From: an uncultured bacterium
GTDB lineage: Bacteria > Omnitrophota > Omnitrophia > Omnitrophales > Aquincolibacteriaceae
Direction: 5' to 3'
Assembly: GCA_964482725.1 (NCBI GenBank)
Contig: CAYZYT010000013.1
Span: forward strand, 1,465 to 65,464
DNA: 64,000 nucleotides
Shown: piece by piece, positions 1-64,000 of the stretch
Layout of the letters: each line of letters starts with the position of its first letter
How positions within the stretch are numbered: position 1 is the stretch's first letter
Notes under the pieces: generated by a model
Told to the model about the DNA's origin: nothing
Database searches by the model: none
Seen by the model: the letters and a program-made list of their open reading frames with translations, nothing else
Program-made: the position numbers and the translations under genes

Positions 1-3000
1 AATCCATGCCTTCCCAGTTCACACCCGCCTTGGAAAGCACCCCGAGATCCGACCAGTTCACGCCCGCCTTAGAAAGAACATCCATGCCAATCCAGTTCAT
101 ACCCGCCTTTGACATCACATTGAGATCCGACCAATTCACACCCGCCTGCGTCAAAACATTCAGGTCTGCCCAGTTCACGCCGGCCTTCGACAGAACATCC
201 ATGCCGGTCCAATTCACTCCAGACCGCGACATCACTTGAAGATCCGTCCAATTGACGCCCGTCTTCGAAAGAACATTCAGGTCCCCCCAATTCACGCCCC
301 CCACGGAGAGTGCCTGCATCCCGCTCCAGTTCACTCCGGTTCTGGACAGAACACCCACATCCAACCAGTTGACACCCGAACTCAACATGGCATTAAGATC
401 GCTCCAATTCAGACCCGCCTGGGTCAGAACGTTGAGATCCCCCCAATTGATCGCTGCTTTTGAAAGAGCCTTGATGTCTTGCCAATTCACGCCCGCGCGA
501 GAAAGCACCTGAATATCGTCCCAGTTCACCCCTCCTTCCGAAAGCGCCTGAATCCCGCTCCAGTTCACGCCCGCCCTCGACAGGACATCCATCCCGCTCC
601 AGTTCACTCCGGCCTTCGAGAGAACATCGATCCCGCTCCAGTTCATACCCGCTTTCGAAAGCACCCCCATATCCGACCAATTCACTCCGGCCCGCGACAT
701 CACATTGAGATCCGACCAATTGATCCCTGTTTCCGAAAGGACATTGAGATCCCCCCAATTCACTCCCGCTTTCGAAAGAACATCGATCCCGATCCAGTTC
801 ACGCCCGCCTTGGAAAGAACTCCCATATCCAGCCAATTCACACCAGCTTTTGACATCACATTGAGATCCGACCAGTTGACACCCCCCCGGGACAGAACAT
901 TCAGATCCGTCCAGTTCACTCCTGCCTTGGAAAGGATCCCCATATCAAGCCAATTCACTCCTGCCTTTGACATCACATTGAGATCCGACCAATTCACGCC
1001 CCCCGAAGAAAGCTCCTGGATCCCATTCCAATTCACCCCCGCCCGCGACATCGTCTGAAGATCTGCCCAATTCAAGCCTGCCCGCGTCAGCACGTTGAGA
1101 TCAGACCAGTTCACGCCAGCCTTAGAAAGGACATTAAGATCCGACCAGTTCACGCCGGACTTCGACAGCGCGCTCATATCCGACCAGTTCAAGCTGGCTT
1201 TGGACATGACATCCAGATCCGACCAGTTCACCCCGGCCCTTGAAAGAACATTCAAATCCGACCAGTTCACCCCAGCCCTTGAAAGAACATCGATGCCGCT
1301 CCAGTTGACTCCCATTTCAGACATCACATTAAGATCCGACCAATTCACGCCCGCTTTAGAAAGAGCGTCGATGCCGTTCCAATTCACACCCGCTTTTGTA
1401 AGTACTCCCATATCGAGCCAGTTGACCCCTGCTTTCGACATCACATTCAAATCGGCCCAGTTCACACCTCCCGCCGAAAGCGCCTGCATCCCGCTCCAAT
1501 TCACACCCGCTTTTGAAAAAACATTGAGATCCGCCCAGTTCACGCCACTTCGCGTGAGAACATTCAAATCCTCCCAATTCAAGTGAGCTTGGGTCAAGAT
1601 ATTAAGATCGGTCCAATTAATGCCCGCCTGGGATAAGGCTCCCATATCCAGCCAGTTCACACCGGCACGCGACAGCACATTTAGATCCGACCAATTCACA
1701 CCCGCTTTCGAAAAGATCCCGATGTCCGTCCAATTCACACCGGCGATCGACATCGCTTGGATCCCACTCCAGTTCACGCCCGCCTGGGAAAAAACATTTA
1801 GATCGGCCCAATTCACGCCGGCTCTTGAAAGAGCATCGATGCCACTCCAATTCACGCCCGCCTTGGAAAGCACCCCCATATCCAACCAATTCACACCCCC
1901 GACTGAAAACGCCTGGATCCCGCTCCAATTCACTTCCGCCCTTGAAAAAATATTAAGATCAGCCCAATTGATGCCCGCTTTGGAGAGAACATCGATCCCG
2001 GTCCAGTTCACGCCCTCTTTGGAAAGCACGCCCATCTCGGTCCAATTGATCCCGGCTTTAGACAATGAATCGATCCCGCTCCAATTCACTCCAATTCCCG
2101 AAAGGACATTGAGGTCCATCCAATTGACACCGGCTCGGGAAAGAGCATCGATCCCGCTCCAGTTGATCGCAACTTTGGACATAACACTAAGATCGATCCA
2201 ATTAACTCCGGCCCGGGAAAGGGCATCAATCCCGCTCCAGTTCATCCCCGCCTTAGAAAGCACACCGATATCCACCCAGTTCACACCGGCTTTGGAAAAA
2301 GAATCGATCCCGTCCCAATTCACACCCGCCTTCGACAATACATTTAAATCGGTCCAATTCACGCCCGATTTTGAAAGAATGTCGAAATCCGCCCAGTTCA
2401 CGCCGGCCGCCGAGAGCGCTTGCATCCCACTCCAGTTCACGCCCGCTTTCGAAAGCACATTAAAATCGGACCAATTCACACCCGCCTTCGAAAGCACATC
2501 GATACCGTTCCAGTTAACACCCGTTTTCGACAACACATTCAAATCGGACCAATTCACGCCCGCTACCGATATCACCTGAAGATCCGTCCAATTCACGCCC
2601 GCTTTGGAAATAGCATCCACACCGCTCCAATTCACACCCGCTTTTGTAAGCGCTCCAATGTCAAGCCAGTTCATACCAGCCTTCGACATCACATTAAGAT
2701 CTGACCAGTTAATCCCCCGGGTGGAAAGGGCATTCACATCGGACCAATTGATCCCGGCGTTCGAGAAAACACTCATATCCATCCAATTCACGCCCGCTTC
2801 CGAAAGAGCATCGATACCGCCCCAATTCACACCGGATTTTGAGAGAACATCGATCCCAATCCAGTTCACGCCCGCTTGCGAAAGAGCATCGATGCCGTCC
2901 CAGTTCACACCCGTGCGCGAGATCACCTGGAGATCCGTCCAGTTCACACCCGTCTTAGAAAGAACGCCCAAATCGGACCAGTTCACGCCCGCTTTAGAAA

Positions 3001-4915
3001 GGGCCTCCATATCGCCCCAGTTGACACCGGTCTGCGTCAACGTACTCAAGTCCGTCCAGTTAACACCCGCACGAGTTAAGACGTTGAGGTCCGCCCAATT
3101 GATCCCCTCTTTCGAGAGAATATCGAGATTTGCCCAGTTCACGTTGCCATCCGAAAGCGCCTGAATCCCGGACCAGTTCACACCGGCAGTCGAAAGGATA
3201 TCAAGATCCGCCCAATTCACTCCCGCTTTCGAAAGCACACTAAAATCGGACCAATTCACTCCCGCTTTCGAAAAGACTCCGATATCCAACCAATTGACTC
3301 CCGCTTGTGACATCACATTCAAACCGTCCCAGTTCACATTCGCGGAACTCATAACACGCATATCGGTCCAGTTCACATTGGCTTTTGTAAGCGCCGCCAA
3401 GTTATCCCAATTAATGGTCTCCGACCAATCGACATGAGCCCCGGTCATCTTCGCGAAATCATCCCAGTTCGCGCCGGCCTTGGACATACGTTGAATGTCT
3501 CCCCAGTTCACTCCCGCCTGGGACAGAACTTCGATATCGTTCCAGTTGATCCCAAGACTTGACATCCGTCCCACATCAAGCCAGTTCGTTCCGGCCACGG
3601 ACAAAGCCTCAATGCCGCTCCAATTCACCGCGGAAGCCGAAAGCGCTTCGATGCCGCTCCAGTTGACTTTCGCTTGACTCATTTTTGAAAGATCGGACCA
3701 ATTGACTCCGGAGACCGATAACAGGCCGAGATTTTCCCAATTGATCCCGGCCTTGGCCAAACGCCCGATATCTTTCCAGTTCACTCCCGCCAGCGTCAGC
3801 TGCTCGAGGTCAAGCCAGTTGATATTGGCCGTGCTAAACGACATGATCTCCGACCAACGGATGCCGGCCCTCGTCAGGGTCCGGACATCTTCCCAATTCA
3901 TACCTTTTGAGGACAACTCCGCGATATCATTCCAATTAACGCGAGCCTCCGACATCGCCTTCAAATCGTCCCAGTTCGCCTTGGCCACCGCGATCAAAAT
4001 ATCCCCGGTTTTTTTGTACAACGTCTCGGATTGGTTAGCTCCGACCGCGGTCTTGATCGCCTGGATATCCGACCAGTTCATGTCTTCCATTTTAGTTTTC
4101 ATCGAAGAAACATCCGTCTTGATCCCGGAAACATCCGAAGCCATCGAACCTGCCAGCGAGGGAGTAAGAACGTAGGTGCTCCTATAATTTGCACCCATAT
4201 AATTGATCTGGGTGGTAACGAGATACGAGGCATTCACATCGCCCGGGATCCAGGTTGACGAGAATACGCCACCACTGACAGCCGTGGCGGTTGTGAAGTT
4301 GAGACCCGAGTACGTACAGTCGCCTGGCACATAATCACCGTCGATCAGGATCTCGCGGGTTTGGTCATTCTCGTACCAGCTACTGACTGTAAAAGTGCCA
4401 TCGCTATAAGTCAGAACAGTCATCACATAGGTATGGTGATCCGCGACATTAAAAGCATCGGACGTGGCGGAGGTAAGGCCGGCGGCGCTCGCCTGCAGCG
4501 TATACATTTCTCCAGACTTATTCATGAACAAACCCTTCCCCGCGAAATCAGCCACGCCCCCGACGGCGTCCATGGTAATGGTACCGCCAAGCGTGGCTCC
4601 GGAGGGGTTGTTCGAAAGAGCCAGCGTAACGGTATTCGTCGCCGTCGCAAATAACTCATCATTCCCGTCCCGAATCTCCACAATGGGGTCTCTCGAGAAC
4701 ACCTGTCCGACAATTTGGTCTCCGGGATGAGCCGTAAAGACGAGGTGGGTGGGCACCTGCACGCTACCTTCCGCGGAAGAAGAACCCTCTCCGTCCCCGC
4801 CGGTGTAAATCGCGGCATTGCCTGTGTTCATTCCCAAAAAGAAAATAGCGGTCACCAGCCAGACCATGCTCCGGTAACCGGGATTTTTTTTATGGAAAAA
4901 GGAGAGGAAGCTCAT
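1..4915 (-). CDS. Giant secreted 13-aa tandem-repeat protein (partial; C-terminus beyond window start). Signal peptide + Ig-like domain + >100 'NWxD[LI]xx[LM]SxAGV' repeats
   Basis: Manual minus-strand translation from ATG at 4915: MSFLSFFHKKNPGYRSMVWLVTAIFFLGMNTGNAAIYTGGDGEGSSSAEGSVQVPTHLVFTAHPGDQIVGQVF... then ...MNWSDIQAIKTAV.., VNWNDIAELSSKGMNWEDVRTLTRAGIRWSEIMSFSTANINWLDLEQLTLAGVNWKDIGRLAKAGINWENLGLLSVSGVNWSDLSKMSQAKVNWSGIEALSASAVNWSGIEALSVAGTNWLDVGRMSSLGINWNDIEVLSQAGVNW... Open continuously down to ~3290 by hand; units sampled at 1-400 give the same frame (SDLGVLSKAGVNW, IGMDVLSKAGVNW, SDLNVMSKAGMNW). Strictly conservative substitutions (L/M, K/R, N/D/Q). Absent from ORF track because no in-window stop. 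Confidence 0.75.
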   Translation of the reverse strand, partial: MSFLSFFHKKNPGYRSMVWLVTAIFFLGMNTGNAAIYTGGDGEGSSSAEGSVQVPTHLVFTAHPGDQIVGQVFSRDPIVEIRDGNDELFATATNTVTLALSNNPSGATLGGTITMDAVGGVADFAGKGLFMNKSGEMYTLQASAAGLTSATSDAFNVADHHTYVMTVLTYSDGTFTVSSWYENDQTREILIDGDYVPGDCTYSGLNFTTATAVSGGVFSSTWIPGDVNASYLVTTQINYMGANYRSTYVLTPSLAGSMASDVSGIKTDVSSMKTKMEDMNWSDIQAIKTAVGANQSETLYKKTGDILIAVAKANWDDLKAMSEARVNWNDIAELSSKGMNWEDVRTLTRAGIRWSEIMSFSTANINWLDLEQLTLAGVNWKDIGRLAKAGINWENLGLLSVSGVNWSDLSKMSQAKVNWSGIEALSASAVNWSGIEALSVAGTNWLDVGRMSSLGINWNDIEVLSQAGVNWGDIQRMSKAGANWDDFAKMTGAHVDWSETINWDNLAALTKANVNWTDMRVMSSANVNWDGLNVMSQAGVNWLDIGVFSKAGVNWSDFSVLSKAGVNWADLDILSTAGVNWSGIQALSDGNVNWANLDILSKEGINWADLNVLTRAGVNWTDLSTLTQTGVNWGDMEALSKAGVNWSDLGVLSKTGVNWTDLQVISRTGVNWDGIDALSQAGVNWIGIDVLSKSGVNWGGIDALSEAGVNWMDMSVFSNAGINWSDVNALSTRGINWSDLNVMSKAGMNWLDIGALTKAGVNWSGVDAISKAGVNWTDLQVISVAGVNWSDLNVLSKTGVNWNGIDVLSKAGVNWSDFNVLSKAGVNWSGMQALSAAGVNWADFDILSKSGVNWTDLNVLSKAGVNWDGIDSFSKAGVNWVDIGVLSKAGMNWSGIDALSRAGVNWIDLSVMSKVAINWSGIDALSRAGVNWMDLNVLSGIGVNWSGIDSLSKAGINWTEMGVLSKEGVNWTGIDVLSKAGINWADLNIFSRAEVNWSGIQAFSVGGVNWLDMGVLSKAGVNWSGIDALSRAGVNWADLNVFSQAGVNWSGIQAMSIAGVNWTDIGIFSKAGVNWSDLNVLSRAGVNWLDMGALSQAGINWTDLNILTQAHLNWEDLNVLTRSGVNWADLNVFSKAGVNWSGMQALSAGGVNWADLNVMSKAGVNWLDMGVLTKAGVNWNGIDALSKAGVNWSDLNVMSEMGVNWSGIDVLSRAGVNWSDLNVLSRAGVNWSDLDVMSKASLNWSDMSALSKSGVNWSDLNVLSKAGVNWSDLNVLTRAGLNWADLQTMSRAGVNWNGIQELSSGGVNWSDLNVMSKAGVNWLDMGILSKAGVNWTDLNVLSRGGVNWSDLNVMSKAGVNWLDMGVLSKAGVNWIGIDVLSKAGVNWGDLNVLSETGINWSDLNVMSRAGVNWSDMGVLSKAGMNWSGIDVLSKAGVNWSGMDVLSRAGVNWSGIQALSEGGVNWDDIQVLSRAGVNWQDIKALSKAAINWGDLNVLTQAGLNWSDLNAMLSSGVNWLDVGVLSRTGVNWSGMQALSVGGVNWGDLNVLSKTGVNWTDLQVMSRSGVNWTGMDVLSKAGVNWADLNVLTQAGVNWSDLNVMSKAGMNWIGMDVLSKAGVNWSDLGVLSKAGVNWEGMD

Positions 4916-6501
4916 GACGCGGTCCTCGCGCAACGCCCGCCATAATCGGCTCCACGCGTCGTGTCGGCCGTGGCGGCTCGATCACGATCTGAAACTGCAA
5001 GCCGCACGACATCTGCGGAAGCAACAGACCAACCGCCGCCTTTCAAGCCACTCCCCACGGCATCGCTCAATCCCGGCCATGATTCATTGGCATCGCCTTG
5101 CGCAGTCAATCCGCCATCTCCGTGAGCTCCGTTAAACCCGCGGCCTTCTGAATTTCCGACAGTCACGACACGCTCCCACACATTTCCGGAAAGGTCCAGA
5201 TTGCCGTAATAACCCGCTCCCGAAGCAACGCGAGTCGTTGTGGAAGTCGTCGCAAAAATACCCACCCGAAGAGGACCGGTCCCCGACTCCGTAACGCCGG
5301 TAAAATTGACATTGCCATATAAAGCATTCGCACCGCTCGTGGTGATCGTTTCCCCGCCGGTCTCGGGCCCCGAAATCCCACTGCCCGCCGGTTTCATAAT
5401 GCTGTCATTGCCCCAGGCATATTCTCCCGCCACGGGAGCATTCCCCGCTCCGCGGCAGGCTTTTTCAAATTCAAGTTCCGTCATAGGTCTCAAACCAGCC
5501 CAGTCCGCATAGGCCGCAAGATCCATCCATGAAAGAAAACCGCAAGCTCGGGGCGAGCGCGTCGTCCGTGCGTCTCCAGACTCCCAAAAGATCGTATTTC
5601 GGCTCACCACGCCATCGCTGTTTTTCCCCGAAGCGGCCGTGATATCGCGCGTGGCCTTCTGAGTCGCGGTCAGTGTATTGAAAAAACCGACCCATTGCCC
5701 TTCCGAGATTTTATATTTCATCAGATAAAAAGGTGCATAACCTTTAGGGAACGCTGCCGCGAGCGGTCCCGCGCCGCCGATGCCACTCGGACCACCGTTC
5801 GACCAAAGGTTCCCCTCGACGGCGTTGATGGTAAGAGCTGCTTCCGAAGTAACCCGGTAAGGGATCGTAGCCCCATCGATCCACGACCCGTCCGTCAAAC
5901 TGTTCGATTCTGTTCCTCCGGAACCAACATAAAACGCCCCTTCAGGGATATAGACCATTTCGATTGCAAAAACATTGACCCGCGTCGACGTCGCACGAGC
6001 ATTCGCGTCACTCACACCATTCGCGGCATAATCCCAAACCAGTTTGATTCCGCTGGTGGAAACAGTCCCCGTCCCCGCACTCGAACGCCGGATAAAACAA
6101 CCCTTAAGATCCCCGGGGACCACCAGATCGATAGTCGTCCCGGTGCCGCGCTCAAAACCGGCGGGATTGGCGCCAGCAGTTTTGAGGATCGCGTGATGCC
6201 AAGAGGATCCGGAATCCGTGGAATATTTGACGAAAATCCAAACCGCATCATAATTGGCGGCATCGTACCAAGAGTTGTCCCACGAAATATTAAGACCGAT
6301 TTTTGCGGTATGGGTTCCGCTATCCTGATCCGCTACGACCACTCTGGAAACGCGTACATTATTGGCGAGAGCCGAAAGAGGAAAGGAGAGAACAAGGAGC
6401 GCTAAGGCCAAGGATATCTTCCAATTTCTTCCCCTGTCTAACTCCTTGCAGCAGAAGAGACTACCACCACTTACTTGTCTTAAAAAAGCTCTAAGCATCA
6501 A
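4912..6501 (-). CDS. FGE-sulfatase / DUF323 (SUMF1-like, C-type-lectin fold) domain protein with N-terminal signal/TM segment
   Basis: 529 aa ORF. Motifs VYIPEGAFYVGSGG, LMKYKISEGQWVGFF, GFLSWMDLAAYADWAGLRPMTELEFEKACRGAG, YAWGN, GNVWERV, GGGWSV match the formylglycine-generating-enzyme family. Stop TGA overlaps the start ATG of the downstream giant gene (ATGA). Confidence 0.8.
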   Translation of the reverse strand: MMLRAFLRQVSGGSLFCCKELDRGRNWKISLALALLVLSFPLSALANNVRVSRVVVADQDSGTHTAKIGLNISWDNSWYDAANYDAVWIFVKYSTDSGSSWHHAILKTAGANPAGFERGTGTTIDLVVPGDLKGCFIRRSSAGTGTVSTSGIKLVWDYAANGVSDANARATSTRVNVFAIEMVYIPEGAFYVGSGGTESNSLTDGSWIDGATIPYRVTSEAALTINAVEGNLWSNGGPSGIGGAGPLAAAFPKGYAPFYLMKYKISEGQWVGFFNTLTATQKATRDITAASGKNSDGVVSRNTIFWESGDARTTRSPRACGFLSWMDLAAYADWAGLRPMTELEFEKACRGAGNAPVAGEYAWGNDSIMKPAGSGISGPETGGETITTSGANALYGNVNFTGVTESGTGPLRVGIFATTSTTTRVASGAGYYGNLDLSGNVWERVVTVGNSEGRGFNGAHGDGGLTAQGDANESWPGLSDAVGSGLKGGGWSVASADVVRLAVSDRDRAATADTTRGADYGGRCARTAS

Positions 6502-6753
6502 CTGAACCTATCTCAATTTTGCGCATCCTGGGCGAAAGGCGCGCTGTTTTCAGAAATTCTTCGATGCGTCAATGAGCATTTTAACTTAACCTCAAATGGC
6601 TAAGCAACTTACACAATAATTATAGCATGAATCCCTCTTTGGTGTAGGAGAATTAGATAGATTTTTGTCAATACAATGGAGGATAAAAACTGCAGGGATT
6701 CTCAGATCAAAACTACCTAAAAAAAACAACGTAACTACATTGCCCTAAACAGG

Positions 6754-7680
6754 TTACATCTCTTTTTGCATTTTCTCGAAATCTCTCTTGAGAGGCTCAT
6801 CCGGCGCTACTCGAGACAATTGATTCAAATCCCAGAGCCGCATCCTGATTTTCTTAGACTCTTCACTCGGCGGTTTTAGATTCAGATATTGTTGATAATA
6901 GGTCCTCGCCTCGATTTGTTTCGCCAAATGATAGTCGTAAATAATAGCAAGATTATGATAAGCCCATGCCAATTTCGGATTCAGATGGAGGGCTTTTTTA
7001 TACTGACCGATCGCATCTTCGTATCGCCCAAGATCGTAATACACATTGCCAAGATCAAAACAGGCTCCGACCAGCTGATCCTTGAGGCTCAAATTTTCGG
7101 AATTCACCCCGGCCACCATCCCCACCGAATTTTTTACGGACTCTTCATTCTTTTTCGCAACGTCAATGATCCGGCTACGTTCCGGCTCCAGAACCGACTG
7201 GTTCAAAAGCCCTTTTAATTTTTCATTGGTGTCGTTCAACTCTTGATTTTTTGCTGTGATCTCCTGACGCTGGACCGCCGTATCCAGGCTGCCGCCTTCC
7301 AGCTTCGCGATCTCTTTGCGCGATGCCTCGAGCTCAGACTTCAGCGTTTCGACCTGGGAGCTGATCTCACGCTCTTTCGCACCCCCACCGCTCTGCGTTT
7401 GCTGGGCCTGTAGCGCAAGGTCGTTCTTCTCCGCGGTAAGCTTCTCATAAGAATCCTGGAGATCTCGCATATTCTGGCGAACCCTGCGGTTTTCCTTCAA
7501 AGTTTCATTCAACGTATATAATATTTTCTCGACATTTTGTCCTTCCGGAGTCGAGGGGCCGACAGAAGCAGGGTCCTTCTCCTTGGCCGCAAACGCCAAA
7601 TTCGCATTGAACCCCAAGGACAAAACCAACACGCCCAGCCCGAAAATCTGAAAACTTTTAGGGAAGAAATTCCTCGTCAT
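6754..7680 (-). CDS. Secreted coiled-coil + C-terminal TPR protein (possible secretin-associated / pilotin-like)
   Basis: 308 aa; N-terminal signal peptide; long heptad-rich region (LKSELEASRKEIAKLEG...); C-terminal TPR (YYDLGRYEDAIGQYKKALHLNP, AWAYHNLAIIY). Start overlaps secretin stop (ATGA). Confidence 0.6.
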   Translation of the reverse strand: MTRNFFPKSFQIFGLGVLVLSLGFNANLAFAAKEKDPASVGPSTPEGQNVEKILYTLNETLKENRRVRQNMRDLQDSYEKLTAEKNDLALQAQQTQSGGGAKEREISSQVETLKSELEASRKEIAKLEGGSLDTAVQRQEITAKNQELNDTNEKLKGLLNQSVLEPERSRIIDVAKKNEESVKNSVGMVAGVNSENLSLKDQLVGACFDLGNVYYDLGRYEDAIGQYKKALHLNPKLAWAYHNLAIIYDYHLAKQIEARTYYQQYLNLKPPSEESKKIRMRLWDLNQLSRVAPDEPLKRDFEKMQKEM

Positions 7681-9413
7681 CGCTGCGCCCTTTTAATGTC
7701 TGGTATTTTTTGCAACAAAGTCGCCGACCCATCCATGAGCGGTGGGGAGTAATCTCCACCCGTTCCTTGCTGCTTCCCCACATCAAAAGCCCCAATCCCA
7801 AGCATGCTGAGCGTATCCGTCGGCATACTTCGCGCCGACCGCGACGTAGGATTTCTGGTTTTGATCGCGATCGGCTCATCGAGATAATCTTCTTCTCCCG
7901 TCACAATGTGCGGAGTGATAATAACCGCGATCTCCGTTTTTTTGAAGCTCTCATTACGCGCCTTGAACATATGCCCCACGACCGGAATGTCCATCAAATA
8001 AGGGACTCCCTGATTACTCCGGGTCTGTTCATCCCGAATGAGCCCTCCCAACACCACCGAATTCCCATCTTGGATGATGACGGTCGATTCCACGAAAGTG
8101 GTATTCACTTTTGGGATCACGTTCTTAGTGGGCGTGACCAACTCACCGATCTGGCTTGAAATCTCCGGCCGGATCTTCATGGTCACAAAACCCTTGTCAT
8201 TAATGACGGGCGTCACCACAAGCACAAGACCGATGTCAATAAAACGGATGTCTTCACTGACGGAAACATTATTCCCGGTCCCCGTCGACGTGGTCACCAC
8301 ATACGGGATCCGGTCTCCGATGTTGATCTTTGCCTCCTCGCGGTCCATGATCATGACGCGCGGGTTCGCAAGCAACTTCGTATCCTCGATCTCCTTGACC
8401 GCTTTCAAATTAGCCGCGATCTCATCTGTCGCAAAATTCCCGACCACGATCTTTCCGAATTTCCCAAGGTTGGAGGCCGTAGTCTCCATGGGAAACGAAC
8501 TTGCAATGCTCGAATTGTCGAGCCTCCGAAAGACCTTTTGCCAATCGATCCCCCAATTGTATTTAGGATTGAGCGTGAGCTGCAGGATTCTTGTTTCGAC
8601 CATCACGGCCCGGGTCTGCCGGTCGAGCGCCTTGACAAGCCGGACCGCTTGCTCCATCCGTTCAGGATACGCGCTGATCATGATCTGGTTCGACCTGACA
8701 TCCGCCGCGACCGTCCCGACCCCTTTCCCGTCGATCTGCGGTTTCAGCTGCGCCGCAATGTCCTCCGCTTTCGCAAATTGAAGCTTGATCACTTGCGTGG
8801 CAATGTTGTTCTCCACTTGATCCAAAATGGTGTTCATCTGCATCAACTTCTCCGCAGTGTCGATCATCACCACCGTCCCTGCGTCTTCGTCGATAATGAC
8901 TTTCCCGATCGCGCTCTGAATGGATTGCAACGTCGCAAGCACGTAGCTGGGTTTGGCGGTTTTCAGCGTACGGATCGAGATCTTCCGGTTGTCATTGAAA
9001 GTTTTACCGTGCGTTAACGCGTACTCATCTTCGGTCATGATGAGAATGATGCCGTTCCGGATCTGGTAGGCAAGCTGGTTGGAAATGACCAGAATATCCA
9101 ACGCATCTTTGATCTTCACGTTTTTCAGCAACAAAGTCGAACGTCCCTGGACATTGCGACTTGTCACAATATTAAGGCCCCCTTGAACTGCGATAAACTT
9201 GAAAACATCAATGACATTGATATCGCGAAGATCGAGGAAGATCGTTTTTTCAAGGCCGGATTGGGGATCCTTGGCGGCGGCCACTGTCCCCGGAGCTTTG
9301 TCTTCTGGAAAAGCGCTCGGAGCCACAGGGAAACTCGCCGCGATCATGACGGCCAGCAGCACCTTGCCCAGCTTAGAAAATTTCTCTCGCTTTCCCATAG
9401 TCGCGTTTCTCAT
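7677..9413 (-). CDS. Secretin (GspD/PilQ family outer-membrane channel)
   Basis: C-terminal secretin domain: LLANPRVMIMDREEAKINIGDRIPYVVTT..., VTPVINDKGFVTMKIRPEISS, VPYLMDIPVVGHMFKARNESFKKTEIAVIITPHIV. N0/N1-like domains upstream. Start chosen at the MRNATMGKREK methionine just after the upstream stop. Confidence 0.85.
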   Translation of the reverse strand: MRNATMGKREKFSKLGKVLLAVMIAASFPVAPSAFPEDKAPGTVAAAKDPQSGLEKTIFLDLRDINVIDVFKFIAVQGGLNIVTSRNVQGRSTLLLKNVKIKDALDILVISNQLAYQIRNGIILIMTEDEYALTHGKTFNDNRKISIRTLKTAKPSYVLATLQSIQSAIGKVIIDEDAGTVVMIDTAEKLMQMNTILDQVENNIATQVIKLQFAKAEDIAAQLKPQIDGKGVGTVAADVRSNQIMISAYPERMEQAVRLVKALDRQTRAVMVETRILQLTLNPKYNWGIDWQKVFRRLDNSSIASSFPMETTASNLGKFGKIVVGNFATDEIAANLKAVKEIEDTKLLANPRVMIMDREEAKINIGDRIPYVVTTSTGTGNNVSVSEDIRFIDIGLVLVVTPVINDKGFVTMKIRPEISSQIGELVTPTKNVIPKVNTTFVESTVIIQDGNSVVLGGLIRDEQTRSNQGVPYLMDIPVVGHMFKARNESFKKTEIAVIITPHIVTGEEDYLDEPIAIKTRNPTSRSARSMPTDTLSMLGIGAFDVGKQQGTGGDYSPPLMDGSATLLQKIPDIKRAQR

Positions 9414-9414
9414 T

Positions 9415-10092
9415 TTAGTGAATTTCCACCGTATCTTCGCCCGATGAGAGGACCACATGATCCTCAAAGATCTTTGAGACTTTTAGAAGCCCGACCGGAT
9501 CTCCTTCGCGAAGGAACGTCGTGATCCCCTTCTGAACGTCCTCAATCATGCAAAAAACCTTTTTCGGATCCGCTGGATTATAAGAGATCCCGGTCAGCTT
9601 CAGGGTCTTCGTCATGTCAACGAGCTTTGAAGACTGCTCCTTTTCAAGCTTCTGGGCATCCTCCGCACGCTTGTTATACGGCATGAACATCTTTCCAAGA
9701 TCCCAGCTTTCGATCGGCTCAACTTCCTTGGCCGGCTCACTGACCGGCGGAAGCTCCAGCATCTTGGGCTCGGAATTTTCAATCGCCCCGATAACATCCT
9801 TCTTGAGATCCATCGCTCCCAACAAAAGGACCGTAATGAACGCCACCGCCAACAGGGTGACCAAGTACCGTAAGATCCGGTTCAATTCTTTAACGCCAAA
9901 GGAAGTCCTGATCCGTTCCAGGGCATCGTTCGATGTTTTAAGAAATCGGTCTTTCAGCGCCCCTGCAGAAAATCGAGCGCCCTGCTGAACTTTTTTAGCC
10001 CCGGCATCAATATCTTTTTGATGAGCGCTCGGCTCCTCAATGAGATCCAGAAGCCGCTTTTCCGGCGTTAATGAGGAATCTGGCTGAGCCAT
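9415..10092 (-). CDS. Bitopic membrane protein, GspB/ExeB-like (hypothetical)
   Basis: 225 aa; cytoplasmic N-terminus, one TM helix (LRYLVTLLAVAFITVLLLGA), periplasmic C-terminal domain. Sits between the ExeA-like ATPase and the secretin with overlapping ends. Confidence 0.45.
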   Translation of the reverse strand: MAQPDSSLTPEKRLLDLIEEPSAHQKDIDAGAKKVQQGARFSAGALKDRFLKTSNDALERIRTSFGVKELNRILRYLVTLLAVAFITVLLLGAMDLKKDVIGAIENSEPKMLELPPVSEPAKEVEPIESWDLGKMFMPYNKRAEDAQKLEKEQSSKLVDMTKTLKLTGISYNPADPKKVFCMIEDVQKGITTFLREGDPVGLLKVSKIFEDHVVLSSGEDTVEIH

Positions 10093-10940
10093 CCGGCACG
10101 CATTTCCTCGGAAACGATTTCCTCGATAATCTCCTCATCTACGATCCACTTCCGTTTCATCACGAGCTGTTTCAAAGACCGGTGACAAAGCATGGTGATC
10201 TTTCGGGGATACCCCTGGGAGATCTTATGGATCATTTCTATAGCGTCGTCCTGAAAAAGCCGGACGTTCGAGCAATAATTCGCCTGCCGGATACGAAAAA
10301 GGATCATCTCCCGGGTCTCGTCCAAACTCAAAGGGTTCAAAGTGTATTTAAAACTGATCCTATCCATAAAATTCGGGATCTTCATGATCTTGGAGTGAAG
10401 CTCCAACTGTCCGAAAAGAGCCAGCTGCAAGAGCTTCGTGTCGTTGGTCTCATAATTCAGGATCACACGCAACATTTCCATCGAAGCTTCATTGAGCTTT
10501 TGCGCTTCGTCCACAATAAGCACCACGGTCTTATTGCCGATAACGGTTTTCTCATAAAGGAACTTCTCCACCGCCTCTTTGAGGTCCATCACGCTCGGAC
10601 GGCTCCCCTCCATGCGACTGCCGGTATATTGATCCACATTGATGGAAAAGTTCCGGACCAGGGAATAAAGAAATTCGTATTCGTTCTCAAAACAAGGGTC
10701 CAAGACATAATGGACAATAAAGTCCCCGCGCTCCTTGAGCGATTGGATCAACTTGCGGGAAAGCGTGGTCTTTCCGGTCCCGACATCCCCCAACACCACG
10801 GACAATCCGCGCCGCAAACGCAACTCGATCAGGACGTTCGTAAGCGTCGCCTGGTGCCCTTGCGACAAGTAGAGGAATTCAGGATCCGGGCTTGTCGAAA
10901 ACGGCTCCTTTTCGAATCCCAGCATGCGGTAATAGCTCAT
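10068..10940 (-). CDS. ExeA/GspA/MshM-family AAA+ ATPase (secretin assembly factor)
   Basis: MSYYRMLGFEKEPFSTSPDPEFLYLSQGHQATLTNVLIELRLRRGLSVVLGDVGTGKTTL (Walker A), VVLIVDEAQ (Walker B). Typical ExeA N-terminus. The ORF track extends further upstream (11012); internal Met taken as start. Confidence 0.8.
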   Translation of the reverse strand: MSYYRMLGFEKEPFSTSPDPEFLYLSQGHQATLTNVLIELRLRRGLSVVLGDVGTGKTTLSRKLIQSLKERGDFIVHYVLDPCFENEYEFLYSLVRNFSINVDQYTGSRMEGSRPSVMDLKEAVEKFLYEKTVIGNKTVVLIVDEAQKLNEASMEMLRVILNYETNDTKLLQLALFGQLELHSKIMKIPNFMDRISFKYTLNPLSLDETREMILFRIRQANYCSNVRLFQDDAIEMIHKISQGYPRKITMLCHRSLKQLVMKRKWIVDEEIIEEIVSEEMRAGWLSQIPH

Positions 10941-11118
10941 GGATCTCCTCGTCTTGACTTTGACACGTCCAAAGACAATTCGCCTGGGGACTTTAGTGCC
11001 AAAAAACCTCACACTATGTTTCGGCTGTTCCTCTGAAATCTATAGGGGTCCCTTTAAGAGGGGGCGGGGTTCACCGGAAGAGGGGGGACGCTTACAAAAC
11101 CATCCTTGGAAAATATTC

Positions 11119-11163
11119 ATTTCGTCTCGCAAGAGAACCTCGCGACGAAATTAAGTCTCGTCT
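11119..11163 (-). terminator. Putative hairpin + U-tract downstream of malQ
   Basis: Minus-strand reading: atttcgtcgcgaggttctcttgcgagacgaaat, followed by gaatattttcc. Confidence 0.3.
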
Positions 11164-11183
11164 TCAATGCCGGCTTTCCCTTA

Positions 11184-13019
11184 TTAGATTTCAACAAGCC
11201 GATGGGACGCTGCCACGATCTCATGGATGATCGGATTGACCCCAAGATTCTGAAGGGTTTCCAGAGAACAAGGGGCCAGCAAAGACCAATTGTGGGCTCC
11301 CACAGTCCCCGGCACGTTGATCCGGTAATCCCAGGAGTCCCTTCCGTTAAAATTGGCCAGAGAAATCCAGTCTTGGAGAAGTTGGAGATTGAAAATCGAA
11401 GTGGCCTGAGCCGCGCTCTCGAGCGCCTTTCTCATAAACTTCGTCGAAACATCTCGTTCCGGGCTTCCTGGAAGACCGAGATGTTCCCAATAAAAAGCTC
11501 GCTCCGGATAGGCGGACCGATAGGCCTCCACAAGAGGCCGCACCTGATCGTGAGTCCGCCCAAGGATCGCCAAAAGTTTTTCTTCGCTGTTGACCCCTTC
11601 GTTCCACCGAAGCCGCCCATGCTGAGAATGCTTCATATCGAAAAGCCGGTCCCGAATCAACTCAAAAGGGATCCCGTATCCCTCGCATTTTTTCTGAAAA
11701 AACCATTCATCCACCGTCCCTGCTTCATACTCCCACCAGGCGCAAAAAGGGCTCGTATCGTGAGTCGAAAGCATCGAAATAGAATTCTTCCGGTACATTT
11801 CGCTGCTCTTGAAATGGCCGTCTTTCTCCCAATATCGAACCCAGCGCTGGACATCCGAACCGGGGATCCCATATTCCCGCAAAATGTCATAAGAACATTC
11901 GGGAACAACCCCCAGATCTTCCGCACAAGGCATCATGCTTGAGGTTTGGACCATCACATCCAGGATACGTTTTCCATGATCTCTCCAAGAAAATTCATGA
12001 GGCGGATCAAAATGACCATTCTGTCCCGCAAAGATCTCCGGCTCCGAAAGGGGAATCGTCCAAAGCCGGAAGAGGCCCACAAAATGGTCGATCCGGTAAA
12101 GATGAAAAAAATATTCGGCATACCCTATTTTCCGGCGGAGGCAATCATAGTTCGCCGCCGCAAGATTATCCCAATTGTACGGGGGCATCCCCCATCGCTG
12201 TCCTTTCGAAAAATAAAGATCGGGAGGCGCCCCCGAAGCGAAATTGAGCTTATAATAATTCTGATGCGCCCAAACATTCACACTATCTCGGGCGACAAGG
12301 AACGGGATGTCCCCCATCAACAAAACCCCTTTTTGACCCGCGTAGGTCTTCACATGCGAGAGTTGCTCAAACGCTTGCCACTGAAGCCATTGATGGAAAA
12401 AGAAAGTCTCTTCATTTTCCCGGATGAGCGTTTCGATCGCCTCTTCATTTTTCGACTTGAACTCTTCGGGCCAATCGCCCCAACCACTGTTTTCGAATTT
12501 CTCTTTTAGGATCTTAAAAGCGGCATAGTTGACGAGCCATTGTCGGTGGGTTTTGAAAAAATTCACGAAATCCGCTTCATTTTTAGAGGTCGTGGGATCA
12601 TCAAAGATCTTCCGGAACAATGCCAGCTTTTCTTTTTTGAAAGCATAATTAATGTGCGTTCCCTGGATCGGGAATTTCTGGCGGAGGGCCTCAATATCTT
12701 CTGAGAACTTTCGAATGTTGTAACCGATGAGGTTCACTGGGGAAATATACATCGGATCCAAGGCAATACTGCTCTGGGCATCGTAAGGGCAGAAATCAAA
12801 ACCCACATCGTTGAGAGGGAGCAATTGAATGATTGAAAGGCCGGTTTTCTGGCACCAATCCACAAGCAGCTTAAGGTCCGGGAATTCGCCAATACCGACA
12901 CTTTTTGAGGAATGAAGGGAAAAAAGTGGCGCGATCACACCCGCGCGCCTTTTGGCGCCAATTCGTTGCCATATGGCCCCGCACTCCGAATCTAAAAACG
13001 ATGTGTAGTCTGTCTGCAT
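11184..13019 (-). CDS. malQ: 4-alpha-glucanotransferase (amylomaltase, GH77)
   Basis: 611 aa; GH77 motifs GVLLMGDIPFLVARDSVNVW, YRIDHFVGLFRLW, MPCAEDLGVVPECS. Confidence 0.85.
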   Translation of the reverse strand: MQTDYTSFLDSECGAIWQRIGAKRRAGVIAPLFSLHSSKSVGIGEFPDLKLLVDWCQKTGLSIIQLLPLNDVGFDFCPYDAQSSIALDPMYISPVNLIGYNIRKFSEDIEALRQKFPIQGTHINYAFKKEKLALFRKIFDDPTTSKNEADFVNFFKTHRQWLVNYAAFKILKEKFENSGWGDWPEEFKSKNEEAIETLIRENEETFFFHQWLQWQAFEQLSHVKTYAGQKGVLLMGDIPFLVARDSVNVWAHQNYYKLNFASGAPPDLYFSKGQRWGMPPYNWDNLAAANYDCLRRKIGYAEYFFHLYRIDHFVGLFRLWTIPLSEPEIFAGQNGHFDPPHEFSWRDHGKRILDVMVQTSSMMPCAEDLGVVPECSYDILREYGIPGSDVQRWVRYWEKDGHFKSSEMYRKNSISMLSTHDTSPFCAWWEYEAGTVDEWFFQKKCEGYGIPFELIRDRLFDMKHSQHGRLRWNEGVNSEEKLLAILGRTHDQVRPLVEAYRSAYPERAFYWEHLGLPGSPERDVSTKFMRKALESAAQATSIFNLQLLQDWISLANFNGRDSWDYRINVPGTVGAHNWSLLAPCSLETLQNLGVNPIIHEIVAASHRLVEI

Positions 13020-13093
13020 GGATCCTCTTTATTTCCTATCGCCTATCCCCAACCAAGCCTCGGACGAGATTTGCCGCAGGTTCAGCACAAAAC

Positions 13094-13630
13094 TCAAAAA
13101 GGGCCGGATCCTTTGAACCCATCAAAAAGATTCCGTACATCTCCTTCCGCGGAACGCGTGATCTGACCGCAAATAAAGATCAGCACCGAGAACTGCCAGC
13201 AATCCTCCGGGCCGATCACAAGCCCGGTCGAAACATTCTCTTGCCGCTCCAGCGCATGCGAAAAAAATTCCACGGCTTTCGCAAGCTTCTCCTCGCGAAT
13301 ATCCAACGACTCTATTCTATTCTCATATTTCATGGAAGGGAAGCGGATACCACGCACCAAAAGAAAGGTCGTCAGATAATCCTCCACCCCCGAGAACTTC
13401 TTATCGAATTCAAACCCTTCGAATTGCGGCAGATGCGGCGGCAAAATAATCGAGGGCTTTTCGACCGTGACTTCTCCTTTTCGCACCACCGTGTCGCCGT
13501 GGTTGACCGCAGACTCCGCCAAAAAAACATAAGGGATCTGCGTCGCCTCAAACGTCTGGAGCGGTTGAACCCGAGGTCGGATGATCTCGGTGGCTTTCAG
13601 TGCTTTCTCCCAGGAATCGTGGATGTCCAT
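13094..13630 (-). CDS. Hypothetical protein
   Basis: 178 aa ORF, no recognised motifs. Preceded by the GAGAC/GTCTC hairpin element. Confidence 0.5.
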   Translation of the reverse strand: MDIHDSWEKALKATEIIRPRVQPLQTFEATQIPYVFLAESAVNHGDTVVRKGEVTVEKPSIILPPHLPQFEGFEFDKKFSGVEDYLTTFLLVRGIRFPSMKYENRIESLDIREEKLAKAVEFFSHALERQENVSTGLVIGPEDCWQFSVLIFICGQITRSAEGDVRNLFDGFKGSGPF

Positions 13631-13644
13631 TTAAAAGGCTTCCT

Positions 13645-13712
13645 CAGACTACAGACCAGAGACTTGGGACTAGAGACAAGACATTAAGTCTACGGTCTCC
13701 AGTCTCGGGTCT
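13645..13712. repeat. GAGAC/GTCTC-rich intergenic hairpin element, copy 1
   Basis: ccagagacttgggactagagacaagac...gtctccagtctcgggtctcttgtcc. Related to the element at 27896..27960 (shared ccagagac and gtctctagtc blocks). Confidence 0.5.
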
Positions 13713-13734
13713 CTTGTCCTGATCGCGATAGCGA

Positions 13735-14175
13735 TCAATAAGAAATCCCATCCGGCAATTCGTTCTTATCATTCGCTTGATAAGGAAAATAGGTTTTTAG
13801 CTTCTCTCCGATACGAACCACCGCTTCCGAAATACCCTCGGCAAACTTATTCTCCTTGAAATGCTCTTGCATGATCTGGACCACATCGTTCCAGAATCCT
13901 TCAGGAACTTTTTCATTGATCCCGACATCCCCCAACACCGCGAACTTCTTGTTCCTGGTCGCAAGGAATATCAGGACTCCGTTCCTTTGGGCGGTCTTCG
14001 TCATCCCGATCTTCTGAAAGACTCTCTGGGCGTGACCGTACACAGGCTCGTGGGCGTTATATTCCAGATGCACGCGGATCTCTCCGGATGTGTTTTTTTC
14101 CGCATCCTGGACTGCGGCAAGAATCTGTTTTTTCTCTTTTCCCGACAAAAAGAACATCGGATAAGTTATACGCAT
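13735..14175 (-). CDS. TPM-domain protein (TLP18.3/Psb32/MOLO-1 phosphatase fold)
   Basis: 146 aa; GEIRVHLEY..., VLIFLATRNKKFAVLGDVGINEKV pattern typical of the TPM domain. Adjacent to LemA. Confidence 0.65.
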   Translation of the reverse strand: MRITYPMFFLSGKEKKQILAAVQDAEKNTSGEIRVHLEYNAHEPVYGHAQRVFQKIGMTKTAQRNGVLIFLATRNKKFAVLGDVGINEKVPEGFWNDVVQIMQEHFKENKFAEGISEAVVRIGEKLKTYFPYQANDKNELPDGISY

Positions 14176-14265
14176 AATATCACCAGCCTCCTGACGCTCC
14201 GCCGCCCTGATCGCTATCTATTTTAAAAGCCAAAGAAATCAGGACTGCTTCGCTTTCCAAATAAA

Positions 14266-15018
14266 TCACCAGCCTCCTGACGCTCCGCCGCCGCCGAAAC
14301 CGCCGCCGCCTCCGCTAAACCCGCCAAAGCTACCGCCTCCGCTCCGGAATCCCCCCCCCATCGGCATAAAAAAACCGCCACGCCCGCGACGGCCTCCGAT
14401 GTTATTCGAATTTGAACGGACAAAAAAGTGGAAGAGAAAAAAGACGCCAAAAAGAACGATCAATCTCGCTAAAGCATCCGGATTGTCTTTCCGTGGGACA
14501 CCCTTAAATTCGCCTTGCGTGGCCTGCATGATCGCGGTCGTACCGGCCAGGATCCCTCCCGAATAATCACCTTTACGGAAATAAGGCGCAACCACCCGGC
14601 CGATGATCTGCCCCGCCAAAGCGTCCGGCAAAACACCTTCCAACCCGTAGCCGACTTCGATGCGCATTTTGCGATCATTTTTGAAGATGAGAAAGATCAC
14701 GCCGTTATTCTTATTCTTCTGTCCAGCCTTCCAGGCCTCGGCGAGGCGCATTGAGAAATCTTCGAGCGAATCCCCTTCCAGGGATGGAAAAGTAGCCACC
14801 ACGACCTGGGTGGAGGTTTTTTCCTCGAAGACGCGAAGGTTTGTTTCGAGAGTCGATCGATCGGGCGGAGATAAAAGCCCCGCTCGATCGGTCACATAGC
14901 CGTCAGCACGTTTCGGGACTTCGAGGGCAGAAAGAACGGTAGGGAATAAAACAAAAAAAAGAAAAAGGAGACAGGCTGCTTTTTCAAAGAATGGAGCCTG
15001 TCCCCTTTTCTTCATCAC
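14266..15018 (-). CDS. TPM-domain protein (YgcG-like) with C-terminal TM and Gly-rich tail
   Basis: 250 aa; signal peptide, TPM core (VVVATFPSLEGDSLEDFSMRLAEAWKAGQKNKNNGVIFLIFKNDRKMRIEVGYGLEGVLPDA), TM, GGGFGGGG tail. Confidence 0.75.
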   Translation of the reverse strand: MMKKRGQAPFFEKAACLLFLFFVLFPTVLSALEVPKRADGYVTDRAGLLSPPDRSTLETNLRVFEEKTSTQVVVATFPSLEGDSLEDFSMRLAEAWKAGQKNKNNGVIFLIFKNDRKMRIEVGYGLEGVLPDALAGQIIGRVVAPYFRKGDYSGGILAGTTAIMQATQGEFKGVPRKDNPDALARLIVLFGVFFLFHFFVRSNSNNIGGRRGRGGFFMPMGGGFRSGGGSFGGFSGGGGGFGGGGASGGW

Positions 15019-15021
15019 TGA

Positions 15022-15648
15022 TTAAAACTTGACCTGCGGAGCGGTCTTGGCGTCCTGATCGGCCTGAAAATAGGCTTTGTTCTTAAAACCCATGGCGCCG
15101 GCAACGATTACATTCGGGAAACGACGGCGGAAGGCGTTAAAATCCTGGGCCGCTTCATTGAAACGCTTGCGTTCGACCGTGATACGATTCTCGGTGCCTT
15201 CCAGCTGGGTTTGAAGCATGAGAAAATTCTGACTCGCCTTAAGATCCGGATACTTCTCCACCACAACAAGAAGCCGGCTCAGGGCTGAAGTCAGACCCGT
15301 CTGGGCTTCCTGGAATTTTGCGAGCTGTTCGGGATCATTGATCGGCGAGGGTGAGGTCCCCATTTGTGTGATCTTGGAGCGAGCGTTCACAACGTTCAGA
15401 AGTGTTTCTTTTTCATGGGCCGCGTAGCCTTTCACCGTTTCGACCAAGTTCGGCACAAGATCCAGACGCCGCTGATAGACGTTTTCCACCTGAGCCCAGG
15501 AACTGGTGACGCCTTCTTCTTTGGTCACAAGATTGTTATAAACGCCGCCGAACACGAGCGCCCCCAAAAACACGATAAGAACGATAACACCCAGCGTGAT
15601 GAACAAAGCCTTTTTCATGAACAAACCTCCTTGATGGTGGGGTGGCAA
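15022..15648 (-). CDS. lemA: LemA family protein
   Basis: N-terminal TM, then VTSSWAQVENVYQRRLDLVPNLVETVKGYAAHEKETL, characteristic of LemA. Confidence 0.8.
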   Translation of the reverse strand: MPPHHQGGLFMKKALFITLGVIVLIVFLGALVFGGVYNNLVTKEEGVTSSWAQVENVYQRRLDLVPNLVETVKGYAAHEKETLLNVVNARSKITQMGTSPSPINDPEQLAKFQEAQTGLTSALSRLLVVVEKYPDLKASQNFLMLQTQLEGTENRITVERKRFNEAAQDFNAFRRRFPNVIVAGAMGFKNKAYFQADQDAKTAPQVKF

Positions 15649-15727
15649 AAAGCAACGGACGTATTATAGCCTCTCGTAGAAATTCCTGGCAAACAATTAA
15701 AGCAGGAAGAAATTTCGGGGAAGCGTT

Positions 15728-17473
15728 CTAGTAATTTGTGTTGAACGAGAAATGAAGCTGAGACTTCCCGGCTTCCGTGATCGGTTTGTCCCCGAGAGGA
15801 ATACCCCACTCAAGACGCGCCGAAAAATCCTTCCGGAAACGAAGCTCAAAACCACCTCCGACACCCAGCAGGAAATCAGACCGGGGTTCTCCGGAACTCG
15901 CATTGGGATCATGCGTTCGTCCGTAACCCATATCGCAAAAAGTGATGATGCTGAGCTGATCCTTCAGAGGGAGGGTGTCAAAAGGAAGTTTCCAGTGATC
16001 GGGTAAGCCATAGACCGGCAGCATGTAATCAAATCGCGACTGAAAACCCTCGTCCGCTCCATAATCGCTTTCAGGATAACCACGAATAGAACGGGCACCG
16101 CCCAAGAACAACTGCTCCTGAGGCAAAAGCTTGTCCGGCGAGAACTGCCCCTGGACATCCCAGATCGCTTTGGTGCGCCATGGCAATTGCGTGAGGCGGG
16201 TTAGCGAATAGGTGTACTTAAAAAAGGACTGCACACCGCCACGGCTCGCAAGGGCCCAATCATCGGGAAAGGTCGGCAGCCCAAAATAAATGCCCTGCCC
16301 CAATCCCCAACCGCCCCAACGATCGCGGGCCTGAAAGTCTCCTTTGAGCGATATCACGCGCTCCTTATCCCATACCGTAGTAACACTTTGCGTCAAGGTA
16401 TGCTTTTCCTTAAAATCAAACCCGAACTGGACATTGCCAGAATATTTTTCTGTGCGGATCACCCGCTGCTGCAAGCCCAAGCTGTAAACTTCGGAAGTTC
16501 CGTTAATGCCATAGATCGAAAACTCTTTCTTGGGATTGACTTGCGCGTGACTGATCGACCAGATAAATTTCGTTCCAAAATTCGAGACCGGGATCACATG
16601 ATAAAGATAAAGAGCCCCAAAGGCTTTGCCAAAGGTCGTCCCGATCAGGAACGTATCGTCAAGCCCTAGCATATTATTGTTCCGGATCGTGAACCCTTGA
16701 CGATCCTTCCCTGTCAGCTTGACCCCTTGGTTATCGAAGGAGTAGCCCAAGTGAAGGGGAAAATGATCTTCGACATCCAACACCACATCCGTCGTCCCTT
16801 TTTCAGCGCCCGCTTTAAGAACCGGCTTCACGGTCCGGTCAGGATTCTCGTTCATGTTCATGACATTCTCACGGATCTTATCGTAGCGGAGAACCTCGCC
16901 CTTGCGGATCTTCCAGTAGGATCGCGTGCGCCATTTGCTGTAATAGCGATTCTTCTCGATTGAAAGCTCTCCCATCCTCGAAGTCACCGCCTTGAGATGG
17001 ACCTCCTGGTTTTCCATTTTTTGGGGTGGGAGCAGAACGACCGCAATATAGCCCTTCGCGCGATACATTTGTTCAAGGGCATTGATAAGCCTCTGAAGTT
17101 CATCAAAATGAACTTCCCTATTCTCATATTTAACGAAAAGCGGCTCGTACTCTTTAGGATCGAGCATCATATCCCCTTCGAGGACGATCTTTTTGATAAA
17201 AAAAGAAGGACCTGTCGCCGGAGCTTCTGGGAGAGGCTCCTCCTCGAACGCTATGGGTTTGGTCGCTTTGGGTTGGAATAATTTCTCGCGGGCTTGATCA
17301 TCGATCTTGGATAACTGGACGGCGGCAGAAGCTCCAAAATTGCCGATCCGGTCTTCACTGGCCGCGAAGAGATGCCCGCTCTGGGCAAGGAAGCCCACAG
17401 AGAAAAAGAGAACGCCTAAAGACAAGATCTTAACTTTGAGTCGGCTCATAGGAGAAAAGACGACACTTTCCAT
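15728..17473 (-). CDS. ShlB/FhaC/HecB-family two-partner-secretion outer-membrane transporter (TpsB)
   Basis: 581 aa; signal peptide; POTRA region (FIKKIVLEGDMMLDPKEYEPLFVKYENREVHFDELQRLINALEQMYRAKGYI); C-terminal beta-barrel ending ...SQLHFSFNTNY with aromatic terminus. Confidence 0.75.
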   Translation of the reverse strand: MESVVFSPMSRLKVKILSLGVLFFSVGFLAQSGHLFAASEDRIGNFGASAAVQLSKIDDQAREKLFQPKATKPIAFEEEPLPEAPATGPSFFIKKIVLEGDMMLDPKEYEPLFVKYENREVHFDELQRLINALEQMYRAKGYIAVVLLPPQKMENQEVHLKAVTSRMGELSIEKNRYYSKWRTRSYWKIRKGEVLRYDKIRENVMNMNENPDRTVKPVLKAGAEKGTTDVVLDVEDHFPLHLGYSFDNQGVKLTGKDRQGFTIRNNNMLGLDDTFLIGTTFGKAFGALYLYHVIPVSNFGTKFIWSISHAQVNPKKEFSIYGINGTSEVYSLGLQQRVIRTEKYSGNVQFGFDFKEKHTLTQSVTTVWDKERVISLKGDFQARDRWGGWGLGQGIYFGLPTFPDDWALASRGGVQSFFKYTYSLTRLTQLPWRTKAIWDVQGQFSPDKLLPQEQLFLGGARSIRGYPESDYGADEGFQSRFDYMLPVYGLPDHWKLPFDTLPLKDQLSIITFCDMGYGRTHDPNASSGEPRSDFLLGVGGGFELRFRKDFSARLEWGIPLGDKPITEAGKSQLHFSFNTNY

Positions 17474-17545
17474 GCATTTCTAAAGTTTTTTTTGCTCAGA
17501 AACCCTTATGCCCCAGAAAAACTTCGTCTCTCTTCAATATATACC

Positions 17546-18667
17546 CTAGACAACCTGCGAGGTCATGACTCGGCCAAAGCCGGATTTTTCATGCTGAAAA
17601 GGCTTATAGAAATCACCCTGAACGGGAAGACGCAGACGTTTCAGGAGCCGGGAGACAATCAGGGTCTCGGCCTCCCGCCAACGGGTGTCGTCTTTGTCCT
17701 TGCCACGCACGTGAAAACTGCCACCCGCAACCATATCGTGGCCACCGGCTTCTTTACGATCGTCAAAGATATCACGGAGGATCTCAGGCGTTTCATCCGT
17801 TGGCCGGTTGCTCCTGAGTGACACATGCAGCTTGTCTTTATAGCGCCCGGTACAAAGCGACCGCTCCATCCCTTTATAAGTCAGCAGAAAATCCGCGATC
17901 TCTGAGACAAGATCCGGATGCTCGACTTCCCCGAGGTGCGACACGATCACGCCCCGGAAGGCGCGCGCTCCCTGAAGCCCCCGGTTCAGCGTGCTAAAAA
18001 ATTTCTTGGACTTCGGGGGGTTCTGGATACGGATCAAAGCCCGCATGTCGCAAAGAGGCAGGATATCCAGATAGGTCTGAATGATATCCGTCCGGTGCGC
18101 CCGGTAGAGATTGAGCGTATCCGAAAGGATCCCGTACGCCAGCGCGGTCGCGATCCTTTTCGGGATCTCAAGGCCGCTCAAGAGCAACGCCTGCGTCAGA
18201 ATCACACTCGTAGCGCCGCAATCCGGGTCGATGATGGCAAGTTCCGCGAGCGGACGCTTCACATAAGGATGCTGATCGATCACCAGAGTTACTTTTTTGT
18301 TTCTCGGGTAGGGGTTATTCTCAAATTCAGGCTGCGTATCGATCAACGCAGCGCTCTCATAGCTCTTGATGTCGGAAGGACGGAACTTGTGGATCGGGAC
18401 TTTGAGAAGATCCACCATCGCCCGGTTCTCGACGCGTCCAATGATTCCTTTGTACACGATCCTGGATTTGATCCCCTGGAGACGCTCCGCGAGATACTGA
18501 AGCGCCATGGCTGTTGCGATGGCATCCGGATCGGGATAATCATGCGTCACGATCAAAAGAGGCGATATCGAATCTTTTTTCTTTTCAAGGAAGCGGAGCA
18601 ATTTCCGGCCGTGATGAGCCGCAATATGTTCCTGCTTCTTATTTTTCAATTTGAGGGAAAGGGCCAT
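17546..18667 (-). CDS. DHH/DHHA1 phosphoesterase (NrnA-like nanoRNase / pAp phosphatase)
   Basis: Motifs LLIVTHDYPDPDAIAT, LVIDQHP (DHH), AGGHDMVAGGS (DHHA1 GGGH). The ORF track starts at 18724; internal Met MALSLKL taken as start. Confidence 0.75.
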   Translation of the reverse strand: MALSLKLKNKKQEHIAAHHGRKLLRFLEKKKDSISPLLIVTHDYPDPDAIATAMALQYLAERLQGIKSRIVYKGIIGRVENRAMVDLLKVPIHKFRPSDIKSYESAALIDTQPEFENNPYPRNKKVTLVIDQHPYVKRPLAELAIIDPDCGATSVILTQALLLSGLEIPKRIATALAYGILSDTLNLYRAHRTDIIQTYLDILPLCDMRALIRIQNPPKSKKFFSTLNRGLQGARAFRGVIVSHLGEVEHPDLVSEIADFLLTYKGMERSLCTGRYKDKLHVSLRSNRPTDETPEILRDIFDDRKEAGGHDMVAGGSFHVRGKDKDDTRWREAETLIVSRLLKRLRLPVQGDFYKPFQHEKSGFGRVMTSQVV

Positions 18668-18687
18668 GAGAGCTTTGGGATATCTTC

Positions 18688-19086
18688 TCAGGATTTCGTT
18701 TTTTGAGAAAGGGTTACAAGCCATTTCTGGAACGGAGGATACTCGCGCAGAGGCTTCAAGTCCGGATCTTTCTCGAGATGTCTCAGATCCGTAAACCCCA
18801 GGCGAACCGCTTGCCGAAGCGCCGTCAGGGCCTTCGCCGTATAGCCGGAAAGAACATAGCTGCAGGCAAGGTTGTAATGAACGACCGGATCGTCTTGACA
18901 GAGAAAAGCCAGCCGCTTGTCGATTTCAAGGCCCTTTTCAAAAAGACCCCGGCGCGTATAGGCCTCCGCGAGCGGAGCCAGGGCATCGATGTAGTTAGGA
19001 CGGTGTTTGAGGACGCCTTCGAGGAATGAGATCTCAAAATCCAGATCGTTCGATTTCATAGTCTCAATGCCTATCAATTTTAACAA
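18688..19086 (-). CDS. TPR-repeat protein
   Basis: 132 aa with TPR-like helices (PLAEAYTRRGLFEKGLEIDKR, HYNLACSYVLSGYTAKALTALRQAV). Confidence 0.6.
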   Translation of the reverse strand: MLKLIGIETMKSNDLDFEISFLEGVLKHRPNYIDALAPLAEAYTRRGLFEKGLEIDKRLAFLCQDDPVVHYNLACSYVLSGYTAKALTALRQAVRLGFTDLRHLEKDPDLKPLREYPPFQKWLVTLSQKTKS

Positions 19087-19089
19087 AGT

Positions 19090-19210
19090 TGAAATTGGGG
19101 CTGTCCCAATTCAGATCAATCGAAGCAAATTTGAGATCGGGGCTGCCCTGATTGCCATACCAGAAAAAGAAAACACAAATCAGGGCTGTCCCCACTACCC
19201 CTGATGTAAA
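19090..19210. promoter_or_regulatory. Three tandem small stem-loops sharing a GGGGCTGYCCC core (~42 bp spacing)
   Basis: aattggggctgtcccaatt; atcggggctgccctgat; atcagggctgtcccc...ccctgat. Located between the PEBP-gene stop and the TPR-gene start. Confidence 0.4.
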
Positions 19211-19301
19211 AAAATCAAAAGTTGGGATGGCTGCATGATACCTTATCCAGCACCGTTTTCCATTTGTTTTTAGGGGTTACCGTCTCAAGGAACGAGGCGC
19301 C

Positions 19302-19847
19302 TCAGGAACGCTTGTAGGTTCCTCTCAACATTCCTTCTGCTAAAACACGCCCTTCCATCGTCTTGAGCAGGTCCCGCTTGGTGGCACCGGGCTTTAAATG
19401 AAGCATCGTATCCAGCGCGTAAACCATAAAAGCATAGCGATGCGTGCCGCTTGGGGGACACGGCCCCCCATACCCGATCGCTCCGAAATCATTCTTCCCT
19501 TGAAGCCCTCCCATGGAGAGTTTTTCATCCTTAGGAATTCCGGCAGGAAGCTGCGTCAAAGACGGCGGCAGATCATAAACCAGCCAATGCACCCAATCTC
19601 CGGCCGGAGCATCGGGATCCTCGGCAACGATCACAAGACTTTGCGTTTGGGTCGGAACGCCGGACCATGCGATCGGCGGTGACCTATCGGCTCCGTCGCA
19701 GGTAAAATCTGACGGAATGCTGCCCCGATCCTCGAACGCGGAACTGCGGACTTCGAGCTGTTCCATAAAAAACTCCTCCGTTTGCCCCAAAACAGGAGAG
19801 ATAAATAGCAGACCTAAAACAATAACCGTCATCCTGAGCATCGCGAA
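19302..19847 (-). CDS. YbhB/YbcL-family PEBP (Raf-kinase-inhibitor-like) periplasmic protein
   Basis: Motifs DGADRSPPIAWSGVP, LVIVAEDPDAP, HRYAFMVYALD. The ORF track starts at 19898; the likely start MLRMTVIV lies inside the MITE terminal repeat. Confidence 0.75.
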   Translation of the reverse strand, partial: FAMLRMTVIVLGLLFISPVLGQTEEFFMEQLEVRSSAFEDRGSIPSDFTCDGADRSPPIAWSGVPTQTQSLVIVAEDPDAPAGDWVHWLVYDLPPSLTQLPAGIPKDEKLSMGGLQGKNDFGAIGYGGPCPPSGTHRYAFMVYALDTMLHLKPGATKRDLLKTMEGRVLAEGMLRGTYKRS

Positions 19848-19918
19848 GGATCTCACATTAAAATTCTTCGCCCTGCTGTCCCGCCTCTGGCGGGACAAGC
19901 ATCAGGCTCAGCATGACG
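19826..19918. mobile_element. MITE/REP-like nested palindromic element, copy A
   Basis: ccGTCATCCTGAGCatcGCGAAGGATCTCacattaaaATTCTTCGCCctg[ctgtcccgcctctggcgggacaag]catcaggCTCAGcATGACG. Termini and inner arms are inverted repeats shared with copies B-E. Confidence 0.6.
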
Positions 19919-19993
19919 TGTTTTTTAGAGGCGCTTAAGATTCCTTTCATTCCTTCCTCTATTCGCCGTTCCACGTTACCCGTTCCCCGAATT

Positions 19994-20560
19994 TTACGAC
20001 ATACTCCTGACAGAGATCCGGTCGAGGTAACTCAGATCGTCGGTATTGAGACGGATCGTTTCACCCTCGCTGACAAATTGCGGCACGAGAACGATGAGCC
20101 CGTTCTCGAGTTCAGCCTCCTTGAAATTCGCATCGGATCCCAGCCCCTTCGGCGTGCTCACCACCTTGAGCTCGACGATCTTTGGGAACGCAATACTCAG
20201 GACTTTCCCTTCCCCAAAAAGCACCTCGATCACTTCATTCTCCCGCAGGAACACCTCGTGTTTGCCGACCGCCTTGGCCGACAGGGGAAACTGATCGTAG
20301 CTCTCCATATTCATGAACATGAAATGGTCGCCTTCACGGTAAAGATATTGCATCTTCACAACATGGACATCCACTTCCTCCGCGTTCGCGTCCGCGGACA
20401 TTTTTTTCTCGATCACATTTCCTTCATCAAGGCTCCGGAGCTTCAACATCGCGCTCTTGCCGAATTTCCCTGTCCCGCGAATCTCCTGCGTCAAGACCTT
20501 GCAAAGCTTCCCGTCCACGCGAATCACATTCCCTACCCGTATTTCTGATGCAATGACCAT
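19994..20560 (-). CDS. efp: Elongation factor P
   Basis: 188 aa; MVIASEIRVGNVIRVDGKLCKVLTQEIRGTGKFGKSAMLKLRSL..., typical EF-P length with KOW and OB domains. Confidence 0.9.
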   Translation of the reverse strand: MVIASEIRVGNVIRVDGKLCKVLTQEIRGTGKFGKSAMLKLRSLDEGNVIEKKMSADANAEEVDVHVVKMQYLYREGDHFMFMNMESYDQFPLSAKAVGKHEVFLRENEVIEVLFGEGKVLSIAFPKIVELKVVSTPKGLGSDANFKEAELENGLIVLVPQFVSEGETIRLNTDDLSYLDRISVRSMS

Positions 20561-20596
20561 TTTTATTCCTCCGATTCATTAATCCTTGGCAAGAAA

Positions 20597-21289
20597 TTAC
20601 TGCAAAGGAGTCCAATTCACACTAGAGTTAGAAAAGCCCGTTAAACTACTCGAAATAGCCACTATCCAATAATTTCCTTTCTTGACGGAAAAAGAAACGG
20701 TTCCGTAATAAACTTTTATAGCAGGAGAGACGAGTATACTCATCTGAACGCTATCAACAGCAATGGGGGTGCAATCGCTTAAAGGGCTCGAGCTGCTGCA
20801 GGTGATCCCTTGAATAATGCCGTCCTTTGCAGTGGTGTTTATCTGCACCCATGCAGCCACAAACCCATCGCTCGCCGCGGGGCCATAAGTTGTGTTAGCG
20901 CTCTTCAAACTCGAAGACCCCAGAGACACGCCACCCCCGAGATTCTTCCAGGTGGTACCATCGGTCGTATACTTAAAATTTTCTGAGCCTGATGTATTAT
21001 TATAATAAATACTACCTGCTGCACCGGAGGGGTTCGATACCCCTCCCACAAATGTAAGAACCCCTGTTTGCGGCGTAGTCCCAGTATAGCCTAAGGTAAG
21101 TATCGTGCTTTGGAGCGCGGAATATTCCCCCATCGGCGCGGGATAGTAGGTCGTCAGCTCGATCTTTCCGGCGTAAGCCGAAGGCGCCATCGCTAGAACC
21201 CAAACGATCAGGCTGAATAAAACAGTGGTTTTTAACATAGCAGATCCTTTTTGTTGTTTTATGGCTTTTTTTGAATCCCCTCCGAGCAC
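20597..21289 (-). CDS. Small secreted protein, paralog A of the conserved-N-terminus family
   Basis: Signal peptide MLKTTVLFSLIVWVLAMAPSAYA, then GKIELTTYYPAPMGEY; Ser/Thr/Gly-rich C-terminal domain. N-terminal ~45 codons near-identical at DNA level to 21447..22133 and 24504..25178. Confidence 0.7.
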   Translation of the reverse strand: MLGGDSKKAIKQQKGSAMLKTTVLFSLIVWVLAMAPSAYAGKIELTTYYPAPMGEYSALQSTILTLGYTGTTPQTGVLTFVGGVSNPSGAAGSIYYNNTSGSENFKYTTDGTTWKNLGGGVSLGSSSLKSANTTYGPAASDGFVAAWVQINTTAKDGIIQGITCSSSSPLSDCTPIAVDSVQMSILVSPAIKVYYGTVSFSVKKGNYWIVAISSSLTGFSNSSVNWTPLQ

Positions 21290-21343
21290 TTAGAATCCTC
21301 AGGGACAGGTCTGCTTCGATTTTCCAGACCTGTCCCTGCAGTC
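21241..21343 (-). promoter_or_regulatory. Conserved ~105-bp 5' leader (copy 1) with perfect 10-bp inverted repeat GGACAGGTCT/AGACCTGTCC
   Basis: ...tgttgttttatggcttttttt...cttagaatcc...ggacaggtctgcttcgattttccagacctgtccctgcagtcaa; near-identical copy at 22134..22240. Confidence 0.6.
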
Positions 21344-21415
21344 AAGACCTTGCAAAGCTTCCCATCCTCCCGGATCACATTCCCCACCCAAATATCCGAT
21401 GCACCGATCGTTTAT
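21340..21415 (-). pseudogene. Degenerate duplicate of the efp 5' end (first ~25 codons plus a few upstream bases)
   Basis: 21342-21412 (agtcaagaccttgcaaagcttcccatcctcccggatcacattccccacccaaatatccgatgcaccgatcg) is ~80% identical to efp 20489-20560 (cgtcaagaccttgcaaagcttcccgtccacgcgaatcacattccctacccgtatttctgatgcaatgaccat). Confidence 0.6.
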
Positions 21416-21446
21416 GCCTACTCAGCTTAAGAACACGATCCGATGA

Positions 21447-22133
21447 CTAATACTTAATGCAGTAAACCACCGCCCGATTTTTGGGCCGAGTTTCTGTACC
21501 GCCCGTCCCCTCCGTAGTACCCCCTTGTCTTCCATAATGGACCGTAGAACCACTCGAGAAATAAAAGACAGGACTGCTTGTCCCCCATATAGCGCCGTTT
21601 GCAGTATGCGCATGTGATTTGAAATCATCGGTTTGGATTGACCCGAGGGTCCGTGTCGCGACGTCAGGGTCCACCCCGCCCAATCCGCGCAGGAAATAAC
21701 CGCGATAATCCGGAAGATTAAATGTGGAACTTCCGTCGCCCGTTCCATGGGTCGTCCCAATAGCGGCAAAAAGAGCCGCGTAGTTCGATCTTGATACCGC
21801 CGCGCCGTTACAAACCAGCCATCCAGACGGAGCCGCGGACATGGCAAAAGCCGAAACCATACCGGGAGGATTCCCGCCTGTGGTTCCCCAAGAGCTTCCA
21901 TCGCAAACCTGAACCTGATTGGTCGAGGAATCGTAGTACATCATCCCTTCTGCCGCGGCATTACACACGGGCTGTGACTTCGGAACAAGCTTGAGGGTGT
22001 TACTCTGCAACGTATCATACTCTCCCATGGGTGCGGGATAGTAAGTCGTCAGCTCCACTTTCCCGGCATACACGGACGGCGTCATCGCCAGAACCCAAAC
22101 GATCAAGCTGAATAAAACCGTGTTTTTAAACAT
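21447..22133 (-). CDS. Secreted phage tail-collar (MdpB-like) domain protein, paralog B
   Basis: Signal peptide + GKVELTTYYPAPMGEY; C-terminal LVCNGAAVSRSNYAALFAAIGTTHGTGDGSSTFNLPDYRGYFLRG...ETRPKNRAVVYCIKY matches the tail-collar / microcystin-dependent-protein fold. Confidence 0.75.
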   Translation of the reverse strand: MFKNTVLFSLIVWVLAMTPSVYAGKVELTTYYPAPMGEYDTLQSNTLKLVPKSQPVCNAAAEGMMYYDSSTNQVQVCDGSSWGTTGGNPPGMVSAFAMSAAPSGWLVCNGAAVSRSNYAALFAAIGTTHGTGDGSSTFNLPDYRGYFLRGLGGVDPDVATRTLGSIQTDDFKSHAHTANGAIWGTSSPVFYFSSGSTVHYGRQGGTTEGTGGTETRPKNRAVVYCIKY

Positions 22134-22240
22134 TGGAGATCCTTTTTGTTGTTTTATGGCTTTTTTCGAATCAACTTCGGATACTTAGAATCCGGAAGGA
22201 CAGGTCTACTTCGCTTTTCCAGACCTGTCCCTGCAGTCAA
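22134..22240 (-). promoter_or_regulatory. Conserved 5' leader (copy 2) with GGACAGGTCT...AGACCTGTCC palindrome
   Basis: ggagatcctttttgttgttttatggcttttttcgaatc...cttagaatcc...ggacaggtctacttcgcttttccagacctgtccctgcagtcaa; the CYTH-gene stop codon lies in the terminal tcaa. Confidence 0.6.
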
Positions 22241-22743
22241 CGCTTCCATCCAAACATCATCTGAAGATAAGATCTTTCTTCTCGATCTGTACGCGTGAGG
22301 CCCAGTCTCTTTTCAATCTTTTTGATGGATTGAGACTGCCCTTCGATCTCAAGAAAACGGCCGAATCCGGGCAATCGGTCTAATGTGATATGACTCTTGC
22401 CGAGGCGGTAAAGCTCTCTTTCTTTTTTGTAACACATGACGACTTTGAACCCCGCAAGGCACAGAATCTTTTTCATCAGAATATAATCCACAGGCGTTTC
22501 GATCTCCAGGCGCTTCGTAAATTCGGCTTTCATCCGCGACCCTTTAAGCGTCAGCGTAGCATCCTTCCCGTACTTCCGGAGCCGCATAGCAAGGCATTTC
22601 CCTCTGAGGTCTCCGTCCCGGTCAAAGAACTCGTTCGACTCGAATCCTCCGGCAACCTTCTTAGCGCCTATTTTTTGAAGCAGACCCCGAACCCGTTTCG
22701 GATCCTTCAGACGATATTTCTGTTCGATCTCAAAAAATCTCAT
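22237..22743 (-). CDS. CYTH-domain protein (CyaB-like class IV adenylate cyclase / triphosphate tunnel metalloenzyme)
   Basis: 168 aa; MRFFEIEQKYRL... N-terminal EIE.K motif, basic residues and the LEIE motif typical of CYTH. Confidence 0.65.
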   Translation of the reverse strand: MRFFEIEQKYRLKDPKRVRGLLQKIGAKKVAGGFESNEFFDRDGDLRGKCLAMRLRKYGKDATLTLKGSRMKAEFTKRLEIETPVDYILMKKILCLAGFKVVMCYKKERELYRLGKSHITLDRLPGFGRFLEIEGQSQSIKKIEKRLGLTRTDREERSYLQMMFGWKR

Positions 22744-22845
22744 AGACTCTAAACGCCTCGCTATAACAGCTTATCCCGTAGGGCAGGTTTTCCGCCTGCA
22801 AAGCAGGACGGATTCGTCAAACACCAAGCCGTCCGCTGAAAAACT

Positions 22846-22925
22846 CCGTCATCCTGAAACGATGCGCTGCATCGCGAAGGATCTCCGCTCGAGATTCTTC
22901 GCCCTCTCCGGGGCTCAGAATGACG
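22846..22925. mobile_element. MITE/REP-like nested palindromic element, copy B
   Basis: ccGTCATCCTGAaacgatgcgctgcatcGCGAAGGATCTCcgctcGAGATTCTTCGCCctctccggGGCTCAGAATGACG. Confidence 0.6.
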
Positions 22926-22949
22926 CGGGCCGGATTTTTCAGCAACCAG

Positions 22950-23504
22950 CTACGCCTGGATCAACATTTTATCGCGGACATTGTCGGCCAGGTCTTTTCC
23001 CACAAGTCGGGTAGCGATCACAAGCGCAAATTCCAGAGCCGTACCGGGGCCCTGGCTTGTGATAATATTCCCGTCCACCACCACTCGTTCCTTGGAATGA
23101 ATGGTCGTACTCGAAAAATCCGCTTCACAACCCGGATAGCAGGTCGCCTTCTTACCCTCGAGGATACCCAACGGCGCTAACACAACCGCCGGAGCGGCGC
23201 AGATCGCGGCCACGAGCTTTCCTTCGGCATTCATTCTTTTGATAAATTTCGAAACTTCTTCGGACTTGGCGAGATTCGTAGCTCCCGGAAGCCCTCCGGG
23301 AAGGATCACGACGTCGGGAAGGTCCTGGATATCTTTCAGAAGTGCGTCCGCGTGAATTCCGATCTTCCTTGAACTCGAAACAAGTCTGGAGTCTACGCCG
23401 GCCAAGGTCACCCGGACCCCTGCACGCCTCAGGACATCGATCGGCGCGATCGCTTCAAGTTCTTCAAACCCCTCTGCGAGAATCACAACCGCTGTTTTTG
23501 GCAT
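22950..23504 (-). CDS. DJ-1/PfpI family protein
   Basis: 184 aa; VAAICAAPAVVLAPLGILEGKKATCYPG (nucleophile-elbow Cys), VVILPGGLPG. Confidence 0.8.
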   Translation of the reverse strand: MPKTAVVILAEGFEELEAIAPIDVLRRAGVRVTLAGVDSRLVSSSRKIGIHADALLKDIQDLPDVVILPGGLPGATNLAKSEEVSKFIKRMNAEGKLVAAICAAPAVVLAPLGILEGKKATCYPGCEADFSSTTIHSKERVVVDGNIITSQGPGTALEFALVIATRLVGKDLADNVRDKMLIQA

Positions 23505-23515
23505 AGCCGCCCCTT

Positions 23516-23941
23516 TTACTGAGGTCCTGGATTTTGCGCATTCGGATCAACTTGTTCCACCACAAGCTTCTTCTGCCCGAAGATCCTGTCATTGGCAAAG
23601 ATCCGGAATTCATAATTCCCCGCGTGCATGAAACGCACCCCCCGGAGGTTAAACACCAGCTCATGTGCGTCGAGAGGACTCGGGACGCGCACTTCTTCCG
23701 GCATTTCGCTTTTGCCGATCATAGCATCACTTTGCAGGTCTACGAGTTCCAGCCGGAAGTGATAGCCCCCCTGCGCATCCGTCAGCTTGATATAGACGGA
23801 CATCGCAAAATGTGTGCAGGGAAACGTGGCCGCGCCGATATTCTCAAAAACCCCGATCAGACTTTTTTTGTTCGTGCCGCGCTCCGTGATCACGTAATCG
23901 CAGATGAGCATGGCGTTCGTTTTAGGTGTAGGAGATGTCAT
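23516..23941 (-). CDS. Hypothetical protein
   Basis: 141 aa ORF, no recognised motifs. Confidence 0.45.
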   Translation of the reverse strand: MTSPTPKTNAMLICDYVITERGTNKKSLIGVFENIGAATFPCTHFAMSVYIKLTDAQGGYHFRLELVDLQSDAMIGKSEMPEEVRVPSPLDAHELVFNLRGVRFMHAGNYEFRIFANDRIFGQKKLVVEQVDPNAQNPGPQ

Positions 23942-23974
23942 AAAACCCTTTCGTTAGGCCGCCCAACATAATGA

Positions 23975-24040
23975 CCGTCATCCTGAGCGAAGCGAAGGAT
24001 CTCGCTTCGGGATTCTTCGCCCTACGGGCTCAGAATGACG
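23975..24040. mobile_element. MITE/REP-like nested palindromic element, copy C (compact form)
   Basis: ccGTCATCCTGAGCgaaGCGAAGGATCTCgcttcgGGATTCTTCGCCctacgGGCTCAGAATGACG. Confidence 0.65.
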
Positions 24041-24076
24041 CATTTTGTTAATGGCTCTTAATAGTTTTTTAAAAAT

Positions 24077-24364
24077 CTATCCAAATTTATAATGTTTCTT
24101 AACAGCTCGCTTGATATTCCAAACGCATTTCAGCCCCTGGGGGAATGTCACAAGATCCCCTTTGCCAAACGAGACCTCGCCCTCTGGAGTCTTCACAATC
24201 ACCTCGCCCTCCAGAAAATAGCAAATCTCTTGCTCATCGTAATACCAGTCAAAGCTCGAGACCTCTTTCGTCCAGATGGGCCATGAAAACACTCCCAGGG
24301 CATTCAGCTTTTCGCTCGTGGGTTTTTCCACCAAAATCTTCAAGGTCGCTTTTCCTGCCGCCAC
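24077..24364 (-). CDS. Cupin-domain protein (small, single barrel)
   Basis: 95 aa; ...WPIWTKEVSSFDWYYDEQEICYFLEGEVIVKTPEGEVSFGKGDLVTFPQG..., cupin-like strands. Confidence 0.55.
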   Translation of the reverse strand: MAAGKATLKILVEKPTSEKLNALGVFSWPIWTKEVSSFDWYYDEQEICYFLEGEVIVKTPEGEVSFGKGDLVTFPQGLKCVWNIKRAVKKHYKFG

Positions 24365-24503
24365 GATACGCCTCTCGCGTTTTTAAGAGGAACGCCGTTA
24401 AGCCCCGGACTTAAAAAGATTTTCAAAGTGGGTTCATATTTCCGGCTTTTAAGTGCCTTTGGCCTGTCTGTCCCATAGGAGTATTTCTACTTTGGTTGGA
24501 CAC

Positions 24504-25178
24504 TTATTCCCATAAAAGAAGGCGCCAATAGCCTGTGTTATATGTATTCTCAGCATAAGTAGTTTCATTGTAATATCTAAACAGTGGCGTGCCGGTTTTA
24601 ATAGTAAATATAACCGTAGAACTGGTTAATCTGACGGTTACGGGATTGGATAATCCATATGTGTTTATTGATCTGGAATAAATAGAAGCGGGTGAAGAAG
24701 AAGTAGCAAAAAACAATTCCGTTCTCCTGGGGAGGACCCCGAGCTGATGCGAAAAAGTGGTTAAATGGTCGTCAGTTGTATTATCCGCAACCCAGCCCGA
24801 ATCATAATCTGGCTCTGCCCCTCCCAAATTCTTCCAGCTAGAACCGTCGCTGTAAAGCATCCCGCCAACACCCGCTCCATTGCCGTCTGAACTGTATCTT
24901 ATTGAACCCGCTGTGCCGCCACTTTGAGCGCCGGCGTTGCCGGTGACCGGAGCCAGCGTCAGAGTATTATCCACAGCTAGAATCGCATGATTCGTGGTCG
25001 ATCCCACATTAACACCCCCCGACGTAGAAGCAAAAGCTGCGTTCTCCGTAGTGCTTAATGTTTTATATTCTCCGTACGGCGCAGGATAGTAGGTCGTCAG
25101 CTCCACTTTCCCGGCATAAGCAGATGGCGTCATTGCCAGGATCAAAAAAATCATGGTTGTTTTTTGGATCAGGCGCAT
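24504..25178 (-). CDS. Small secreted protein, paralog C of the conserved-N-terminus family
   Basis: Signal peptide ...MIFLILAMTPSAYA + GKVELTTYYPAPYGEY; shares a G-[SM]-[IM]-[YR]-Y...DGS[ST]W[KG]NLGG-type motif with paralogs A/B; unrelated C-terminus. DNA 25085-25140 is ~90% identical to 22030-22085. Confidence 0.7.
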   Translation of the reverse strand: MRLIQKTTMIFLILAMTPSAYAGKVELTTYYPAPYGEYKTLSTTENAAFASTSGGVNVGSTTNHAILAVDNTLTLAPVTGNAGAQSGGTAGSIRYSSDGNGAGVGGMLYSDGSSWKNLGGAEPDYDSGWVADNTTDDHLTTFSHQLGVLPRRTELFFATSSSPASIYSRSINTYGLSNPVTVRLTSSTVIFTIKTGTPLFRYYNETTYAENTYNTGYWRLLLWE

Positions 25179-25211
25179 GCAACTCCCCCTTTTTTACTTC
25201 ATTTGCAGCAT

Positions 25212-25883
25212 TTATTTCCTGAACTTTTCAAGCCACCCGCAGTATTCACACTCCGGCGCAGCCTTGGGCGCAGGACCTGTGAGGATCGCGAGCGCCTGGT
25301 GGAACAATTCCTTCGCGCGTTTAACGTCCGTTGCAATCCGAATCGGTTGGATCTCAAACCCCACCTTACCGTGCTCCCCGACCTCTTTGGGCGAGTAATA
25401 AAGAAGAAATCCGTAGCCGGCGGTTTTGAGTCCGTTCCCCTCGAGCATCAGCGCGTAACAATCCAGCTGGGTTTGATAATACTTGGTCGCGTCCTCTTCA
25501 TTCGTGGGCGAGCCCTTGGTCTTGTAGTCGAACGGAACATAAGCACCCTCCTTCACAAGCAGATCATCGAGCATGCCTGAGAGCACTTCCCCGTTCTCAT
25601 GGTATTGGAGCCCGGTACGCCAGGCACGCCATCTCTCGAGCTGGGCCTGATCGTCATAAAGATGAATGCCTTTGAAAGCGTCAATGCGAAGTTCCGGAGG
25701 AAGTATTCCCTTGGCGCGAAAGGTATCGAAATAGGTCTTGATCACGCGGTCCATGCCTCCCGGAAGCGAGGGGAAAATACCGCGAGGCCGCTTGATTCCC
25801 TTCACCTTCTCCAGCCAGAAACACCGCGGACAATTCTTGAAAAGGCTCAACGCAGATGGAGATAACGTGACTTTCTTTGTCAT
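25212..25883 (-). CDS. PD-(D/E)XK nuclease family protein (RecB-like exonuclease domain with Cys cluster)
   Basis: 223 aa; N-terminal SPSALSLFKNCPRCFWL, DYK catalytic triad region, C-terminal CEYCGW, pattern of the PDDEXK_1 / Cas4-like fold. Confidence 0.6.
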   Translation of the reverse strand: MTKKVTLSPSALSLFKNCPRCFWLEKVKGIKRPRGIFPSLPGGMDRVIKTYFDTFRAKGILPPELRIDAFKGIHLYDDQAQLERWRAWRTGLQYHENGEVLSGMLDDLLVKEGAYVPFDYKTKGSPTNEEDATKYYQTQLDCYALMLEGNGLKTAGYGFLLYYSPKEVGEHGKVGFEIQPIRIATDVKRAKELFHQALAILTGPAPKAAPECEYCGWLEKFRK

Positions 25884-25951
25884 GGGCTCCTCAAAAATGG
25901 AATGGCGTGATTATATATCTGCAGTCTGCCCAATAGCCAGCGATTTACAAT

Positions 25952-26027
25952 CGGATGGATGGGATCGGAGGGTGGATGGAGAAAAACCAAGCCTGTCGCC
26001 ATCCGTCATCCGCCATCCTCCATCCGT
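25952..26027. repeat. GGATGG/CCATCC-rich long hairpin element, copy 1 (distal arm overlaps 3' end of the PflX-like gene)
   Basis: ggatggatgggatcggagggtggatggag-aaaaaccaagcctgt-cgccatccgtcatccgccatcctccatccg. Confidence 0.5.
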
Positions 26028-27013
26028 CTTTTGTTTCCAGGGAACGGATCTTCGGGATCCTTGAAATCCGGCAGAAAGGCGGTCTCTTCTTTCAATTCCT
26101 GCGTGTAAACTTTTTCAAACCCGAGCTTCTCCACGAGTTCCAGAACCTGTTCGTATTCCCCGGAGCTGAGGGCCCGCTGAAGTTTGTCCCTCTGGAAACA
26201 GCCCGGCACCGGCCGGAATTGGCTCATGATCGAGAGCGGGAGTCCGGAGCCGAACTCCCTGTGAAGAATCCTCAGGACTTTCAGACTGTTTTCGACATAG
26301 CCCGGTAAAACCAGATGACGAACAAGGACTCCGCGCCGAGCGGTCTCCGCGCCCAAAACATCCCACGGCTCCAGAAAACCTTTGAGCTTCACCATTTCGT
26401 GAATGGCTTTTAAAGCAATCTCCGGATATCGCGCGTCCCCCATACAGATTTTCGCAAGCTCCGGCTCCGCGAATTTAAAATCCGGAAGGAAAATATCCAT
26501 GAATTCGGAATACTCTTTCACCATTTCCGGCTTCTGATATCCGGAACAGTTGAAGAGCTTTTGCACTTCAACCCCTTCTTCCCGCAACGCATGACAGAGC
26601 GACTGGATATGCGGCCAGAAATGGTCCGGCGTTACGAAATTCAGATTATGGACGTTTTTCAGAAGAAGCGCCCGAACCTCCGACAGAAGTTCCGCGGGCG
26701 TGATCGTGCGCCCGTCATGCTGGATCGAGATCTGGTAGTTTTGGCAGAAAAAGCACTGGCTGGAGCAACCGCTAAAGAAGACCGTCCCGGAACCCCGGGA
26801 TCCCGTGAAGGAAGGTTCTTCTCCGAAGTGAGGCCCTATGAAAGAAACGCGGCAGGCCGGAACCCCTTGCTTCCGGCACGCTCGCGGGAACTTGATGTTC
26901 CCGGCTTCGCAGATCGCGCTCTCCCCGCAGAAACCTAAAGGGCCTTTCGTGCGATCAACTTTACAATCGCGAGGACACAGAGTGCAATGCTGATAGGCCT
27001 CAAAAGAGCTCAT
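26006..27013 (-). CDS. Radical SAM protein, PflX-like (putative pyruvate formate-lyase activating enzyme family)
   Basis: 335 aa; N-terminal CTLCPRDCKVDRTKGPLGFCGE motif; radical SAM CSSQCFFC (CxxxCxxC). Confidence 0.75.
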   Translation of the reverse strand: MSSFEAYQHCTLCPRDCKVDRTKGPLGFCGESAICEAGNIKFPRACRKQGVPACRVSFIGPHFGEEPSFTGSRGSGTVFFSGCSSQCFFCQNYQISIQHDGRTITPAELLSEVRALLLKNVHNLNFVTPDHFWPHIQSLCHALREEGVEVQKLFNCSGYQKPEMVKEYSEFMDIFLPDFKFAEPELAKICMGDARYPEIALKAIHEMVKLKGFLEPWDVLGAETARRGVLVRHLVLPGYVENSLKVLRILHREFGSGLPLSIMSQFRPVPGCFQRDKLQRALSSGEYEQVLELVEKLGFEKVYTQELKEETAFLPDFKDPEDPFPGNKRRMEDGG

Positions 27014-27019
27014 GGAGGA

Positions 27020-27883
27020 TCAGGAAGGAATAAGCGATTTGAAAGCTTCCGGAAGAAAACGCAAGAGATCGCCCGCGATCAGACTCGTCGGCCCCATCTT
27101 TTGGGCAGCCCTGTCACCGGCCAGTCCATGAACATGAACAGCCAAGCATGCAGCTTCAAAATACGACAGGCCTTGGCCCACGAGCGCCGTGATCACCCCG
27201 GTCAGCACATCGCCCGAGCCCGCAGTCGCCATACCGGGATTGCCGGTCGTATTGATATGACGATCTCCTTCGGGCGCAGCGATAATCGTACGATGTCCTT
27301 TGAGAACGATCACCACGCCATATTTTTGTGCTATGTCCAGGGCCCGTTTTTTCCTCAACGCATCCGAATCATCAAGTTTGCCGCCGAAAACACGCACAAA
27401 TTCTCCCGGATGCGGCGTGAGAACCGCACGCCCACGACAGGCCTCCAACACCTTGAGATGTCCCTTCAAAGCATTGAGGCCGTCAGCATCGATCACGAGA
27501 GGAAGTTCCGTCATTTGGAGGACCTTGCGGATCAATTTTTGCGTCGTACTATGTTGGGAAAGTCCGGGACCGATCGCGAGTACGTCTTGGGTGGCGCACA
27601 GTTTTCCGATCTCGGAAAACCCTTGGAGCGAAAGCGTCCCTTTATTTGTTGAAGGAAAAGGCCGGATCATTAGCTCCGACTCGCGCTTGGCAATGACGAG
27701 ATAGACGGCATCCGGGATACCGATCGTCACGAGTCCGGCACCGGAACGAAGCGCTGCCATGCCCGTCAGATGCGCCGCGCCCGTCATCCCGCGAGAACCC
27801 GCAAGAATGAAGACGCGCCCCATGTCGCCTTTGTGGACGGTAGGAACTCTTTTAAGCTTTTTTGCCACTGAGGAAATATTCAT
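27020..27883 (-). CDS. nnrD: ADP-dependent NAD(P)H-hydrate dehydratase (YjeF C-terminal domain)
   Basis: 287 aa; GDMGRVFILAGSRGMTGAAHLTGMAALRSGAGLVT, GPGLS, GSGDVLTG motifs. Confidence 0.75.
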   Translation of the reverse strand: MNISSVAKKLKRVPTVHKGDMGRVFILAGSRGMTGAAHLTGMAALRSGAGLVTIGIPDAVYLVIAKRESELMIRPFPSTNKGTLSLQGFSEIGKLCATQDVLAIGPGLSQHSTTQKLIRKVLQMTELPLVIDADGLNALKGHLKVLEACRGRAVLTPHPGEFVRVFGGKLDDSDALRKKRALDIAQKYGVVIVLKGHRTIIAAPEGDRHINTTGNPGMATAGSGDVLTGVITALVGQGLSYFEAACLAVHVHGLAGDRAAQKMGPTSLIAGDLLRFLPEAFKSLIPS

Positions 27884-27895
27884 AAATTTGAAAAG

Positions 27896-27960
27896 GACCA
27901 GAGACTGGAGACATGAGACTCGAGATAGGCTGTGGTCTCTGGTCTCTAGTCTCGTGTCTG
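27896..27960. repeat. GAGAC/GTCTC-rich intergenic hairpin element, copy 2
   Basis: ggaccagagactggagacatgagactcgagataggctgtggtctctggtctctagtctcgtgtctg; sits between the pdxJ stop and the nnrD start, followed (minus sense) by ttttcaaattt-ATG. Confidence 0.5.
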
Positions 27961-28683
27961 AATGATTTTCTTCATTTCCTGAACAGCCTTGGCCAGCCCG
28001 ACAAAAACGGCGCGGCTGACGATAGAGTGTCCGATATTAAATTCAATGATCTCAGGTATCGAGAGCAGCGGAAAAACATTCTCATAGTTAAGGCCGTGCC
28101 CGGCATGGACATGGAGCCCGAGTTCGAGACCCAATCGCGCGGCCTCACGAACACGAAAAAGCTCCTTTTCTTTTTTCTTCCCCACGGCATTCGCGTAAGA
28201 CCCTGTGTGGATCTCGATGGCATACGCGCCGAGCCGGGCGGCTTCCCGTACCTGGCTCTCCGCCGGATCGATAAAAAGGCTGACCTCGACTTTTTTCGCC
28301 AGTAACGCGTCGATCGTCCGGATCAGAGGAGCTCTTTTGGAAAAAAGGTCCAGTCCGCCTTCCGTCGTCAGTTCTTTCCTCTTTTCGGGAACCAGGCACG
28401 CCTTTTCCGGTTTTACTTTAAGCGCGATCTTGAGGATCTCAGGTGAGACGGACATCTCGAGATTAAGAGGGACATAGATCTTTTCCATGAGTTCAAAAAT
28501 ATCTGCGTCCTGGATATGGCGGCGATCCTCGCGAAGATGGACCGTGATGCTGTCGGCCCCGCCTTGCTCTGCCTCAAGTGCGGCTTCCATAACAGAAGGT
28601 TCTTCCCCAAGCCGTGCCTGGCGAAGTGTTGCAATATGATCGATATTAACACCGAGTTTTTTTTGCAAAAGACGGGCTGGCAT
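27946..28683 (-). CDS. pdxJ: Pyridoxine 5'-phosphate synthase
   Basis: 245 aa; LGVNIDHIATLRQARLGEEPSVMEAALEAEQGGADSITVHLREDRRHIQD. Confidence 0.9.
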   Translation of the reverse strand: MPARLLQKKLGVNIDHIATLRQARLGEEPSVMEAALEAEQGGADSITVHLREDRRHIQDADIFELMEKIYVPLNLEMSVSPEILKIALKVKPEKACLVPEKRKELTTEGGLDLFSKRAPLIRTIDALLAKKVEVSLFIDPAESQVREAARLGAYAIEIHTGSYANAVGKKKEKELFRVREAARLGLELGLHVHAGHGLNYENVFPLLSIPEIIEFNIGHSIVSRAVFVGLAKAVQEMKKIIQTRD

Positions 28684-28690
28684 CAGGCGG

Positions 28691-29629
28691 TCACTTGGTG
28701 AGGGACCGAATCGCGGCTTTGACCTTGATCGGTTCTTTGTCCTTCAAGCTCACGTTTTCCGGGAGGACGACCTGAAGCAACAGGTCATAATCCCCTTTTG
28801 TCAGGTCCGCGAGGTCGACATACGCCAAGAGAGTCTCGGGTGCGAGTTTTTCCAGAGAGAGCTTGGACCCCTTGAGGACCAAGGTCACTTTATCAGGGTT
28901 GAGATCCACCACGCCGCTCGCTGTCGGAGATCTCACAATGCGTACCGGAACATCCTTGAACTCCTTTTCACCAAATTCTTCGCGGATAGGGATATAAACA
29001 TTCACAAGCGATTCGCTCATAGGCTTAACGCCCGGAGGCAACTTCACCTCCACGGTCCGGTAAAAAGAGCGGATCCGACCGACCAGATCGATCGGTGCGG
29101 TCTTCGCGGATTTCATTTTTTCCAGAACCCCTTTGGGTCCCTTCGTCAGAATGGCATTCGGGTCCATCCGCAAATCCTCCGCGAGAAGTTTGTAGCCGAC
29201 CGCGGGCTCTCCCACAAAATCCGGCTGGATCTCGAGCTTTTGGACGATCAGCTCATCCAGTTTCACCGTCATGATCTCAGGCACGATCTTGATGACGCGG
29301 ATCTGAAAGCTCGGCACACTGATCTCGGCCGGCTCCAGGCGGAAAGAATATTCTCCCGCGGTCTTGATCTCAGGACCGATCTTGTGCACCGCCTGGATAT
29401 CCTGACTCGCCAGGTTCACGATCAGCGCGCGCGGCGCGGACAAAGAGACCTGCACGACCTTTGTGGAGATCTCGGAAACGGTCATTTGCGTGCTGCTCAT
29501 CTGGATCTTGAGCGGGATCACGCGCATGACTTCGATATTCTCCTCCCCGACGGCGTAATACCACGTCCCGACCGCAAGCACGAGGGAGATGATCTTGAGA
29601 CCCCAGTTATGAACAAGCCAATGTTTCAT
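28691..29629 (-). CDS. cdaR: YbbR-domain protein (CdaR-like regulator of diadenylate cyclase)
   Basis: 312 aa; N-terminal TM, repeated YbbR-like beta domains; immediately downstream of, and overlapping, cdaA. Confidence 0.7.
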   Translation of the reverse strand: MKHWLVHNWGLKIISLVLAVGTWYYAVGEENIEVMRVIPLKIQMSSTQMTVSEISTKVVQVSLSAPRALIVNLASQDIQAVHKIGPEIKTAGEYSFRLEPAEISVPSFQIRVIKIVPEIMTVKLDELIVQKLEIQPDFVGEPAVGYKLLAEDLRMDPNAILTKGPKGVLEKMKSAKTAPIDLVGRIRSFYRTVEVKLPPGVKPMSESLVNVYIPIREEFGEKEFKDVPVRIVRSPTASGVVDLNPDKVTLVLKGSKLSLEKLAPETLLAYVDLADLTKGDYDLLLQVVLPENVSLKDKEPIKVKAAIRSLTK

Positions 29630-30447
29630 GCTCCGGGTTCCTTCCCGTGAAACTGGAAAAGCCTTTTATTCTTATCAATGAAGTCCTTGAAAACATTCTT
29701 GTTCTCCGCCGGCTTGAAAAGCCCTTCGAGAATCCTCTTCATATCTTCCAGATCAAGCGCCTTCGTCAGCTTCCCGAAGACTGACACTGAGATATTCCCA
29801 GTCTCCTCGGAAACCACAACGCATACCGCGTCATTCTCTTCCGTAAGACCGATCGCGGCCCGGTGGCGCGTCCCTACCGAAGTCGGAAGATCCGTCATCT
29901 GTGTGAGAGGGAAAAGCGAACCGCAGGACGCGATCCGGTCCCCTGAAATGATCACAGCGCCGTCATGGGTCGGGGTATGCGGGTCAAAAAGGCTGAGCAG
30001 GAGCTCCGCACTCATTTTCGCATCGAGCATCATGCCGCTTTCGATATAATTCTTGAGGCCCACATCCCGCTCAAGCGCGATCAAAGCACCGGTCCGATGA
30101 CGCGACATATGGTCGCAGGCGCGGATCACTTCGTCAATCACCCCGCCTTTGCTTAAGAAGCCGCTCGACATCGTGGTCCCGATACGCGCCAGCACACGTC
30201 GCATTTCCGGCTGAAAAATAATGAGGAAAGCCACAACCCCCACGGCGAAGACCTTGGAGAGAACCCAGATGATGCTGTTGAGCTCAAAAAATTTCGCCGC
30301 AAGAAAGATCACCACGAGGATGACAAGTCCCAGGAGCACCTGCATGGCGCGCGTGCCCTGGAAGAACCGGATCACGGAATAGATCAATACCCAAATAAAG
30401 AGGATCTCGATCAGCGGCCGCCAGAACGAGGTCAGAAGTTCAAACAT
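29626..30447 (-). CDS. cdaA: Diadenylate cyclase CdaA (DisA_N domain)
   Basis: 273 aa; three N-terminal TM helices; DAC motifs DGAVIISGDRIASCGSLFP, TRHRAAIGLTEENDAVCVVVSEETGNIS. Confidence 0.9.
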   Translation of the reverse strand: MFELLTSFWRPLIEILFIWVLIYSVIRFFQGTRAMQVLLGLVILVVIFLAAKFFELNSIIWVLSKVFAVGVVAFLIIFQPEMRRVLARIGTTMSSGFLSKGGVIDEVIRACDHMSRHRTGALIALERDVGLKNYIESGMMLDAKMSAELLLSLFDPHTPTHDGAVIISGDRIASCGSLFPLTQMTDLPTSVGTRHRAAIGLTEENDAVCVVVSEETGNISVSVFGKLTKALDLEDMKRILEGLFKPAENKNVFKDFIDKNKRLFQFHGKEPGA

Positions 30448-30448
30448 G

Positions 30449-30664
30449 TCATTTTTTCCCGAAGAGAGTGAAGGCGAGTGTGAGGATCAGGCTGAGAAGA
30501 AGGCACGTCGTCATGGGAAAATAAAGGGTAAAGCTCCCTTTGCGGAGAAAAATATCGCCCGGGAGTTTCCCAAGCAAGGGCACTTTGGAAAAAAAAGTCG
30601 CGAAGATCCCCATGCAAATCAGGATCACACCGAAAAAGATCAGGGTTTTTGCAAGGTCGCTCAT
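30449..30664 (-). CDS. DUF2905-family small membrane protein
   Basis: 71 aa, two TM helices, conserved GKLPGDIF. Confidence 0.6.
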   Translation of the reverse strand: MSDLAKTLIFFGVILICMGIFATFFSKVPLLGKLPGDIFLRKGSFTLYFPMTTCLLLSLILTLAFTLFGKK

Positions 30665-30807
30665 GCTGGCTCCTGTTGAAATCTTCCGTAATATAACACG
30701 GCACGGAGGCGCCTTCCAAGAAATCTATGAGACGCCGTAAAAAAGCTGCTTGCCGGTACTCGCTCTCATTCAATATTTTATTGAAAGCTAGTACTGAACC
30801 AAACTTC

Positions 30808-31884
30808 CTATGAATTCCACAAGTTGTTCGGTGCGGAAGCGGGCGGCTTATGCCCAAAATGCTGGTAGGTAAGCTCGGTCACCACGCGGCCGGCTGAAGT
30901 ACGCTTCATAAATCCGCGCTGAATAAGGTAAGGCTCATAAATTTCTTCAAGAGTCTCGGCGTCTTCTCCCACGCCGACGGCGAGACTGTTAACACCCACC
31001 GGACCGCCCTTACATTCTTTGAGAATGTATTGTAGGATCCTTTTGTCCATGGGATCGAGACCTTCCTGATCGACCCCGAGCATCTTGAGCCCCTGGTCGG
31101 CAACCTCGGCCGTGATCTTCCCATCGGCTTTCACCTGCGCATAATCCCGAACACGCCGTAAAAGGCGGTTTGCGATACGGGGTGTGCCGCGAGCGCGACC
31201 GGCGATCTCGAGCGCGCCTTTTTCATCGATCTCGATATTCAAAAGCTTCGCGGAACGTTTCACGATCGTAGAGAGTTCTTCATTTTCATAGTAGTTAAGC
31301 CGCTCGATGATCCCGAAACGTGAACGCAGCGGCGCGGTAAGAAGGCCGCTCCGGGTCGTCGCGCCGATGAGCGTAAAACGCGGAAGCTGCATCTTGACCG
31401 AACGCGCGTGCGGCCCTTTATCGATCATGATTTCAATCGAATAATCCTCCATCGCAGAGTAAAGATATTCTTCCACGACATGGGGGATCCGGTGGATCTC
31501 ATCAATGAAAAGCACGTCACCTTTTTCAAGGTTTGTGAGAATGCCGGCCAGATCCCCCGCCCGCTCAAGAACAGGACCGGAAATCTGATGGATCTTGGCA
31601 TTCATGCGATTGGCAATAATATTGGCGAGTGTGGTTTTCCCGAGACCGGGGGGTCCAAAGAGCAGAATATGATCCAGCGATTCTTTGCGGCCCAGCGCGG
31701 CCTCGATCGAAACCTTGAGGTTGTCCTTCACCTGCCCTTGACCGATGAACTCATCGAGCGTGGCAGGACGCAGCGTGACCTCGATCTCGATTTCTTCCGG
31801 CTTGAATTCCTGATCTAACATTCTGTCGTCTGTCATAGTTTTGTCCCCAGGGACGGTTCTTGATAACTCCTTTGATCGCAACAA
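30808..31884 (-). CDS. ruvB: Holliday junction branch migration ATPase RuvB
   Basis: [31 protein letters not shown] (Walker A/B), winged-helix C-terminus. Confidence 0.95.
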
Positions 31885-31948
31885 CTTCTACGAGGACTGT
31901 CCCTTTTTTGACCTTTATGCTTCAAATCCTATAAGAACCGTCCCTTTA

Positions 31949-32551
31949 CTAGACGTGCTTCAACGCCGCTCTTATGATCTCCTCTACGGACGGCTTCTTA
32001 CCGAGCAGTGCTTTCAACGTCTTCTGGATCGCATCCTTCGCCTTTTGCTTAGTATAACCGAGCGACACAAGCGCCGAGACCGAATCCTCGACCATCTGGT
32101 CGGAGACGCTCGCGTCATGGATGAGTTCTTTGCCGGCCGAGATCTCGGCTTTTCCGATCTTGTCCTTGAGTTCGATGATCACACGTTCAGCCGTCTTCTG
32201 TCCGATCCCTGAGATCGCCGTGAGCACCGGAACATTTTTCTCCTGAATGGCGCGCTTCAGTTCCGGAAGCGTCACGCCGGACAAAAGCGTGATCGCAAGT
32301 TTCGGCCCGATCCCGGAAATCGAAATGAGAAGCCTGAAAGCTTCGCGTTCTTCTTCGGTCGCAAATCCGTAAAGGAGCTGAGCATCCTCACGCACCACAA
32401 AATGCGTGAAAAGCTTTACGGTCTCACCCAAGTTGGGAAGGCTCGAGAACGTGGAAAGCGACACACGCACCTCATAGCCGATCCCGTTCACATCCAGGAT
32501 CGCCGCCGTGGGCGTCTTCTCCGAAATCTTTCCAATCAAATAGTGGTACAT
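31949..32551 (-). CDS. ruvA: Holliday junction DNA helicase RuvA
   Basis: 200 aa; MYHYLIGKI..., HhH motifs ISGIGPKLA, SGIGQKTAERV. Confidence 0.9.
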   Translation of the reverse strand: MYHYLIGKISEKTPTAAILDVNGIGYEVRVSLSTFSSLPNLGETVKLFTHFVVREDAQLLYGFATEEEREAFRLLISISGIGPKLAITLLSGVTLPELKRAIQEKNVPVLTAISGIGQKTAERVIIELKDKIGKAEISAGKELIHDASVSDQMVEDSVSALVSLGYTKQKAKDAIQKTLKALLGKKPSVEEIIRAALKHV

Positions 32552-33027
32552 ACAACCTTTCTCTTAGAAGAATGCAAATGACACATCGCGAGCGCGAGAG
32601 CATCGGAGGCATCGAGCGCCGGAGCTTCTTTCAGATTCAAAAGACGTTTGACCATGAACTGCACCTGTTCTTTGGTCGCGCGACCGTTGCCGGTCACCGA
32701 CTTTTTTACCGCGGTCGGAGCGTATTCTATCACTTCGATTCCTTGTTTAGAAGCCGCGAGCATGGCGCAGGCTCGGGCCTCGCCGATCCGCTCAACCGCC
32801 CGGATGTCCTTGGCAAAAAAAAGCGTCTCAAGCGCCACGACATCGGGCTTGTAACTCTGGATATTTTTCTGGAGGGATTCGAAAATGTGAAGGAGTCGTT
32901 TCGCGATAGGGTCTTTGGAGGCTGCGCGAATGGTGCCGCAGATCACAAGCTTGTAGTCCCGGCCGATGGATTCGAGGATCCCAAAACCCATCCGGTGAGT
33001 TCCGGGGTCAATACCCATCACGCGCAT
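32536..33027 (-). CDS. ruvC: Crossover junction endodeoxyribonuclease RuvC
   Basis: MRVMGIDPGTHRMGFGIL..., VVALETLFF, DASDALALAMCH. Confidence 0.9.
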   Translation of the reverse strand: MRVMGIDPGTHRMGFGILESIGRDYKLVICGTIRAASKDPIAKRLLHIFESLQKNIQSYKPDVVALETLFFAKDIRAVERIGEARACAMLAASKQGIEVIEYAPTAVKKSVTGNGRATKEQVQFMVKRLLNLKEAPALDASDALALAMCHLHSSKRKVVCTTI

Positions 33028-33090
33028 GGACATCTCCAGGATCAAGACCCGGCCTTGACTGCGAAAGACCGGGTCTTTAAAGGGTGGAAA

Positions 33091-33840
33091 TTATGCGGAC
33101 AGTTCTTTCATCACTTCTTCAGGAATATCCGCATTGGAATAAACATTCTGAACGTCATCGTGTTCCTCGAGCGCTTCGATCAGATGCACCACCTTGCGAC
33201 CGGTGTCGGCAGACACGCTCACAAGATTTTTGGGAATCATGGTGAGATTGGCGCTCTCGATCTTAATCTTTGCTTTTTCAATGGCGTCGCGGACCGCCCA
33301 GAGGTCCTGGGGCGCCGTCGTCACCTCAAACATCGTCTCAGTTGAGGTCATATCCTCGGCCCCTGCGCCGAGAGCAATTTCCATCAGCGGGTCTTCGGTC
33401 GTCGCGGTTTTTGAGATCACAATAAATCCTTTTTTCTCGAACATCCAGGCCACCGTCCCGGCGCTTCCCATATTCCCGCCGTTCTTGTTGAAAAGGCTCC
33501 GGATTTCGGAAGCCGAGCGGTTCTTATTGTCCGTCAGGCATGCCACGAGGACCGCGGCGCCTTCGGGACCAAACCCTTCGTAGGCAATTTCCTCATAGGT
33601 CACGCCTTCGAGCTCACCGGTTCCCTTTTTGATCGCCCGATCAATATTATCCGCCGGCATGTTGGAATCCTTGGCGGATTGAATGGCCGTGCGAAGCCGC
33701 GGGTTGGTGTTCAGGTCCCCGCCGCCGGTTTTGGCTGCGACCGTGATCTCGCGAATGAACTTGGTAAAGACCTGGCCGCGCTTGGCGTCCACGATTGCTT
33801 TTTTATGTTTGATACTCGCCCATTTTGAATGTCCGGACAT
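33091..33840 (-). CDS. yebC: YebC/PmpR family DNA-binding transcriptional regulator
   Basis: MSGHSKWASIKHKKAIVDAKRGQVFTKFIREITVAAK.... Confidence 0.9.
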   Translation of the reverse strand: MSGHSKWASIKHKKAIVDAKRGQVFTKFIREITVAAKTGGGDLNTNPRLRTAIQSAKDSNMPADNIDRAIKKGTGELEGVTYEEIAYEGFGPEGAAVLVACLTDNKNRSASEIRSLFNKNGGNMGSAGTVAWMFEKKGFIVISKTATTEDPLMEIALGAGAEDMTSTETMFEVTTAPQDLWAVRDAIEKAKIKIESANLTMIPKNLVSVSADTGRKVVHLIEALEEHDDVQNVYSNADIPEEVMKELSA

Positions 33841-34034
33841 ATCTTTATTCTCCTGTTAGCATATTCATAAAATTAGAAATTTTAATTTTCCGAAATGCTT
33901 CGCGACCATGCTGGTTACGTTATCCGGTGACGGTAACGATGCCCGTTTCGTCTCTCGGCCAAGGTCACGTCACCGTCACCTTAACCGATACGGGCTTCGT
34001 GCCCGTTGCCATTACCGATTTCGTATTTTTAAAC

Positions 34035-34880
34035 TTAAGCCAACGGTTTAAGTTTTTTAATAGATTCCGTGATGCGTACCACATCGCGCATCGCCTTAAC
34101 ATCATGGACCCTGACGATCTGGATCCCGGTCATCACCGCCGCCGCGATGCATGCGGCAGTCCCGAACTCCCGCTCATCCGTCCCGCGCCCGGTCACCTGT
34201 CCGATGAAAGACTTCCGGGAGGGCCCGATCATAACGGGAAGCTCAAGCTTGTGAAACGCCCCAAGATTTTTCATGATCTCGAGGTTCTGTTCCGTGGTCT
34301 TCGCGAAACCCAGTCCCGGATCAATCACCATCTGTTCACGATCAATCCCTGCGTCCATGGCAAGTTTGAGGCTGTCGCGAAGTTCCGTCATCACATCCAC
34401 GACAACATCGCCATAATGGGCAAGCGTCTGCATCGTCTCCGGCGTCCCACGACTGTGCATCAGCACGAGCCCCGCACTGAACTTCTTCACAACTTTTACC
34501 ATCGCGGAACCGGACCGCTTCAGCCCGCTGACATCATTGATAATGTCGGCGCCGGCATCGAGGCACTTTTTCGCAACTTCAGGGCTGACCGTATCGATCG
34601 AAATGGGAACCTGAACATCTTTGCGAACCCGCTCCAGGACCGGCAGTAACCGCTCCAATTCTTCCCGGTCGGTGACCGCCGCGGCGCCCGGCCTCGTGGA
34701 CTGAGCTCCCAAATCTAGCAGGTCGGCACCTTCTTCAATCAACTTTATGGCTTGAAGACTCGCAGCTTCAGGATCCAGATAACGTCCGCCATCCGAAAAA
34801 GAATCCGGCGTGATATTCAGGATCCCCATCAAAAGGGTCCGGCCAAAGGAAACGGTGTTTTGACGGATCTTCCAGATCAC
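34035..34880 (-). CDS. folP: Dihydropteroate synthase
   Basis: LLMGILNITPDSFSDGG, DLGAQSTRPGA, VPISIDT, LINDVSG. Confidence 0.9.
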   Translation of the reverse strand: MIWKIRQNTVSFGRTLLMGILNITPDSFSDGGRYLDPEAASLQAIKLIEEGADLLDLGAQSTRPGAAAVTDREELERLLPVLERVRKDVQVPISIDTVSPEVAKKCLDAGADIINDVSGLKRSGSAMVKVVKKFSAGLVLMHSRGTPETMQTLAHYGDVVVDVMTELRDSLKLAMDAGIDREQMVIDPGLGFAKTTEQNLEIMKNLGAFHKLELPVMIGPSRKSFIGQVTGRGTDEREFGTAACIAAAVMTGIQIVRVHDVKAMRDVVRITESIKKLKPLA

Positions 34881-36823
34881 GCGATGGGCGTCCCAACTGG
34901 CAAAGGCCCGCCGCCAGCCGGCGGAAGTGTGCTCCCAAGGCCTGTAACATTTTTAATCTCGTCGGCATCTAATGTTTCTTTTTCGAGAAGCAACTTTGCC
35001 AGAGCCTCGAGCTTGCCACGGCTCTCCGTAAGGATCTTCTTCGCATGTTCGTAACCTGCCTCGAGGATCCGCTTCACCTCCCCATCGATCAACCGGGCGG
35101 TGTCCTCCGAATAATTCTTTTCATCCATGAGGTCGCGGCCCAAAAAGACCATCCCGCCTTCTTTACCAAAAACGATCGGGCCAATCTTCTCGCTCATCCC
35201 GAACCGGCATACCATCTCGCGAGCGATCTGGGTCGCTTTTTGAAGATCGTTGTGAGCGCCGGTCGTAATATCTCCGAAAATAATTTCCTCAGCCACCCTG
35301 CCACCCATCAAAACAGGGATCTCCGCTAAAAAGAAAGTCCGGCTATGGAGCGTGCGGTCTTCATCCGGCAAACTCACCGTATAACCGCCGGCCATCCCTC
35401 TGGGAATGATCGTCACTTTGTGAACAGGATCGGCCCCGGGCGTCAGGAGCGCCACAAGCGCATGCCCGGATTCATGATGCGCCACGATTTTTCTTTCTCT
35501 GTCCGAAACTTTTTTACTCTTGCGCTGCGGCCCCGCCATGACGCGTTCGATGGATTCCTGAAGCTCGCTCATCCCGACCGTTTCTTTATTGAGACGTGCC
35601 GCCAGAAGAGCAGCTTCGTTGACAAGGTTCGCGAGGTCCGCGCCGGAAAAATAAGTGGTTTGTTTCGCGATCGTTTTAAAATCAACGGTGGGATCCAATT
35701 TCACCTTGATGGCATGGACTTTCAGAATCGCTTCACGACCGACGAGATCCGGAAGCGGCACAACCACTTGACGATCAAAACGGCCCGGGCGGAGCAGCGC
35801 GGGATCAAGGACATCCGGACGGTTCGTCGAAGCGATCAGGATCACGCCGATATGTGTGTCAAACCCGTCCATTTCGACGAGAAGCGCGTTTAAGGTCTGT
35901 TCGCGCTCATCATGCCCGCCACCGATCCCGGCGAAACGCTGACGTCCCACCGCGTCGATCTCATCGATAAAAATGATCGCGCCTTTACCGCCCGCCTTGG
36001 CGGCGCGCTTGGCCTGTTCAAAAAGATCGCGCACACGCGCGGCGCCGACCCCCACGAACATTTCTACAAAATCCGAACCGCTGATGGAATAAAAAGGCAC
36101 TTCAGCCTCGCCGGCCACCGCCTTCGCGAGAAGCGTTTTCCCCGTTCCCGGGGGACCCATCAAAAGAACGCCCTTAGGAATGCGCCCCCCCAACTTCGTA
36201 AACCGCAGGGGTTCCTTCAGAAACTCGATGATCTCCTGGAGTTCTTCCTTGGCTTCTTCGACGCCGGCAACGTCTTTGAAAGTAATCAGGCTTTTTTCTT
36301 TATCCGCAAGCTTGGCGCGGGATTTCCCGAATGAAAAGACCTTGCCGCCGCCCTGCTGGACGCCGCGATAGACGAAAAACCAGAAAAATCCGATCAAGAG
36401 GAGGGTGGGGAAAATCCCCGCGAAGAAATTGCGCCAAAAAGTCTGTGGCGGGCTGACTGAAAAATTTGCGACATTTTTACGGATGAGCGGGATGATGTCG
36501 GGGTCATTGTAGGGAATATGGACCTGGAAATAAGAAAGCGTGGTCAGCTTCCCCTGCACCACGTTGTCCACCAGCTCACAGGAAAGGATCTCACCGGTCT
36601 CAGGATTACGCGTCAGCATCCGGTAGAATTCGGAATAGCTCAGCTCTTTAAGCTCAAAACTCGGGAACACGAACATTTGCAGGATGAGAAAGATCCCGAG
36701 GGGTATAAGAAAAAGCGCGATCAACCGCTTGCGGTCGGGTTCTCCGGGCTGGGGAGGCAATTTACGGCCATTCTTGGAACGCGGCGCGTTTTTTTTCAGC
36801 TTACCATTGACAGGAGTCGCCAT
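34877..36823 (-). CDS. ftsH: ATP-dependent zinc metalloprotease FtsH
   Basis: 648 aa; two TM helices, AAA ([27 protein letters not shown]), HESGH zinc motif ([10 protein letters not shown]). Confidence 0.95.
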
Positions 36824-36912
36824 AAAATCCGAGGATCTCTGTTGTTTTTTCCAGAAAAAAGGAGCCGTAGTCTAGCATGGGGAATTGAAGATATCAAACC
36901 TGATTATACGCA

Positions 36913-37929
36913 TCACCGCTTCTTGTAAATTGTTACATTTTTAGGGGTTAGCGCGAAGTCGATATCCTTGGGAAGCGACGAGCAATAGCGGGGCCTTGAG
37001 AGTCCTTGACGGATCCGCTCCCAGGCTTCAAACGAAAGCCCGCTTTGAGGATCCAGTTTTTTAAGCGCTCTTTCCACAATTCGAAATTGAAGCGCCGACG
37101 GGATTTTCAGAAAGACCGCGCGACGAAGCTCCACCTTTCTCCCGCAAATCTTTTTGAACGTCTTTTGCCAAGCTTTTGCTTCAAGCTCGACGATCAATGC
37201 GCTCTCCCCGGCCACGATCGCAGGAATGCGCGACAAAGCCTCCACGACCCGCGGATTAAACTCGCGCTGAAGCCTGGGAATAAGTTCGATGCGAATACGG
37301 TTACGCAGGAATTTCACAGAATCGTTGCTTTCGTCTTTCCTGTACGCAATTTTTTCCGCGCGGCAAAAGTCCAAGATCTCTTTTTTAGTGAACGCAAGAA
37401 GCGGACGGACCAAGGTCGTTCGGCCCCTCTTGAACTTTTCGCGGATCCCCTGAAGCCCCCGCAAGCCTGTCCCTTGAAGCAGCCGCATCAAAACCGTCTC
37501 GGCCTGGTCGTCCATGGTATGCGCCAGCGCGATCGCCTGGACTTTTTCCGCCCGCGCAGTCCGGAGGAAAAAATCGTAGCGCATTTGGCGCGCCGCTTCC
37601 TCGATCGAGGTCTTCGTCTTTTTCGTTTCCCTTTCCACGTTCCCCGTTCCCCGGAAAAAAGGAATCTTGTATCTCCGGGCAAGATTTCTCACGAACCGCT
37701 CGTCCTGTGTTGCGGCGCCAGGCCGGAGCTGATGATTAAAATGGATCAAGCCGAGTTTCCAGGAGTTTTGGGGGGCAAGCGTTTGGAGGAGATGAAAAAG
37801 CGAGACCGAATCCGGTCCGCCGGAGCAGGCGATAAGGATTTTTTGACGCTTTTTGAAAAATCGTTTTCCCTGGAGATGTTCCTCAAGGCGAGAAAGCAAT
37901 GTTGCTCTTGAGATCCGCTTTTTCTTCAT
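36913..37929 (-). CDS. tilS: tRNA(Ile)-lysidine synthetase
   Basis: PP-loop ILIACSGGPDSVSL; the ORF track extends upstream (38064), internal Met MKKKRIS taken as start. Confidence 0.8.
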   Translation of the reverse strand: MKKKRISRATLLSRLEEHLQGKRFFKKRQKILIACSGGPDSVSLFHLLQTLAPQNSWKLGLIHFNHQLRPGAATQDERFVRNLARRYKIPFFRGTGNVERETKKTKTSIEEAARQMRYDFFLRTARAEKVQAIALAHTMDDQAETVLMRLLQGTGLRGLQGIREKFKRGRTTLVRPLLAFTKKEILDFCRAEKIAYRKDESNDSVKFLRNRIRIELIPRLQREFNPRVVEALSRIPAIVAGESALIVELEAKAWQKTFKKICGRKVELRRAVFLKIPSALQFRIVERALKKLDPQSGLSFEAWERIRQGLSRPRYCSSLPKDIDFALTPKNVTIYKKR

Positions 37930-38002
37930 AAGGTATATCCGAGGAAGGACAAGATGTGCGATGCGATAAAAAACCGCAAAACCCGGAACGCCACGCGCCA
38001 GA

Positions 38003-38021
38003 GCGAAAATAGTGTCGGGGG
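38003..38021 (-). repeat. Direct repeat of the tRNA 3' end (possible att-site remnant)
   Basis: tgtcgggggccaggattgg (38003-38021) repeats tgtcgggggccaggattga at the tRNA 3' end (38151-38169). Confidence 0.4.
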
Positions 38022-38150
38022 CCAGGATTGGCGCCTCCGCTTCGCTCCGGTCGGCCACCCGCACTTACAAACATGACCTTTGTCATGTTTGTGAACAAGT
38101 GCTCCCTTCAATCCTTGGTACTTCCCTTTCCAAATCCTTCATGAATAAAA

Positions 38151-38224
38151 TGTCGGGGGCCAGGATTGAACTGGCGACCTAGGGCTTATGAGTCCCTCGC
38201 TCTAGCCAACTGAGCTACCCCGAC
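38151..38224 (-). tRNA. tRNA with CAT anticodon (elongator Met or Ile2/lysidine type), adjacent to tilS
   Basis: Minus sense: GTCGGGGTAGCTCAGTTGGCTAGAGCGAGGGACTCATAAGCCCTAGGTCGCCAGTTCAATCCTGGCCCCCGACA. 7-bp acceptor with G1:C72 pair (not initiator type), D arm, anticodon loop CTCATAA, T arm GCCAG/TTCAATC/CTGGC. CCA not encoded. Confidence 0.85.
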
Positions 38225-38431
38225 ATAATGATCTCAACAAAGAAGAGAAAGAAAAATCAGTCAGAATAAAATTGCCAAGAACCGTTTAAAATTCGAGACT
38301 TTCCCTCACCCCAGCAGATTCGAGGTCGGGTATATTAACATAGCTTCGCGCGAACACACAAGTACGGTTGCACGAAAAGAGGCGCCTAAATCATTCTTTA
38401 CAGGACCCGCTTCGAAGCGTAGACTGAACGC

Positions 38432-39424
38432 ATGAAACAGAAGGTTCCTTCGAAAGCACCCGTCCAGCACTCCTCGGTTGAAAAAATTCAAGCGGACGCC
38501 ATTATTTTCGACATCGACAATGTCCTTGTTGATACCCGTCAATCGTATCTTGAGGCTATCCGAAACACCGTGGAGCTCTATCTGACCCACGGGCCCATCC
38601 CTTTTTTCAGCCGCTCATCCGGGGGAAAGTTCCCGAGCCTGCTCACCCCGGGAGACGTAGACCAATTCAAACTTCTTGGCGGACTCAATGACGACTGGGA
38701 CTGCTGCTACGGCCTGCTCGTGTATCTCCTGTCGCTTCCGGTTAAGAACAGAACCCTCGAAGCTCTCAAAAAATCGGTCGCCATTGAAAAATTCGCAAAA
38801 AGCGTCAAACAACGGCCCCTCAGAGTCTCCGGCATAACGGCACTTTTCGGCCGTCCCACGACTGTCACTATCGAAAAAGTAGCCCGTATCTTCCAGGAGA
38901 TCTACCTCGGCAAGGACATTTTCCCGCGAGTAACGATGAACCGGATGCGCTATTGGAAAAAGCGAGGCCTCATCCACCGCGAAAAACTTATTTTTAAGCG
39001 CCCGATCCTTGAAAAGCTCAAGAGCCATGGCTTGAAACTCGGCATCGCGACCGGACGGCCGCTCTATGAAGCTTCCCACGCGCTCAAACATTTTGAGATC
39101 GCCGACCTTTTTGACGCCATGACCACCATGGACGACGTCAAAAAAGAAGAGCGGGAGAAAAAAGAATCCCTGCGAAAACCCCATCCTTTTTCCATTCTCA
39201 AAACGGCGCAAACCCTAGGCGCCAAAAAGAAATTTCTCTACGTGGGAGATCTTCCCGACGATGTCCTCGCCGCGAACCGCGCGAAATCCTCCCTCTCGAT
39301 CCGTTCCGTCGCTTTTCCAATGCTCGCTGCCAACCCCTTCCAGGCCACAAAAGAACTCGAAGCCGTCAAGCCAGATTTTTTCATCCGGACCCCCGCGGAC
39401 CTCTGCCGCCTTTTAAAGATCTAA
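38432..39424 (+). CDS. HAD-superfamily hydrolase
   Basis: 330 aa; DxD motif IIFDIDNVLVDT; C-terminal LYVGDLPDDV. Confidence 0.7.
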   Translation: MKQKVPSKAPVQHSSVEKIQADAIIFDIDNVLVDTRQSYLEAIRNTVELYLTHGPIPFFSRSSGGKFPSLLTPGDVDQFKLLGGLNDDWDCCYGLLVYLLSLPVKNRTLEALKKSVAIEKFAKSVKQRPLRVSGITALFGRPTTVTIEKVARIFQEIYLGKDIFPRVTMNRMRYWKKRGLIHREKLIFKRPILEKLKSHGLKLGIATGRPLYEASHALKHFEIADLFDAMTTMDDVKKEEREKKESLRKPHPFSILKTAQTLGAKKKFLYVGDLPDDVLAANRAKSSLSIRSVAFPMLAANPFQATKELEAVKPDFFIRTPADLCRLLKI

Positions 39425-39532
39425 CCTTTTGTTTGACTCTTCGATTGCATTTCGAAGATCGTGAAGTTAAAATCCCACAAGCTTTCAATTGCATTTCTAT
39501 TTTGCCTGAAAAAATTTCACGCCGGGGAGACC

Positions 39533-40345
39533 ATGAAACCATTTGCCATTGGATTCTTTTTCCTGGGGATCTTTTCCGCGGCCACCTTCCTCTGGGCCCA
39601 ATCCCAGGACGCTCCGATGACCGCCGATGAGCTGGGATGTCTTCAGAAAATGATCTTTTTCAATGAATGCTCGGGTCGTGTCGAGCGCATGGTCACCTGG
39701 AATGCCGATGAGGCTTTCCCCTCGTTCGGACTGGGACACTTCATCTGGTATCCCCAAGGAACGAAAGGCCCTTACCAGGCCCTGTTCCCGGACTTCCTCT
39801 CCTTCCTGGAGGCTCAAAAAACAGAGATCCCTGCGTGGATCAAGGCCTTGCCGACGCGGGAAGCCCCTTGGAAAAGCCGCGAAGAATTCTTGAGCGACTT
39901 TTCGAGCGAGCGCATGACCTCTTTAAGGAATTTCCTGGATCGAACCCAAGGATTCCAAACCCAATTCATTATCCAAAGAGTTAAAGGAATTCTTCCCCGG
40001 ATGCTGGCGGCAATTCCGGAGGGAAAACGCCCCGAGATCGAACTGAAATTTAAAGAGATCGCGGACGCTCCCAAAGGAATGTTTGCTTTGATCGATTATG
40101 TGAATTTTAAAGGCGAAGGCATCCTCGAGACAGAAAGATCTCAAGGGCAAGGCTGGGGGCTGCTTCAGGTTCTGGAAGAAATGCGAACGCCCGAAAAAAA
40201 AGAGGCTGCGTTGGAAGAATTTGTACGGGCAGCAAAAAAGGTCCTCGAGAACAGGGTCAAGAACGCCCCCCCGGAAAAAGATTGTTCCAAGCGCCTGGGC
40301 GGCTGGAAAACGAGGGTGAAGAATTATCTGAAGATCAAATGCTAA
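39533..40345 (+). CDS. Hypothetical secreted protein
   Basis: Signal peptide MKPFAIGFFFLGIFSAATFLWAQS; no recognised motifs. The ORF track starts at 39461. Confidence 0.45.
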   Translation: MKPFAIGFFFLGIFSAATFLWAQSQDAPMTADELGCLQKMIFFNECSGRVERMVTWNADEAFPSFGLGHFIWYPQGTKGPYQALFPDFLSFLEAQKTEIPAWIKALPTREAPWKSREEFLSDFSSERMTSLRNFLDRTQGFQTQFIIQRVKGILPRMLAAIPEGKRPEIELKFKEIADAPKGMFALIDYVNFKGEGILETERSQGQGWGLLQVLEEMRTPEKKEAALEEFVRAAKKVLENRVKNAPPEKDCSKRLGGWKTRVKNYLKIKC

Positions 40346-40427
40346 AAACAAACTCCAATAACCAAGATCCAAGAAATTGATTATTGGCGTTTGGTCCTTG
40401 TTGGGATCTTAAGATTTTCCTGAAATT

Positions 40428-41507
40428 TTAGGAAAGAATGGCTTTGCGGAGAAGGATCATCCCGCCCCCGATCAAAAGAATGTTCGGGAGCCAGAGGCTG
40501 ATCATGGGCGGCAGGCCACCCCGTGACGCAAGGGTCTGAGCGATGGCGAAAAGAATATAATAAACACTGGTTGCCGCCATGGAGATCCCAAAACTGATCA
40601 CGACCTCTCCGCGCTTAACGATCGTCGCGATCGGAATACCGATAAAAACGAACACCAGAGATCCGAAAGCAAACGCGATCCTCTGGTGGAAGACCGTCCA
40701 GAGGTCACGACGTTCTTTTTTCTCGGGCTTTTCTGAAACATCCACAAGGATCTCAGCCAGGGTCATGTCCTTTTTCTTTTTGCCCAGGTTGCGGATATCA
40801 TTCTCATCCATCGTCGGGAATTTATAGGTCTTGAACTGAACGGATTGGATCCCCTTGTCCTGAGATTCTGAAACGCTCCCGTTGAAAAGCTGGACTTCCA
40901 GCTGTCCGGTATTCGAGTCCATCACGATCTTGCCGCTTTCCGCAACGATCGTCCTCACGGGATTTTCAGAATCCACGCCCTCATGAGCCACGATATCTTT
41001 CATTTCGTTCCCTTCGACGCGTTTCGCGAGAAAAAGAATGCTGGGGCTGATCCTCACAAAACGGCCGGGCTCGATCAACGCCATCGGATGCTGCATAACC
41101 ATTCTCTTCGTCGCACGGCGCAATTCATAGCGAGCGGGCGGTCCGACCTGGTCATTAAAAACAAACATGCAGAGGCTTAACGCGAAACCCAGAATGAGCG
41201 GCGGCATCATGAACCTCAGCGGATGCACCCCGGAGGCTTTCATGGCGCGAAATTCATTATGCTGGGAAAAACTCCCAAACACGATCAGGACACCCGTCAG
41301 AAGACTCATCGGCGCGGTATAGCTAACGATCGAGGGTACCACCAGCAGCATCACATAGAGCGTCTGCATGAACGGAACCCCGCGACCGATGATCATATCC
41401 GCCGCTTTCACAAGATACCCCGCCATAAAAATAAAACTAAGCACCGTAAAACAAAGGAGGCACGGCAGAAGCAGTTCCTTAAGAACGTAACGCTGGAGAA
41501 TTTTCAT
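40428..41507 (-). CDS. LptF/LptG family LPS export permease
   Basis: 359 aa; MKILQRYVLKELLLPCLLCFTVLSFIFMAGYLV, six TM segments and a periplasmic beta-jellyroll. Confidence 0.8.
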   Translation of the reverse strand: MKILQRYVLKELLLPCLLCFTVLSFIFMAGYLVKAADMIIGRGVPFMQTLYVMLLVVPSIVSYTAPMSLLTGVLIVFGSFSQHNEFRAMKASGVHPLRFMMPPLILGFALSLCMFVFNDQVGPPARYELRRATKRMVMQHPMALIEPGRFVRISPSILFLAKRVEGNEMKDIVAHEGVDSENPVRTIVAESGKIVMDSNTGQLEVQLFNGSVSESQDKGIQSVQFKTYKFPTMDENDIRNLGKKKKDMTLAEILVDVSEKPEKKERRDLWTVFHQRIAFAFGSLVFVFIGIPIATIVKRGEVVISFGISMAATSVYYILFAIAQTLASRGGLPPMISLWLPNILLIGGGMILLRKAILS

Positions 41508-41619
41508 TTTGAGTCATTTCTCAGGGGTTCAACATACATGAGCGGTGGTATTGTATCAAAGAACCGGAGAACGGGGAACGGGAAACGGTATCGGCCCCTG
41601 GGAATGGGAAACGCCTGGA

Positions 41620-42831
41620 TCACTCATTCCCCGAGATACTTCCCAACGCGGACTCCCGAACAGCACTCACGAATTCTTCCGGCCCGACAAAACCATTCAT
41701 GCGAAGACTGGGAACCTCCCGACCTTTTTCATCTAGAAAAACGATCGTGGGGACACCCAACACATCGAACCGGCGCACGGCCTCGCGGGTCTCGTCCGTA
41801 TCCGCGGAAGTAGCGTCGACTTTGATCTTGCGAAAAGGTTGCAACATTTTGACGACCCTCAAATCCGAATAGGTAAATTGTTCGAGTTCGTGGCACGGAA
41901 TACACCAGTCCGCGTAAAAATCGAGAATCACCGGTTGTCCCGAGGCTTGGGCTTCCTCAAGAATCCCGGTGTGATATTTTTCCCAGGCTATCCCGCTCTT
42001 GGGTGTAAAAAAAAAGAAAAGACCGATCGCAACCGCAAGCGCCCCCAGGATCCACTGAAACGCAAAAAACTTTTTCGAAAACCTGGCGGAACGCTCGATC
42101 CACCCGAGATAAAGACCTCCGACCACAAAGGCCGCCGGAACGATCCCTTTCACGAAGGGCCACTTGAAGGCGATCGCAACATAAAAGATCCCAAAGGTCA
42201 AAAGCACCACGCCCATCAACCGCTCGAACCAAACGAGCCACGCCCCCGACTTCGGCAATTTGGAGAGAAGCCTGGAATAGGTCCCGAGCACCAGATACGG
42301 AAGGCCGAGCCCGAGCGCCATAACAAAAAAGAGGGAAAACCCGAAAACCATGTTCTGCTGTACGCTCACGAAGGCGAGGAGCCCCAACACGGCGGGTCCC
42401 ATGCACGGCGCCGCAACGATCCCCACCAAAAGTCCTGAAACAAAAAAGCTAAGAAGGGCGCCCTGGGCCGCTCCCGGACGGGACGGTACGAGCCACGCGG
42501 GCAGCCGGAATTGATAAAGCCCGAGCATGCTGAAGGCGAGGCCGATGACCAGGATCCCGGTCGCCAACTGCACCCAAAAATTCTGAAGCCAGTGGCCGAA
42601 AAAACTTCCGGTCATCGCCGCGACAAGGCCAAGCACACTGTACATCGTCACGATGCCGAGCACATAGGCTAAGGCTTTCAGGAACGCGCGGCCATGCGGC
42701 TCACCTTCCGTCCCCCGGAAAAGCGAGATCGTAATGGAGAGCATGGGATAGACACACGGCGTAAGGTTCAGGCCGAGCCCGAGGAAGAAAACGCTTATAA
42801 AGATAAAAGGCGAGTGGCTAAATTCAGTCAT
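41620..42831 (-). CDS. dsbD: DsbD/CcdA-type thiol:disulfide interchange protein with C-terminal thioredoxin domain
   Basis: 403 aa; TM core with conserved Cys pair (NLTPCVYPML..., VAAPCMGP); C-terminal PVILDFYADWCIPCHELE. Confidence 0.8.
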   Translation of the reverse strand: MTEFSHSPFIFISVFFLGLGLNLTPCVYPMLSITISLFRGTEGEPHGRAFLKALAYVLGIVTMYSVLGLVAAMTGSFFGHWLQNFWVQLATGILVIGLAFSMLGLYQFRLPAWLVPSRPGAAQGALLSFFVSGLLVGIVAAPCMGPAVLGLLAFVSVQQNMVFGFSLFFVMALGLGLPYLVLGTYSRLLSKLPKSGAWLVWFERLMGVVLLTFGIFYVAIAFKWPFVKGIVPAAFVVGGLYLGWIERSARFSKKFFAFQWILGALAVAIGLFFFFTPKSGIAWEKYHTGILEEAQASGQPVILDFYADWCIPCHELEQFTYSDLRVVKMLQPFRKIKVDATSADTDETREAVRRFDVLGVPTIVFLDEKGREVPSLRMNGFVGPEEFVSAVRESALGSISGNE

Positions 42832-42849
42832 CTTAAAACCCAGGGTGAC

Positions 42850-42915
42850 GAATGGTGGAGGGTGGATGGTGCAGCAACGGGCTCTCCGTCATCCGCCATC
42901 CGCCCTCCTCCATCC
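42850..42915. repeat. GGATGG/CCATCC-rich long hairpin element, copy 2
   Basis: gaatggtggagggtggatggtg-cagcaacgggctct-ccgtcatccgccatccgccctcctccatcc; intergenic between exonuclease stop and dsbD start. Confidence 0.5.
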
Positions 42916-42920
42916 TATGT

Positions 42921-43571
42921 TTAAAAAAGGCTCGTCGGGAATTCTGTCTTCGGCGCGCTCTTCTTCGTAAAAAATTCCGCCGTCGATTGCTTCCAATTCA
43001 CCGGGACCTCATGAGTCTTAAAATCCCAGGTCGAAGTAAAATAGATCTTTCCTTCGCGGCAGCCGTATTCATAGACATTCTTCGTCAGACGGACATCATC
43101 CAGGCAATATTTCTTGAGTTCCTCCATCCGACCTTCTTTAAAAAGCACCAAGGCCTCCGCCCCGTCGCCGGACTTCCCTTCCTTCACCGTCGCGCGCGCC
43201 ACGCTGTCAAGACTGACCCGGTGGCCGCGGGCCTTTTCAATATCATCTAGAAGGTCCAGCACCGGAAATTGGTCAACCGTTTTAAAAAGATAGGGCTGGA
43301 GCACCGCCATGTCGAAGCGCCGGATATTGAATCCGACAAGAAGGTCCGCGGTCTGGAGCCGCTGTTCGAATGTCACCATATCCTTTTCCTCATAGGAGAC
43401 ATACTCGTCCGTGAGGAAATCGTAGGTACACACGACCGAGACCTTGAGTTTCGAGAGGCTCATCGCCTTCGACTTCCCGATCTCCTTGAACGATTTCTGC
43501 GTCTCAACGTCCAATACGAGGATATTCTTACGTTCTTCCATAGGCCCTTTGGGTGAATGCTTATCAGCCAC
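42921..43571 (-). CDS. RNase H-like 3'-5' exonuclease domain protein (DEDD family)
   Basis: 216 aa; ILVLDVETQ (Exo I DxE), predicted RNase H-like fold. Confidence 0.55.
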   Translation of the reverse strand: MADKHSPKGPMEERKNILVLDVETQKSFKEIGKSKAMSLSKLKVSVVCTYDFLTDEYVSYEEKDMVTFEQRLQTADLLVGFNIRRFDMAVLQPYLFKTVDQFPVLDLLDDIEKARGHRVSLDSVARATVKEGKSGDGAEALVLFKEGRMEELKKYCLDDVRLTKNVYEYGCREGKIYFTSTWDFKTHEVPVNWKQSTAEFFTKKSAPKTEFPTSLF

Positions 43572-44514
43572 GTTTGGGTTTTAAAAGATTTTTTATGGTT
43601 TTAGCCGCTTTGTCAGCCTCCGGGCCTGTGTAAGAGCCCTCATATTTTACGAACACCTTGTACGCATCGGCGACACCTTTCGCATTCAATTTTACGGCTT
43701 TTTGATAATCGCCCAGAGCGGACTCGTATTCCGCAAGCCTGAAATAAGCAAGCGCCCGGTCATAATAAGCCCAGCTGTACTTCGGGTCCAGCGAAAGGGC
43801 CTCCGTGTCATCCGCCAGTGCTTTTTTGAGATCGCCCGTCTCCTGATAAGCCCATCCCCGGTCGCAATAAGCGCTGACATCTTTGGGATCCAGCTTGATC
43901 GCCTGGTCGTAGTCGGCGATCGCTTTGTCAAAGTTTTTTTGGGATAAGTAAGTTTTCCCTCTCAGGTAATAATCCGTGCTGGAGTTGGCCGCGCCGCGGA
44001 TCTCGATCGCCCTGTTAAAATCCGACAAAGCTTGCTCGAAATCCCCCTTTTTGGAATAAATAATCCCACGGCTGGAATACGCCGGCGCGAGATCCGGCGT
44101 TATTCCGATCGCTTTCGTATAATCCGCCAACGCTTGCCCCAGATCGTTCCGCGAATCATAGATGCTTGCCCGGTAAAAATAAGCTGCCGCAAGATCGGGA
44201 TTTATCTTTAAAGCTTTATTAAAATCCGCAAGCGCCTTTTCGCTCTTCCTCTTCACATAGTAAATAAGCCCCCGGTTATGGTAAGCCTCGGCGAAATCCG
44301 GCTTGAGCTCGATCGCTTTACTGAAGGATTTGATCGCCGCGGTGTAATTGCCTTTTTGTCCGTAAGCAACCCCCTTTGAAAAAAAATCTTTCTCGGATTC
44401 AGCGCCAGACGCAACGGGCCCAGAAAAAAGAAGGCCGATCATCACCATCGCTGCCATGTTTTTAAAAAAATTCCCCTGCTTCCCCATAATGCCCCCACCC
44501 TCGTTTTGCTGCAA
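43564..44514 (-). CDS. TPR-repeat protein with signal peptide
   Basis: 316 aa; many canonical TPRs (AIELKPDFAEAYHNRGLIYY, ALKINPDLAAAYFYRASIY, ...). Confidence 0.75.
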   Translation of the reverse strand: MQQNEGGGIMGKQGNFFKNMAAMVMIGLLFSGPVASGAESEKDFFSKGVAYGQKGNYTAAIKSFSKAIELKPDFAEAYHNRGLIYYVKRKSEKALADFNKALKINPDLAAAYFYRASIYDSRNDLGQALADYTKAIGITPDLAPAYSSRGIIYSKKGDFEQALSDFNRAIEIRGAANSSTDYYLRGKTYLSQKNFDKAIADYDQAIKLDPKDVSAYCDRGWAYQETGDLKKALADDTEALSLDPKYSWAYYDRALAYFRLAEYESALGDYQKAVKLNAKGVADAYKVFVKYEGSYTGPEADKAAKTIKNLLKPKRG

Positions 44515-44517
44515 GAC

Positions 44518-45318
44518 TTAGATCAATTCTCTCAGATCGCGGATCACCGTCACGAAATCCTGATGGTCTTTCGCCAAAGTCGCATGCCGAGCCGAACGGT
44601 CGAGCCAGATGGCCTTGATCCCGGCCAGATGCGCGCCGCGGACATCGTCTTCCAGGCTATCCCCGATATGAACAGCCTCGCCCGCCGAGACATTCGCTTT
44701 TTTTAAAGCTTCCTCAAAGATCTTCGGGTTGGGTTTGGCCGCGCCGAAAACCGCTGAGATAATTTTGAAATCGAAATACCGATCGATCCCAAGGCCCTCG
44801 CATAATTTCAAAAGACGGCTGTCCCAATTCGAGACCATCCCAATAATAAATTTTTTCTCCTTAAACGCCTGAAGCACGTCCTTAACTTCCGGATAAAGTT
44901 TCCAAACACCGGGTTCGGCGAAAAGAGTGTGGAGCTCGTCAAAAAAAGGATCGAACGCCCGAAGCCCTTTAAAATCCTGAAAGACGGCCGTCACGATCTT
45001 GCGCCAAAACTCCTTCTCAACCTTCTCATCCGATTGGCTCCTAAGATCGCCTATCCCGTCATGCTCGCTCCAGACCCGACGGAACGCGGCCTCGACTTCT
45101 TTGACACCCACTTGGCAGCCATGCTTCGCAGCCACTTCGCTGTAATAATATCCTACCGACGGGAACGGACGGAAAAGGGTCCCCCCCGCATCCAACAAGA
45201 TCGCCCGGGTCCCTGCGGGGATCTTCACGTTCGCCTTAATATCAGGGAAAGGTCTGCTTCCCTTTGGAAGACCCGTCCCTTGGGTGTCAAAATTGGAGGA
45301 ACTATTGCTGTGAGCCAC
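44518..45318 (-). CDS. HAD-superfamily hydrolase (start probably GTG at 45318; ORF track over-extends to 45780)
   Basis: AILLDAGGTLF (DxG), MVSNWD, HIGDSLEDDVRGA. GGAGGAG RBS 6 nt upstream of GTG at 45318; the upstream part of the track ORF overlaps the TPR gene in another frame. Confidence 0.65.
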   Translation of the reverse strand: MAHSNSSSNFDTQGTGLPKGSRPFPDIKANVKIPAGTRAILLDAGGTLFRPFPSVGYYYSEVAAKHGCQVGVKEVEAAFRRVWSEHDGIGDLRSQSDEKVEKEFWRKIVTAVFQDFKGLRAFDPFFDELHTLFAEPGVWKLYPEVKDVLQAFKEKKFIIGMVSNWDSRLLKLCEGLGIDRYFDFKIISAVFGAAKPNPKIFEEALKKANVSAGEAVHIGDSLEDDVRGAHLAGIKAIWLDRSARHATLAKDHQDFVTVIRDLRELI

Positions 45319-46138
45319 TTGAATCTCCTCCCCCACCGCCGAATTTCTGCATGAGCATTTGTCCCAGAGCGGGAAGAGCCTGCGCCACTCCCCCCGGATC
45401 CTGCGCATTAGGATCCTGCCCCATCGCGGCCGCGGTCTGTGGATTCGAGGAAAGGGAGCTTCCCATCGAAGGCATTCCAAACGAGGATCCGCCGCCTTTT
45501 TCCGGAGCCTTGCGCTTGACGTCCAGATCGCGAAGAGCTTCCTGAATATCCGGATTTCCGTAGTCAAACTCACGAGCCTTAAGATAAGCTTCTTTAGCCT
45601 CCTCGAAAAATCCCTGCTCCTCATAGACCGACCCGATCTGGAGCCAGGAAGCACACAAGAGATACGTATCCTGCTCCGGGTCACAAAGCCGGATCGCTTT
45701 TTTAAGCTCTTCACGCGAGCGTTCCATTTGAGCGAGCCTTTTATAGACGACCCCAAGATTGTAATGAGCGACCTTGTCATCCGGCTGGATCATCAGGACT
45801 TTTTCAAGAGCGTCCCGGCTTTTCACAAGCCATTCGGTGGACTGACTCCCCTTCTGCTTGCGCGTCCGGTCAAAAAGCGTGGCATAGACGGTCGAGAGCC
45901 GGGCGTAAAGCTCCGCGTTCCCGGGTTCCAGGCCAAGCCTCGCCTTGAGTTCCCGTTCCATGCCGACAAGCTCCACATCCGTTTTCCCGGAAAGATCTTC
46001 ACCGATCGAATCCCGTACGACCCTGGGATCCTCGGGTTCTTGATTTTCATAGGCGCAGGCCAAAGGAAGGATGAAATAAAAAGCAAGGGGCATCAGATAA
46101 AACGCTAAGACTCGTTTATAAACCACGAAAGTTCTCAA
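45302..46138 (-). CDS. TPR-repeat secreted protein with Gly/Ser/Gln-rich C-terminal tail
   Basis: 278 aa; signal-like N-terminus; TPRs (AELYARLSTVYATL, AHYNLGVVYKRLAQ, WLQIGSVYEEQGFFEEAKEAYLKA). Confidence 0.7.
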   Translation of the reverse strand: MRTFVVYKRVLAFYLMPLAFYFILPLACAYENQEPEDPRVVRDSIGEDLSGKTDVELVGMERELKARLGLEPGNAELYARLSTVYATLFDRTRKQKGSQSTEWLVKSRDALEKVLMIQPDDKVAHYNLGVVYKRLAQMERSREELKKAIRLCDPEQDTYLLCASWLQIGSVYEEQGFFEEAKEAYLKAREFDYGNPDIQEALRDLDVKRKAPEKGGGSSFGMPSMGSSLSSNPQTAAAMGQDPNAQDPGGVAQALPALGQMLMQKFGGGGGDSSGSQQ

Positions 46139-46456
46139 GGCCCGCAGGGGGGCCGGAAAGTTTGACGCGCGCGACGCGGCGGATCAGAAGACGATGCTTT
46201 TCCCCTTCCACGTAATCAATGTTCACGACCTGACCGGCGCGAAGCTCGGGGAGTTTATCAAAGCCGCTCAGCCCTGTTTGATTATCCGTATAAAAGGTAA
46301 GCCTCTGGATCTCCCCCGTCGCCGGGTGGCGAAAATCCACATCAAGACTTGCTCCGTCTTCGGCGACCTTCACCACATGCGCGGCAAGGGTTTTCATGAC
46401 AGGTTCGGCAAACAGACACTGCGGGCAGGCAAAAAGAGCGCCCGCTACCCACATGG
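46116..46456 (-). CDS. Small secreted hypothetical protein
   Basis: MWVAGALFACPQCLFAEPVMKTLAAHVVKV...; track ORF (46116..46694) likely over-extended. Confidence 0.35.
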
Positions 46457-46590
46457 CGATTATTATTTTGGGGCCGCCCCTTTTTGCCACAAAGCCACAC
46501 GCCCCACGCCACATGAAATTGATTATCTTGTGCCCTTGTGGCCTCGCGGCGTGTATCACTCGAAAAAAGGATGCTCCCCTGGGGGAGGTA

Positions 46591-47121
46591 TTACCCACAG
46601 CAACAGGACTTCGGCTTGAGAGCCTGGAGCGCTTTGTCGTAATCAGGATGCGTCGTGATTTCTTTGACGTACTCGACATACTGGATCTTATCATCCGGGC
46701 CGATCACAAAAACGGCGCGAGAGAGAAGTTTGAGTTCCTTAATGAGCACGCCATAAGCCTGCCCGAACGCGTGGTCCTGATAATCGGAAAGCATCTGGAC
46801 CTTGTCGGCCCCCGCAACGCCGCACCATCTCCCCTGAGCGAACGGAAGATCCATGCTGACCGTCATGACAACCACACTCGCCGGAAGTTTGGAAGCTTCT
46901 TGATTAAACCGCTTCGTCTGAAGATCGCACACCGGCGTATCGATCGAAGGCACCACGCTAATGAGCCGGGTCTTCCCTTTGGAATCCGCCAAAGTCACAG
47001 GCTTCAAGCCCGTATCGATAAGCTTGAAGTCCGGGGCTTTATCTCCCGCCTTAAGCTCCGGCCCGATCAGGGTCAGAGGCCCGCCTTGAAAGGTTGCAGC
47101 GTTCTTTCGTTCTTGTGACAT
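46591..47121 (-). CDS. tpx: Thiol peroxidase (atypical 2-Cys peroxiredoxin)
   Basis: [46 protein letters not shown]. Confidence 0.9.
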
Positions 47122-47146
47122 GGGATATTCCTCCTGAGAAGATGGT

Positions 47147-47518
47147 TTAGGAATTCTTTTTTCGGGGTTTGGAATAGTTGACGGAGATCACCGTATGGAT
47201 ACCGCCGCGCACATTGAAATCCGCATCAATCTCCATCCGCCGGGGTTTCGTCGCCTTGACCAGGGCATCGAGAATTTCGTTCGTGACCTTCTCATGGAAC
47301 GCCCCTTCATTGCGATAGCTCCAAAGGTAGAATTTCAAGCTCTTGAGCTCCACGCAAAATTCGTCGGGGATATAACGGATCCGGATCTCCGCAAAATCCG
47401 GCTGCCCGGTCTTCGGGCAAAGGCAGGTGAATTCCGGGCATTCGATATTGATCGTATAATCGCGCCCTGGATACGGATTCTTGAAGATCTCGATGTTTTT
47501 CGAAGGTTGTTTAATCAT
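47147..47518 (-). CDS. queF: NADPH-dependent 7-cyano-7-deazaguanine reductase
   Basis: 123 aa; [40 protein letters not shown]. Confidence 0.9.
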
Positions 47519-47725
47519 AGGGCTGAATTATAGCATCGTTTTGTGGACCACTCCATCCTTTCCCGCACCCCGGCGCGCGTAACGGGCAACGTTCAACGGT
47601 CAACGGGATGGTTTTTACACACTTTCCAGTTTTTGTTCCCTCGTGCCCGTTGTCCGAGTCTTGAATGATTTTATTCTGGATTTTCTAACCTTCTGACGAT
47701 ACAGTAACTCAACAGGAGGTTTTTT

Positions 47726-48865
47726 ATGGATATCCGAACAAAAGCCGTGTTCACAGGCACCGCCAAAGACGCTCAATATAATTCCGTCATCACGCCCATC
47801 TACCCGACATCCACGTTCCGCTTTGAAGAGCTGGGAAAACACAAGGGTTACGATTACACCCGGAGCGGCAACCCGACACGTGCAGCTTTAGAAGAGAACC
47901 TTGCTGCCCTGGAAGGTGGCCTTGGGGCCGCGGCCACAGCGACCGGCATGGCCGCCATCACAACCGTCCTCTTCCTTCTGGAACCGGGAGATCACGTGGT
48001 CACGGGCAATGATATTTACGGAGGCACTTATCGCCTCTTCAAAGATGTTTTTTCTAAGCGCGGGATCTCGTTCTCATTCATCAACATGATGGACCTTGGC
48101 GCGGTGAAAAAGGCCCTACGGCCGAGCACCCGCATGATCTGGATTGAAACTCCGTCAAATCCCCTGCTCCACATCGTTGATCTTGGAGCCGTGATCGCCC
48201 TGGCTAAAAAGAAAAAACTCCTGACCGTTGTGGACAACACATTTCTCTCCCCGTACTTTCAGCGACCGTTTGAGTCTGGCGCGGATATTGTCGTCCATTC
48301 CACCACTAAATATCTGAACGGACACAGCGATGTGGTCGGCGGCGCGGTCGTTTATAATGATAAAGCGCTCGGAGAAAAGATCCGCTATTTCGTGAATGCC
48401 CTAGGCGTAAGCGAAGCGCCTTTCGATGCCTGGCTCGTCCTTCGCGGGATCAAGACACTGCCCTATCGCATGGAAGCTCATCAGAAGAACGCCCTGAAGA
48501 TCGCATCGTTCCTCGAAGGCCATCCTTGTGTCAAACAGGTCTATTACACGGGCCTGGAAAGTCATCCGCAACAAGCCCTGATAAAAAAACAGATGAAGGG
48601 ATTCGGCGGCATGCTTGCCTTTGAACTGGATACCAAGAAGGTTCCGCTCAAGGGTTTCTTTAAAAAGATGCGACTCTTTCAGCTGGCGGAATCGCTGGGC
48701 GGCGTGGAATCACTGATCGAGCATCCGTGGAGCATGAGCCATGCCTCCATGGGACCCGACGGCCTAAAAGCTTCGGGGATTACAAAGGAAACCATCCGGA
48801 TTTCATCAGGCATTGAAAGTGCGGACGACCTGATCGAAGATTTAAAACGGGCCTTACAAAAGTAG
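47726..48865 (+). CDS. metB: PLP-dependent cystathionine gamma-synthase / O-succinylhomoserine (thiol)-lyase family enzyme
   Basis: 379 aa; Cys/Met-metabolism PLP fold, lysine motif HSTTKYLNGHSDVVGG. Confidence 0.8.
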   Translation: MDIRTKAVFTGTAKDAQYNSVITPIYPTSTFRFEELGKHKGYDYTRSGNPTRAALEENLAALEGGLGAAATATGMAAITTVLFLLEPGDHVVTGNDIYGGTYRLFKDVFSKRGISFSFINMMDLGAVKKALRPSTRMIWIETPSNPLLHIVDLGAVIALAKKKKLLTVVDNTFLSPYFQRPFESGADIVVHSTTKYLNGHSDVVGGAVVYNDKALGEKIRYFVNALGVSEAPFDAWLVLRGIKTLPYRMEAHQKNALKIASFLEGHPCVKQVYYTGLESHPQQALIKKQMKGFGGMLAFELDTKKVPLKGFFKKMRLFQLAESLGGVESLIEHPWSMSHASMGPDGLKASGITKETIRISSGIESADDLIEDLKRALQK

Positions 48866-48920
48866 TCGGCTCAAAGATGCAAAAGGATAGGGGCTGTTTA
48901 GAAAAAGCCTTTGTCTTTTT

Positions 48921-49514
48921 TTATTTCGTGATGACGAAGATGGCGTTCTGGGCGAAGAGATTGGGAAGGACGCGGATCTGTCCCTGAGAGTCGAGAAAAT
49001 GCGAGGAAAGAATTTTATAGCCTTTCGCTGAACAAAAAGATCTGAAATCCTTGATGGAGAGAAAACGCAGGTTCGGCGTACTGTACCATTCGTAAGGAAG
49101 CGAGGAAACGATAGGCGCCCGGCCCCCGAAGAACATCCGGATACGCGCTTCGAGATGCGCAAAATTAGGGAAACCGATAATGACCTTTTTTCCCACGCGG
49201 AGCGACTCTGAAATAACGGTCTCCACCTTTTTTACTTCCTGCAAACTTTGGTTCAGGATCACGTAATCAAACGACTGATCAGGATAGTACGGAAGCCCGC
49301 TGTCGATATCGCTGTGAAAAACGCTTAAGCCCTTTTCGACGCAGGCGGGAATGGCATCGTTATTAAGCTCAACACCTTGCGCCTTCGCCCCCCGCCGCTC
49401 CGCAAGCAGCTGGATCAGATCTCCGTTCCCGCAGCCAAGATCCAACACCTTAGAGCCCGGCTCCACGATATCGCAGATCACTTGATGGTCAAACCGCTTG
49501 ATAGTCGATTTCAT
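48921..49514 (-). CDS. metW: Methionine biosynthesis protein MetW
   Basis: 197 aa; VLDLGCGNGDL methyltransferase-like fold; adjacent to metX. Confidence 0.85.
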   Translation of the reverse strand: MKSTIKRFDHQVICDIVEPGSKVLDLGCGNGDLIQLLAERRGAKAQGVELNNDAIPACVEKGLSVFHSDIDSGLPYYPDQSFDYVILNQSLQEVKKVETVISESLRVGKKVIIGFPNFAHLEARIRMFFGGRAPIVSSLPYEWYSTPNLRFLSIKDFRSFCSAKGYKILSSHFLDSQGQIRVLPNLFAQNAIFVITK

Positions 49515-49634
49515 AGATGGAGATGTTATTCCCCCAGAATGATTTTTTCAAGGAAAAGAAAACCGTCCAGGGCTGAAAAAGCTTAAGAAACTAAAAAGGC
49601 CTAAGAGGCTGAAAGCTTTTTTGGCCTTTTCCGC

Positions 49635-50753
49635 CTATTTCCTCTTGGCGAGGAAGTGCTTGATAAGATGCGACTGTTTCTCGGCTTCGCTTTCGATCAG
49701 GAAGGTATCATGACCATAGGTAGAGTCCGTTTCGCAGTAGGTCGCGTCCACACGCCGCATCTGAAGCTGCTTAACCATGTCCTGCGATTGGACAGACGGA
49801 TAGAGCCAATCGGACTTGAAAGCGATCACGAGAAAGCGCGTGCCCGGAAGACCCTGCTCGGGGATCCATTTACTGTCGGAGAGATCAAAATAATCCATCG
49901 CCTTGGTGATATAGAGATACGTGTTCGCGTCAAAGCGCTTCGTGAAACTCATCCCGCGGTATTGGAGATAGCCCTCCACCTCAAAATCTGCGGAAAATTT
50001 GAAGCCCGTGTGATCATCCTTAAGACGCCGCGAGAACTTTTTCTCCATCGAGTCGTTGCTCATGTAGGTGATGTGCCCCAGCATCCTGGCCACCGCCAGA
50101 CCTTTTTCCGGAAAGATCCCGCTATAATAATTGCCGCCGTTCCACGCAGGGTCGGCCATGATCGCCTGCCGGCCGACCTCATTAAAAGCGATCTGCTGCG
50201 GGGAATGCTTGAGCGTCGCGGCGATCGGAATGACGCATTCCACAGAATCCGGAAAAGACGCAACCCACTGAAGCGCCAACATCCCGCCCATGGAACCCCC
50301 GATCACCCCCTGAAGCTTTCTGATCCCAAGATGATCGATCAGGATCTTCTGCGTGCGGACCATATCGCCGATCGTGATAAGCGGAAAATCCAGCGCATAC
50401 GGTTTGCCTGTTTTGGGATTGATCGACGACGGGCCGGTACTTCCTTTACAGCCGCCGAGCACATTGATGCAAATGACAAAATACTTGTCCGTATCAAGTG
50501 CTTTTCCCGGCCCCACCATGAAACCCCACCATGCGGGATCCTGATCCCCCGTGACGGGACCCGCAACGTGCGCATTCCCGGAAAAAGCGTGCATGACAAG
50601 AATGGCGTTGGACTTATCCGCATTCAGCTCGCCATAAGTTTCATACGCAAGCGTGATGGGGCCGAACGTCTTCCCAGACTCGAGTTTAAACTCGTGGGAA
50701 GGCTCAGCGAAGGTAAAATATTTCGTCTCTGTAGTGCCTATGTCTTTTTTCAT
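49635..50753 (-). CDS. metX: Homoserine O-acetyltransferase
   Basis: 372 aa; alpha/beta hydrolase, VIGGSMGGMLALQW (nucleophile elbow). Confidence 0.9.
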   Translation of the reverse strand: MKKDIGTTETKYFTFAEPSHEFKLESGKTFGPITLAYETYGELNADKSNAILVMHAFSGNAHVAGPVTGDQDPAWWGFMVGPGKALDTDKYFVICINVLGGCKGSTGPSSINPKTGKPYALDFPLITIGDMVRTQKILIDHLGIRKLQGVIGGSMGGMLALQWVASFPDSVECVIPIAATLKHSPQQIAFNEVGRQAIMADPAWNGGNYYSGIFPEKGLAVARMLGHITYMSNDSMEKKFSRRLKDDHTGFKFSADFEVEGYLQYRGMSFTKRFDANTYLYITKAMDYFDLSDSKWIPEQGLPGTRFLVIAFKSDWLYPSVQSQDMVKQLQMRRVDATYCETDSTYGHDTFLIESEAEKQSHLIKHFLAKRK

Positions 50754-50848
50754 TCCAAGAACCTCTTCGTCTTTAATAATCCCTTAGAAATAGGGTCCCA
50801 ACTACCCCTTTTATAAAATAATTTAAAGTTGCGATGGGGCGAATTATA

Positions 50849-51655
50849 TCACCGTTTCCCAGGCCGCTCCAAAACTTTCCCTCGAAGCCTCACGACATCC
50901 CCAACGACAAAAATCGCCGGTGCCACCAGCTTGGCGGCTCGGGCTTTTTTCACAATATCACGCAAGGTCCCAACAATCACACGTTCCTTGGGCGTGGATC
51001 CATTTTCAATGGCCGCGCACGGAGTTCCTCCGCTTCGCTTCTTCAAGATCTGCCTCACGGTCTTATCAAGATCGGAGACGCACATGACATAAACCAAAGT
51101 GTCGACATTAGGAACCGGGATGGGATCATTATCTTCCGTCACGTGTCCCGACGCGACCGCCAGGGTCATGGCAAGATAACGCTGCGTCAACGGGATCCCG
51201 GCTAAGGCTGGCACAGCAAAAACAGAGCTCACCCCAGGCACCACCTCGACATCGACGCCACGCCCCCTCAGGAAAAGGATCTCCTCTCCCCCGCGACCGA
51301 AGACATACGGATCGCCGCCTTTAAGCCGCGCGACTTTGTTTCCTTTCAAGGCTTCCTGAAACAAGAGTTCATTAATGGCGTCCTGGGAGAGCGAGTGGGC
51401 CCCATGTTTCTTGCCGACCGAAATGAGACGAGTAGAGCGTTTTAATTTTTGGAGTAACGCATGCGGCACTAGGTGATCATAAAGCACCACGTCCGCAGCT
51501 TTGAGAAGTTCCAGGCCCTTCACCGTGATGAGCCCCGGATCCCCGGGCCCCGCGCCGATAAGAAAAACTTTTCCGGACTTACCGCGAGTTTTCTTGTTTG
51601 TCATCGGTTGGATTGGAAAAGTTCCGTCATGGCCGGAAGATCGAAACGTTCGCAA
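50849..51655 (-). CDS. cobA: Uroporphyrinogen-III C-methyltransferase (siroheme branch)
   Basis: GKVFLIGAGPGDPGLITVKGLELLKAADVVLYDHLV. Confidence 0.85.
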   Translation of the reverse strand: MRTFRSSGHDGTFPIQPMTNKKTRGKSGKVFLIGAGPGDPGLITVKGLELLKAADVVLYDHLVPHALLQKLKRSTRLISVGKKHGAHSLSQDAINELLFQEALKGNKVARLKGGDPYVFGRGGEEILFLRGRGVDVEVVPGVSSVFAVPALAGIPLTQRYLAMTLAVASGHVTEDNDPIPVPNVDTLVYVMCVSDLDKTVRQILKKRSGGTPCAAIENGSTPKERVIVGTLRDIVKKARAAKLVAPAIFVVGDVVRLRGKVLERPGKR

Positions 51656-53166
51656 AAGGCGCTGAAACTTTCTCTCCTCATCCGTTTCTCAAGATAGACA
51701 CGAACCATCTTTTCGAGAAGCGCCGGAACCTCTTCGGCAGGAACGGATTGGAAGATCGTTCGGCCACACACTCCCGGCCCGCCCCCGATGGCAACGTGGA
51801 AAGCATCGCGGCGCGCACCCTCCACTACTTTTGACGCGCCCATCAACCCGATATCGGCAAGCTGGTACTGGCCGCAGGAATTCGGGCATCCCGTCACGTG
51901 GATCTTGAGCGTTTCCCGAAAATCCGGAAAAGCCTTCGTCAAATGTCCGATCAGATTCTTTGAAAAAACTTTGACTTCCACGAGCGCCAGATTACAGAAT
52001 TCCCGGCCCGTGCAGACCACAAGTGAACGGTAAAGGCCGTTCGCACCAAGATCGAAGCCTTTCGCAGCGAGCTCCTGTTTCAAAGGCTCGAGATTCTTCT
52101 CGGGGATATTGCTCAATAGAATATTTTGCCGGTTCGTGGTGCGGAGTTCTCCGCTACCGTATTTCTCGCTGAGATCCGCCAATTCCAAAAGCTGCCCCGC
52201 CTGAAGCCGTCCCGCCAGGACCGCGAGCCCTACGGCATAAAGCCCTTTTTGCTTTTGGGGGATCACGCCCCAGAAATGCTCCCTTTCATCCTGGACCGCC
52301 GGGACTTTTCCGTATCGCTCGAATGAATGCCCCGCCCGCTTCTCCATTTCCTGAAGAAATTTTTCTGCGCCCCATGATTCCACAAGAAATTTCATGCGAG
52401 CTTCGCGCCGGTTCCCTCGGTTTCCGAGGTCATGAAAGATCCCTATCGCTGCCATGACCGCGGAAATAATATCCTCACGCTTCAAGGCGACCGGGAGAGG
52501 TTGCGCAAACAAGGGGTGGGAGGAAAGTCCACCGCCGACCCGGATCGCAAAAGCCGGGATTTTCTTAGCCTCATCCTTCCAAAAGCCATAAACTCCGACG
52601 TCATTGATCTCAGGCTGTGCCGCATTCCTCAAGCTACCGGTGATGGAAATCTTGAATTTTCTCGGCAGATTCGCAAGGCTTGAGTCGCGGATCAGTCGCT
52701 CGTGCAGAGCTTCGATAATGTCCTGAAGGTCATCTATCTCGTCGGTTTCAAGGCCCGCAAGCGGCGAGCTTGTGATATTGCGCGTTACATCGCCGCAGGC
52801 TCCTCGCGTCGTGATCCCCACGGCTTCAAATCTTTCGAGGACCTCGGGAACTTTTTCGATCGTAAGCCAATGGAATTGAAAATTTTGGCGCGTGGTAATG
52901 TCCGTGATCCCGCGGCCATAGTCTCTTGCGACTTCCGCCACCACACGCAGCTGCGCCGCGTTCAAGCGCCCCCCCGGAAGTTTCAGCCGCAACATGAAGT
53001 AAGGATCTGTCTTGGGTCGCTGCTGGTAGATGCCGAACCAGCGAAAACGCAGAAAATCCTCAGGAGCTATCGAAGCAAATCCCTCACGGGACGCCCGGAC
53101 AAGATTGTCCCAAGCATCAAAGGGATGTTGATCCGCTTTGATCTGTTCTTCCCGGATCAGAGCCAT
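51601..53166 (-). CDS. Ferredoxin-dependent sulfite (or nitrite) reductase, siroheme/[4Fe-4S] hemoprotein
   Basis: 521 aa; siroheme-binding Cys motifs CTGREFCNLALVE and CPNSCGQ; duplicated NiR/SiR fold. Confidence 0.8.
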   Translation of the reverse strand: MALIREEQIKADQHPFDAWDNLVRASREGFASIAPEDFLRFRWFGIYQQRPKTDPYFMLRLKLPGGRLNAAQLRVVAEVARDYGRGITDITTRQNFQFHWLTIEKVPEVLERFEAVGITTRGACGDVTRNITSSPLAGLETDEIDDLQDIIEALHERLIRDSSLANLPRKFKISITGSLRNAAQPEINDVGVYGFWKDEAKKIPAFAIRVGGGLSSHPLFAQPLPVALKREDIISAVMAAIGIFHDLGNRGNRREARMKFLVESWGAEKFLQEMEKRAGHSFERYGKVPAVQDEREHFWGVIPQKQKGLYAVGLAVLAGRLQAGQLLELADLSEKYGSGELRTTNRQNILLSNIPEKNLEPLKQELAAKGFDLGANGLYRSLVVCTGREFCNLALVEVKVFSKNLIGHLTKAFPDFRETLKIHVTGCPNSCGQYQLADIGLMGASKVVEGARRDAFHVAIGGGPGVCGRTIFQSVPAEEVPALLEKMVRVYLEKRMRRESFSAFCERFDLPAMTELFQSNR

Positions 53167-53305
53167 CGAATAGATCTCCTTTACCCCGTTAGAGATAGGA
53201 AGCGCTTATCAAAGCGCTTCCGTAAACTCAACATATTCTTTTTAAAATCGTCCTCGCCATAAATCAAATAACAACGAATTGCTTTACATTGATCTCTAAC
53301 GGGGC

Positions 53306-55096
53306 TTAAAGATAATATTCTAGAATGATCTCTTTTTTCTTGAGAAAGGCGCCGATCTTCTCGACCGCCGCTTCCAAAGATTCATTTTCTTCTAAAACAA
53401 AAGACGGTTTAAACCCGGAAAACGTGTTGGGCCCCACCTGAATCACCAAAACCTCATTCGGACTATTCAAGATTCGGAGGGTTTCGATATCAAAATCATC
53501 CAGGTCCGATGCAGTGGTAATAAAAACCTGCCCGGATTCGGCAATGATCCTGCCGAGCTCCCCAAGATGCCGAACGATCTCTTCCTGGGAATCAACTCCT
53601 TGAGACAATTCGCTATCGAGGCCGGAAACAAGATTTGAAATGCCGAGGTAGAAAGCCTTCACTCCTTGCTTCAGGAGACGCGCCTCAAGCTCCCGTGCGA
53701 TCTTTTGCTTGCCGGTATTGACCTTGCCGGAGATGAGAATGAATGCCGGCCGGTGACCATAGATTGCTCCTCTTTCCGCAGAACTAACGCCGCTCCGCTC
53801 CCAGATCTGCTCGCGATGGCGAACATGGTCTTTTAGGATCGACCGGTCCTCCGGAAGCGCCTCCAAAACGATCCCGGCGCCTGCGATCTCATAGTTATCC
53901 ACGATCACGAAACGGCCTGTCTCACGAAGATCGCCCGCCTTATCGAAGGCAAGAGGTTTACCCGTTTCAAAAACGCACTCCGCAACATCATGCCGATCCA
54001 CTTGCGCCTTGTTGGCGATCGAAGTCAGCTCCGAGCTGTCCAGCACACTCAGGACTTCGACAAGTCGAACTGAAGGACGGCTCGCGCCGAGTTTTAATTT
54101 ATATTTTTTCCCTTTCACAAGCGGTGCATGGCCCATCCAAAAAATATTCGCCTTAAAACGCGTGCTCACGGACGGCAGAGGATCCGATGTTTTCACCATC
54201 AGCTCGCCCGGCTTGATATAAAGTTGGGTTTCAGTCGTAAAACCGATCGCTTCCCCGGCGGAGGCTTCTTGCTTCGACAGCGCATTGAACTCTTCGATCG
54301 TTTTAATCCGCGTTCTTTTTTTTGAGGGAAGGAACACCACTTCATCCCCGACCCGGATCGTTCCTGTAGCAATCGTCCCGGCCATGATGCGCCGGTCATC
54401 GGCGAGCTCTGTGAATTTGTAAATATCCTGCACCGGAAAACGGAAGGGATACGCTTCGCTCGTGGTTTCATGATGAAAAGAATCCAGCTGCCCCAACACC
54501 GAAAGCCCGGCATACCACGGCATTTCCGGCGACTTGGCGATCATGTTCACACCGTTCATCGCGCTCATTGGAATGAAAGCGCTCGGTTGAATGCTGAACC
54601 CTTTCAGGAAATCACCGTATTCTTTTTCGATCGCCCGGAAAACCTGTTCGCTGTAATCCACGAGATCCATCTTGTTCACAAGCACTGCCACTTGCCGGAT
54701 CCCGAGCATGGAAAGCAGGTAACCGTGTCGCTTGGAATTCTCGAGAATGCCTTCCTTCGCATCGATCACGAGGAGTGCGGCTTCGGCCCGGGACGCACCC
54801 GTGATCATGTTCTTCAAAAATTCAATATGACCCGGAGCATCGATCACGATGTATTCGCGCTTCTTCGTGTGAAAGAAGCAGCGCGCGGCATCGATCGTGA
54901 TCCCCTGCGACTGCTCATCCTTAAGAGCGTCGAGAAGAAACGCGTATTCGAAAGGTTTCGCGTTCTTCGCGCAGGTCGCTTTGACCTGTTCGAGTTTCCC
55001 TTCCGGCAACGATCCCGTATCGGCCAAGAGCCGGCCAATGACGGTGCTTTTGCCGTGGTCCACATGCCCGACGATCACAATGTTCATTCTGTCCAT
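53306..55096 (-). CDS. cysN: Sulfate adenylyltransferase subunit 1 (CysN GTPase) fused to an APS-kinase-like (CysC) domain with degenerate P-loop
   Basis: N-terminal [28 protein letters not shown] (CysN). C-terminal ~170 aa APS-kinase-like domain with non-canonical P-loop [10 protein letters not shown]. Confidence 0.8.
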
Positions 55097-55097
55097 A

Positions 55098-55979
55098 TCA
55101 CATGTACCCTTCGCGGCGAAGCGTCTCTAGCCCGCCGCCGTCTTCTTTGTCCTGGGCCCGGCCGGAACGCTCCGCGATGTTCGAAAATTTTCCGGTTTTG
55201 AGCTCTTCGATGATCTCTTTCACGTTCCGCGCATCCGACTTCACCGAGCCCGTGCAGGGATAGCAGCCAAGCGAGCGATAGCGAAGCCCCTTCCCGTTAT
55301 TGAAATAAAGCGGGATGATCGGGATATTCTCCCGGTCAATGTATTCCCAAATATTGAGCTCGGTCCAATCCAGGAGCGGATGAACCCGGACATGGGTCCC
55401 GGGCGCGAAATCGGTCTTGTACTGGCTCCAGAGCTCCGGCGGCTGATCACCAATATTCCAATCGCTTTGCTTATCGCGCGGAGAAAAATAGCGTTCCTTC
55501 GAGCGGCTCCCTTCTTCATCCGCGCGAACCCCCACGATCACGCCGGTATAAGGCTGCGGGTTCTTTTCTTGGACATATTTCCCAAGCTTGTGATCGAACG
55601 CGTAACGCGGCCACTCCCCTGACAGCGTGTGCTTAAGCGCCTCGCTTTTCAAAGATTTGCAGCAAGTCAGGCGGTCGACTTTCCCGTCCGGAAAGGTCTG
55701 CTTCGCCGCAAGCGCCTGGGCATTCTCGCCGTACAAAAGATTGAGATGCCAATCCGCTGCAAGTTTGTCGCGATAGGCGATCATTTCCGGGATCTTATAA
55801 TGCGTGTCGATATGGAGGAGCGGGAGCGGCACATGACCGAAGAATGCCTTTCGGGCCAGCCAGAGCAGAACCGTGCTGTCTTTGCCGATCGACCAAAGCA
55901 TGACAAGGCTTTTGAATTCCTTGTACGCTTCGCGCAGAATATGAATGCTCTGCGCTTCGAGTTTTCTTAAAGTGTCCAT
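55098..55979 (-). CDS. cysD: Sulfate adenylyltransferase subunit 2
   Basis: 293 aa; PAPS-reductase-like ATP-PPase fold ([12 protein letters not shown]). Confidence 0.9.
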
Positions 55980-56707
55980 TACGAACCTTTCTTCACGGCC
56001 TTGCCATCCTTAAAATGTAAGCCACATTCTTTTTTATCCGGGCTCTCCCACCACCACCGCCCGGCACGAATATCTTCACCCGGCTTTACCGCTCGCGTGC
56101 ACGGAGCGCAACCGATGCTCGGATATCCCTGATCATGCAATTTGTTATAAGGGACCTTGTGGGCATGAACATAATCCCACACCTGCTTTTCCGTCCAATC
56201 GATCAACGGATTGATCTTATAAAGACCGTTCGCTTCATCCCATTCGATAACATTCAGGTCTGCACGCGTCACAGATTGTTCACGACGCAGGCCGCAGATC
56301 CAGGCCTTCAGACCTTTCAGTGCGCGTTTAAGCGGCTCGACCTTCCGGACCTGGCAGCAAAGCTTCCGGTTCTCGACGCTTTCATAAAAAAGATCCAGCC
56401 CCTTCTCCGCTACCATTTTTTTAACTGCCGTGATATCCGGAGAATAAACCCGGTATTTGAAACCGTATTTTTTCTCCGTCTCCTTCACGCACTCGAGCGT
56501 TTCCTGAGGCAACCGCCCGGTGTCCAGCGTGAAAACAATCGCCTTCGGATCGATCCTGAGTAGCATATCCGTCAGAACCTGATCCTCCGCTCCAAGGCTC
56601 GACGCCAACGCGACCTGATCCACCCTGAAATGGCCGAAAGCCCATGACAAAACATCCTCGGGCCCCTTTCCCGCCAAATTTAGATTGAATGCTTTAAGAT
56701 TTTCCAT
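55979..56707 (-). CDS. cysH: Adenylyl-sulfate (APS) reductase, [4Fe-4S] type CysH
   Basis: Cys-Cys pair ([12 protein letters not shown]) and C-terminal ...CGLH motif typical of APS- rather than PAPS-reductases. Internal Met MENLKAF taken as start (track ORF to 56827). Confidence 0.8.
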
Positions 56708-56711
56708 AGCG

Positions 56712-56933
56712 TCAGATCTGATAATCGAGCGGCTTTCGCCCCAGCTTGATTTTGTTCCACGCGCGTTCATGAAGATAATAAACCAGGATCTTGATGAACA
56801 CGTCGGCAAGCCCGATTGAGAGAGCAAATTTCAGTTGCCGGGTAATACCCCAGGAAATAAGAATGGTAGTGATAGTTCCTGTGATCCGGTACGAAACGGC
56901 TTTGACGATACTTCTCAGATGGTGGTCTATCAT
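56712..56933 (-). CDS. DUF2061-family small membrane protein
   Basis: MIDHHLRSIVKAVSYRITGTITTILISWGITRQLKFALSIGLADVFIKILVYYLHERAWNKIKLG. Confidence 0.6.
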   Translation of the reverse strand: MIDHHLRSIVKAVSYRITGTITTILISWGITRQLKFALSIGLADVFIKILVYYLHERAWNKIKLGRKPLDYQI

Positions 56934-56947
56934 TGGGTTTTCAGCAA

Positions 56948-57883
56948 TCAACCCGCAAATTCCTGAAAGAGCCAGGTCGAGAGATAGCGCTCCCCAGAAT
57001 CGCAGATCACGGTTACGATCGTTTTGCCTTTGGACTCCGGCCGTTTCGCCACTTCCAGCGCGGCCCAAACGTTCGCGCCGGCCGAGATCCCTCCCAGGAT
57101 TCCTTCCTGGCGTGCCAACTGACGGGCTACTTCTCCGGCATCCTCATGACGAACCTTGATGATCTCGTCATAAACTTTTGTGTTCAGAACACCGGGGACA
57201 AAACCGGCACCAATCCCTTGAATCTTGTGAGGCCCCGCCTTCCCGCCTGACAACACGGGAGAGTCGACCGGCTCCACGGCGATGACTTTCGCTGAGGGTT
57301 TTCTCTGCTTCAAAACTTCGCCCACCCCAGTCAGCGTACCGCCCGTCCCGACACCGGCAATAAAAACATCCACGGCTCCGTCCGTATCTTTCCAGATCTC
57401 TTCGGCCGTTGTTTTCCGGTGGATCTCCGAATTCGCGGGATTGTTGAACTGTTGGGGAATAAAACTTCCGGGGACTGTCTTGGCGATCTCCTCAGCTTTT
57501 TCGACCGCGCCTCGCATGCCCTGTGCCCCCTCGGTCAGAACCACTTCCGCGCCCAGAATCTTCAAAAGCTGGCGACGCTCGACGCTCATGGTCTCCGGCA
57601 TGGTCAGAATAAGCCGGTAACCGCGCGCTGCAGCAACAAACGCCAGAGCGATCCCTGTGTTCCCACTCGTAGGCTCCACGATGACACTGCCAGGCTTGAG
57701 CTTCCCGGCCTTTTCGGCAGCCTCGACCATAGCGACCCCAATCCTATCCTTGACGCTTGAGAGCGGATTCGATGACTCGAGCTTCACCAAGATCGTCGCG
57801 GACAATCCCTTCGCGATGCGGTTGAGACGCACAAGCGGCGTATTGCCAACCGTTTGTGTGATATCGCTGAATATTTTAGCCAT
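56948..57883 (-). CDS. cysK: Cysteine synthase (O-acetylserine sulfhydrylase)
   Basis: 311 aa; PLP-lysine motif [23 protein letters not shown] loop. Confidence 0.9.
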
Positions 57884-58022
57884 GGGTCATTCTCCTTTAC
57901 CCCGTTAGAGATAGGAAACGCTTCTAGCGTTTCCGTCTGTTTTTGAATAGGTGTTCCTCAGCCCTACCTTTTCCATCTTCAAATCACCACAATAAATATC
58001 ACCCCAATAATCTCTAACGGGG

Positions 58023-59887
<1,865 letters not shown>

Positions 59888-60127
59888 AGTCTAGTAACCC
59901 CATAGATTAATAGCTGTAATATAACCCACTATCAAAAATCTGTCAAATTTATTTTAAAAGTTTTTTTTGGAAAAATCAGGGCAGAGATCCCCTCGAGCTC
60001 TATATTAAAAATAACCTTTAATCTATCCATAATAGATTCCTCGGAGAAGTTCCGGCTTCCTCCCTTTCAAAAATCGCCCCCACCCGCTATTGTTACGGGC
60101 GAGAGAATAATCAAAGGAGGTGTCGCG

Positions 60128-60373
60128 ATGAGCTTCGTCAACAAACAAACCTGGGAATATCTGGTGCGGGATTTTCTGGAGATCAAATGCACATTAAAAG
60201 AACCTGAGCAGGAATTCCTTCTAGATTTTTTGAAGGACAAGGGCGTCAGGGCCGAAGAGATCCAAATGCATCCGGCCTTCTCCGTGGACGATCACTTGGT
60301 GGTCATCATGGAGGATGCGGGCTCGAAGAAACGACTCTTTTATCACCCACAGAAAAAGACGATCGAGGAATGA
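60128..60373 (+). CDS. Hypothetical small protein
   Basis: 81 aa ORF, no recognised motifs. Confidence 0.35.
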   Translation: MSFVNKQTWEYLVRDFLEIKCTLKEPEQEFLLDFLKDKGVRAEEIQMHPAFSVDDHLVVIMEDAGSKKRLFYHPQKKTIEE

Positions 60374-60382
60374 TTAAAAACA

Positions 60383-60439
60383 GGATGGCGGAAGGCGAAA
60401 AACCAAAAACGCCCTCCTCCATCCATCATCCTCCATCCG
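60383..60439. terminator. GGATGG/CCATCC-rich hairpin element, copy 3; acts as likely intrinsic terminator for the rluB-like gene
   Basis: Minus sense: ggatggaggatgatggatggaggagggcg-tttttggttttt-cgccttccgccatcc followed by TGTTTTTAAT. Confidence 0.5.
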
Positions 60440-60440
60440 G

Positions 60441-61175
60441 CTATAAGTCAACCGCCTTGCGAAGTTCGCGGGCCTCGTAGGAAGTCAGAAAACGACCCTG
60501 CCCCGGCGCGAGATGCCCGAGCTTGAGAGGACCGAAGGAAAAGCGGTTCAGCATCACGACATCATATTCGAATCGTTGGAACACCCGCCGGATCTGACGC
60601 TTCTTTCCTTCGCGAAGCTCGACCATCACGATCCTCGGCGAGATCGGCCGGATCTCTTCCAATTTGAGAAAACCGTCGTACGAATGAAACCCCTCGAGCA
60701 CCCGGTTACGGTCCCGCTCGTCCCAGGCGCGATTGAGCTTCACCTGATACCATTTCTCCACGTGAAAGCGCGGATGGATCAGGCGGTTCGCAAGCTCACC
60801 ATCGTTGGTCATAAGAAGGAGACCGGAGGAATCCTTATCGAGGCGCCCCACGGGAAACACGCGAACGCGATTCGTGGAGGATTGGCGCGTTGCGACCACG
60901 AGATGCCTCGGCAAAAGGTCGAAAACCGTTTTCTTGGCATGCCGGTCCTCGGCCGTCACGACATACCCTTCGGGCTTATTCAAAATAAAATAGACATGCG
61001 GGGCGAGCTGAAGGACTTTCTGACGGTACATGATCGTATCGTTCTGAAAATCGACCTGCCGGCCCAGATCTTGCACAACTTCACCATTGACGGAAATAGC
61101 ACCGTTGGTGACAAAAACCTCGCATTTTCTGCGAGACCCAAGCCCTGCGCTCGCTAAGGCGTGTGCGATCCTCAT
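60441..61175 (-). CDS. RsuA/RluB-family rRNA pseudouridine synthase (S4 + PseudoU_synth_2)
   Basis: MRIAHALASAGLGSRRKCE... (S4), FPVGRLDKDSSGLLLMTNDGELANRL (catalytic Asp). Confidence 0.85.
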   Translation of the reverse strand: MRIAHALASAGLGSRRKCEVFVTNGAISVNGEVVQDLGRQVDFQNDTIMYRQKVLQLAPHVYFILNKPEGYVVTAEDRHAKKTVFDLLPRHLVVATRQSSTNRVRVFPVGRLDKDSSGLLLMTNDGELANRLIHPRFHVEKWYQVKLNRAWDERDRNRVLEGFHSYDGFLKLEEIRPISPRIVMVELREGKKRQIRRVFQRFEYDVVMLNRFSFGPLKLGHLAPGQGRFLTSYEARELRKAVDL

Positions 61176-61775
61176 CGTTTTTTCAGCTCCGCGTAATAAA
61201 GAGAACGGCCTTCGGCCGCCCATTTGATCTCATAACTCGTCTTATTCATTCCGCCCAGAATTCTTTCATTCACTGTTTCGCGCACATTCTCCCAGAGTTC
61301 CGCGGTAGCCGCTATGGTTTTCTTCATGGCATCAAAATAGTCCTTATCATCGGTCGCGATCTCCACCAACCCGCCCGGCACAAGCCGCGCGTGAAGCAGC
61401 TTAAGAAGCTCCGCTGTGAAAACCCGGCGAACCTGATGCCGGCGTTTCGGCCAGGGGTCCGGAAAGTAAATATGGAAGACACTCACGCTTCCGAGGGCGA
61501 TCGCCTCCATCAAAAAAACTCGCGCCTCGGCGCGGAGAAACCGGATGTTGGGAAGTACTCGCTTTTGAGCACGCGTCTTCCCGATATTCATAAACTTGCT
61601 GACCCGGTCGATCCCGAGAAAGTTGGTCCCCGGATTTTCGATCGAGCGCGCAACGAGGAATTTTCCCTTCCCGCACCCGATCTCGAGCTCCACCGGATGG
61701 GTGTTCCCGAAGAATTCGCTGAAAATAATGGGGTCGTGTTTTTCCTGCGGCATACCCGGCGACATTTTTGTCATC
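61172..61775 (-). CDS. trmB: tRNA (guanine-N7)-methyltransferase
   Basis: ELEIGCGKGKFLV, FPDPWPK. Likely start MTKMSPG, whose ATG is inside the terminal repeat of MITE copy E (track ORF extends to 61888). Confidence 0.8.
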
Positions 61776-61853
61776 CTGAGCGGCCCTGAAGGACTGCTTC
61801 GCTGAGCGAAGGATCTCTCTTTGGATTCTTCGGCCTTTGGCCTCAGAATGACG
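61770..61853. mobile_element. MITE/REP-like nested palindromic element, copy E
   Basis: GTCATCCTGAGCggccctgaaggactgcttcgctgaGCGAAGGATCTCtctttGGATTCTTCGGCctttgGCCTCAGAATGACgg. Confidence 0.6.
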
Positions 61854-61869
61854 GCCTTGTCAGATGTTC

Positions 61870-62922
61870 TTAAGCCCTCATCAGCCATACCAGGGTCTCC
61901 AAGTGCCTCGTCCGCGGAAAAAAGTCAAACGGCAGGATCTTCCGAACCTGCCAGCCGACCTGTGCCAGGTGTTTCAGATCGCGCGCCAGGGATTCGGGCG
62001 AACAGGATAAATAAAATAAAGACTGAAGATCTTTTGCTTGCCCGAGCGTCTCGATCGCGGAGCCTGCAAGCCCGCCGCGCGGCGGATCGATCAAAGCGAC
62101 GCAGGGTTTTCCGTCCAACTCCTTCAGAACCTCCGGCAAATGGATTTCGACCTGCCCTTCAAGGATCCTCACATGGTTCAGCTTGTGATGTTGGACATTG
62201 TAATGGGCCAGCTTCACAGAATCACACCCGGATTCGATCATCACCACTTCCGTGGCACGATCCGCCATAGCGATCCCGAAAAGCCCGACGCCCGAATAAA
62301 GATCCAGGAAAACCGTGTTCTCCTTCCATTCGATCAGGCTTTCGATCCTCGAGACGATCTTTTCCAGGATCGAGAGATTCGCCTGAAAGAACGTATCGAG
62401 CGAATAGAAGATCTTGCGGCCTTTTACGATCGTCCAAAAATAGTCTTCCTCCTTCATTCGAAGCGACCGGCGACCGATTCCTCCCCAAAACACTTTACCT
62501 TCATCGCCCACTCGAACCACCAGATTCGCGACTTTATAATCTTCAGGAAGCTTTCGAACCGCCTCTTCTTTTAATGTGGGAAGGAAATCATTGATCTCGT
62601 TACGGGCAATGGCGCAAACGGTAACTTCCTGGAGCCGCTGGGTCCCGGGCAGCATAAAACCCATCTGCCGTTCTCCGTTATTTCTTTTACGCAATGTAAG
62701 ATCGAGACGATTTCTGTAATGATAGAATTCCGGCGACGGCGTGATCGGTTCAAAGACATCCTCCGGAAGTCCGACTTCCTTTGCTAAAAGTTCCCGAAGG
62801 ATCGCCTCTTTTCGAGCAAGCTCTTCCTCGTAGGGAATGTCCTGATATTGGCATCCACCGCAAGTCCCGAAAAGCGAGCAGAGGGGTTTTACATTTGTGG
62901 ATACAGCTATTGGGGTCAACAT
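61870..62922 (-). CDS. rlmD: 23S rRNA (uracil-5-)-methyltransferase RlmD/RumA family
   Basis: 350 aa; N-terminal Cys cluster CSLFGTCGGCQYQ (TRAM/4Fe-4S), SAM-MTase DLYSGVGLF, C-terminal PPRGG. Confidence 0.85.
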   Translation of the reverse strand: MLTPIAVSTNVKPLCSLFGTCGGCQYQDIPYEEELARKEAILRELLAKEVGLPEDVFEPITPSPEFYHYRNRLDLTLRKRNNGERQMGFMLPGTQRLQEVTVCAIARNEINDFLPTLKEEAVRKLPEDYKVANLVVRVGDEGKVFWGGIGRRSLRMKEEDYFWTIVKGRKIFYSLDTFFQANLSILEKIVSRIESLIEWKENTVFLDLYSGVGLFGIAMADRATEVVMIESGCDSVKLAHYNVQHHKLNHVRILEGQVEIHLPEVLKELDGKPCVALIDPPRGGLAGSAIETLGQAKDLQSLFYLSCSPESLARDLKHLAQVGWQVRKILPFDFFPRTRHLETLVWLMRA

Positions 62923-63060
62923 GATGCGATAGTGTACGGAAGAGGCGTTGCCCCGTCGAGTGCTGTTTTGGGCCGAGCGAAGCTTCCAACTTTAGATCAT
63001 TAGATTTAGCACTTCGGTGGGAGGGATATTGCGCCATTGCAGCTTAAAACACTTCCCAGA

Positions 63061-64000
63061 TTATTGCGTCCCGCCAACATTCTTGAGTTTAGGATATTTA
63101 TTATCAGCCTTCCTGAATTCCCAGACAAGAGGATCCCAGGAACGCAAGGGTTCTTTAGTGGGATCGTATGCGTCGCCACTGACGGTGAACGCCAGAACGT
63201 TCGCCGACGCACAGCTCGAAACGCCGCACGGAACAACGGATGATAAATTTTTCGCTTTATCCCACCTGACCTTTGTGGCACTAAAGGTACTCATAACGAG
63301 TTGGCCAACCAAAGCGCCGCTATAATCAGCAGCAGTATTCGGCGGAGACGGAATGATCTTTGCTAAAACATCGCCCGCAGCAAATGAACGATTAAGGGAT
63401 AGCGTAGAATTAATTAAACCGACCAGGCCGCCCACGGCGGCATTACCAGTTGCGGTGCCAGTGGCATACGAATTATTGATTGTGACATTCCCCACACAAG
63501 CACCGACCAAGCCCCCAGAATCCCAAGTATTCGCTGTTGCAGCACCCGAAGCATACGAATTATTTATTGTGGATAAATTGCGCACCACACCGACCAACCC
63601 ACCAACAATATCCGGGCCAGTCACAGTAACTTTGCCGTACGAATTATTGATCGTGGAATTCGACAGTTGGCCGACCAATCCGCCAATATAATATTGCCAA
63701 CCCGACACAGTACCGCTGGCATACGAATTATTAATTGTAGAAGAATTGTACGCTAGACCGACCAATCCGCCGACATTAGTCACACCGCTTACGCTTTCGC
63801 CTATAAGCCCCACACCCGTAATCGTTGCCCCGCTTGTCCCGCCGAATAATCCCACGCTGTTAGTTTCGCGATTGATCGTAAGGCCTATGATCGGGTACCC
63901 CTTGCCGTCAAACCTGCCGGTAAACGGATTCGTGCAGGAATCCTCCGAAGCTCCAATCGAACACCCCAAAGGCTTAAATCCTTTGTCTCCAAGATCCTCT
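63061..64000 (-). CDS. GLUG-motif repeat protein (partial; N-terminus beyond window end)
   Basis: Repeats of GGLVG...TINNSYA(S/T)G (GLUG motif) x ~6; reading frame stays open to position 64000. Confidence 0.7.
   Translation of the reverse strand, partial: EDLGDKGFKPLGCSIGASEDSCTNPFTGRFDGKGYPIIGLTINRETNSVGLFGGTSGATITGVGLIGESVSGVTNVGGLVGLAYNSSTINNSYASGTVSGWQYYIGGLVGQLSNSTINNSYGKVTVTGPDIVGGLVGVVRNLSTINNSYASGAATANTWDSGGLVGACVGNVTINNSYATGTATGNAAVGGLVGLINSTLSLNRSFAAGDVLAKIIPSPPNTAADYSGALVGQLVMSTFSATKVRWDKAKNLSSVVPCGVSSCASANVLAFTVSGDAYDPTKEPLRSWDPLVWEFRKADNKYPKLKNVGGTQ

Follow-up and report, generated by a model that had tools for sequence, protein, structure and literature searches.

The repeats analysed here are closest to two described systems, the CGTC-tagged REP superfamily, which includes dRS3 of Neisseria and RPE-4 and RPE-6 of Rickettsia (Di Nocera, De Gregorio, Rocco 2013, BMC Genomics 14:522, PMC3733652), and the Ssn-related motifs, which small GIY-YIG nucleases target as ssDNA (Chenal 2025, Nat Commun 16:2388, PMC11893778). 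The CGTC REPs were reported from 5 phyla, mostly Alphaproteobacteria, and no transposase association was found; their four families share perfect stems of 8-9 bp, loops of 4-5 nt, and a CCA tail (PMC3733652). Among the Ssn motifs, NTS has the form CGTCAT...ATC, and the ssn genes are flanked by repeats. Cleavage is controlled by the three nucleotides preceding the palindrome, the C right after the palindrome is the base most critical for binding, and SsnA does not bind RNA (PMC11893778).

The window, i.e., the whole 64-kb stretch of Omnitrophota DNA that was analysed, contains five copies of a palindromic repeat where a preliminary description of this DNA had placed them; chance predicts none. 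The exact terminus GTCATYCTGA occurs nine times, always within the five copies, and copy 1 supplies the tenth as a variant with one mismatch; the two-terminus pattern had no match in 100 shuffles. The inner arms reported earlier, GCGAAGGATCTC and GAGATTCTTCGC, are present as well. All five copies share an identical A-B heterodimer arrangement (spans are given with the tag bases counted in):

19827..19918, + strand: copy 1, head-to-head doublet, 92 nt including both tag bases
19827-19854, + strand: copy 1, unit A
~19860-19918, - strand: copy 1, unit B, degenerate (GTCATGCTGAG), with a long extra tip hairpin
22847..22925, + strand: copy 2, doublet
22847-22885, + strand: copy 2, unit A, with an extended tip hairpin
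22891-22925, - strand: copy 2, unit B
23976..24040, + strand: copy 3, doublet, the most canonical of the five
23976-24003: copy 3, unit A, CGTCATCCTGAGCGAAGCGAAGGATCTC
24009-24040, - strand: copy 3, unit B
59343..59406, - strand: copy 4, doublet, inverted relative to the other four copies
59343-59374, + strand: copy 4, unit B
59379-59406, - strand: copy 4, unit A, TGTC tag
61769..61853, + strand: copy 5, doublet
61769-61817, + strand: copy 5, unit A, TGTC tag, extended tip
61822-61853, - strand: copy 5, unit B

Copy 2 is flanked by the stop codon of a DJ-1/PfpI gene (22950) and the start of a CYTH gene (22743), and a 9-bp inverted repeat (GCTGAAAAA...TTTTTCAGC) encloses it. Copy 3 lies between a cupin stop (24077) and a DUF6941 start, and copy 4 between an Rrf2 stop (59435) and metY. 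The view that all copies are intergenic needs qualification, because copy 1 interrupts an ancestral PEBP coding sequence and the long trmB ORF runs in frame through copy 5. Copies 1-3 are stable in strains 4-6% diverged, which gives no sign of recent movement in the lineage. Where this window has copy 5, L126 has a different palindrome, and where it has copy 4, L127 has unrelated sequence.

Each copy is an inverted pair of ~28-nt units with the consensus [C/T]GTC, AT-YCT-GA-(tip hairpin)-GA-AGR-AT, C-TC. In a single-stranded unit, the [C/T]GTC tag and the C(TC) tail are unpaired and flank a hairpin, whose 5-bp stem (AT-YCT / AGR-AT) leads into a tandem G.A/A.G step and a tip mini-hairpin, which is either GC-GNA-GC or an expanded stem, and ssDNA fold prediction for an isolated unit returns this hairpin. 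The same termini recur in at least 16 bacterial phyla as well as in viral contigs; hosts of the stem family include Omnitrophota, CPR, Acidobacteriota, Chloroflexota, and Bacillota, and outside this genome TGTC is the prevailing tag. Among 110 copies that were parsed (~16 phyla), the Y/R positions within a half are Watson-Crick paired in 108/110 and 106/110 cases, whereas those between halves are random (59/110 and 61/110), and the halves assort independently. When three stem positions were left free in the search, 142/151 units were fully complementary, using at least nine triplet pairs; in a sister family with the stem ATTGC/GCAAT, 136/142 units were complementary. A formal covariation count gave 98.8% paired cells and compensatory changes in 3/3 free pairs, a score reached by 0/500 shuffles, with slid controls at 16-56%. 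By covariation, the conserved structure is thus the hairpin of each unit and not the long nested palindrome of the preliminary description. Thermodynamically, a complete doublet prefers the long hairpin to a pair of unit hairpins, which counts against the explanation preferred below. The invariant nucleotides are the unpaired 5' GTC and 3' C, which indicates recognition by a protein.

Comparison with the CGTC REPs revealed many common features: a CGTC or TGTC terminal tag, a stem opening with A-T then T-A, a 3-nt unpaired tail, mostly head-to-head dimers (heterodimers included) with the tags outside, small stem-loops within spacers, placement after unidirectional and convergent genes, some intragenic in-frame copies encoding 20-30 aa, and the absence of a transposase association. 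The window family differs in its 5-bp stem with the G.A/A.G step, its variable tip hairpin and CTC tail, and its distribution over ~16 phyla. With the Ssn motifs (NTS, NTSvar, SRM) the units share the CGTCAT-[stem-loop-stem]-ATC frame, the invariant unpaired 5' GTC and 3' C, an oriented and strand-specific motif, and, in some species, copy numbers in the hundreds per genome; the positions critical for cleavage and binding (PMC11893778) are exactly the invariant positions of the window units. However, the stem is AT-YCT-GA...GA-AGR-AT rather than G+C-rich and perfect, and the tandem G.A step and expandable GNA-type tip are distinctive. The published SRM search pattern misses this stem family, matching 0/10 window units.

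At another Omnitrophota locus (L035), a doublet encloses a 96-aa GIY-YIG gene (Pfam PF01541, E = 3.8e-18), with one unit upstream of the gene and the inverted unit beginning at its stop codon. The sole PDB relative of its product is a UPF0213 GIY-YIG protein, and the catalytic residues are spaced as in SsnA (Y8/Y19/E66 in the L035 type, Y6/Y17/E64 in SsnA). Among 80 metagenomic loci encoding proteins 55-66% identical to the L035 nuclease, an upstream unit is present in 60/77 and a downstream unit in 65/76, and in 52/73 the gene has units on either side whose tags point outward. Within 250 nt of the gene there are 6.03 units per kb, as opposed to 0.37 per kb beyond 400 nt. The nuclease gene fills the spacer, with a median of 33 nt from unit to ATG and 6 nt from stop to inverted unit, and the complete element measures ~403 bp from tag to tag. 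The units are thus physically associated with GIY-YIG genes and, as in Ssn loci, a ~95-aa single-domain gene is bracketed by repeats in an IS-like unit-gene-unit order. Unlike Ssn loci, the 64-kb window itself encodes no GIY-YIG (or Y1) protein, and the cognate nuclease in this genome is therefore only putative.

The window copies are quite probably gene-less head-to-head doublets of [C/T]GTC-tagged units, of the CGTC-type REP or Ssn-related motif kind. Their probable class, that of small DNA hairpin repeats travelling with tiny GIY-YIG ssDNA nucleases, has been described before and is very widespread. By analogy with NTS and SsnA of Neisseria, a small single-domain GIY-YIG nuclease would bind the unit hairpin on one ssDNA strand and cut a few nt 5' of the tag. 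The proposed ssDNA target of an L035-type protein is GTCATYCTGAGCGNAGCGAAGRATC, where both the GTC tag and the 3' C are predicted to be needed, and the spread of the units would depend on the nuclease. A complete element of ~0.4 kb comprises a unit, the nuclease gene, and an inverted unit, the window holding only a short form with a 10-40-nt spacer in place of the gene. The five window copies came to lie downstream of genes, two of them within the opening codons of the gene that follows. From the earlier label "MITE/REP-like", the REP-like part is supported by the doublet of tagged hairpin units and by the lack of target-site duplications; the partner gene encodes a GIY-YIG nuclease and not a classical transposase.

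The preliminary description instead proposed a MITE whose terminal ATGAC was recruited for translation starts, with the hairpin regulating them. This is unlikely as a general explanation, and what speaks for it concerns PEBP:

19302..19841, - strand: PEBP gene (YbhB/YbcL family)
19841: candidate PEBP start (MLRMTV), inside the element
19832: candidate PEBP start (MTV), the terminal ATGAC of the element
19766: candidate PEBP start (MEQLEV), an internal Met with a GGAGGAG Shine-Dalgarno 6 nt upstream
19858..19959, - strand: remnant of the original PEBP start, with Shine-Dalgarno GAGGAAGGA (19959-19951) and ATG 19950-19948

Copy 1 was inserted into the PEBP signal-peptide coding region and split it. 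PEBP orthologues have a homologous signal peptide, and the element occupies the expected n-region and start site. The remnant ORF is now 30 codons long, ended by a TAA (19860-19858) at the centre of copy 1; in silico removal of 91 nt joins the remnant start in frame to the signal-peptide h-region and restores MKGILSASKK[H/Q]VIVLGLLFISPVLGQ..., which aligns with orthologue signal peptides. No in-frame ATG precedes the conserved h-region except the two of the element, located at 19841-19839 and 19832-19830 and not at 19847 as described before. They share the frame of the remaining signal peptide, and this frame is open also in strains 4-6% diverged. One gene caller took MLRMTV as the start, and the remnant ORF ends ~17 nt before the element ATG, making termination-reinitiation conceivable. 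However, both ATGs lie in the hairpin stem and lack a Shine-Dalgarno, whereas the strong Shine-Dalgarno precedes the internal Met, which fits the 154-aa orthologue class and is the start in many of these orthologues and in three sibling-strain gene calls. That the element supplies the PEBP start codon is thus plausible but unproven.

For trmB, the start-codon claim finds no support:

61172..61888, - strand: trmB long ORF, 238 aa
61774 (in the element), 61765, 61753: alternative in-frame trmB ATGs

The element ATG, previously placed at 61775, is at 61774-61772. An ATG with its own Shine-Dalgarno (GGAG) lies at 61888, overlapping the stop codon of the rumA-like gene upstream, and from there the ORF runs in frame across the element, whose 84 nt between tags correspond to 28 codons (VILRPKAEESKERSFAQRSSPSGPLRMT). 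Copy 5 would thus be a 28-codon in-frame insert in the TrmB N-terminus. In a relative the frame is kept despite a 21-nt indel within the element, and trmB orthologues carry many other palindromic inserts at the same position. Rickettsia RPEs are similarly inserted in frame in coding genes without destroying them; RPE-1, at 100-150 bp, is longer and has an unrelated sequence, and RPE-4 and RPE-6 are CGTC REPs with other stems. A third ORF, metY (58023-59348), reaches the terminal ATGAC of copy 4, but has its own Shine-Dalgarno (AAAGGAGAG) and start (MSKID, 59321) downstream of the element ATG (59348). Long ORFs show no preference for the outward ATG frame over the other usable one (26 vs 29; 256 element ends, many phyla). 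An outward ATG(ACG) is found on every unit of the superfamily, owing simply to the tag and the AT-first stem, and would be an intrinsic by-product rather than a selected start-codon cassette. The apparent start-codon donation is mostly a side effect of landing sites, the starts in actual use being inferred.

Less likely again is that the elements act mainly as RNA and are conserved as inter-cistronic terminators, attenuators, 3'-end mRNA stabilisers, or structured non-coding RNAs. Each of the five window copies follows a stop codon and has co-directional genes on either side (median distance from the upstream stop across phyla, 54 nt), folding as RNA gives very stable structures (-31 to -52 kcal/mol, z-scores down to -7), and mRNA stabilisation is known for classical REPs. 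However, covariation backs the unit hairpin and not the inter-half hairpin, and the most conserved nucleotides are unpaired. Furthermore, none of the window copies has a U-tract or terminator call, an Rfam search gave no match even at E<=10, 17 copies in the cross-phyla set lie between divergent genes, and RNA is not bound by SsnA (PMC11893778). An RNA effect may occur as a side consequence.

Mobilisation as REPINs/BIMEs by a RAYT (Y1 HUH) transposase, as for classical GTAG-type REPs, is highly improbable: the inverted doublets of tagged hairpins, the REP-like sites behind stop codons, where neighbouring genes are unidirectional or convergent, and the absence of target-site duplications at the copies (a check named in the preliminary description) would fit, but the tag is [C/T]GTC instead of GT[AG]G, no transposase association was found for CGTC REPs (PMC3733652), the strong association of the units is with GIY-YIG genes, and 3.1 Mb of loci bearing the element yielded just two Y1-type ORFs, of which one is an IS200 whose end hairpins are its own and unrelated and the other a weak RAYT-like match 3.8 kb from its unit. 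Besides the inverted doublet, the window family resembles REPINs/BIMEs in that the doublet and not the single unit appears to be copied, and in that one protein gene is flanked by cognate repeats, this protein being a GIY-YIG nuclease in place of the RAYT (TnpA-REP) that accompanies the GTAG tag.

Each of the five palindromic repeats of the window is a gene-less doublet in which two units of a [C/T]GTC-tagged REP, alias Ssn-related motif (SRM), are placed head to head. They are of a known kind, and their stem family is one that the published SRM pattern does not cover. Each copy was found where the preliminary description had placed it, and all five sit between co-directional genes of the minus strand:

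Palindromic repeat copies in the window and their neighbours
Copy 1: 19827-19918, between the EF-P and PEBP genes (minus-strand neighbours)
Copy 2: 22847-22925, between the DJ-1 and CYTH genes (minus-strand neighbours)
Copy 3: 23976-24040, between the cupin gene and DUF6941 (minus-strand neighbours)
Copy 4: 59343-59406, inverted, between Rrf2 and metY (minus-strand neighbours)
Copy 5: 61769-61853, between the rumA-like gene and trmB (minus-strand neighbours)

The string GTCATYCTGA occurs nine times in the window, every time within these copies, and copy 1 contains the tenth terminus with one mismatch; the two-terminus pattern did not occur in 100 dinucleotide shuffles. Aligned copies have the blocks CGTCATCCTGAG, GCGAAGGATCTC, (G)ATTCTTCG and CTCAGAATGACG in common, with variable inserts in between. 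Copy 2 is among the copies embedded in a larger palindrome, and copies 1-3 are retained in contigs of sibling strains at 94-96% identity. Homologues point to Candidatus Omnitrophota as the source organism. Two inverted half-elements, or units, make up each doublet: the stem is ATCCT in unit A and ATTCT in unit B, with tips of the GCGAAGC type and the GGCC-AAA-GGCC type, respectively. This A-B heterodimer architecture is identical in all five copies, which implies that the doublet is the entity being copied. The tag is CGTC in eight of the ten window units and TGTC in two.

A scan of a genome collection, in which only the two termini were fixed, recovered 128 copies at no fewer than 120 loci. 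Nearly all of them share the inner blocks CGAAGRATC and GATYCTTCG, which the search pattern did not include. The outer-arm Y forms a Watson-Crick pair with the inner-arm R of its own half in 108/110 and 106/110 copies, whereas it matches its supposed partner in the opposite half in only 59/110 and 61/110, that is, the two are unrelated and the halves assort independently. Thus, the long nested palindrome originally proposed is not the conserved structure. The conserved unit is [C/T]GTC / AT-YCT-GA-(tip)-GA-AGR-AT / C, and the full element consists of two such units in inverted orientation. In viral contigs, a search that left three stem positions unconstrained on both sides yielded 151 units, 142 of which are fully complementary, with at least nine triplet pairs in use. 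Among the 83 distinct sequences, pairing holds in 98.8% of cells and compensatory changes occur at all three free stem pairs. None of 500 shuffles reached the observed covariation, and pairing fell to 16-56% in a control where the partner was slid by 1-3 columns. A sister family with an ATTGC/GCAAT stem, recovered from viral contigs by a pattern one base longer and kept as superfamily evidence, is complementary in 136/142 units. Folded as ssDNA, an isolated unit forms this hairpin, in which 5 bp are followed by a 2x2 G.A/A.G loop and then by a tip that is GC-GNA-GC or longer; GCGNAGC is a well-known, very stable DNA mini-hairpin. The tail reads C-T-C with an invariant C, and the GTC and this 3' C remain invariant while the three stem pairs covary. 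Across phyla, the base preceding GTCAT is T (81%) or C (14%), and conservation upstream of GTCAT stops at Y-[T/C]. Dimers with the tags outside account for all five window copies and all 128 genome copies, an arrangement required by the search pattern; solo units also occur, in viral contigs.

CGTC-tagged REPs, as defined by Di Nocera et al. (2013; PMC3733652), carry a terminal CGTC tag, often TGTC, with TGTC and CCTC variants allowed, a stem of 8-9 bp that starts with A-T followed by T-A, a loop of 4-5 nt, and a 3-nt tail. They mostly form head-to-head dimers with the tags outside, include some intragenic in-frame copies, lack an associated transposase, and comprise dRS3 of Neisseria and RPE-4/-6 of Rickettsia (PMC3733652). 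The window units share the unpaired terminal [C/T]GTC tag, the 3-nt tail and the head-to-head dimers with outside tags. Their stem is invariably AT-first and spans nine positions, of which 6 and 7 form a tandem G.A/A.G step; the place of the loop is taken by a GNA triloop or an expanded tip hairpin. The window units appear to fit the CGTC REP format with a different stem, loop and tail, and their stem is absent from the supplements of PMC3733652.

In Neisseria, the repeat NTS (CGTCATTCCCGCGMAVGCGGGAATCYRG) offers a functional parallel: as ssDNA it is targeted by SsnA, a single-domain GIY-YIG nuclease of 94 aa (Chenal et al., 2025; PMC11893778). Ssn nucleases belong to CDD cd10448 and cut ssDNA close to their motif. 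Cleavage is governed by the three nucleotides preceding the NTS palindrome, and the key binding base is the C directly after it; SsnA does not act on dsDNA, RNA or the reverse strand, and such motifs flank ssn genes across bacteria (PMC11893778). These determinant positions correspond to the invariant unpaired GTC and 3' C of the units studied here. The published SRM pattern, HGTCWYN(0-2)YYVSBRHN(0-5)WNVSBRGN(0-2)RNCYNB, has no match on either strand of the window and matches none of four test units, whereas the Neisseria NTS control is matched. Its 5' HGTCWY and 3' RNCYNB portions fit the units, and the difference lies in the stem composition.

At an Omnitrophota locus (L035), units of this kind enclose an ORF for a 96-aa GIY-YIG protein (Pfam E = 3.8e-18), similar in size to SsnA and with a matching spacing of catalytic residues. 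The upstream unit (tGTCATTCTGAG...CGAAGAATCTC) ends 14 nt before the ATG, the inverted unit (GAGATCCTTCG...CCTCAGGATGACa) starts at the stop codon, and a gene-less doublet is located about 50 nt upstream. A GIY-YIG search of the element-bearing loci found L035 only; with the L035 protein as query, one further homologue was detected, which is viral and has CGTC hairpins of its own. In the viral contig locus L160 (IMGVR_UViG_3300037552_000032, 10540-10990), this apparently frameshifted GIY-YIG homologue is flanked on both sides, in the same orientation, by a different CGTC-tagged hairpin, tCGTCRGCCCGGGCYTGACCCGGGCC. A metagenome scan with the L035 protein gave 80 loci with relatives 55-66% identical. 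Tagged units lie upstream of the nuclease gene at 60/77 loci, downstream at 65/76, and on both sides with outward tags at 52/73, their stems belonging to the studied family (TCT/CCT) or the sister family (TGC). Beside the nuclease gene there are 6.03 units per kb and farther off 0.37 per kb, a 16-fold difference in density. The gene occupies the spacer of a doublet, and the whole module measures about 403 bp. The unit-gene-unit layout of the Ssn system is thus found in loci of this family, whereas the 64-kb window holds doublets without any GIY-YIG ORF. NCBIfam has no specific model for the L035-type nuclease. By analogy with the Neisseria work, and given the strong association of gene and repeat, the GIY-YIG nuclease would recognise and cleave the ssDNA hairpin. 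This would extend the partnership of Ssn nuclease and hairpin to a stem family present in Omnitrophota, CPR, Acidobacteriota, Chloroflexota, Bacillota and viral contigs, and L035 provides a concrete candidate pair for experiment.

The genome loci represent about 16 phyla (Bacteroidota, Acidobacteriota, Chloroflexota, Patescibacteria (CPR), Bacillota, Planctomycetota, Verrucomicrobiota, Gemmatimonadota, Cyanobacteriota, Nitrospirota, Nitrospinota, Armatimonadota, Synergistota, Desulfobacterota, Pseudomonadota and Omnitrophota), and the units are also present in viral contigs. Placement across phyla is mostly intergenic (47 unidirectional, 24 convergent and 17 divergent, with 11 within naive ORFs), at a median of 54 nt from the upstream stop. 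Flanking inverted repeats of at least 8 bp accompany 12.9% of copies vs 0.9% of controls. The preliminary description had classed the element as MITE/REP-like and suggested a check for target-site duplications. None was found, a flanking direct repeat being absent in 114/127 copies, and the parent is a nuclease-bearing doublet rather than an IS that encodes a DDE transposase; the copies do not qualify as classical MITEs, which share terminal inverted repeats with a parent IS and have a target-site duplication. REPINs, which are mobilised by RAYTs, have a GT[AG]G tag at the hairpin foot, in contrast to [C/T]GTC in the window units, and flank a Y1 (HUH) transposase gene. A phmmer search for Y1 proteins in 3.1 Mb of element-bearing loci returned only two Y1-type ORFs, neither flanked by nor associated with units, which speaks against Y1/RAYT/IS200 mobilisation. 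A hammerhead-like core (CUGA..GA..GAA) was rejected, since by eye the common form is without G8/A9, the symmetric right half misfits and Rfam is negative: at the gathering threshold the window yields one tRNA and no other match, and at E<=10 no match touches copies 2 or 3. None of the five copies qualifies as an intrinsic terminator. No relevant literature was found on the core string or on Omnitrophota palindromic repeats.

We regard it as rather improbable that the unit-GIY-YIG-unit module of about 0.4 kb is a minimal selfish homing element and that the gene-less doublets are its landing sites or footprints. The nuclease would then act during replication or DNA uptake and nick the hairpin of a doublet as ssDNA; with a gene-bearing copy used for repair, the nuclease gene would end up in the spacer. 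As a side effect, insertions in first codons would be tolerated because two of three frames per half are stop-free and outward ATGs exist at both ends. If such homing did take place, the extreme conservation of the unit across about 16 phyla and viral contigs would reflect frequent joint horizontal transfer of nuclease and hairpin, partly phage-borne.

The proposal that the element donates start codons to the PEBP gene and trmB survives in part, and for PEBP only. PEBP orthologues (58-70% identity) mostly have a signal peptide, MKKIxxLFLxGMxLxTFPVLGQAEE; the window sequence VIVLGLLFISPVLGQTEE is homologous to its h- and c-regions, and copy 1 occupies the expected position of the n-region. When 91 nt are removed, namely the element and one base of its flank, the upstream GAGGAAGGA-ATG is joined in frame, and the product, MKGILSASKK[H/Q]VIVLGLLFISPVLGQ..., aligns with orthologues from residue 1. 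Copy 1 is therefore an insertion into coding sequence. Exact insertion boundaries could be inferred for this copy only, because in relatives the sites of copies 4 and 5 are occupied by unrelated sequence or another palindrome. The signal peptide was split by the insertion, but a usable start may persist: what is left of the peptide can be read in frame from the two ATGs of copy 1, so that start donation is possible, but these ATGs are without a Shine-Dalgarno sequence and buried in the stem. The 154-aa class of orthologues and three gene calls in sibling strains start at an internal Met, at 19766, which a GGAGGAG Shine-Dalgarno precedes. Across copies, the outward ATG frame opens ORFs of at least 100 codons at 26/256 ends vs 29 for the other usable frame, and the third frame through the element end always meets TGA. 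At metY, AAAGGAGAG precedes MSKID, a start conserved in a relative. Start-codon donation is at most a local accident, at PEBP. Signal-peptide-bearing PEBP orthologues (P0002-P0120) have a conserved Met 2-4 residues past the predicted cleavage site (window 19766-19790); the preceding Glu/Gly codons form Shine-Dalgarno-like GGAG/GAGG, and the 154-aa class begins exactly there, which hints at secreted and cytoplasmic isoforms from a single gene.

For trmB, the suggested start is not supported. Canonical Omnitrophota TrmB has 197 aa (MARAFVEEKY...) and a start that overlaps the upstream gene's stop. The window ORF, which a GGAG Shine-Dalgarno precedes by 8 nt, shares this conserved start (61888) and reads in frame through the 84-nt copy 5; the ATG of the element is therefore not needed. 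The copies are not all strictly intergenic as first described: copy 1 lies in PEBP coding sequence and copy 5 in the trmB ORF. A relative with 82% identity has the same trmB element, 21 nt shorter with the frame kept, and another has an unrelated 12-bp palindrome at this site. The first codons of trmB, just past the rumA-like stop (window 61750-61890; orthologues P0123-P0225), are a recurrent landing site where at least four unrelated palindromic repeat families are found, nearly always in frame and stop-free; insert-bearing orthologues have 208-253 aa. This pattern suggests that the inserts are translated, or that only in-frame insertions survive.

Such repeats distort or inflate gene calls, as ORFs are prolonged to an element ATG, and 'hypothetical proteins' with VILSEAKDL...SLRMT-type peptides are translated repeats. 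Their recognition corrects the PEBP, metY and trmB starts here. This inflation is illustrated by L035 (2900-3010 and ORFs 1572-3734 and 4560-7145), whose large ORFs include stretches translated from sister-family repeats (..RVIASEAKQSQ.., ..RVIASPP..) besides further peptides derived from repeats. A second small palindromic family (GAAATTGGGGCTGTCCCAATTC type) is located at window positions 19086-19112, 19128-19154 and 44804-44830, and its translation (..INF.K.EIGA..) resembles 28-aa in-frame inserts, 'VPNPINFRESEIGATLVNPI', at many Omnitrophota TrmB N-termini. A third family, palindromic and rich in GGATGG/CCATCC (GGAGGGTGGATGG...CCATCCGCCATCCTCCATCC; D12), is found at 25967-26025, 42857-42915 and 60380-60438. 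Approximately positions 1-3400 are taken up by a very long array of 39-nt (13-codon) tandem repeats (families D1-D7), about 70 or more of them and 60-80% identical to one another, which presumably encode a giant repetitive protein with a ...VNW.. motif on the minus strand. Three paralogous secreted proteins (20597-21289, 21447-22133 and 24504-25178), one of them with a phage-tail Collar domain, have the N-terminus M..TVLFSLIVWVLAM.PS.YAGK.ELTTYYPAP.GEY in common, and their 5' regions are duplicated along with upstream sequence (families D8, D9 and D13).

Follow-up and report, generated by a model that had tools for sequence, protein, structure and literature searches.

A large Omnitrophota family of exported, phage-tail-fibre-like proteins with a shared mature N-terminal peptide and diverse tips

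The closest described counterparts of the genes reported here are the MAT (mosaic adhesive trimer) fibres of Bdellovibrio bacteriovorus (Caulton et al. 2024, PMC10769870). An as yet unidentified cell-surface element has been proposed as the binding partner of the MAT N-terminal element (PMC10769870). A second precedent is provided by TcpF of Vibrio cholerae and CofJ of ETEC, Sec-exported soluble proteins whose N-terminal segment is the T4bP secretion/export signal and docks at the pilus tip, on the trimeric minor pilin; once on the pilus the cargo forms a trimer, and the pilus operon includes its gene (PMC9565799, PMC10120004, PMC6048534).

Here we describe three genes, A, B and C, from a 64-kb window, the whole stretch of DNA that was analysed. 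They belong to a large family of small proteins, confined to Omnitrophota, that are exported by Sec and resemble phage tail fibres. As in MAT, this is a multi-paralogue family in which a signal peptide and a family-wide conserved N-terminal element precede a phage-like trimeric fibre (the trimer is a prediction here), S74 and non-S74 subfamilies coexist, and the C-terminal tips are unrelated and exchanged. Bdellovibrio depends on other cells, and the tips described here may serve tiny, possibly host-dependent bacteria in recognising other cells. Of the features that define MAT, the signal peptide and the S74 and non-S74 forms with divergent tips are found in the Omnitrophota proteins and the ~130-aa beta-rich domain is not: compared by description rather than by sequence, the N-terminal element of MAT fibres is folded, rich in beta structure, ~130 aa long and placed directly behind the signal peptide, whereas the element here is an unstructured terminal peptide of 16-20 residues. 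MAT fibres are also longer (~600-1,150 aa versus a median of ~220 aa) and belong to another phylum, and experiments have shown that they lie at the surface and bind prey, whereas the Omnitrophota family is known from sequence and prediction.

With TcpF and CofJ the family has in common a fixed aromatic peptide at the mature N-terminus, predicted to be disordered and following a Sec signal peptide, and a probably trimeric cargo; the ~11% of its genes that directly follow pilin genes are a candidate parallel to the operon position of the TcpF and CofJ genes. It differs in lacking sequence similarity to them, in comprising thousands of proteins, of which a genome encodes several and most have no linkage to pilin genes, rather than a single cargo per T4bP, and in linked clusters with several minor pilins rather than one trimeric minor pilin. 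Phage fibres (T4 gp12 collar, S74 endosialidase-chaperone) share the domain repertoire, the logic of a constant attaching N-terminus and a variable receptor-directed C-terminus, and mosaic evolution by recombination at conserved joints. Unlike them, the Omnitrophota proteins are Sec-exported, much shorter and encoded in a housekeeping context, and their motif has no viral-contig match.

Three genes and their mature N-terminal peptide

The initial annotation of this DNA had reported three genes with a signal peptide and the sequence GK[VI]ELTTYYPAP[MY]GEY. All three ORFs are present, on the minus strand:

20597-21238, minus strand: gene A, 213 aa; signal peptide, module, short stalk motif, predicted TNF/C1q-like jelly-roll tip
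21447-22133, minus strand: gene B, 228 aa; signal peptide, module, stalk motif, phage tail-collar (T4 gp12-like) receptor-binding domain
24504-25178, minus strand: gene C, 224 aa; signal peptide, module, longer stalk, tip without a recognised family

Each product has a hydrophobic signal peptide ending in A-Y-A and followed by the motif, of which six-frame translation of the window revealed no further copy. Gene A had been placed at 20597..21289; its ORF was recovered but its 5' limit was not, since the most likely start is the ATG at 21238 (213 aa) rather than the GTG at 21289. This ATG aligns with the start and ribosome-binding site of B, and the 213-aa product is annotated in other assemblies. 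The ~90% nucleotide identity given for the first ~130 bp proved too high: from the start codon to GEY, identity was 82.9% for A-B, 68.1% for A-C and 67.5% for B-C, and the 60 nt coding for the motif were 78-82% identical in each pair. Past the motif, identity dropped at once to ~45%, the level of unrelated sequence under the same alignment. The boundary is therefore as sharp as had been described, but the divergence beyond it is not complete, because one more short motif, G-x-x-G-[SM]-[IM]-x-Y ... D-G-[ST]-[ST]-W-x-x-x-G-G, is kept in all three genes:

20933-21022, minus strand: stalk motif of gene A (AAGSIYYN...DGTTWKNLGG); repeat D5 pairs with the copy in C
21873-21953, minus strand: stalk motif of gene B (AEGMMYYDS...DGSSWGTTGG)
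24819-24917, minus strand: stalk motif of gene C (GTAGSIRYSS...DGSSWKNLGG); best-predicted portion of the AF2 model

Signal peptides were called by inspection (a hydrophobic core, then an A-x-A box) together with a position table, and by these means a Sec-type signal peptide was recognised in all family members. The predicted A-x-A cleavage site lies exactly four residues ahead of the invariant Leu. Positions -7 and -5 from this Leu hold small residues in 176 of 199 distinct N-termini, a stricter offset scan reached its maximum at -5 (168/199), and Ala occupies -5 in 89% of distinct N-termini. The coding sequences of the predicted mature N-terminal peptides are:

21122-21169, minus strand: gene A, GKIELTTYYPAPMGEY
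22017-22064, minus strand: gene B, GKVELTTYYPAPMGEY
25065-25112, minus strand: gene C, GKVELTTYYPAPYGEY

The first two residues of the mature peptide vary (GK, ED, EE or DS), a conserved Leu follows the peptide at +14, and sequence conservation stops ~15 residues past GEY. The likeness is not limited to a generic signal peptide, as the invariant residues fall past the predicted cleavage site while the signal-peptide core is variable. These residues are encoded by all synonymous codons, indicating that the constraint acts on the protein. Structure prediction of the module with AF2 gave no fold over the peptide (pLDDT 32-53), values that would fit a linear motif ordered only upon its partner.

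In the initial annotation the module was not recognised among known sorting signals. Consistent with this, Pfam had no match on it in A, B, C or the scanned family members, NCBIfam returned 0 families at E<=1 for A, B or C, a PDB profile search with the module gave only spurious signal-peptide matches at E>0.02, and the motif strings were without match in the full-text literature. The family that it defines is apparently undescribed so far. Identification of A, B and C as type IV pilins or pseudopilins was rejected, as none matches N_methyl in Pfam and the hydrophobic segment stands before the cleavage site, not after it.

Range of the family and diversity of its tips

When 185,579 species genomes were scanned for the exact pattern L-T-T-Y-Y-P-x-P-x-G-[DE]-Y, 59 matches were found, where we estimate that about 0.3 would be expected by chance. 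Forty-two of these carry explicit Omnitrophota or Omnitrophica labels and the other 17 generic MAG labels. At least 120 matches came from metagenomes, and none from 2.9 million viral contigs. A 48-position profile of the module matched 2,191 cluster representatives (clusters at 50% identity) at E<=1e-3 and 175 at E<=1e-10, and the best 150 of the 2,191 matches were all N-terminal. Family proteins are typically 150-500 aa long (median ~220 aa).

Cataloguing of module genes elsewhere and of their C-termini upheld the description of a conserved module with swappable tips. The last 90 residues of 162 module-bearing proteins fell into 87 BLAST clusters, 63 of them singletons, and the stalks right after the peptide were highly heterogeneous in length and sequence. 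The recognisable C-terminal domains are those of phage tail fibres: Peptidase_S74 occurred in 34 of 198 scanned members (15/87 plus 19/111), and Collar, Gp53-like_C, Gp34_trimer and Peptidase_G2 were also found by Pfam scan. More than 10 homologues bearing other, unrelated tips have stalks 60-73% identical to that of C. The tip of C is common to only one homologue, P0002, and the tip of A is found on other stalks in other proteins.

The tail-collar domain initially assigned to gene B was confirmed by Pfam Collar (PF07484, residues 91-147, 85 bits where the gathering score is 24, E 3.4e-24), by a PHROG tail collar fibre match (E 6.5e-37) and by PDB matches to T4 gp12 and the long tail fibre (E 3e-7 to 1e-5; T4 gp12, 1e-5). 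Gene A had been credited with an S/T/G-rich domain, which is not simply the case, as the protein is predicted to end in a beta-sandwich tip. Assignment of this tip to the TNF/C1q-like jelly rolls is of moderate confidence, because mean pLDDT was only ~63 in both AF2 models (A and C). The model of C was confident at residues 75-125 only.

The Collar, S74, Gp53-like and Gp34_trimer domains, the PHROG matches of B, and the rule in phage fibres that N-termini are conserved and C-termini variable would all suit tail fibres of a prophage, tailocin or contractile injection system, attached to a baseplate by the shared N-terminus. We consider this very improbable. The parts of virions and tailocins come together in the cytoplasm, whereas each family member has a Sec-type signal peptide, and proteins of only ~200-270 aa speak against such fibres. 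Further, the neighbours of the window genes are housekeeping genes in synteny conserved across strains (efp, CYTH, DJ-1, cupin, PD-(D/E)XK, pdxJ), with no capsid, sheath, tube or baseplate gene among them. A component of a phage, tailocin or eCIS particle is thus contradicted by the signal peptide, the housekeeping context and the 0 viral matches.

Candidate roles and partners of the peptide

We think it reasonably likely that the family consists of exported, probably trimeric adhesin fibres with one shared N-terminal docking or export peptide and swappable tips. Signal peptidase I would cleave after A-[YF]-A and free a near-invariant, unstructured, Tyr/Pro-rich N-terminus, x-x-[VI]-x-L-T-T-Y-Y-P-[AS]-P-x-G-[ED]-Y. 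This would be followed by a short beta-hairpin stalk, which some members combine with GIGT repeats and an S74 intramolecular chaperone at the C-terminus. Both features mark trimeric fibres, and from them, at the level of domain families, trimer formation is predicted. The protein would end in a highly variable ligand-binding tip, in the window a putative jelly roll (A), a T4 gp12-like collar (B) or an unknown fold (C). The shared peptide would act as a common handle that places every paralogue on the same cell partner, and the tips, presumably displayed at the surface or outside the cell, would form a repertoire of specificities toward host, prey or substrate surfaces. The exchange of tips is supported by the catalogue above; the anchoring role that the initial annotation gave to the module is a plausible one.

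The likeliest partner would be a type IV pilus-like filament, through either its tip or its secretion route, a choice favoured by the precedent of TcpF and CofJ, whose disordered mature N-termini hook onto trimeric minor pilins. Among 139 module genes with visible upstream DNA, 16 (~11%) follow a pilin-like ORF whose end is no more than 400 bp upstream on the same strand, where ~1.5 would be expected from the density of pilin-like ORFs in the same loci; some metagenome loci duplicate genome loci. At least nine MAGs had three minor-pilin-like genes, one to four major-pilin-like genes and then the module gene or genes, on one strand with gaps of 48-190 bp. N_methyl domains were confirmed in the pilin-like proteins of these clusters, which contain several minor pilins and are T4aP- or T2SS-like, unlike the T4bP systems of the TcpF precedent with their single trimeric minor pilin. 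This adjacency suggests, by analogy, a pilus-tip partner like that of TcpF and CofJ. The guaA genes of the MAGs with pilin synteny are 85-92% identical, that is, moderately related, and the synteny may stem from shared ancestry rather than function. The remaining ~89% of family genes lie amid unrelated housekeeping genes, and A, B and C are not beside pilin genes; no pilin-like ORF was found in the whole window.

That most family genes lie away from pilin genes would also suit a sorting or anchoring signal for a partner other than a pilus, such as the POTRA domain of an outer-membrane Omp85/TpsB-type transporter (by beta-augmentation), or one that fixes the new N-terminus to peptidoglycan or to a component of the outer membrane. 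The alternating V-x-L-x-T-x-Y of the peptide is typical of an edge beta-strand, and in some alpha-proteobacteria conserved mature N-terminal motifs serve peptidoglycan linkage of outer-membrane proteins. In addition, an orphan TpsB-type transporter (ShlB + POTRA_2, E 2e-24) lies 3 kb from the array without a TpsA neighbour, and is retained in the syntenic loci L067 and L052. We judge such a partner unlikely. A ShlB homologue was near module genes in only 1 of 59 genome loci, and only where the locus is syntenic with the window; there is thus no general linkage between ShlB and the module. Pfam and NCBIfam searches found no TPS domain in A, B or C, and the variable first two mature residues run contrary to chemistry on the N-terminal residue.

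The peptide might instead be an internal element of the fibre, a trimer cap, registration element or folding nucleus with no role in docking or export. Many trimeric fibres require defined nucleation elements, S74 chaperones mark part of this fibre-like family, and a Tyr/Pro-rich peptide with a Leu at +14 could interdigitate in a trimer in a manner invisible to monomer AF2. However, a nucleus should change in step with the part that it nucleates, and the stalks after the peptide are heterogeneous; phage tail fibres with the same domains do without the peptide (0 viral matches); and the fixed four-residue distance to the signal-peptidase site argues for a role of the free N-terminus. An internal role is therefore doubtful, and we retain docking or export as the preferred reading.

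Cassette array and strain comparison

Genes A and B form an array between the CYTH gene and efp, with these repeated elements:

21122-21345, minus strand: repeated 5' module of cassette A, 224 nt; forms direct repeat D1 with 22017-22240 (85% identity)
22017-22240, minus strand: 224-nt repeated 5' module of cassette B; starts 1 nt past the CYTH stop codon
21341-21413, minus strand: efp pseudo-copy (first 73 nt) between B and A; matches the 5' end of efp itself (20490-20562) at 82% identity

In cassette A, the 224-nt module is made up of the ribosome-binding site, the coding sequence for signal peptide and motif, and ~105 nt of leader that includes a hairpin. The efp pseudo-copy, which is interrupted by stop codons, was left as a scar when tandem duplication built up the array, and the same scars were found in strain L066.

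The proposed cassette system is supported by comparison of strains. L066 (~94% identical) has four module genes between the CYTH gene and efp, versus two in the window, and a check of the breakpoints placed the insertion/deletion junctions inside the repeated 224-bp 5' module. In L067, a more distant relative, the module genes in the same two genomic slots have different tips. Gene conversion, also proposed initially, agrees with the divergence of the modules: orthologous A modules of the window and L066 are only 85% identical, versus 94% for their flanks, and paralogous modules within L066 are 88-89% identical with derived residues in common. These comparisons support homogenisation of the modules within genomes by concerted evolution. 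The repertoire would thus change by tandem duplication or deletion through recombination between the conserved 224-bp 5' modules, by gene conversion of the module, and by tip replacement at the module/stalk and stalk/tip joints.

Homogenisation within genomes, and the origin of A and B as tandem duplicates with leader DNA in common, would also be expected of a generic signal peptide spread by recent duplication or DNA-level gene conversion, with no function specific to the peptide. This is scarcely credible. Across species-level MAGs the motif persists while its synonymous codons vary freely, the module recurs in 2,191 clusters at 50% identity, and PDB and profile searches reached signal peptides only at E>0.02. 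The module profile matches, the codon use and the position of the invariant residues past the cleavage site contradict a generic signal peptide.

The ~105-nt upstream leader common to A and B had not been described in the initial annotation.

A common N-terminal peptide in three secreted proteins

The three open reading frames described in the initial annotation were present in the window, all on the minus strand:

20597-21238, minus strand: gene A
21447-22133, minus strand: gene B
24504-25178, minus strand: gene C

For gene A, the ATG at 21238 (213 aa) was preferred over the GTG at 21289 because of its alignment with the start and the ribosome-binding site of gene B; the 213-aa product was also called by gene callers on four independent assemblies. 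As the annotation had claimed, A, B and C share a module composed of a signal peptide and the peptide GK[VI]ELTTYYPAP[MY]GEY; the signal peptide is hydrophobic and ends A-Y-A. Translated in all six frames, the window contained this motif in these three places only. The predicted mature N-terminus starts GKVELTTYYPAPYGEYK. The DNA identity of about 90% attributed to this module was too high. From the start codon to GEY, identity was 82.9% for A-B, 68.1% for A-C and 67.5% for B-C, and the 60 nt coding for the motif were 78-82% identical between genes. The sharp boundary was found as described, with identity dropping at once to about 45% past GEY. Absent from the annotation were about 105 nt of leader common to A and B, which extend their similarity to a 224-nt repeat that is 85% identical, and a second short motif kept in all three proteins, G-x-x-G-S/M-I/M-x-Y ... 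D-G-S/T-S/T-W-x-x-x-G-G (the stalk motif, as distinct from the variable C-terminal domain, or tip).

Across 199 distinct N-termini, the invariant Leu lay at a median position of 27. Relative to this residue, position -7 was Ala in 65% and Val in 15%, -6 was Tyr or Phe in 74%, and -5 was Ala in 89%; this places the predicted signal-peptidase I box at a constant four residues ahead of the invariant Leu. The Ala at -5 was followed by G-K-V-E (or E-D-I-T, E-E-V-T, D-S-V-T) and then by L-T-T-Y-Y-P-[AS]-P-x-G-[ED]-Y-x-x-L, an invariance partly imposed by the search pattern and matched by the unforced positions (-2, +6, +8, +14) and a profile search. Judged from this cleavage pattern, the mature protein is predicted to begin with the motif. 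Conservation resided in the mature peptide, the hydrophobic core ahead of the cleavage site being variable, so that the similarity is not that of a generic signal peptide only. The reading of the shared module as a mere DNA-level repeat is also contradicted; all synonymous codons for the invariant residues are in use across species.

Distribution of the module and diversity of its tips

Searching with full-length C yielded 34 proteins, all of which carry YAGKVELTTYYPAPYGEYK right behind the signal peptide and have very unlike C-terminal halves. When one genome for each of 185,579 species was searched with a degenerate DNA pattern for L-T-T-Y-Y-P-x-P-x-G-[DE]-Y, 59 stretches matched, as compared with about 0.3 chance matches expected by our own estimate from the information content of the pattern. 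Forty-two came from MAGs named Candidatus Omnitrophota or Omnitrophica and 17 from generically labelled MAGs ('uncultured bacterium', 'uncultured Planctomycetia'), a single MAG contributing up to five contigs. This restricted occurrence, together with synteny to contigs L052 and L067, suggests that the window too is from Omnitrophota. The same pattern matched at least 120 times in metagenome contigs; 2.9 million viral contigs gave no match. When 1.84 billion cluster representatives were searched with a 48-position profile of the module, 2,191 proteins matched at E<=1e-3, 175 of them at E<=1e-10; the match was N-terminal in all of the best 150 of the 2,191. The module had not been recognised as a known sorting signal, and it had no match in Pfam, NCBIfam, PHROGs or the PDB. 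The strings LTTYYP, TTYYPAP and TTYYPSP occurred in none of about 8 million full texts, and the main Omnitrophota papers, on pili and giant ORFs, do not mention the module family.

The swappable tips first proposed for this conserved module found support. A Pfam scan of 198 members detected the S74 'chaperone of endosialidase' domain in 34; other domains were Collar, Gp53-like_C, Gp34_trimer, Peptidase_G2, Lcl_C, dockerin and glycine-rich, and many members contain VGIGT repeats. Gene B, for which a tail-collar domain had been suggested, matched Pfam Collar (E 3e-24) and, in the PDB, T4 gp12. Such downstream domains are the building blocks of trimeric phage fibres. Fibre-type domains apart, the reading of A, B and C as prophage fibres is contradicted by the signal peptides, by the zero viral matches and by context, the window neighbours being housekeeping genes (efp, PEBP, CYTH, DJ-1, DUF6941, cupin, PD-(D/E)XK, a radical-SAM gene and pdxJ) with no phage genes among them. 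A rival reading that stays within the fibre, and is judged less likely, would make the peptide an internal trimer cap. In AF2 monomer models, the peptide had a pLDDT of 32-53 and lacked secondary structure, the models of C and A reaching a mean pLDDT of only about 63 with the C tip poorly predicted.

The last 90 residues of 162 members fell into 87 BLAST clusters, of which 63 were singletons and the largest, with 31 members, was the S74 domain. The tip of A was found again on different stalks in five other family proteins (P0013, P0018, P0038, P0072 and P0130). The stalk of C was 60-73% identical to those of more than 10 proteins with unrelated tips, and its tip was common only to P0002. Shared tips on other stalks and shared stalks with other tips point to two putative recombination joints, one past GEY and one past W-x-x-L-G-G.

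Cassette dynamics at the CYTH / efp slot

Between the CYTH gene and efp, the window has two module genes, whereas L066, a collinear contig of another sample that is ~94% identical to the window, has four (P0004, the B orthologue, P0039 and the A orthologue). The breaks in the alignment of the two fall within the repeated 224-bp module, the outcome expected of unequal recombination between modules. Behind each cassette lies a degenerate duplicate of the initial 73 nt of efp:

21341-21413, window, between B and A: efp pseudo-copy with stop codons, 82% identical to the true efp 5' end at 20490-20562
6110-6194 and 7074-7164, L066: efp pseudo-copies; a 37-aa ORF there starts MVIA, like EF-P

This scar delimits the unit duplicated in tandem, which ran from the module into efp. 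Duplication of this unit therefore built the array, and tip segments were exchanged later. The A modules of the two strains were 85% identical, as compared with 94% for the flanks, and the A and P0039 modules within L066 were 89% identical, with derived residues in common (LIAWGLLTAPLAYAG...YYPSP). Such homogenisation is the signature of gene conversion, and with the alignment breaks it supports the cassette system maintained by gene conversion that had initially been suggested. A more distant relative (L067) carried P0007, with another tip, at the PD-(D/E)XK / cupin slot, and P0005 and P0008, both with other tips, at the CYTH / efp slot.

A perfect hairpin of 13-14 bp, CAGGGACAGGUCUGG-N11-CAGACCUGUCCCUG, was observed at the start of the shared 5' leader:

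21302-21336, window, minus strand: leader hairpin of gene A
about 22196-22232, window, minus strand: leader hairpin of gene B

It was also present upstream of each of the four L066 cassettes, and was found neither upstream of gene C nor elsewhere in the window. Folding z-scores of the hairpin were -2.0 to -5.2. A role as terminator was rejected, there being no T-run behind it; the hairpin may be a regulatory, stabilising or insulating element. The DUF6941 protein (window 23516-23941, minus strand) is kept in all related contigs (L001, L066, L067), where its gene separates the two fibre-gene slots. A 32-nt imperfect palindrome, GCGAAGGATCTC...GAGATTCTTCGC, occurs just 3' of the DJ-1 and cupin genes (window 22874-22905 and 23992-24023); its copies are 88% identical and terminator-like or REP-like.

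Pilin linkage and candidate partners

All-against-all clustering of the ORFs of the 59 genome loci revealed a pilin operon as the sole recurrent non-housekeeping neighbour; other recurrent clusters were housekeeping, such as guaA, an lpxD-like gene and a SurA-like gene. In at least nine MAGs, moderately related to one another (guaA 85-92% identical), one strand carried the minor-pilin-like ORF clusters c8, c4 and c5, one to four copies of the major-pilin-like c1, one to three module genes, a guaB-like gene and guaA, in that order and with gaps of 48-190 bp:

3809-6984, L046, one strand: pilin and module locus, with c8, c4, c5 and c1 at 3809-5641; also in L007, L020, L022, L025, L028, L044, L053 and L061

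Pfam N_methyl was above threshold in c1 and c4 and a weak match in c8. The SurA-like and LpxD-like genes lie upstream and are divergent. L028 and L061 also contain degenerate module variants (VEYPTLYPAPNGDY, ELTTFYPAPYGEY). Of the 139 module genes for which 500 bp or more of upstream DNA could be seen, 16 had a pilin-like ORF ending <=400 bp upstream on the same strand, as compared with about 1.5 expected by our own arithmetic from ORF density in the same loci; this count covers genome and metagenome loci, some of the latter duplicating the former. There was no pilin-like ORF in the 64-kb window.

In another rival reading, likewise judged less likely, the peptide would direct the protein to an Omp85/TpsB transporter or anchor it in the wall. 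The window does contain a transporter of this type, kept in the syntenic loci L067 and L052:

15728-17473, minus strand: orphan TpsB-type outer-membrane transporter (Pfam ShlB, E 2e-24; POTRA_2, E 2e-14), 3 kb from the array

There was no TpsA-like gene beside it. TpsB (ShlB) was rejected as a general partner, its linkage to module genes being confined to loci syntenic with the window.

We lean towards a general mechanism in which A, B, C and their relatives would be Sec-exported, probably trimeric, tail-fibre-like binding proteins, the common mature N-terminal peptide serving as a handle for one cellular partner and the tips providing diverse specificities. The architecture is already known in kind: bacteria living on other cells can carry fibres whose N-terminal element is conserved and whose tips are swappable. 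In the MAT fibres of Bdellovibrio, a signal peptide precedes an N-terminal domain found throughout the family and proposed to bind a surface element; there are subfamilies with and without S74, and tips are exchanged (PMC10769870); they and phage fibres follow the same logic of common N-terminal attachment and diverse tips as the module family. What appear undescribed in the libraries and literature searchable are the short linear peptide at the mature N-terminus as the element, the size of the family, its restriction to Omnitrophota, its cassette slots and its pilin linkage.

A more specific proposal is tentative and, in our estimate, rather unlikely: x-x-[VI]-x-LTTYYP[AS]PxG[ED]Y would be a phylum-specific export and docking signal that delivers interchangeable mini tail-fibre adhesins to the tip of a type IV pilus or of a T2SS-like filament. 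On this proposal the repertoire would comprise several adhesins per genome and thousands of types across Omnitrophota. The closest worked example for the nature of the handle is TcpF/CofJ, Sec-exported and trimer-forming proteins whose disordered, aromatic-dependent mature N-terminal segment hooks onto a minor pilin trimer at the pilus tip (PMC9565799, PMC10120004); that system has one cargo, whereas the pilus-tip proposal is multi-cargo. Such a model fits the invariant tyrosines, the disorder predicted for the peptide, its constant place at the new N-terminus and the pilin synteny seen in part of the family; none of the four is proof.

Omnitrophota are uncultured, mostly ultra-small bacteria with suspected predatory or parasitic lifestyles, and discussion of their host attachment has so far centred on type IV/Tad pili and giant ORFs. 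The module family adds a third candidate element, a very large set of small secreted tail-fibre-like proteins with one invariant peptide. This peptide is a simple sequence handle with which candidate host-recognition proteins can be catalogued in any Omnitrophota MAG and strain-level tip variation can be tracked. Should a pilus tip turn out to be the partner, the type of linear N-terminal export signal known from TcpF/CofJ would extend to a multi-cargo system, in a field where little is otherwise understood of how T2SS and T4aP systems recognise their substrates, and ultra-small, putatively predatory or parasitic bacteria would possess phage-like, fast-diversifying host recognition.

GC skew was negative in 32 of 32 bins of 2 kb (window 1-64000), and nearly all long ORFs of the window were on the minus strand, consistent with a single replichore in which the minus strand is leading. 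The window has a single tRNA-Met, at 38150-38225.

Follow-up and report, generated by a model that had tools for sequence, protein, structure and literature searches.

Repetitive extragenic palindromic (REP) elements reportedly serve both as hairpins in intercistronic mRNA and as join-points of duplications. REP elements and REPIN-RAYT systems have been described in Proteobacteria (PMC3337134, PMC3116915). The locus reported here shares with them a palindrome of about 35 to 41 nt with a conserved, oriented centre, which is dispersed over numerous unrelated and mostly extragenic positions near gene ends and sometimes forms local clusters. It also resembles microhomology-mediated tandem duplications (head-to-tail units, a novel join at short homology, strain differences in copy number, and modules evolving in concert), integron arrays (short, promoter-less, single-gene units in one orientation, bounded by inverted repeats and variable in content among strains), and mosaic phage tail-fibre genes (a conserved 5′ module followed by a sharp loss of homology, with a T4 gp12-type collar domain in the cassette here termed B). 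The window, i.e., the whole stretch of DNA that was analysed, comprises 64,000 nt of one contig from an uncultured Candidatus Omnitrophota bacterium, and all genes of the array lie on its − strand. The feature under study is probably the internal join of a short tandem array of genes for secreted tail-fibre-like proteins, which arose by duplication within a conserved operon; the locus is informative, yet largely ordinary genome evolution. Its features in window coordinates are as follows.

19994–20560, − strand: intact efp, 188 aa (Pfam EFP_N/EFP/Elong-fact-P_C, sequence, alignment), source of the duplicated 5′ fragment
20561–20596, − strand: spacer between cassette D and efp, holding the efp ribosome-binding site GGAGGA (sequence, alignment)
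20597–21238, − strand: cassette D, 213 aa, with a signal peptide, a GK-IELTTYYPAPMGEY module, and then a beta-rich C-terminal domain
21239–21343, − strand: leader 1 (repeat comparison, alignment)
21299–21339, − strand: REP-like palindromic element, copy 1, 14-bp stem (CM R1, 61 bits)
21342–21425, − strand: dead copy of the efp 5′ end, comprising codons 1–24 and a relic of the ribosome-binding site, ATG changed to ACG (alignments, tblastn)
21413–21446, − strand: 3′ spacer specific to cassette B (alignment)
21447–22133, − strand: cassette B, 228 aa, with the common N-terminal module and a phage tail-collar (T4 gp12-like) C-terminal domain
22134–22240, − strand: leader 2, still at its original place, immediately following the CYTH stop (TGA within TTGAC)
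22194–22234, − strand: REP-like palindromic element, copy 2 (CM R1, 54 bits)
22237–22743, − strand: CYTH-domain gene (Pfam CYTH)
24504–25178, − strand: par3, third family member, 224 aa, outside the array (repeat comparison)
45242–45282, − strand: REP-like palindromic element, copy 3, in a spacer with a TPR gene on one side and a HAD-like gene on the other, with no relation to the cassettes (CM)

The neighbourhood includes genes for DJ-1, DUF6941, cupin, PD-(D/E)XK nuclease, radical SAM, and PBP proteins, among others. Both leaders belong to a direct repeat of 224 nt with 85% identity (21122–21345 and 22017–22240), which spans the ~105-nt leader and the first ~39 codons of each downstream gene; par3 has only the N-terminal coding module in common with the cassettes and does not share the leader. 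An earlier note on this DNA had called the leaders near-identical. They are indeed repeated, but less closely than claimed, with 90% identity in the hairpin part and 84% in the remaining leader. On the sense strand, leader 1 is ordered as TTGAC, the REP-like hairpin, a GGAUUC-containing stretch, and the Shine-Dalgarno sequence AAGGA. The perfect inverted repeat GGACAGGTCT-N13-AGACCTGTCC noted previously was found in both leaders (21303–21335 and 22198–22230; 0 chance matches expected), its arms reaching 14 nt in copy 1, where the loop is purine-rich on the sense strand (GGAAAAUCGAAG). The terminal TCA of leader 2 was correctly recognized as the CYTH stop codon (22237–22239). Likewise, the degenerate copy of the efp 5′ end proved to be a genuine duplication scar: 21341–21413 matches 20490–20562 with 82% identity over 73 nt and a pairwise blastn E-value of 1e-16. 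This fragment adjoins leader 1 directly, and both its start codon and its ribosome-binding site are degraded.

The joins have the topology of a tandem duplication, in which downstream efp sequence runs straight into what comes after the CYTH stop, producing a head-to-tail repeat. Every inter-cassette join with an efp fragment reads [efp ribosome-binding-site relic + efp codons 1–24] TTGAC [REP] [leader], while the end of CYTH reads ...GCGTTGAC [REP] and intact efp goes on TTGACGCAGGAG. Alignment placed the left-hand microhomology in the CYTH stop region (TTGACTGCAGG) and the right-hand one at efp codons 23–26 (TTGACGCAGG). In the window lineage, TTGAC(T)GCAGG of the CYTH stop region and the efp codons share a breakpoint microhomology of 11–12 nt with one indel, which could be a chance coincidence. 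The efp fragments have derived substitutions in common (TT[T/C]GGGTGGGG where efp has TACGGGTAGGG), and therefore a single original join was propagated with the unit. Breakpoints nevertheless vary among events, falling at efp codon 24, efp codon 54, or CYTH −26 nt.

CYTH is directly followed by efp in 18 of 20 related Omnitrophota species (a gap of 17–27 bp in 11 species and 100–190 bp of other sequence in 7), and the cassette genes therefore entered here. The earlier proposal that paralog cassettes entered next to efp thus holds as an insertion relative to the ancestral state, but not as site-specific integration. A sister strain, represented by contigs from independent samples (L001 from ENA, L012 from JGI) and ~94% identical to the window in the flanks, carries four cassettes, A-B-C-D; two of its joins contain an efp fragment and one contains the last 26 nt of CYTH. 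The two-cassette layout of the window was reproduced in three Logan assemblies (L002/L006/L007), so that copy number is polymorphic among close relatives (2 units versus 4). The spacer 3′ of cassette B is orthologous to the post-B spacer of the sister strain and bears no relation to the one following cassette D. The B-to-D join of the window was examined as a possible deletion product of the sister-strain B-to-C and C-to-D joins, and it is a mosaic of the two in which informative sites interleave.

A second case was found in a different species (L022), where a 374-kb contig shows the order CYTH, cassette, [efp codons 1–54 in in-frame fusion with the last 21 CYTH codons], cassette, efp. Its join microhomology is GTGATCGAAAAGA, the palindrome is absent, and the duplication is independent of that in the window lineage. 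A further genome, L018, also has cassettes without the palindrome. Overall, cassettes occupy the CYTH-efp spacer in three separate clades, which hints at some preference for this site, something not accounted for by duplication alone. Concerted evolution is seen in the 5′ modules: the N-terminal coding regions of cassettes C and D in L001 are 96.6% identical, whereas the orthologous D cassettes of the window and L001 are only 80% identical, and signal-peptide codons follow the strain, not the cassette. Conversely, the cassette bodies are unrelated, with no DNA similarity at all beyond codon ~39, and the bodies and 3′ spacers of B and D are likewise unrelated.

We propose that the ancestral operon comprised cupin, DUF6941, DJ-1, CYTH, efp, and PBP genes, with CYTH abutting efp. 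In this lineage, a gene for a small secreted tail-fibre-like protein lies between CYTH and efp, preceded by the ~105-nt leader, whose first 40 nt are a copy of the dispersed REP-like palindrome. Unequal or illegitimate recombination, either between sister chromosomes or with allelic DNA arriving from a related strain, would then have occurred between TTGAC(T)GCAGG at the CYTH stop/REP boundary and efp codons 23–26. A second copy of the unit [leader, cassette, 3′ spacer, efp ribosome-binding site + 24 codons] would have resulted, along with a dead 5′ piece of efp that runs straight into the second leader. Later unequal crossing-over and gene conversion between conserved modules of ~330 bp may have produced the copy numbers of 2 here and 4 in the sister strain, while homogenising the 5′ modules within each strain. 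In contrast to described tandem duplications, the duplicated units carry unrelated gene bodies, and the array therefore resembles stacked alleles or cassettes exchanged via conserved flanks, not copies of one gene. Since bodies and 3′ spacers are unrelated, they would have been exchanged or stacked as alleles and not have diverged in place; simple in-place duplication is insufficient for B and D, and our scheme assumes an additional step of exchange or allele-stacking. The hairpin would be a passenger, copied whenever the unit was, and may itself have favoured the rearrangement. A tandem-duplication join, the simpler account, thus replaces the integration footprint suggested previously.

The cassette proteins have a signal peptide and a conserved ELTTYYPAPxGEY module in common, and differ in the C-terminal domain. 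Cassette B matches Pfam Collar (3e-24), short tail fibre entries in the PDB, and tail-fibre families in PHROGs, and weak tail-fibre matches were obtained for cassette C and the L022 cassettes. Searches of NCBIfam, PDB sequences, and PHROGs returned nothing for cassettes D and A and par3; the C-terminal domain of cassette D has no Pfam match, and its AlphaFold2 model (4-sequence alignment, pLDDT 52.6) is too low in confidence for use. Unlike phage tail-fibre genes, the cassettes encode short Sec-secreted cellular proteins within a housekeeping operon, and scans of viral contigs matched neither the N-terminal module nor the palindrome. Nothing on this protein family was found in the literature. 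The locus thus provides an example of secreted tail-fibre-like proteins encoded in an array that varies between strains and sits within a housekeeping operon. A lifestyle of attachment to other cells has been suggested for Omnitrophota (PMC10066038). Should these proteins mediate attachment, the array would be a candidate locus for specificity and merit monitoring in population metagenomes. A more far-reaching reading, conceivable though rather doubtful, is that the CYTH-efp spacer is a dedicated hypervariable locus of host-dependent Omnitrophota, where a conserved 5′ handle made up of the REP-like hairpin, the leader, and the N-terminal ELTTYYPAP module serves, together with the highly conserved efp start, as recombination arms to capture, stack, and shuffle alternative tail-fibre-like receptor-binding cassettes. 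It would explain the occupancy of the site in three clades, the change in copy number between strains, and the concerted evolution of the handle; if true, it would represent an integrase-free cellular analogue of phage tail-fibre diversification.

The palindrome itself is a copy of a dispersed REP-like element, which constitutes a previously undescribed repeat family in Omnitrophota; nothing on REP-like repeats in this phylum was found in the literature. The third copy in the window (45246–45278, 2 mismatches) is far from any paralog. A metagenome scan matched 19 contigs (one being L012 again, and four to seven with atypical loops), and in metagenomes the element, about 35–41 nt long, is present at some 20 sites that have nothing in common and are mostly intergenic. 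About 20 distinct typical copies share the asymmetric loop nGGAAnGCGAAGC and lie mostly 5–30 nt from ORF ends, some of them between convergent genes. The consensus of 25 aligned copies is TCAGGGACAGGTCTnGGAAnGCGAAGCAGACCTGTCCCTG, with 89% of stem cells paired. In the cassette-less relative L061, the palindrome resides in the CYTH-efp spacer 5 nt past the CYTH stop, the very position at which copy 2 begins in the window. A CM search of 245 kb of relatives' loci yielded no convincing REP-like copies, and the family is therefore lineage-restricted.

Several traits set this element apart from known REPs. The host phylum is Omnitrophota, and the density is low, at 3 copies in the 64 kb of the window, two of them made by duplication. 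Clusters in L053 and L063 are direct arrays in the same orientation with a period of ~66 nt; no inverted doublets (REPINs) were found among them, and the window copies are singlets. No RAYT (HUH/Y1 transposase) has been linked to the element: none was detected among the 18 window proteins scanned, and the ORFs flanking the L053 and L063 clusters are not transposase-like, having by eye an ORF6N-type DNA-binding look. Furthermore, the join in the window occurs at TTGAC just outside the element, not inside it. As for function, the hairpin would most likely act as a REP-type intercistronic mRNA hairpin that stabilises or attenuates the 3′ end of the preceding cistron, a role that we infer purely from its position.

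Alternatively, the leader stem-loop could be a dedicated cis-regulatory element under selection, i.e., an RNA switch, a thermosensor, a CsrA-type GGA leader, or a dimeric repressor operator, which we consider unlikely. The leaders do fold stably (−26 to −40 kcal/mol, z-scores as low as −5), sense-strand G-U pairs are kept in variants (5 pair-preserving changes versus 1 breaking), and three GGAUUC/GGAUCU motifs are present, the last overlapping the Shine-Dalgarno sequence. However, leader identity (84–93%) is no better than that of the neighbouring dead efp fragment (84–90%), Rfam gave no match at E≤1 across 19000–26000, and neither par3 nor the family members found in other genomes are preceded by the leader. 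A hairpin dispersed over about 20 unrelated sites, including spaces between convergent genes and the CYTH-efp spacer of L061, also speaks against the earlier view of the inverted repeat as an RNA or protein site specific to the leader. In the covariation test on the 25 copies, the arms were conserved in sequence and gave no covariation signal, which also argues against this alternative; with such conservation, the test cannot tell an RNA role from a DNA role. Scans revealed no Rho-independent terminator in the leaders (the stem is followed by CUGAGGAUUC, with no U-tract) and no sigma-70-type promoter in either of them, and no sigma-54 spacing match was seen by eye.

A rival explanation, along the lines of the site-specific integration suggested in the earlier note, is integron-like or otherwise integrase-mediated insertion of cassettes next to efp, with the palindrome as recombination site and the efp fragment as a displaced gene end. 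All cassettes of the window and L001 have the palindrome at their 5′ boundary, their bodies are mutually unrelated, and three clades use one intergenic site, which is in line with this view. Other observations are at odds with it; it is already largely refuted, and we regard it as very improbable. No integrase, transposase, or IntI is encoded within about 5 kb, and the 13-nt inter-arm spacer is unlike tyrosine-recombinase cores. In contrast to integrons, the locus has neither IntI nor an attI/attC core; tested against the attC core (GTTRRRY/RYYYAAC), the boundaries GTTGACG and CTTGACG fail R at position 6. The inverted repeat is dispersed and lies 5′ of each gene, whereas attC belongs at the cassette 3′ end, and the joins hold fragments of flanking host genes. 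Palindrome and cassettes also occur without each other, the former in L061 and at the dispersed sites, the latter in L018 and L022. Finally, the breakpoints differ, and tandem-duplication topology, the sister-strain join with a CYTH fragment, and the palindrome-free L022 join point to duplication instead.

An assembly artefact, in which the assembler merged strain variants of a locus with one cassette into a head-to-tail array, is conceivable for metagenome-assembled DNA with 85–90% identical modules that assemblers can mis-join, but it is extremely improbable given the identical two-cassette join in three independent Logan assemblies, the four-cassette version in ENA and JGI assemblies from other samples, the analogous structure in the large L022 contig, and efp fragments that are degenerate (frameshift, lost ATG) rather than allelic. 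For annotation, the efp fragments and the efp′-′CYTH fusion ORF of L022 are scars and should be treated as such, not as genes. The efp fragment is annotated as a 37-aa ORF in one assembly.

The feature is the join of a tandem duplication, located in an array of secreted tail-fibre-like genes that varies between strains. A copy of a REP-like palindrome, a dispersed element, travels with it. All genes in the array region of the window are on the minus strand, in the following 5′ to 3′ order:

23504-22950 (-), DJ-1
22743-22237 (-), CYTH
22240-22134 (-), leader 2, directly after CYTH
22133-21447 (-), cassette B, 228 aa, with a phage tail-collar domain; a 34-nt spacer follows
21412-21342 (-), efp-like fragment, between the 34-nt spacer and leader 1
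21343-21239 (-), leader 1
21238-20597 (-), cassette D, 213 aa; a 36-nt spacer with a ribosome-binding site follows
20560-19994 (-), efp, with PBP next

The observation in the earlier note was confirmed, and its reading as the footprint of a cassette insertion was partly supported. The leaders, described there as near-identical, are indeed repeated, but at ∼86% identity. The inverted repeat GGACAGGTCT-N13-AGACCTGTCC is perfect in both (0 chance matches expected), and the CYTH stop codon does correspond to the TCA (22237-22239), as proposed. A repeat finder recovered the duplicate of the efp start next to leader 1 (20490-20562 versus 21341-21413; 73 nt, 82% identity), together with a direct repeat (21122-21345 and 22017-22240; 224 nt, 85% identity) that exceeds the leader, extending over ∼39 codons that specify a signal peptide as well as a GK(V/I)ELTTYYPAPMGEY motif. 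Mechanical ORFs lead from the efp fragment across the hairpin in both the window (42 aa; 21259-21387, -) and the sister strain (37 aa; L001 4179-4292); because their frames differ between the strains, they do not represent a conserved upstream ORF.

Exact-protein look-up of contigs with an identical efp protein revealed that the two-cassette layout is reproduced in three Logan assemblies (L002, L006, and L007). The flanks of two sister-strain contigs, L001 (ENA) and L012 (JGI), are ∼94% identical to those of the window, yet they enclose four cassettes, A (204 aa), B (228 aa, collar domain), C (247 aa), and D (213 aa), each preceded by a leader. The B-to-C and C-to-D joins both contain a relic of the efp ribosome-binding site and the first ∼72 nt of efp, one of them keeping the ATG but being frameshifted, whereas the A-to-B join has the last 26 nt of CYTH (ATGTTTGGATGGAAGCGTTGAC) in place of the efp fragment. 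Ahead of this CYTH fragment lies the 106-nt 3′ flank of cassette A (L001 3225-3330), which matched nothing in the window or the other examined loci. All three efp fragments share substitutions that are derived with respect to efp and its orthologues, indicating that they descend from one original join, later copied with the unit. When all joins were aligned, the efp-derived part ended in ...AAGGTCTTGAC, followed by the leader start (T)GCAGGGACAGGTCT..., whereas the sequence at the true end of CYTH is ...GGAAGCGTTGAC(T)GCAGGGACAGG and intact efp runs on as ...GGTCTTGACGCAGGAG. The join therefore links efp codon ∼24 with the sequence past the CYTH stop, inside an 11- to 12-nt microhomology. Judged from these alignments, it is exactly what a head-to-tail duplication would leave if the duplicated segment began at the CYTH stop and reached efp codon 24.

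A scan for efp relatives, one genome per species, yielded 20 Omnitrophota loci, all of which keep the order cupin, DUF6941, DJ-1, CYTH, efp, PBP; the window's efp protein itself falls in a cluster (90% identity) that takes its name from metagenome-assembled genomes of Candidatus Omnitrophota. The ribosome-binding site alone separates the CYTH stop from the efp ATG in 11 of these loci (17 to 27 bp), and 7 have 100 to 190 bp of other, often hairpin-forming, sequence in the gap. Only two harbor a gene of the ELTTYYPAP family there: L018, with a single cassette and neither palindrome nor duplication, and L022, with two. In a rough four-protein neighbor-joining tree, the three cassette-bearing lineages fall in different clades, each with cassette-less sisters. 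The tightness and adjacency of CYTH and efp in relatives thus identify the cassettes as an addition to an ancestrally tight pair, which upholds the earlier claim that they were added beside efp. The feature belongs to known kinds; the same CYTH-efp spacer has been occupied in three separate clades. The spacer of another relative (L025 2045-2181) carries a related but distinct hairpin, GGGACAGGC-N11-GCCTGGCCC, suggesting that hairpin repeats repeatedly colonize this site.

L022 represents a different species (efp 87% identical), in which CYTH is followed by a cassette, a 75-codon ORF, a second cassette, and efp. In the intact ORF (L022 4955-5182), efp codons 1 to 54 are followed in the same frame by the 21 terminal codons of CYTH, with the breakpoint in GTGATCGAAAAGA, coding VIEKK in efp and VIEKR in CYTH. 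The left modules of this locus (CYTH 3′ end, spacer, and cassette 5′ end) are 99% identical over 300 nt, compared with only 88% over 168 nt for the efp fragment; L022 lacks the palindrome, and its CYTH-cassette spacer is just 30 nt long. Duplication at CYTH-efp is thus recurrent, with variable breakpoints and no need of the palindrome. The fusion ORF is likely a scar, and gene callers will list it as a protein.

How the units accumulated can be approached from what they share. The DNA common to all cassettes spans -107 to +117 from the ATG (84 to 91% identity) and reaches back to about -190 where the efp fragment is present. Beyond this 5′ module, the bodies and 3′ spacers of the cassettes are not alignable, and a simple duplication was rejected because these parts of the units are unrelated. 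Each unit looks, from its sequence, like an allele of a single-cassette locus with conserved left and right flanks. Units might have been stacked by unequal or illegitimate exchange of diverged alleles, e.g., after DNA uptake; alternatively, bodies might have been swapped later, with homology arms provided by the efp start and the conserved 5′ module. Orthologous cassettes of the window and the sister strain are 91 to 93% identical throughout. Over the N-terminal codons (window 21100-21238 and 21995-22133; L001 2610-2740, 3457-3590, 4353-4480, and 5323-5450), L001 cassettes C and D share 96.6% identity and the orthologous D cassettes of window and L001 80%, and the signal-peptide codons read LAM(A/T)PS in the window and LL(T/I)AP in all four L001 cassettes. 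Since these variants are strain specific rather than cassette specific, they point to gene conversion among array units, and the 5′ modules evolve in concert. The site-specific integration suggested earlier was discarded, since no integrase, transposase, or IntI was found in the 18 neighboring proteins scanned, the boundaries have no attC-type core, breakpoints differ between events, and pieces of both flanking genes are predicted by duplication but not by att-site exchange; comparison with relatives favored insertion, through the cassette-less CYTH-efp pairs, and spoke against integration, through the sister-strain and L022 joins.

The palindrome, first regarded as a leader feature, is not restricted to leaders. 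A third copy (45242-45282, -; arm-to-arm match 45246-45278, with two mismatches) lies between a TPR gene, whose stop is 23 nt away, and a downstream HAD-like hydrolase gene; no cassette is nearby. A covariance model built from 25 copies found only these three copies in the window and nothing convincing in 245 kb of relatives' loci; covariation is uninformative because the arms are conserved in sequence. A wider search of metagenomes (GGGACRGGTCT-N13-AGACCTKTYC) retrieved 19 contigs, one of which, L055, is L012 again. Typical matches outside the array occur in unrelated contexts with the same arms and an asymmetric loop consensus, nGGAAnGCGAAGC, most of them a few nucleotides from ORF ends and some between convergent ORFs, so that the palindrome is real but not leader specific. 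A further four to seven contigs have atypical loops (several are also richer in GC) and might represent another family or matches by chance. Two contigs carry four same-orientation copies each with a period of ∼66 nt (L053 376-609; L063 28-129 and 762-920), many with a T-T stem mismatch (GGGACTGGTCT); these arrays adjoin genes resembling ORF6N-type DNA-binding proteins, and the two contigs, which are short, show no transposase. In the relative L061 (Ga0182027_10260791, 615-649; 86% DNA identity in efp), the element lies 5 nt past the CYTH stop, as in the window, with efp directly next and no cassette. Its REP-like loop has the opposite orientation, reflecting either a 'flip/flop' of the perfect-stem palindrome or an independent insertion.

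REP elements are defined by a short palindromic core and by dispersal over mostly extragenic sites (PMC3337134). The window palindrome fits this definition but differs in that inverted doublets were not seen for its family. Folding confirmed a 13- to 14-bp stem, with no U-tract after it and no match in Rfam. Leader copies are 84 to 93% identical, no better conserved than the dead efp fragment (84 to 90%), and the leader is absent upstream of par3, the third family member, and of family members elsewhere; its similarity thus stems from recent duplication and gene conversion, and a regulatory role is no more than a possibility. In enterobacterial operons, REP hairpins reportedly stabilize the upstream mRNA 3′ end or attenuate read-through (Higgins et al., 1988). 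By analogy, the putative role of this hairpin would most plausibly be the same, because it lies 5 nt past a stop codon, between cistrons of an ancestral single operon. In its conserved 3′ half, the loop reads GCGAAGC (e.g., window 22207-22213, -, and most aligned REP-like copies), a heptamer said by Hirao et al. in the 1990s to form an unusually stable DNA mini-hairpin; this stability, if relevant to the element, would point to a single-stranded-DNA stage.

The full-length cassette family is tiny, with 9 homologues in 5.8 billion clusters. More than 80 short proteins (P0027-P0109; 55 to 95 aa) also have the N-terminal module (signal peptide and ELTTYYPAPxGEY); most are without name or taxon, and the few named are from Omnitrophota or Elusimicrobiota. 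They contain little else, and many are ∼71 aa long and end in AGEIWVEG; they are an uncharacterized family of small secreted proteins that have this module in common with the cassettes. A tail-collar domain of the T4 gp12 type is present in cassette B, weak tail-fiber matches were obtained for cassette C and the L022 cassettes, and no annotated domain was found in cassettes D and A or in par3. The DNA for the N-terminal two-thirds of cassette A is 74% identical to par3. For cassette D, the AlphaFold model was not good enough to use. The plan of a conserved N-terminus and an exchangeable C-terminus resembles phage tail-fiber mosaicism, and neither the N-terminal module nor the palindrome was present in viral contigs. 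Omnitrophota are possibly host dependent (PMC10066038). Speculatively, and by the tail-fiber analogy, the cassette proteins might act in attachment.

A second dispersed intergenic repeat, a 70- to 95-nt nested hairpin (CGTCATCCTGAGC...GCGAAGGATCTC-loop-GAGATTCTTCGC...GCTCAGRATGACG), occurs at 19826-19919, 22847-22926, and 23975-24041 of the window, with core matches near 59379 and 61806 (7 core matches versus 0.7 expected). It fills the PBP/efp, CYTH/DJ-1, and DUF6941/cupin spacers, which are ∼10 to 30 bp in related species, and looks MITE- or REPIN-like.
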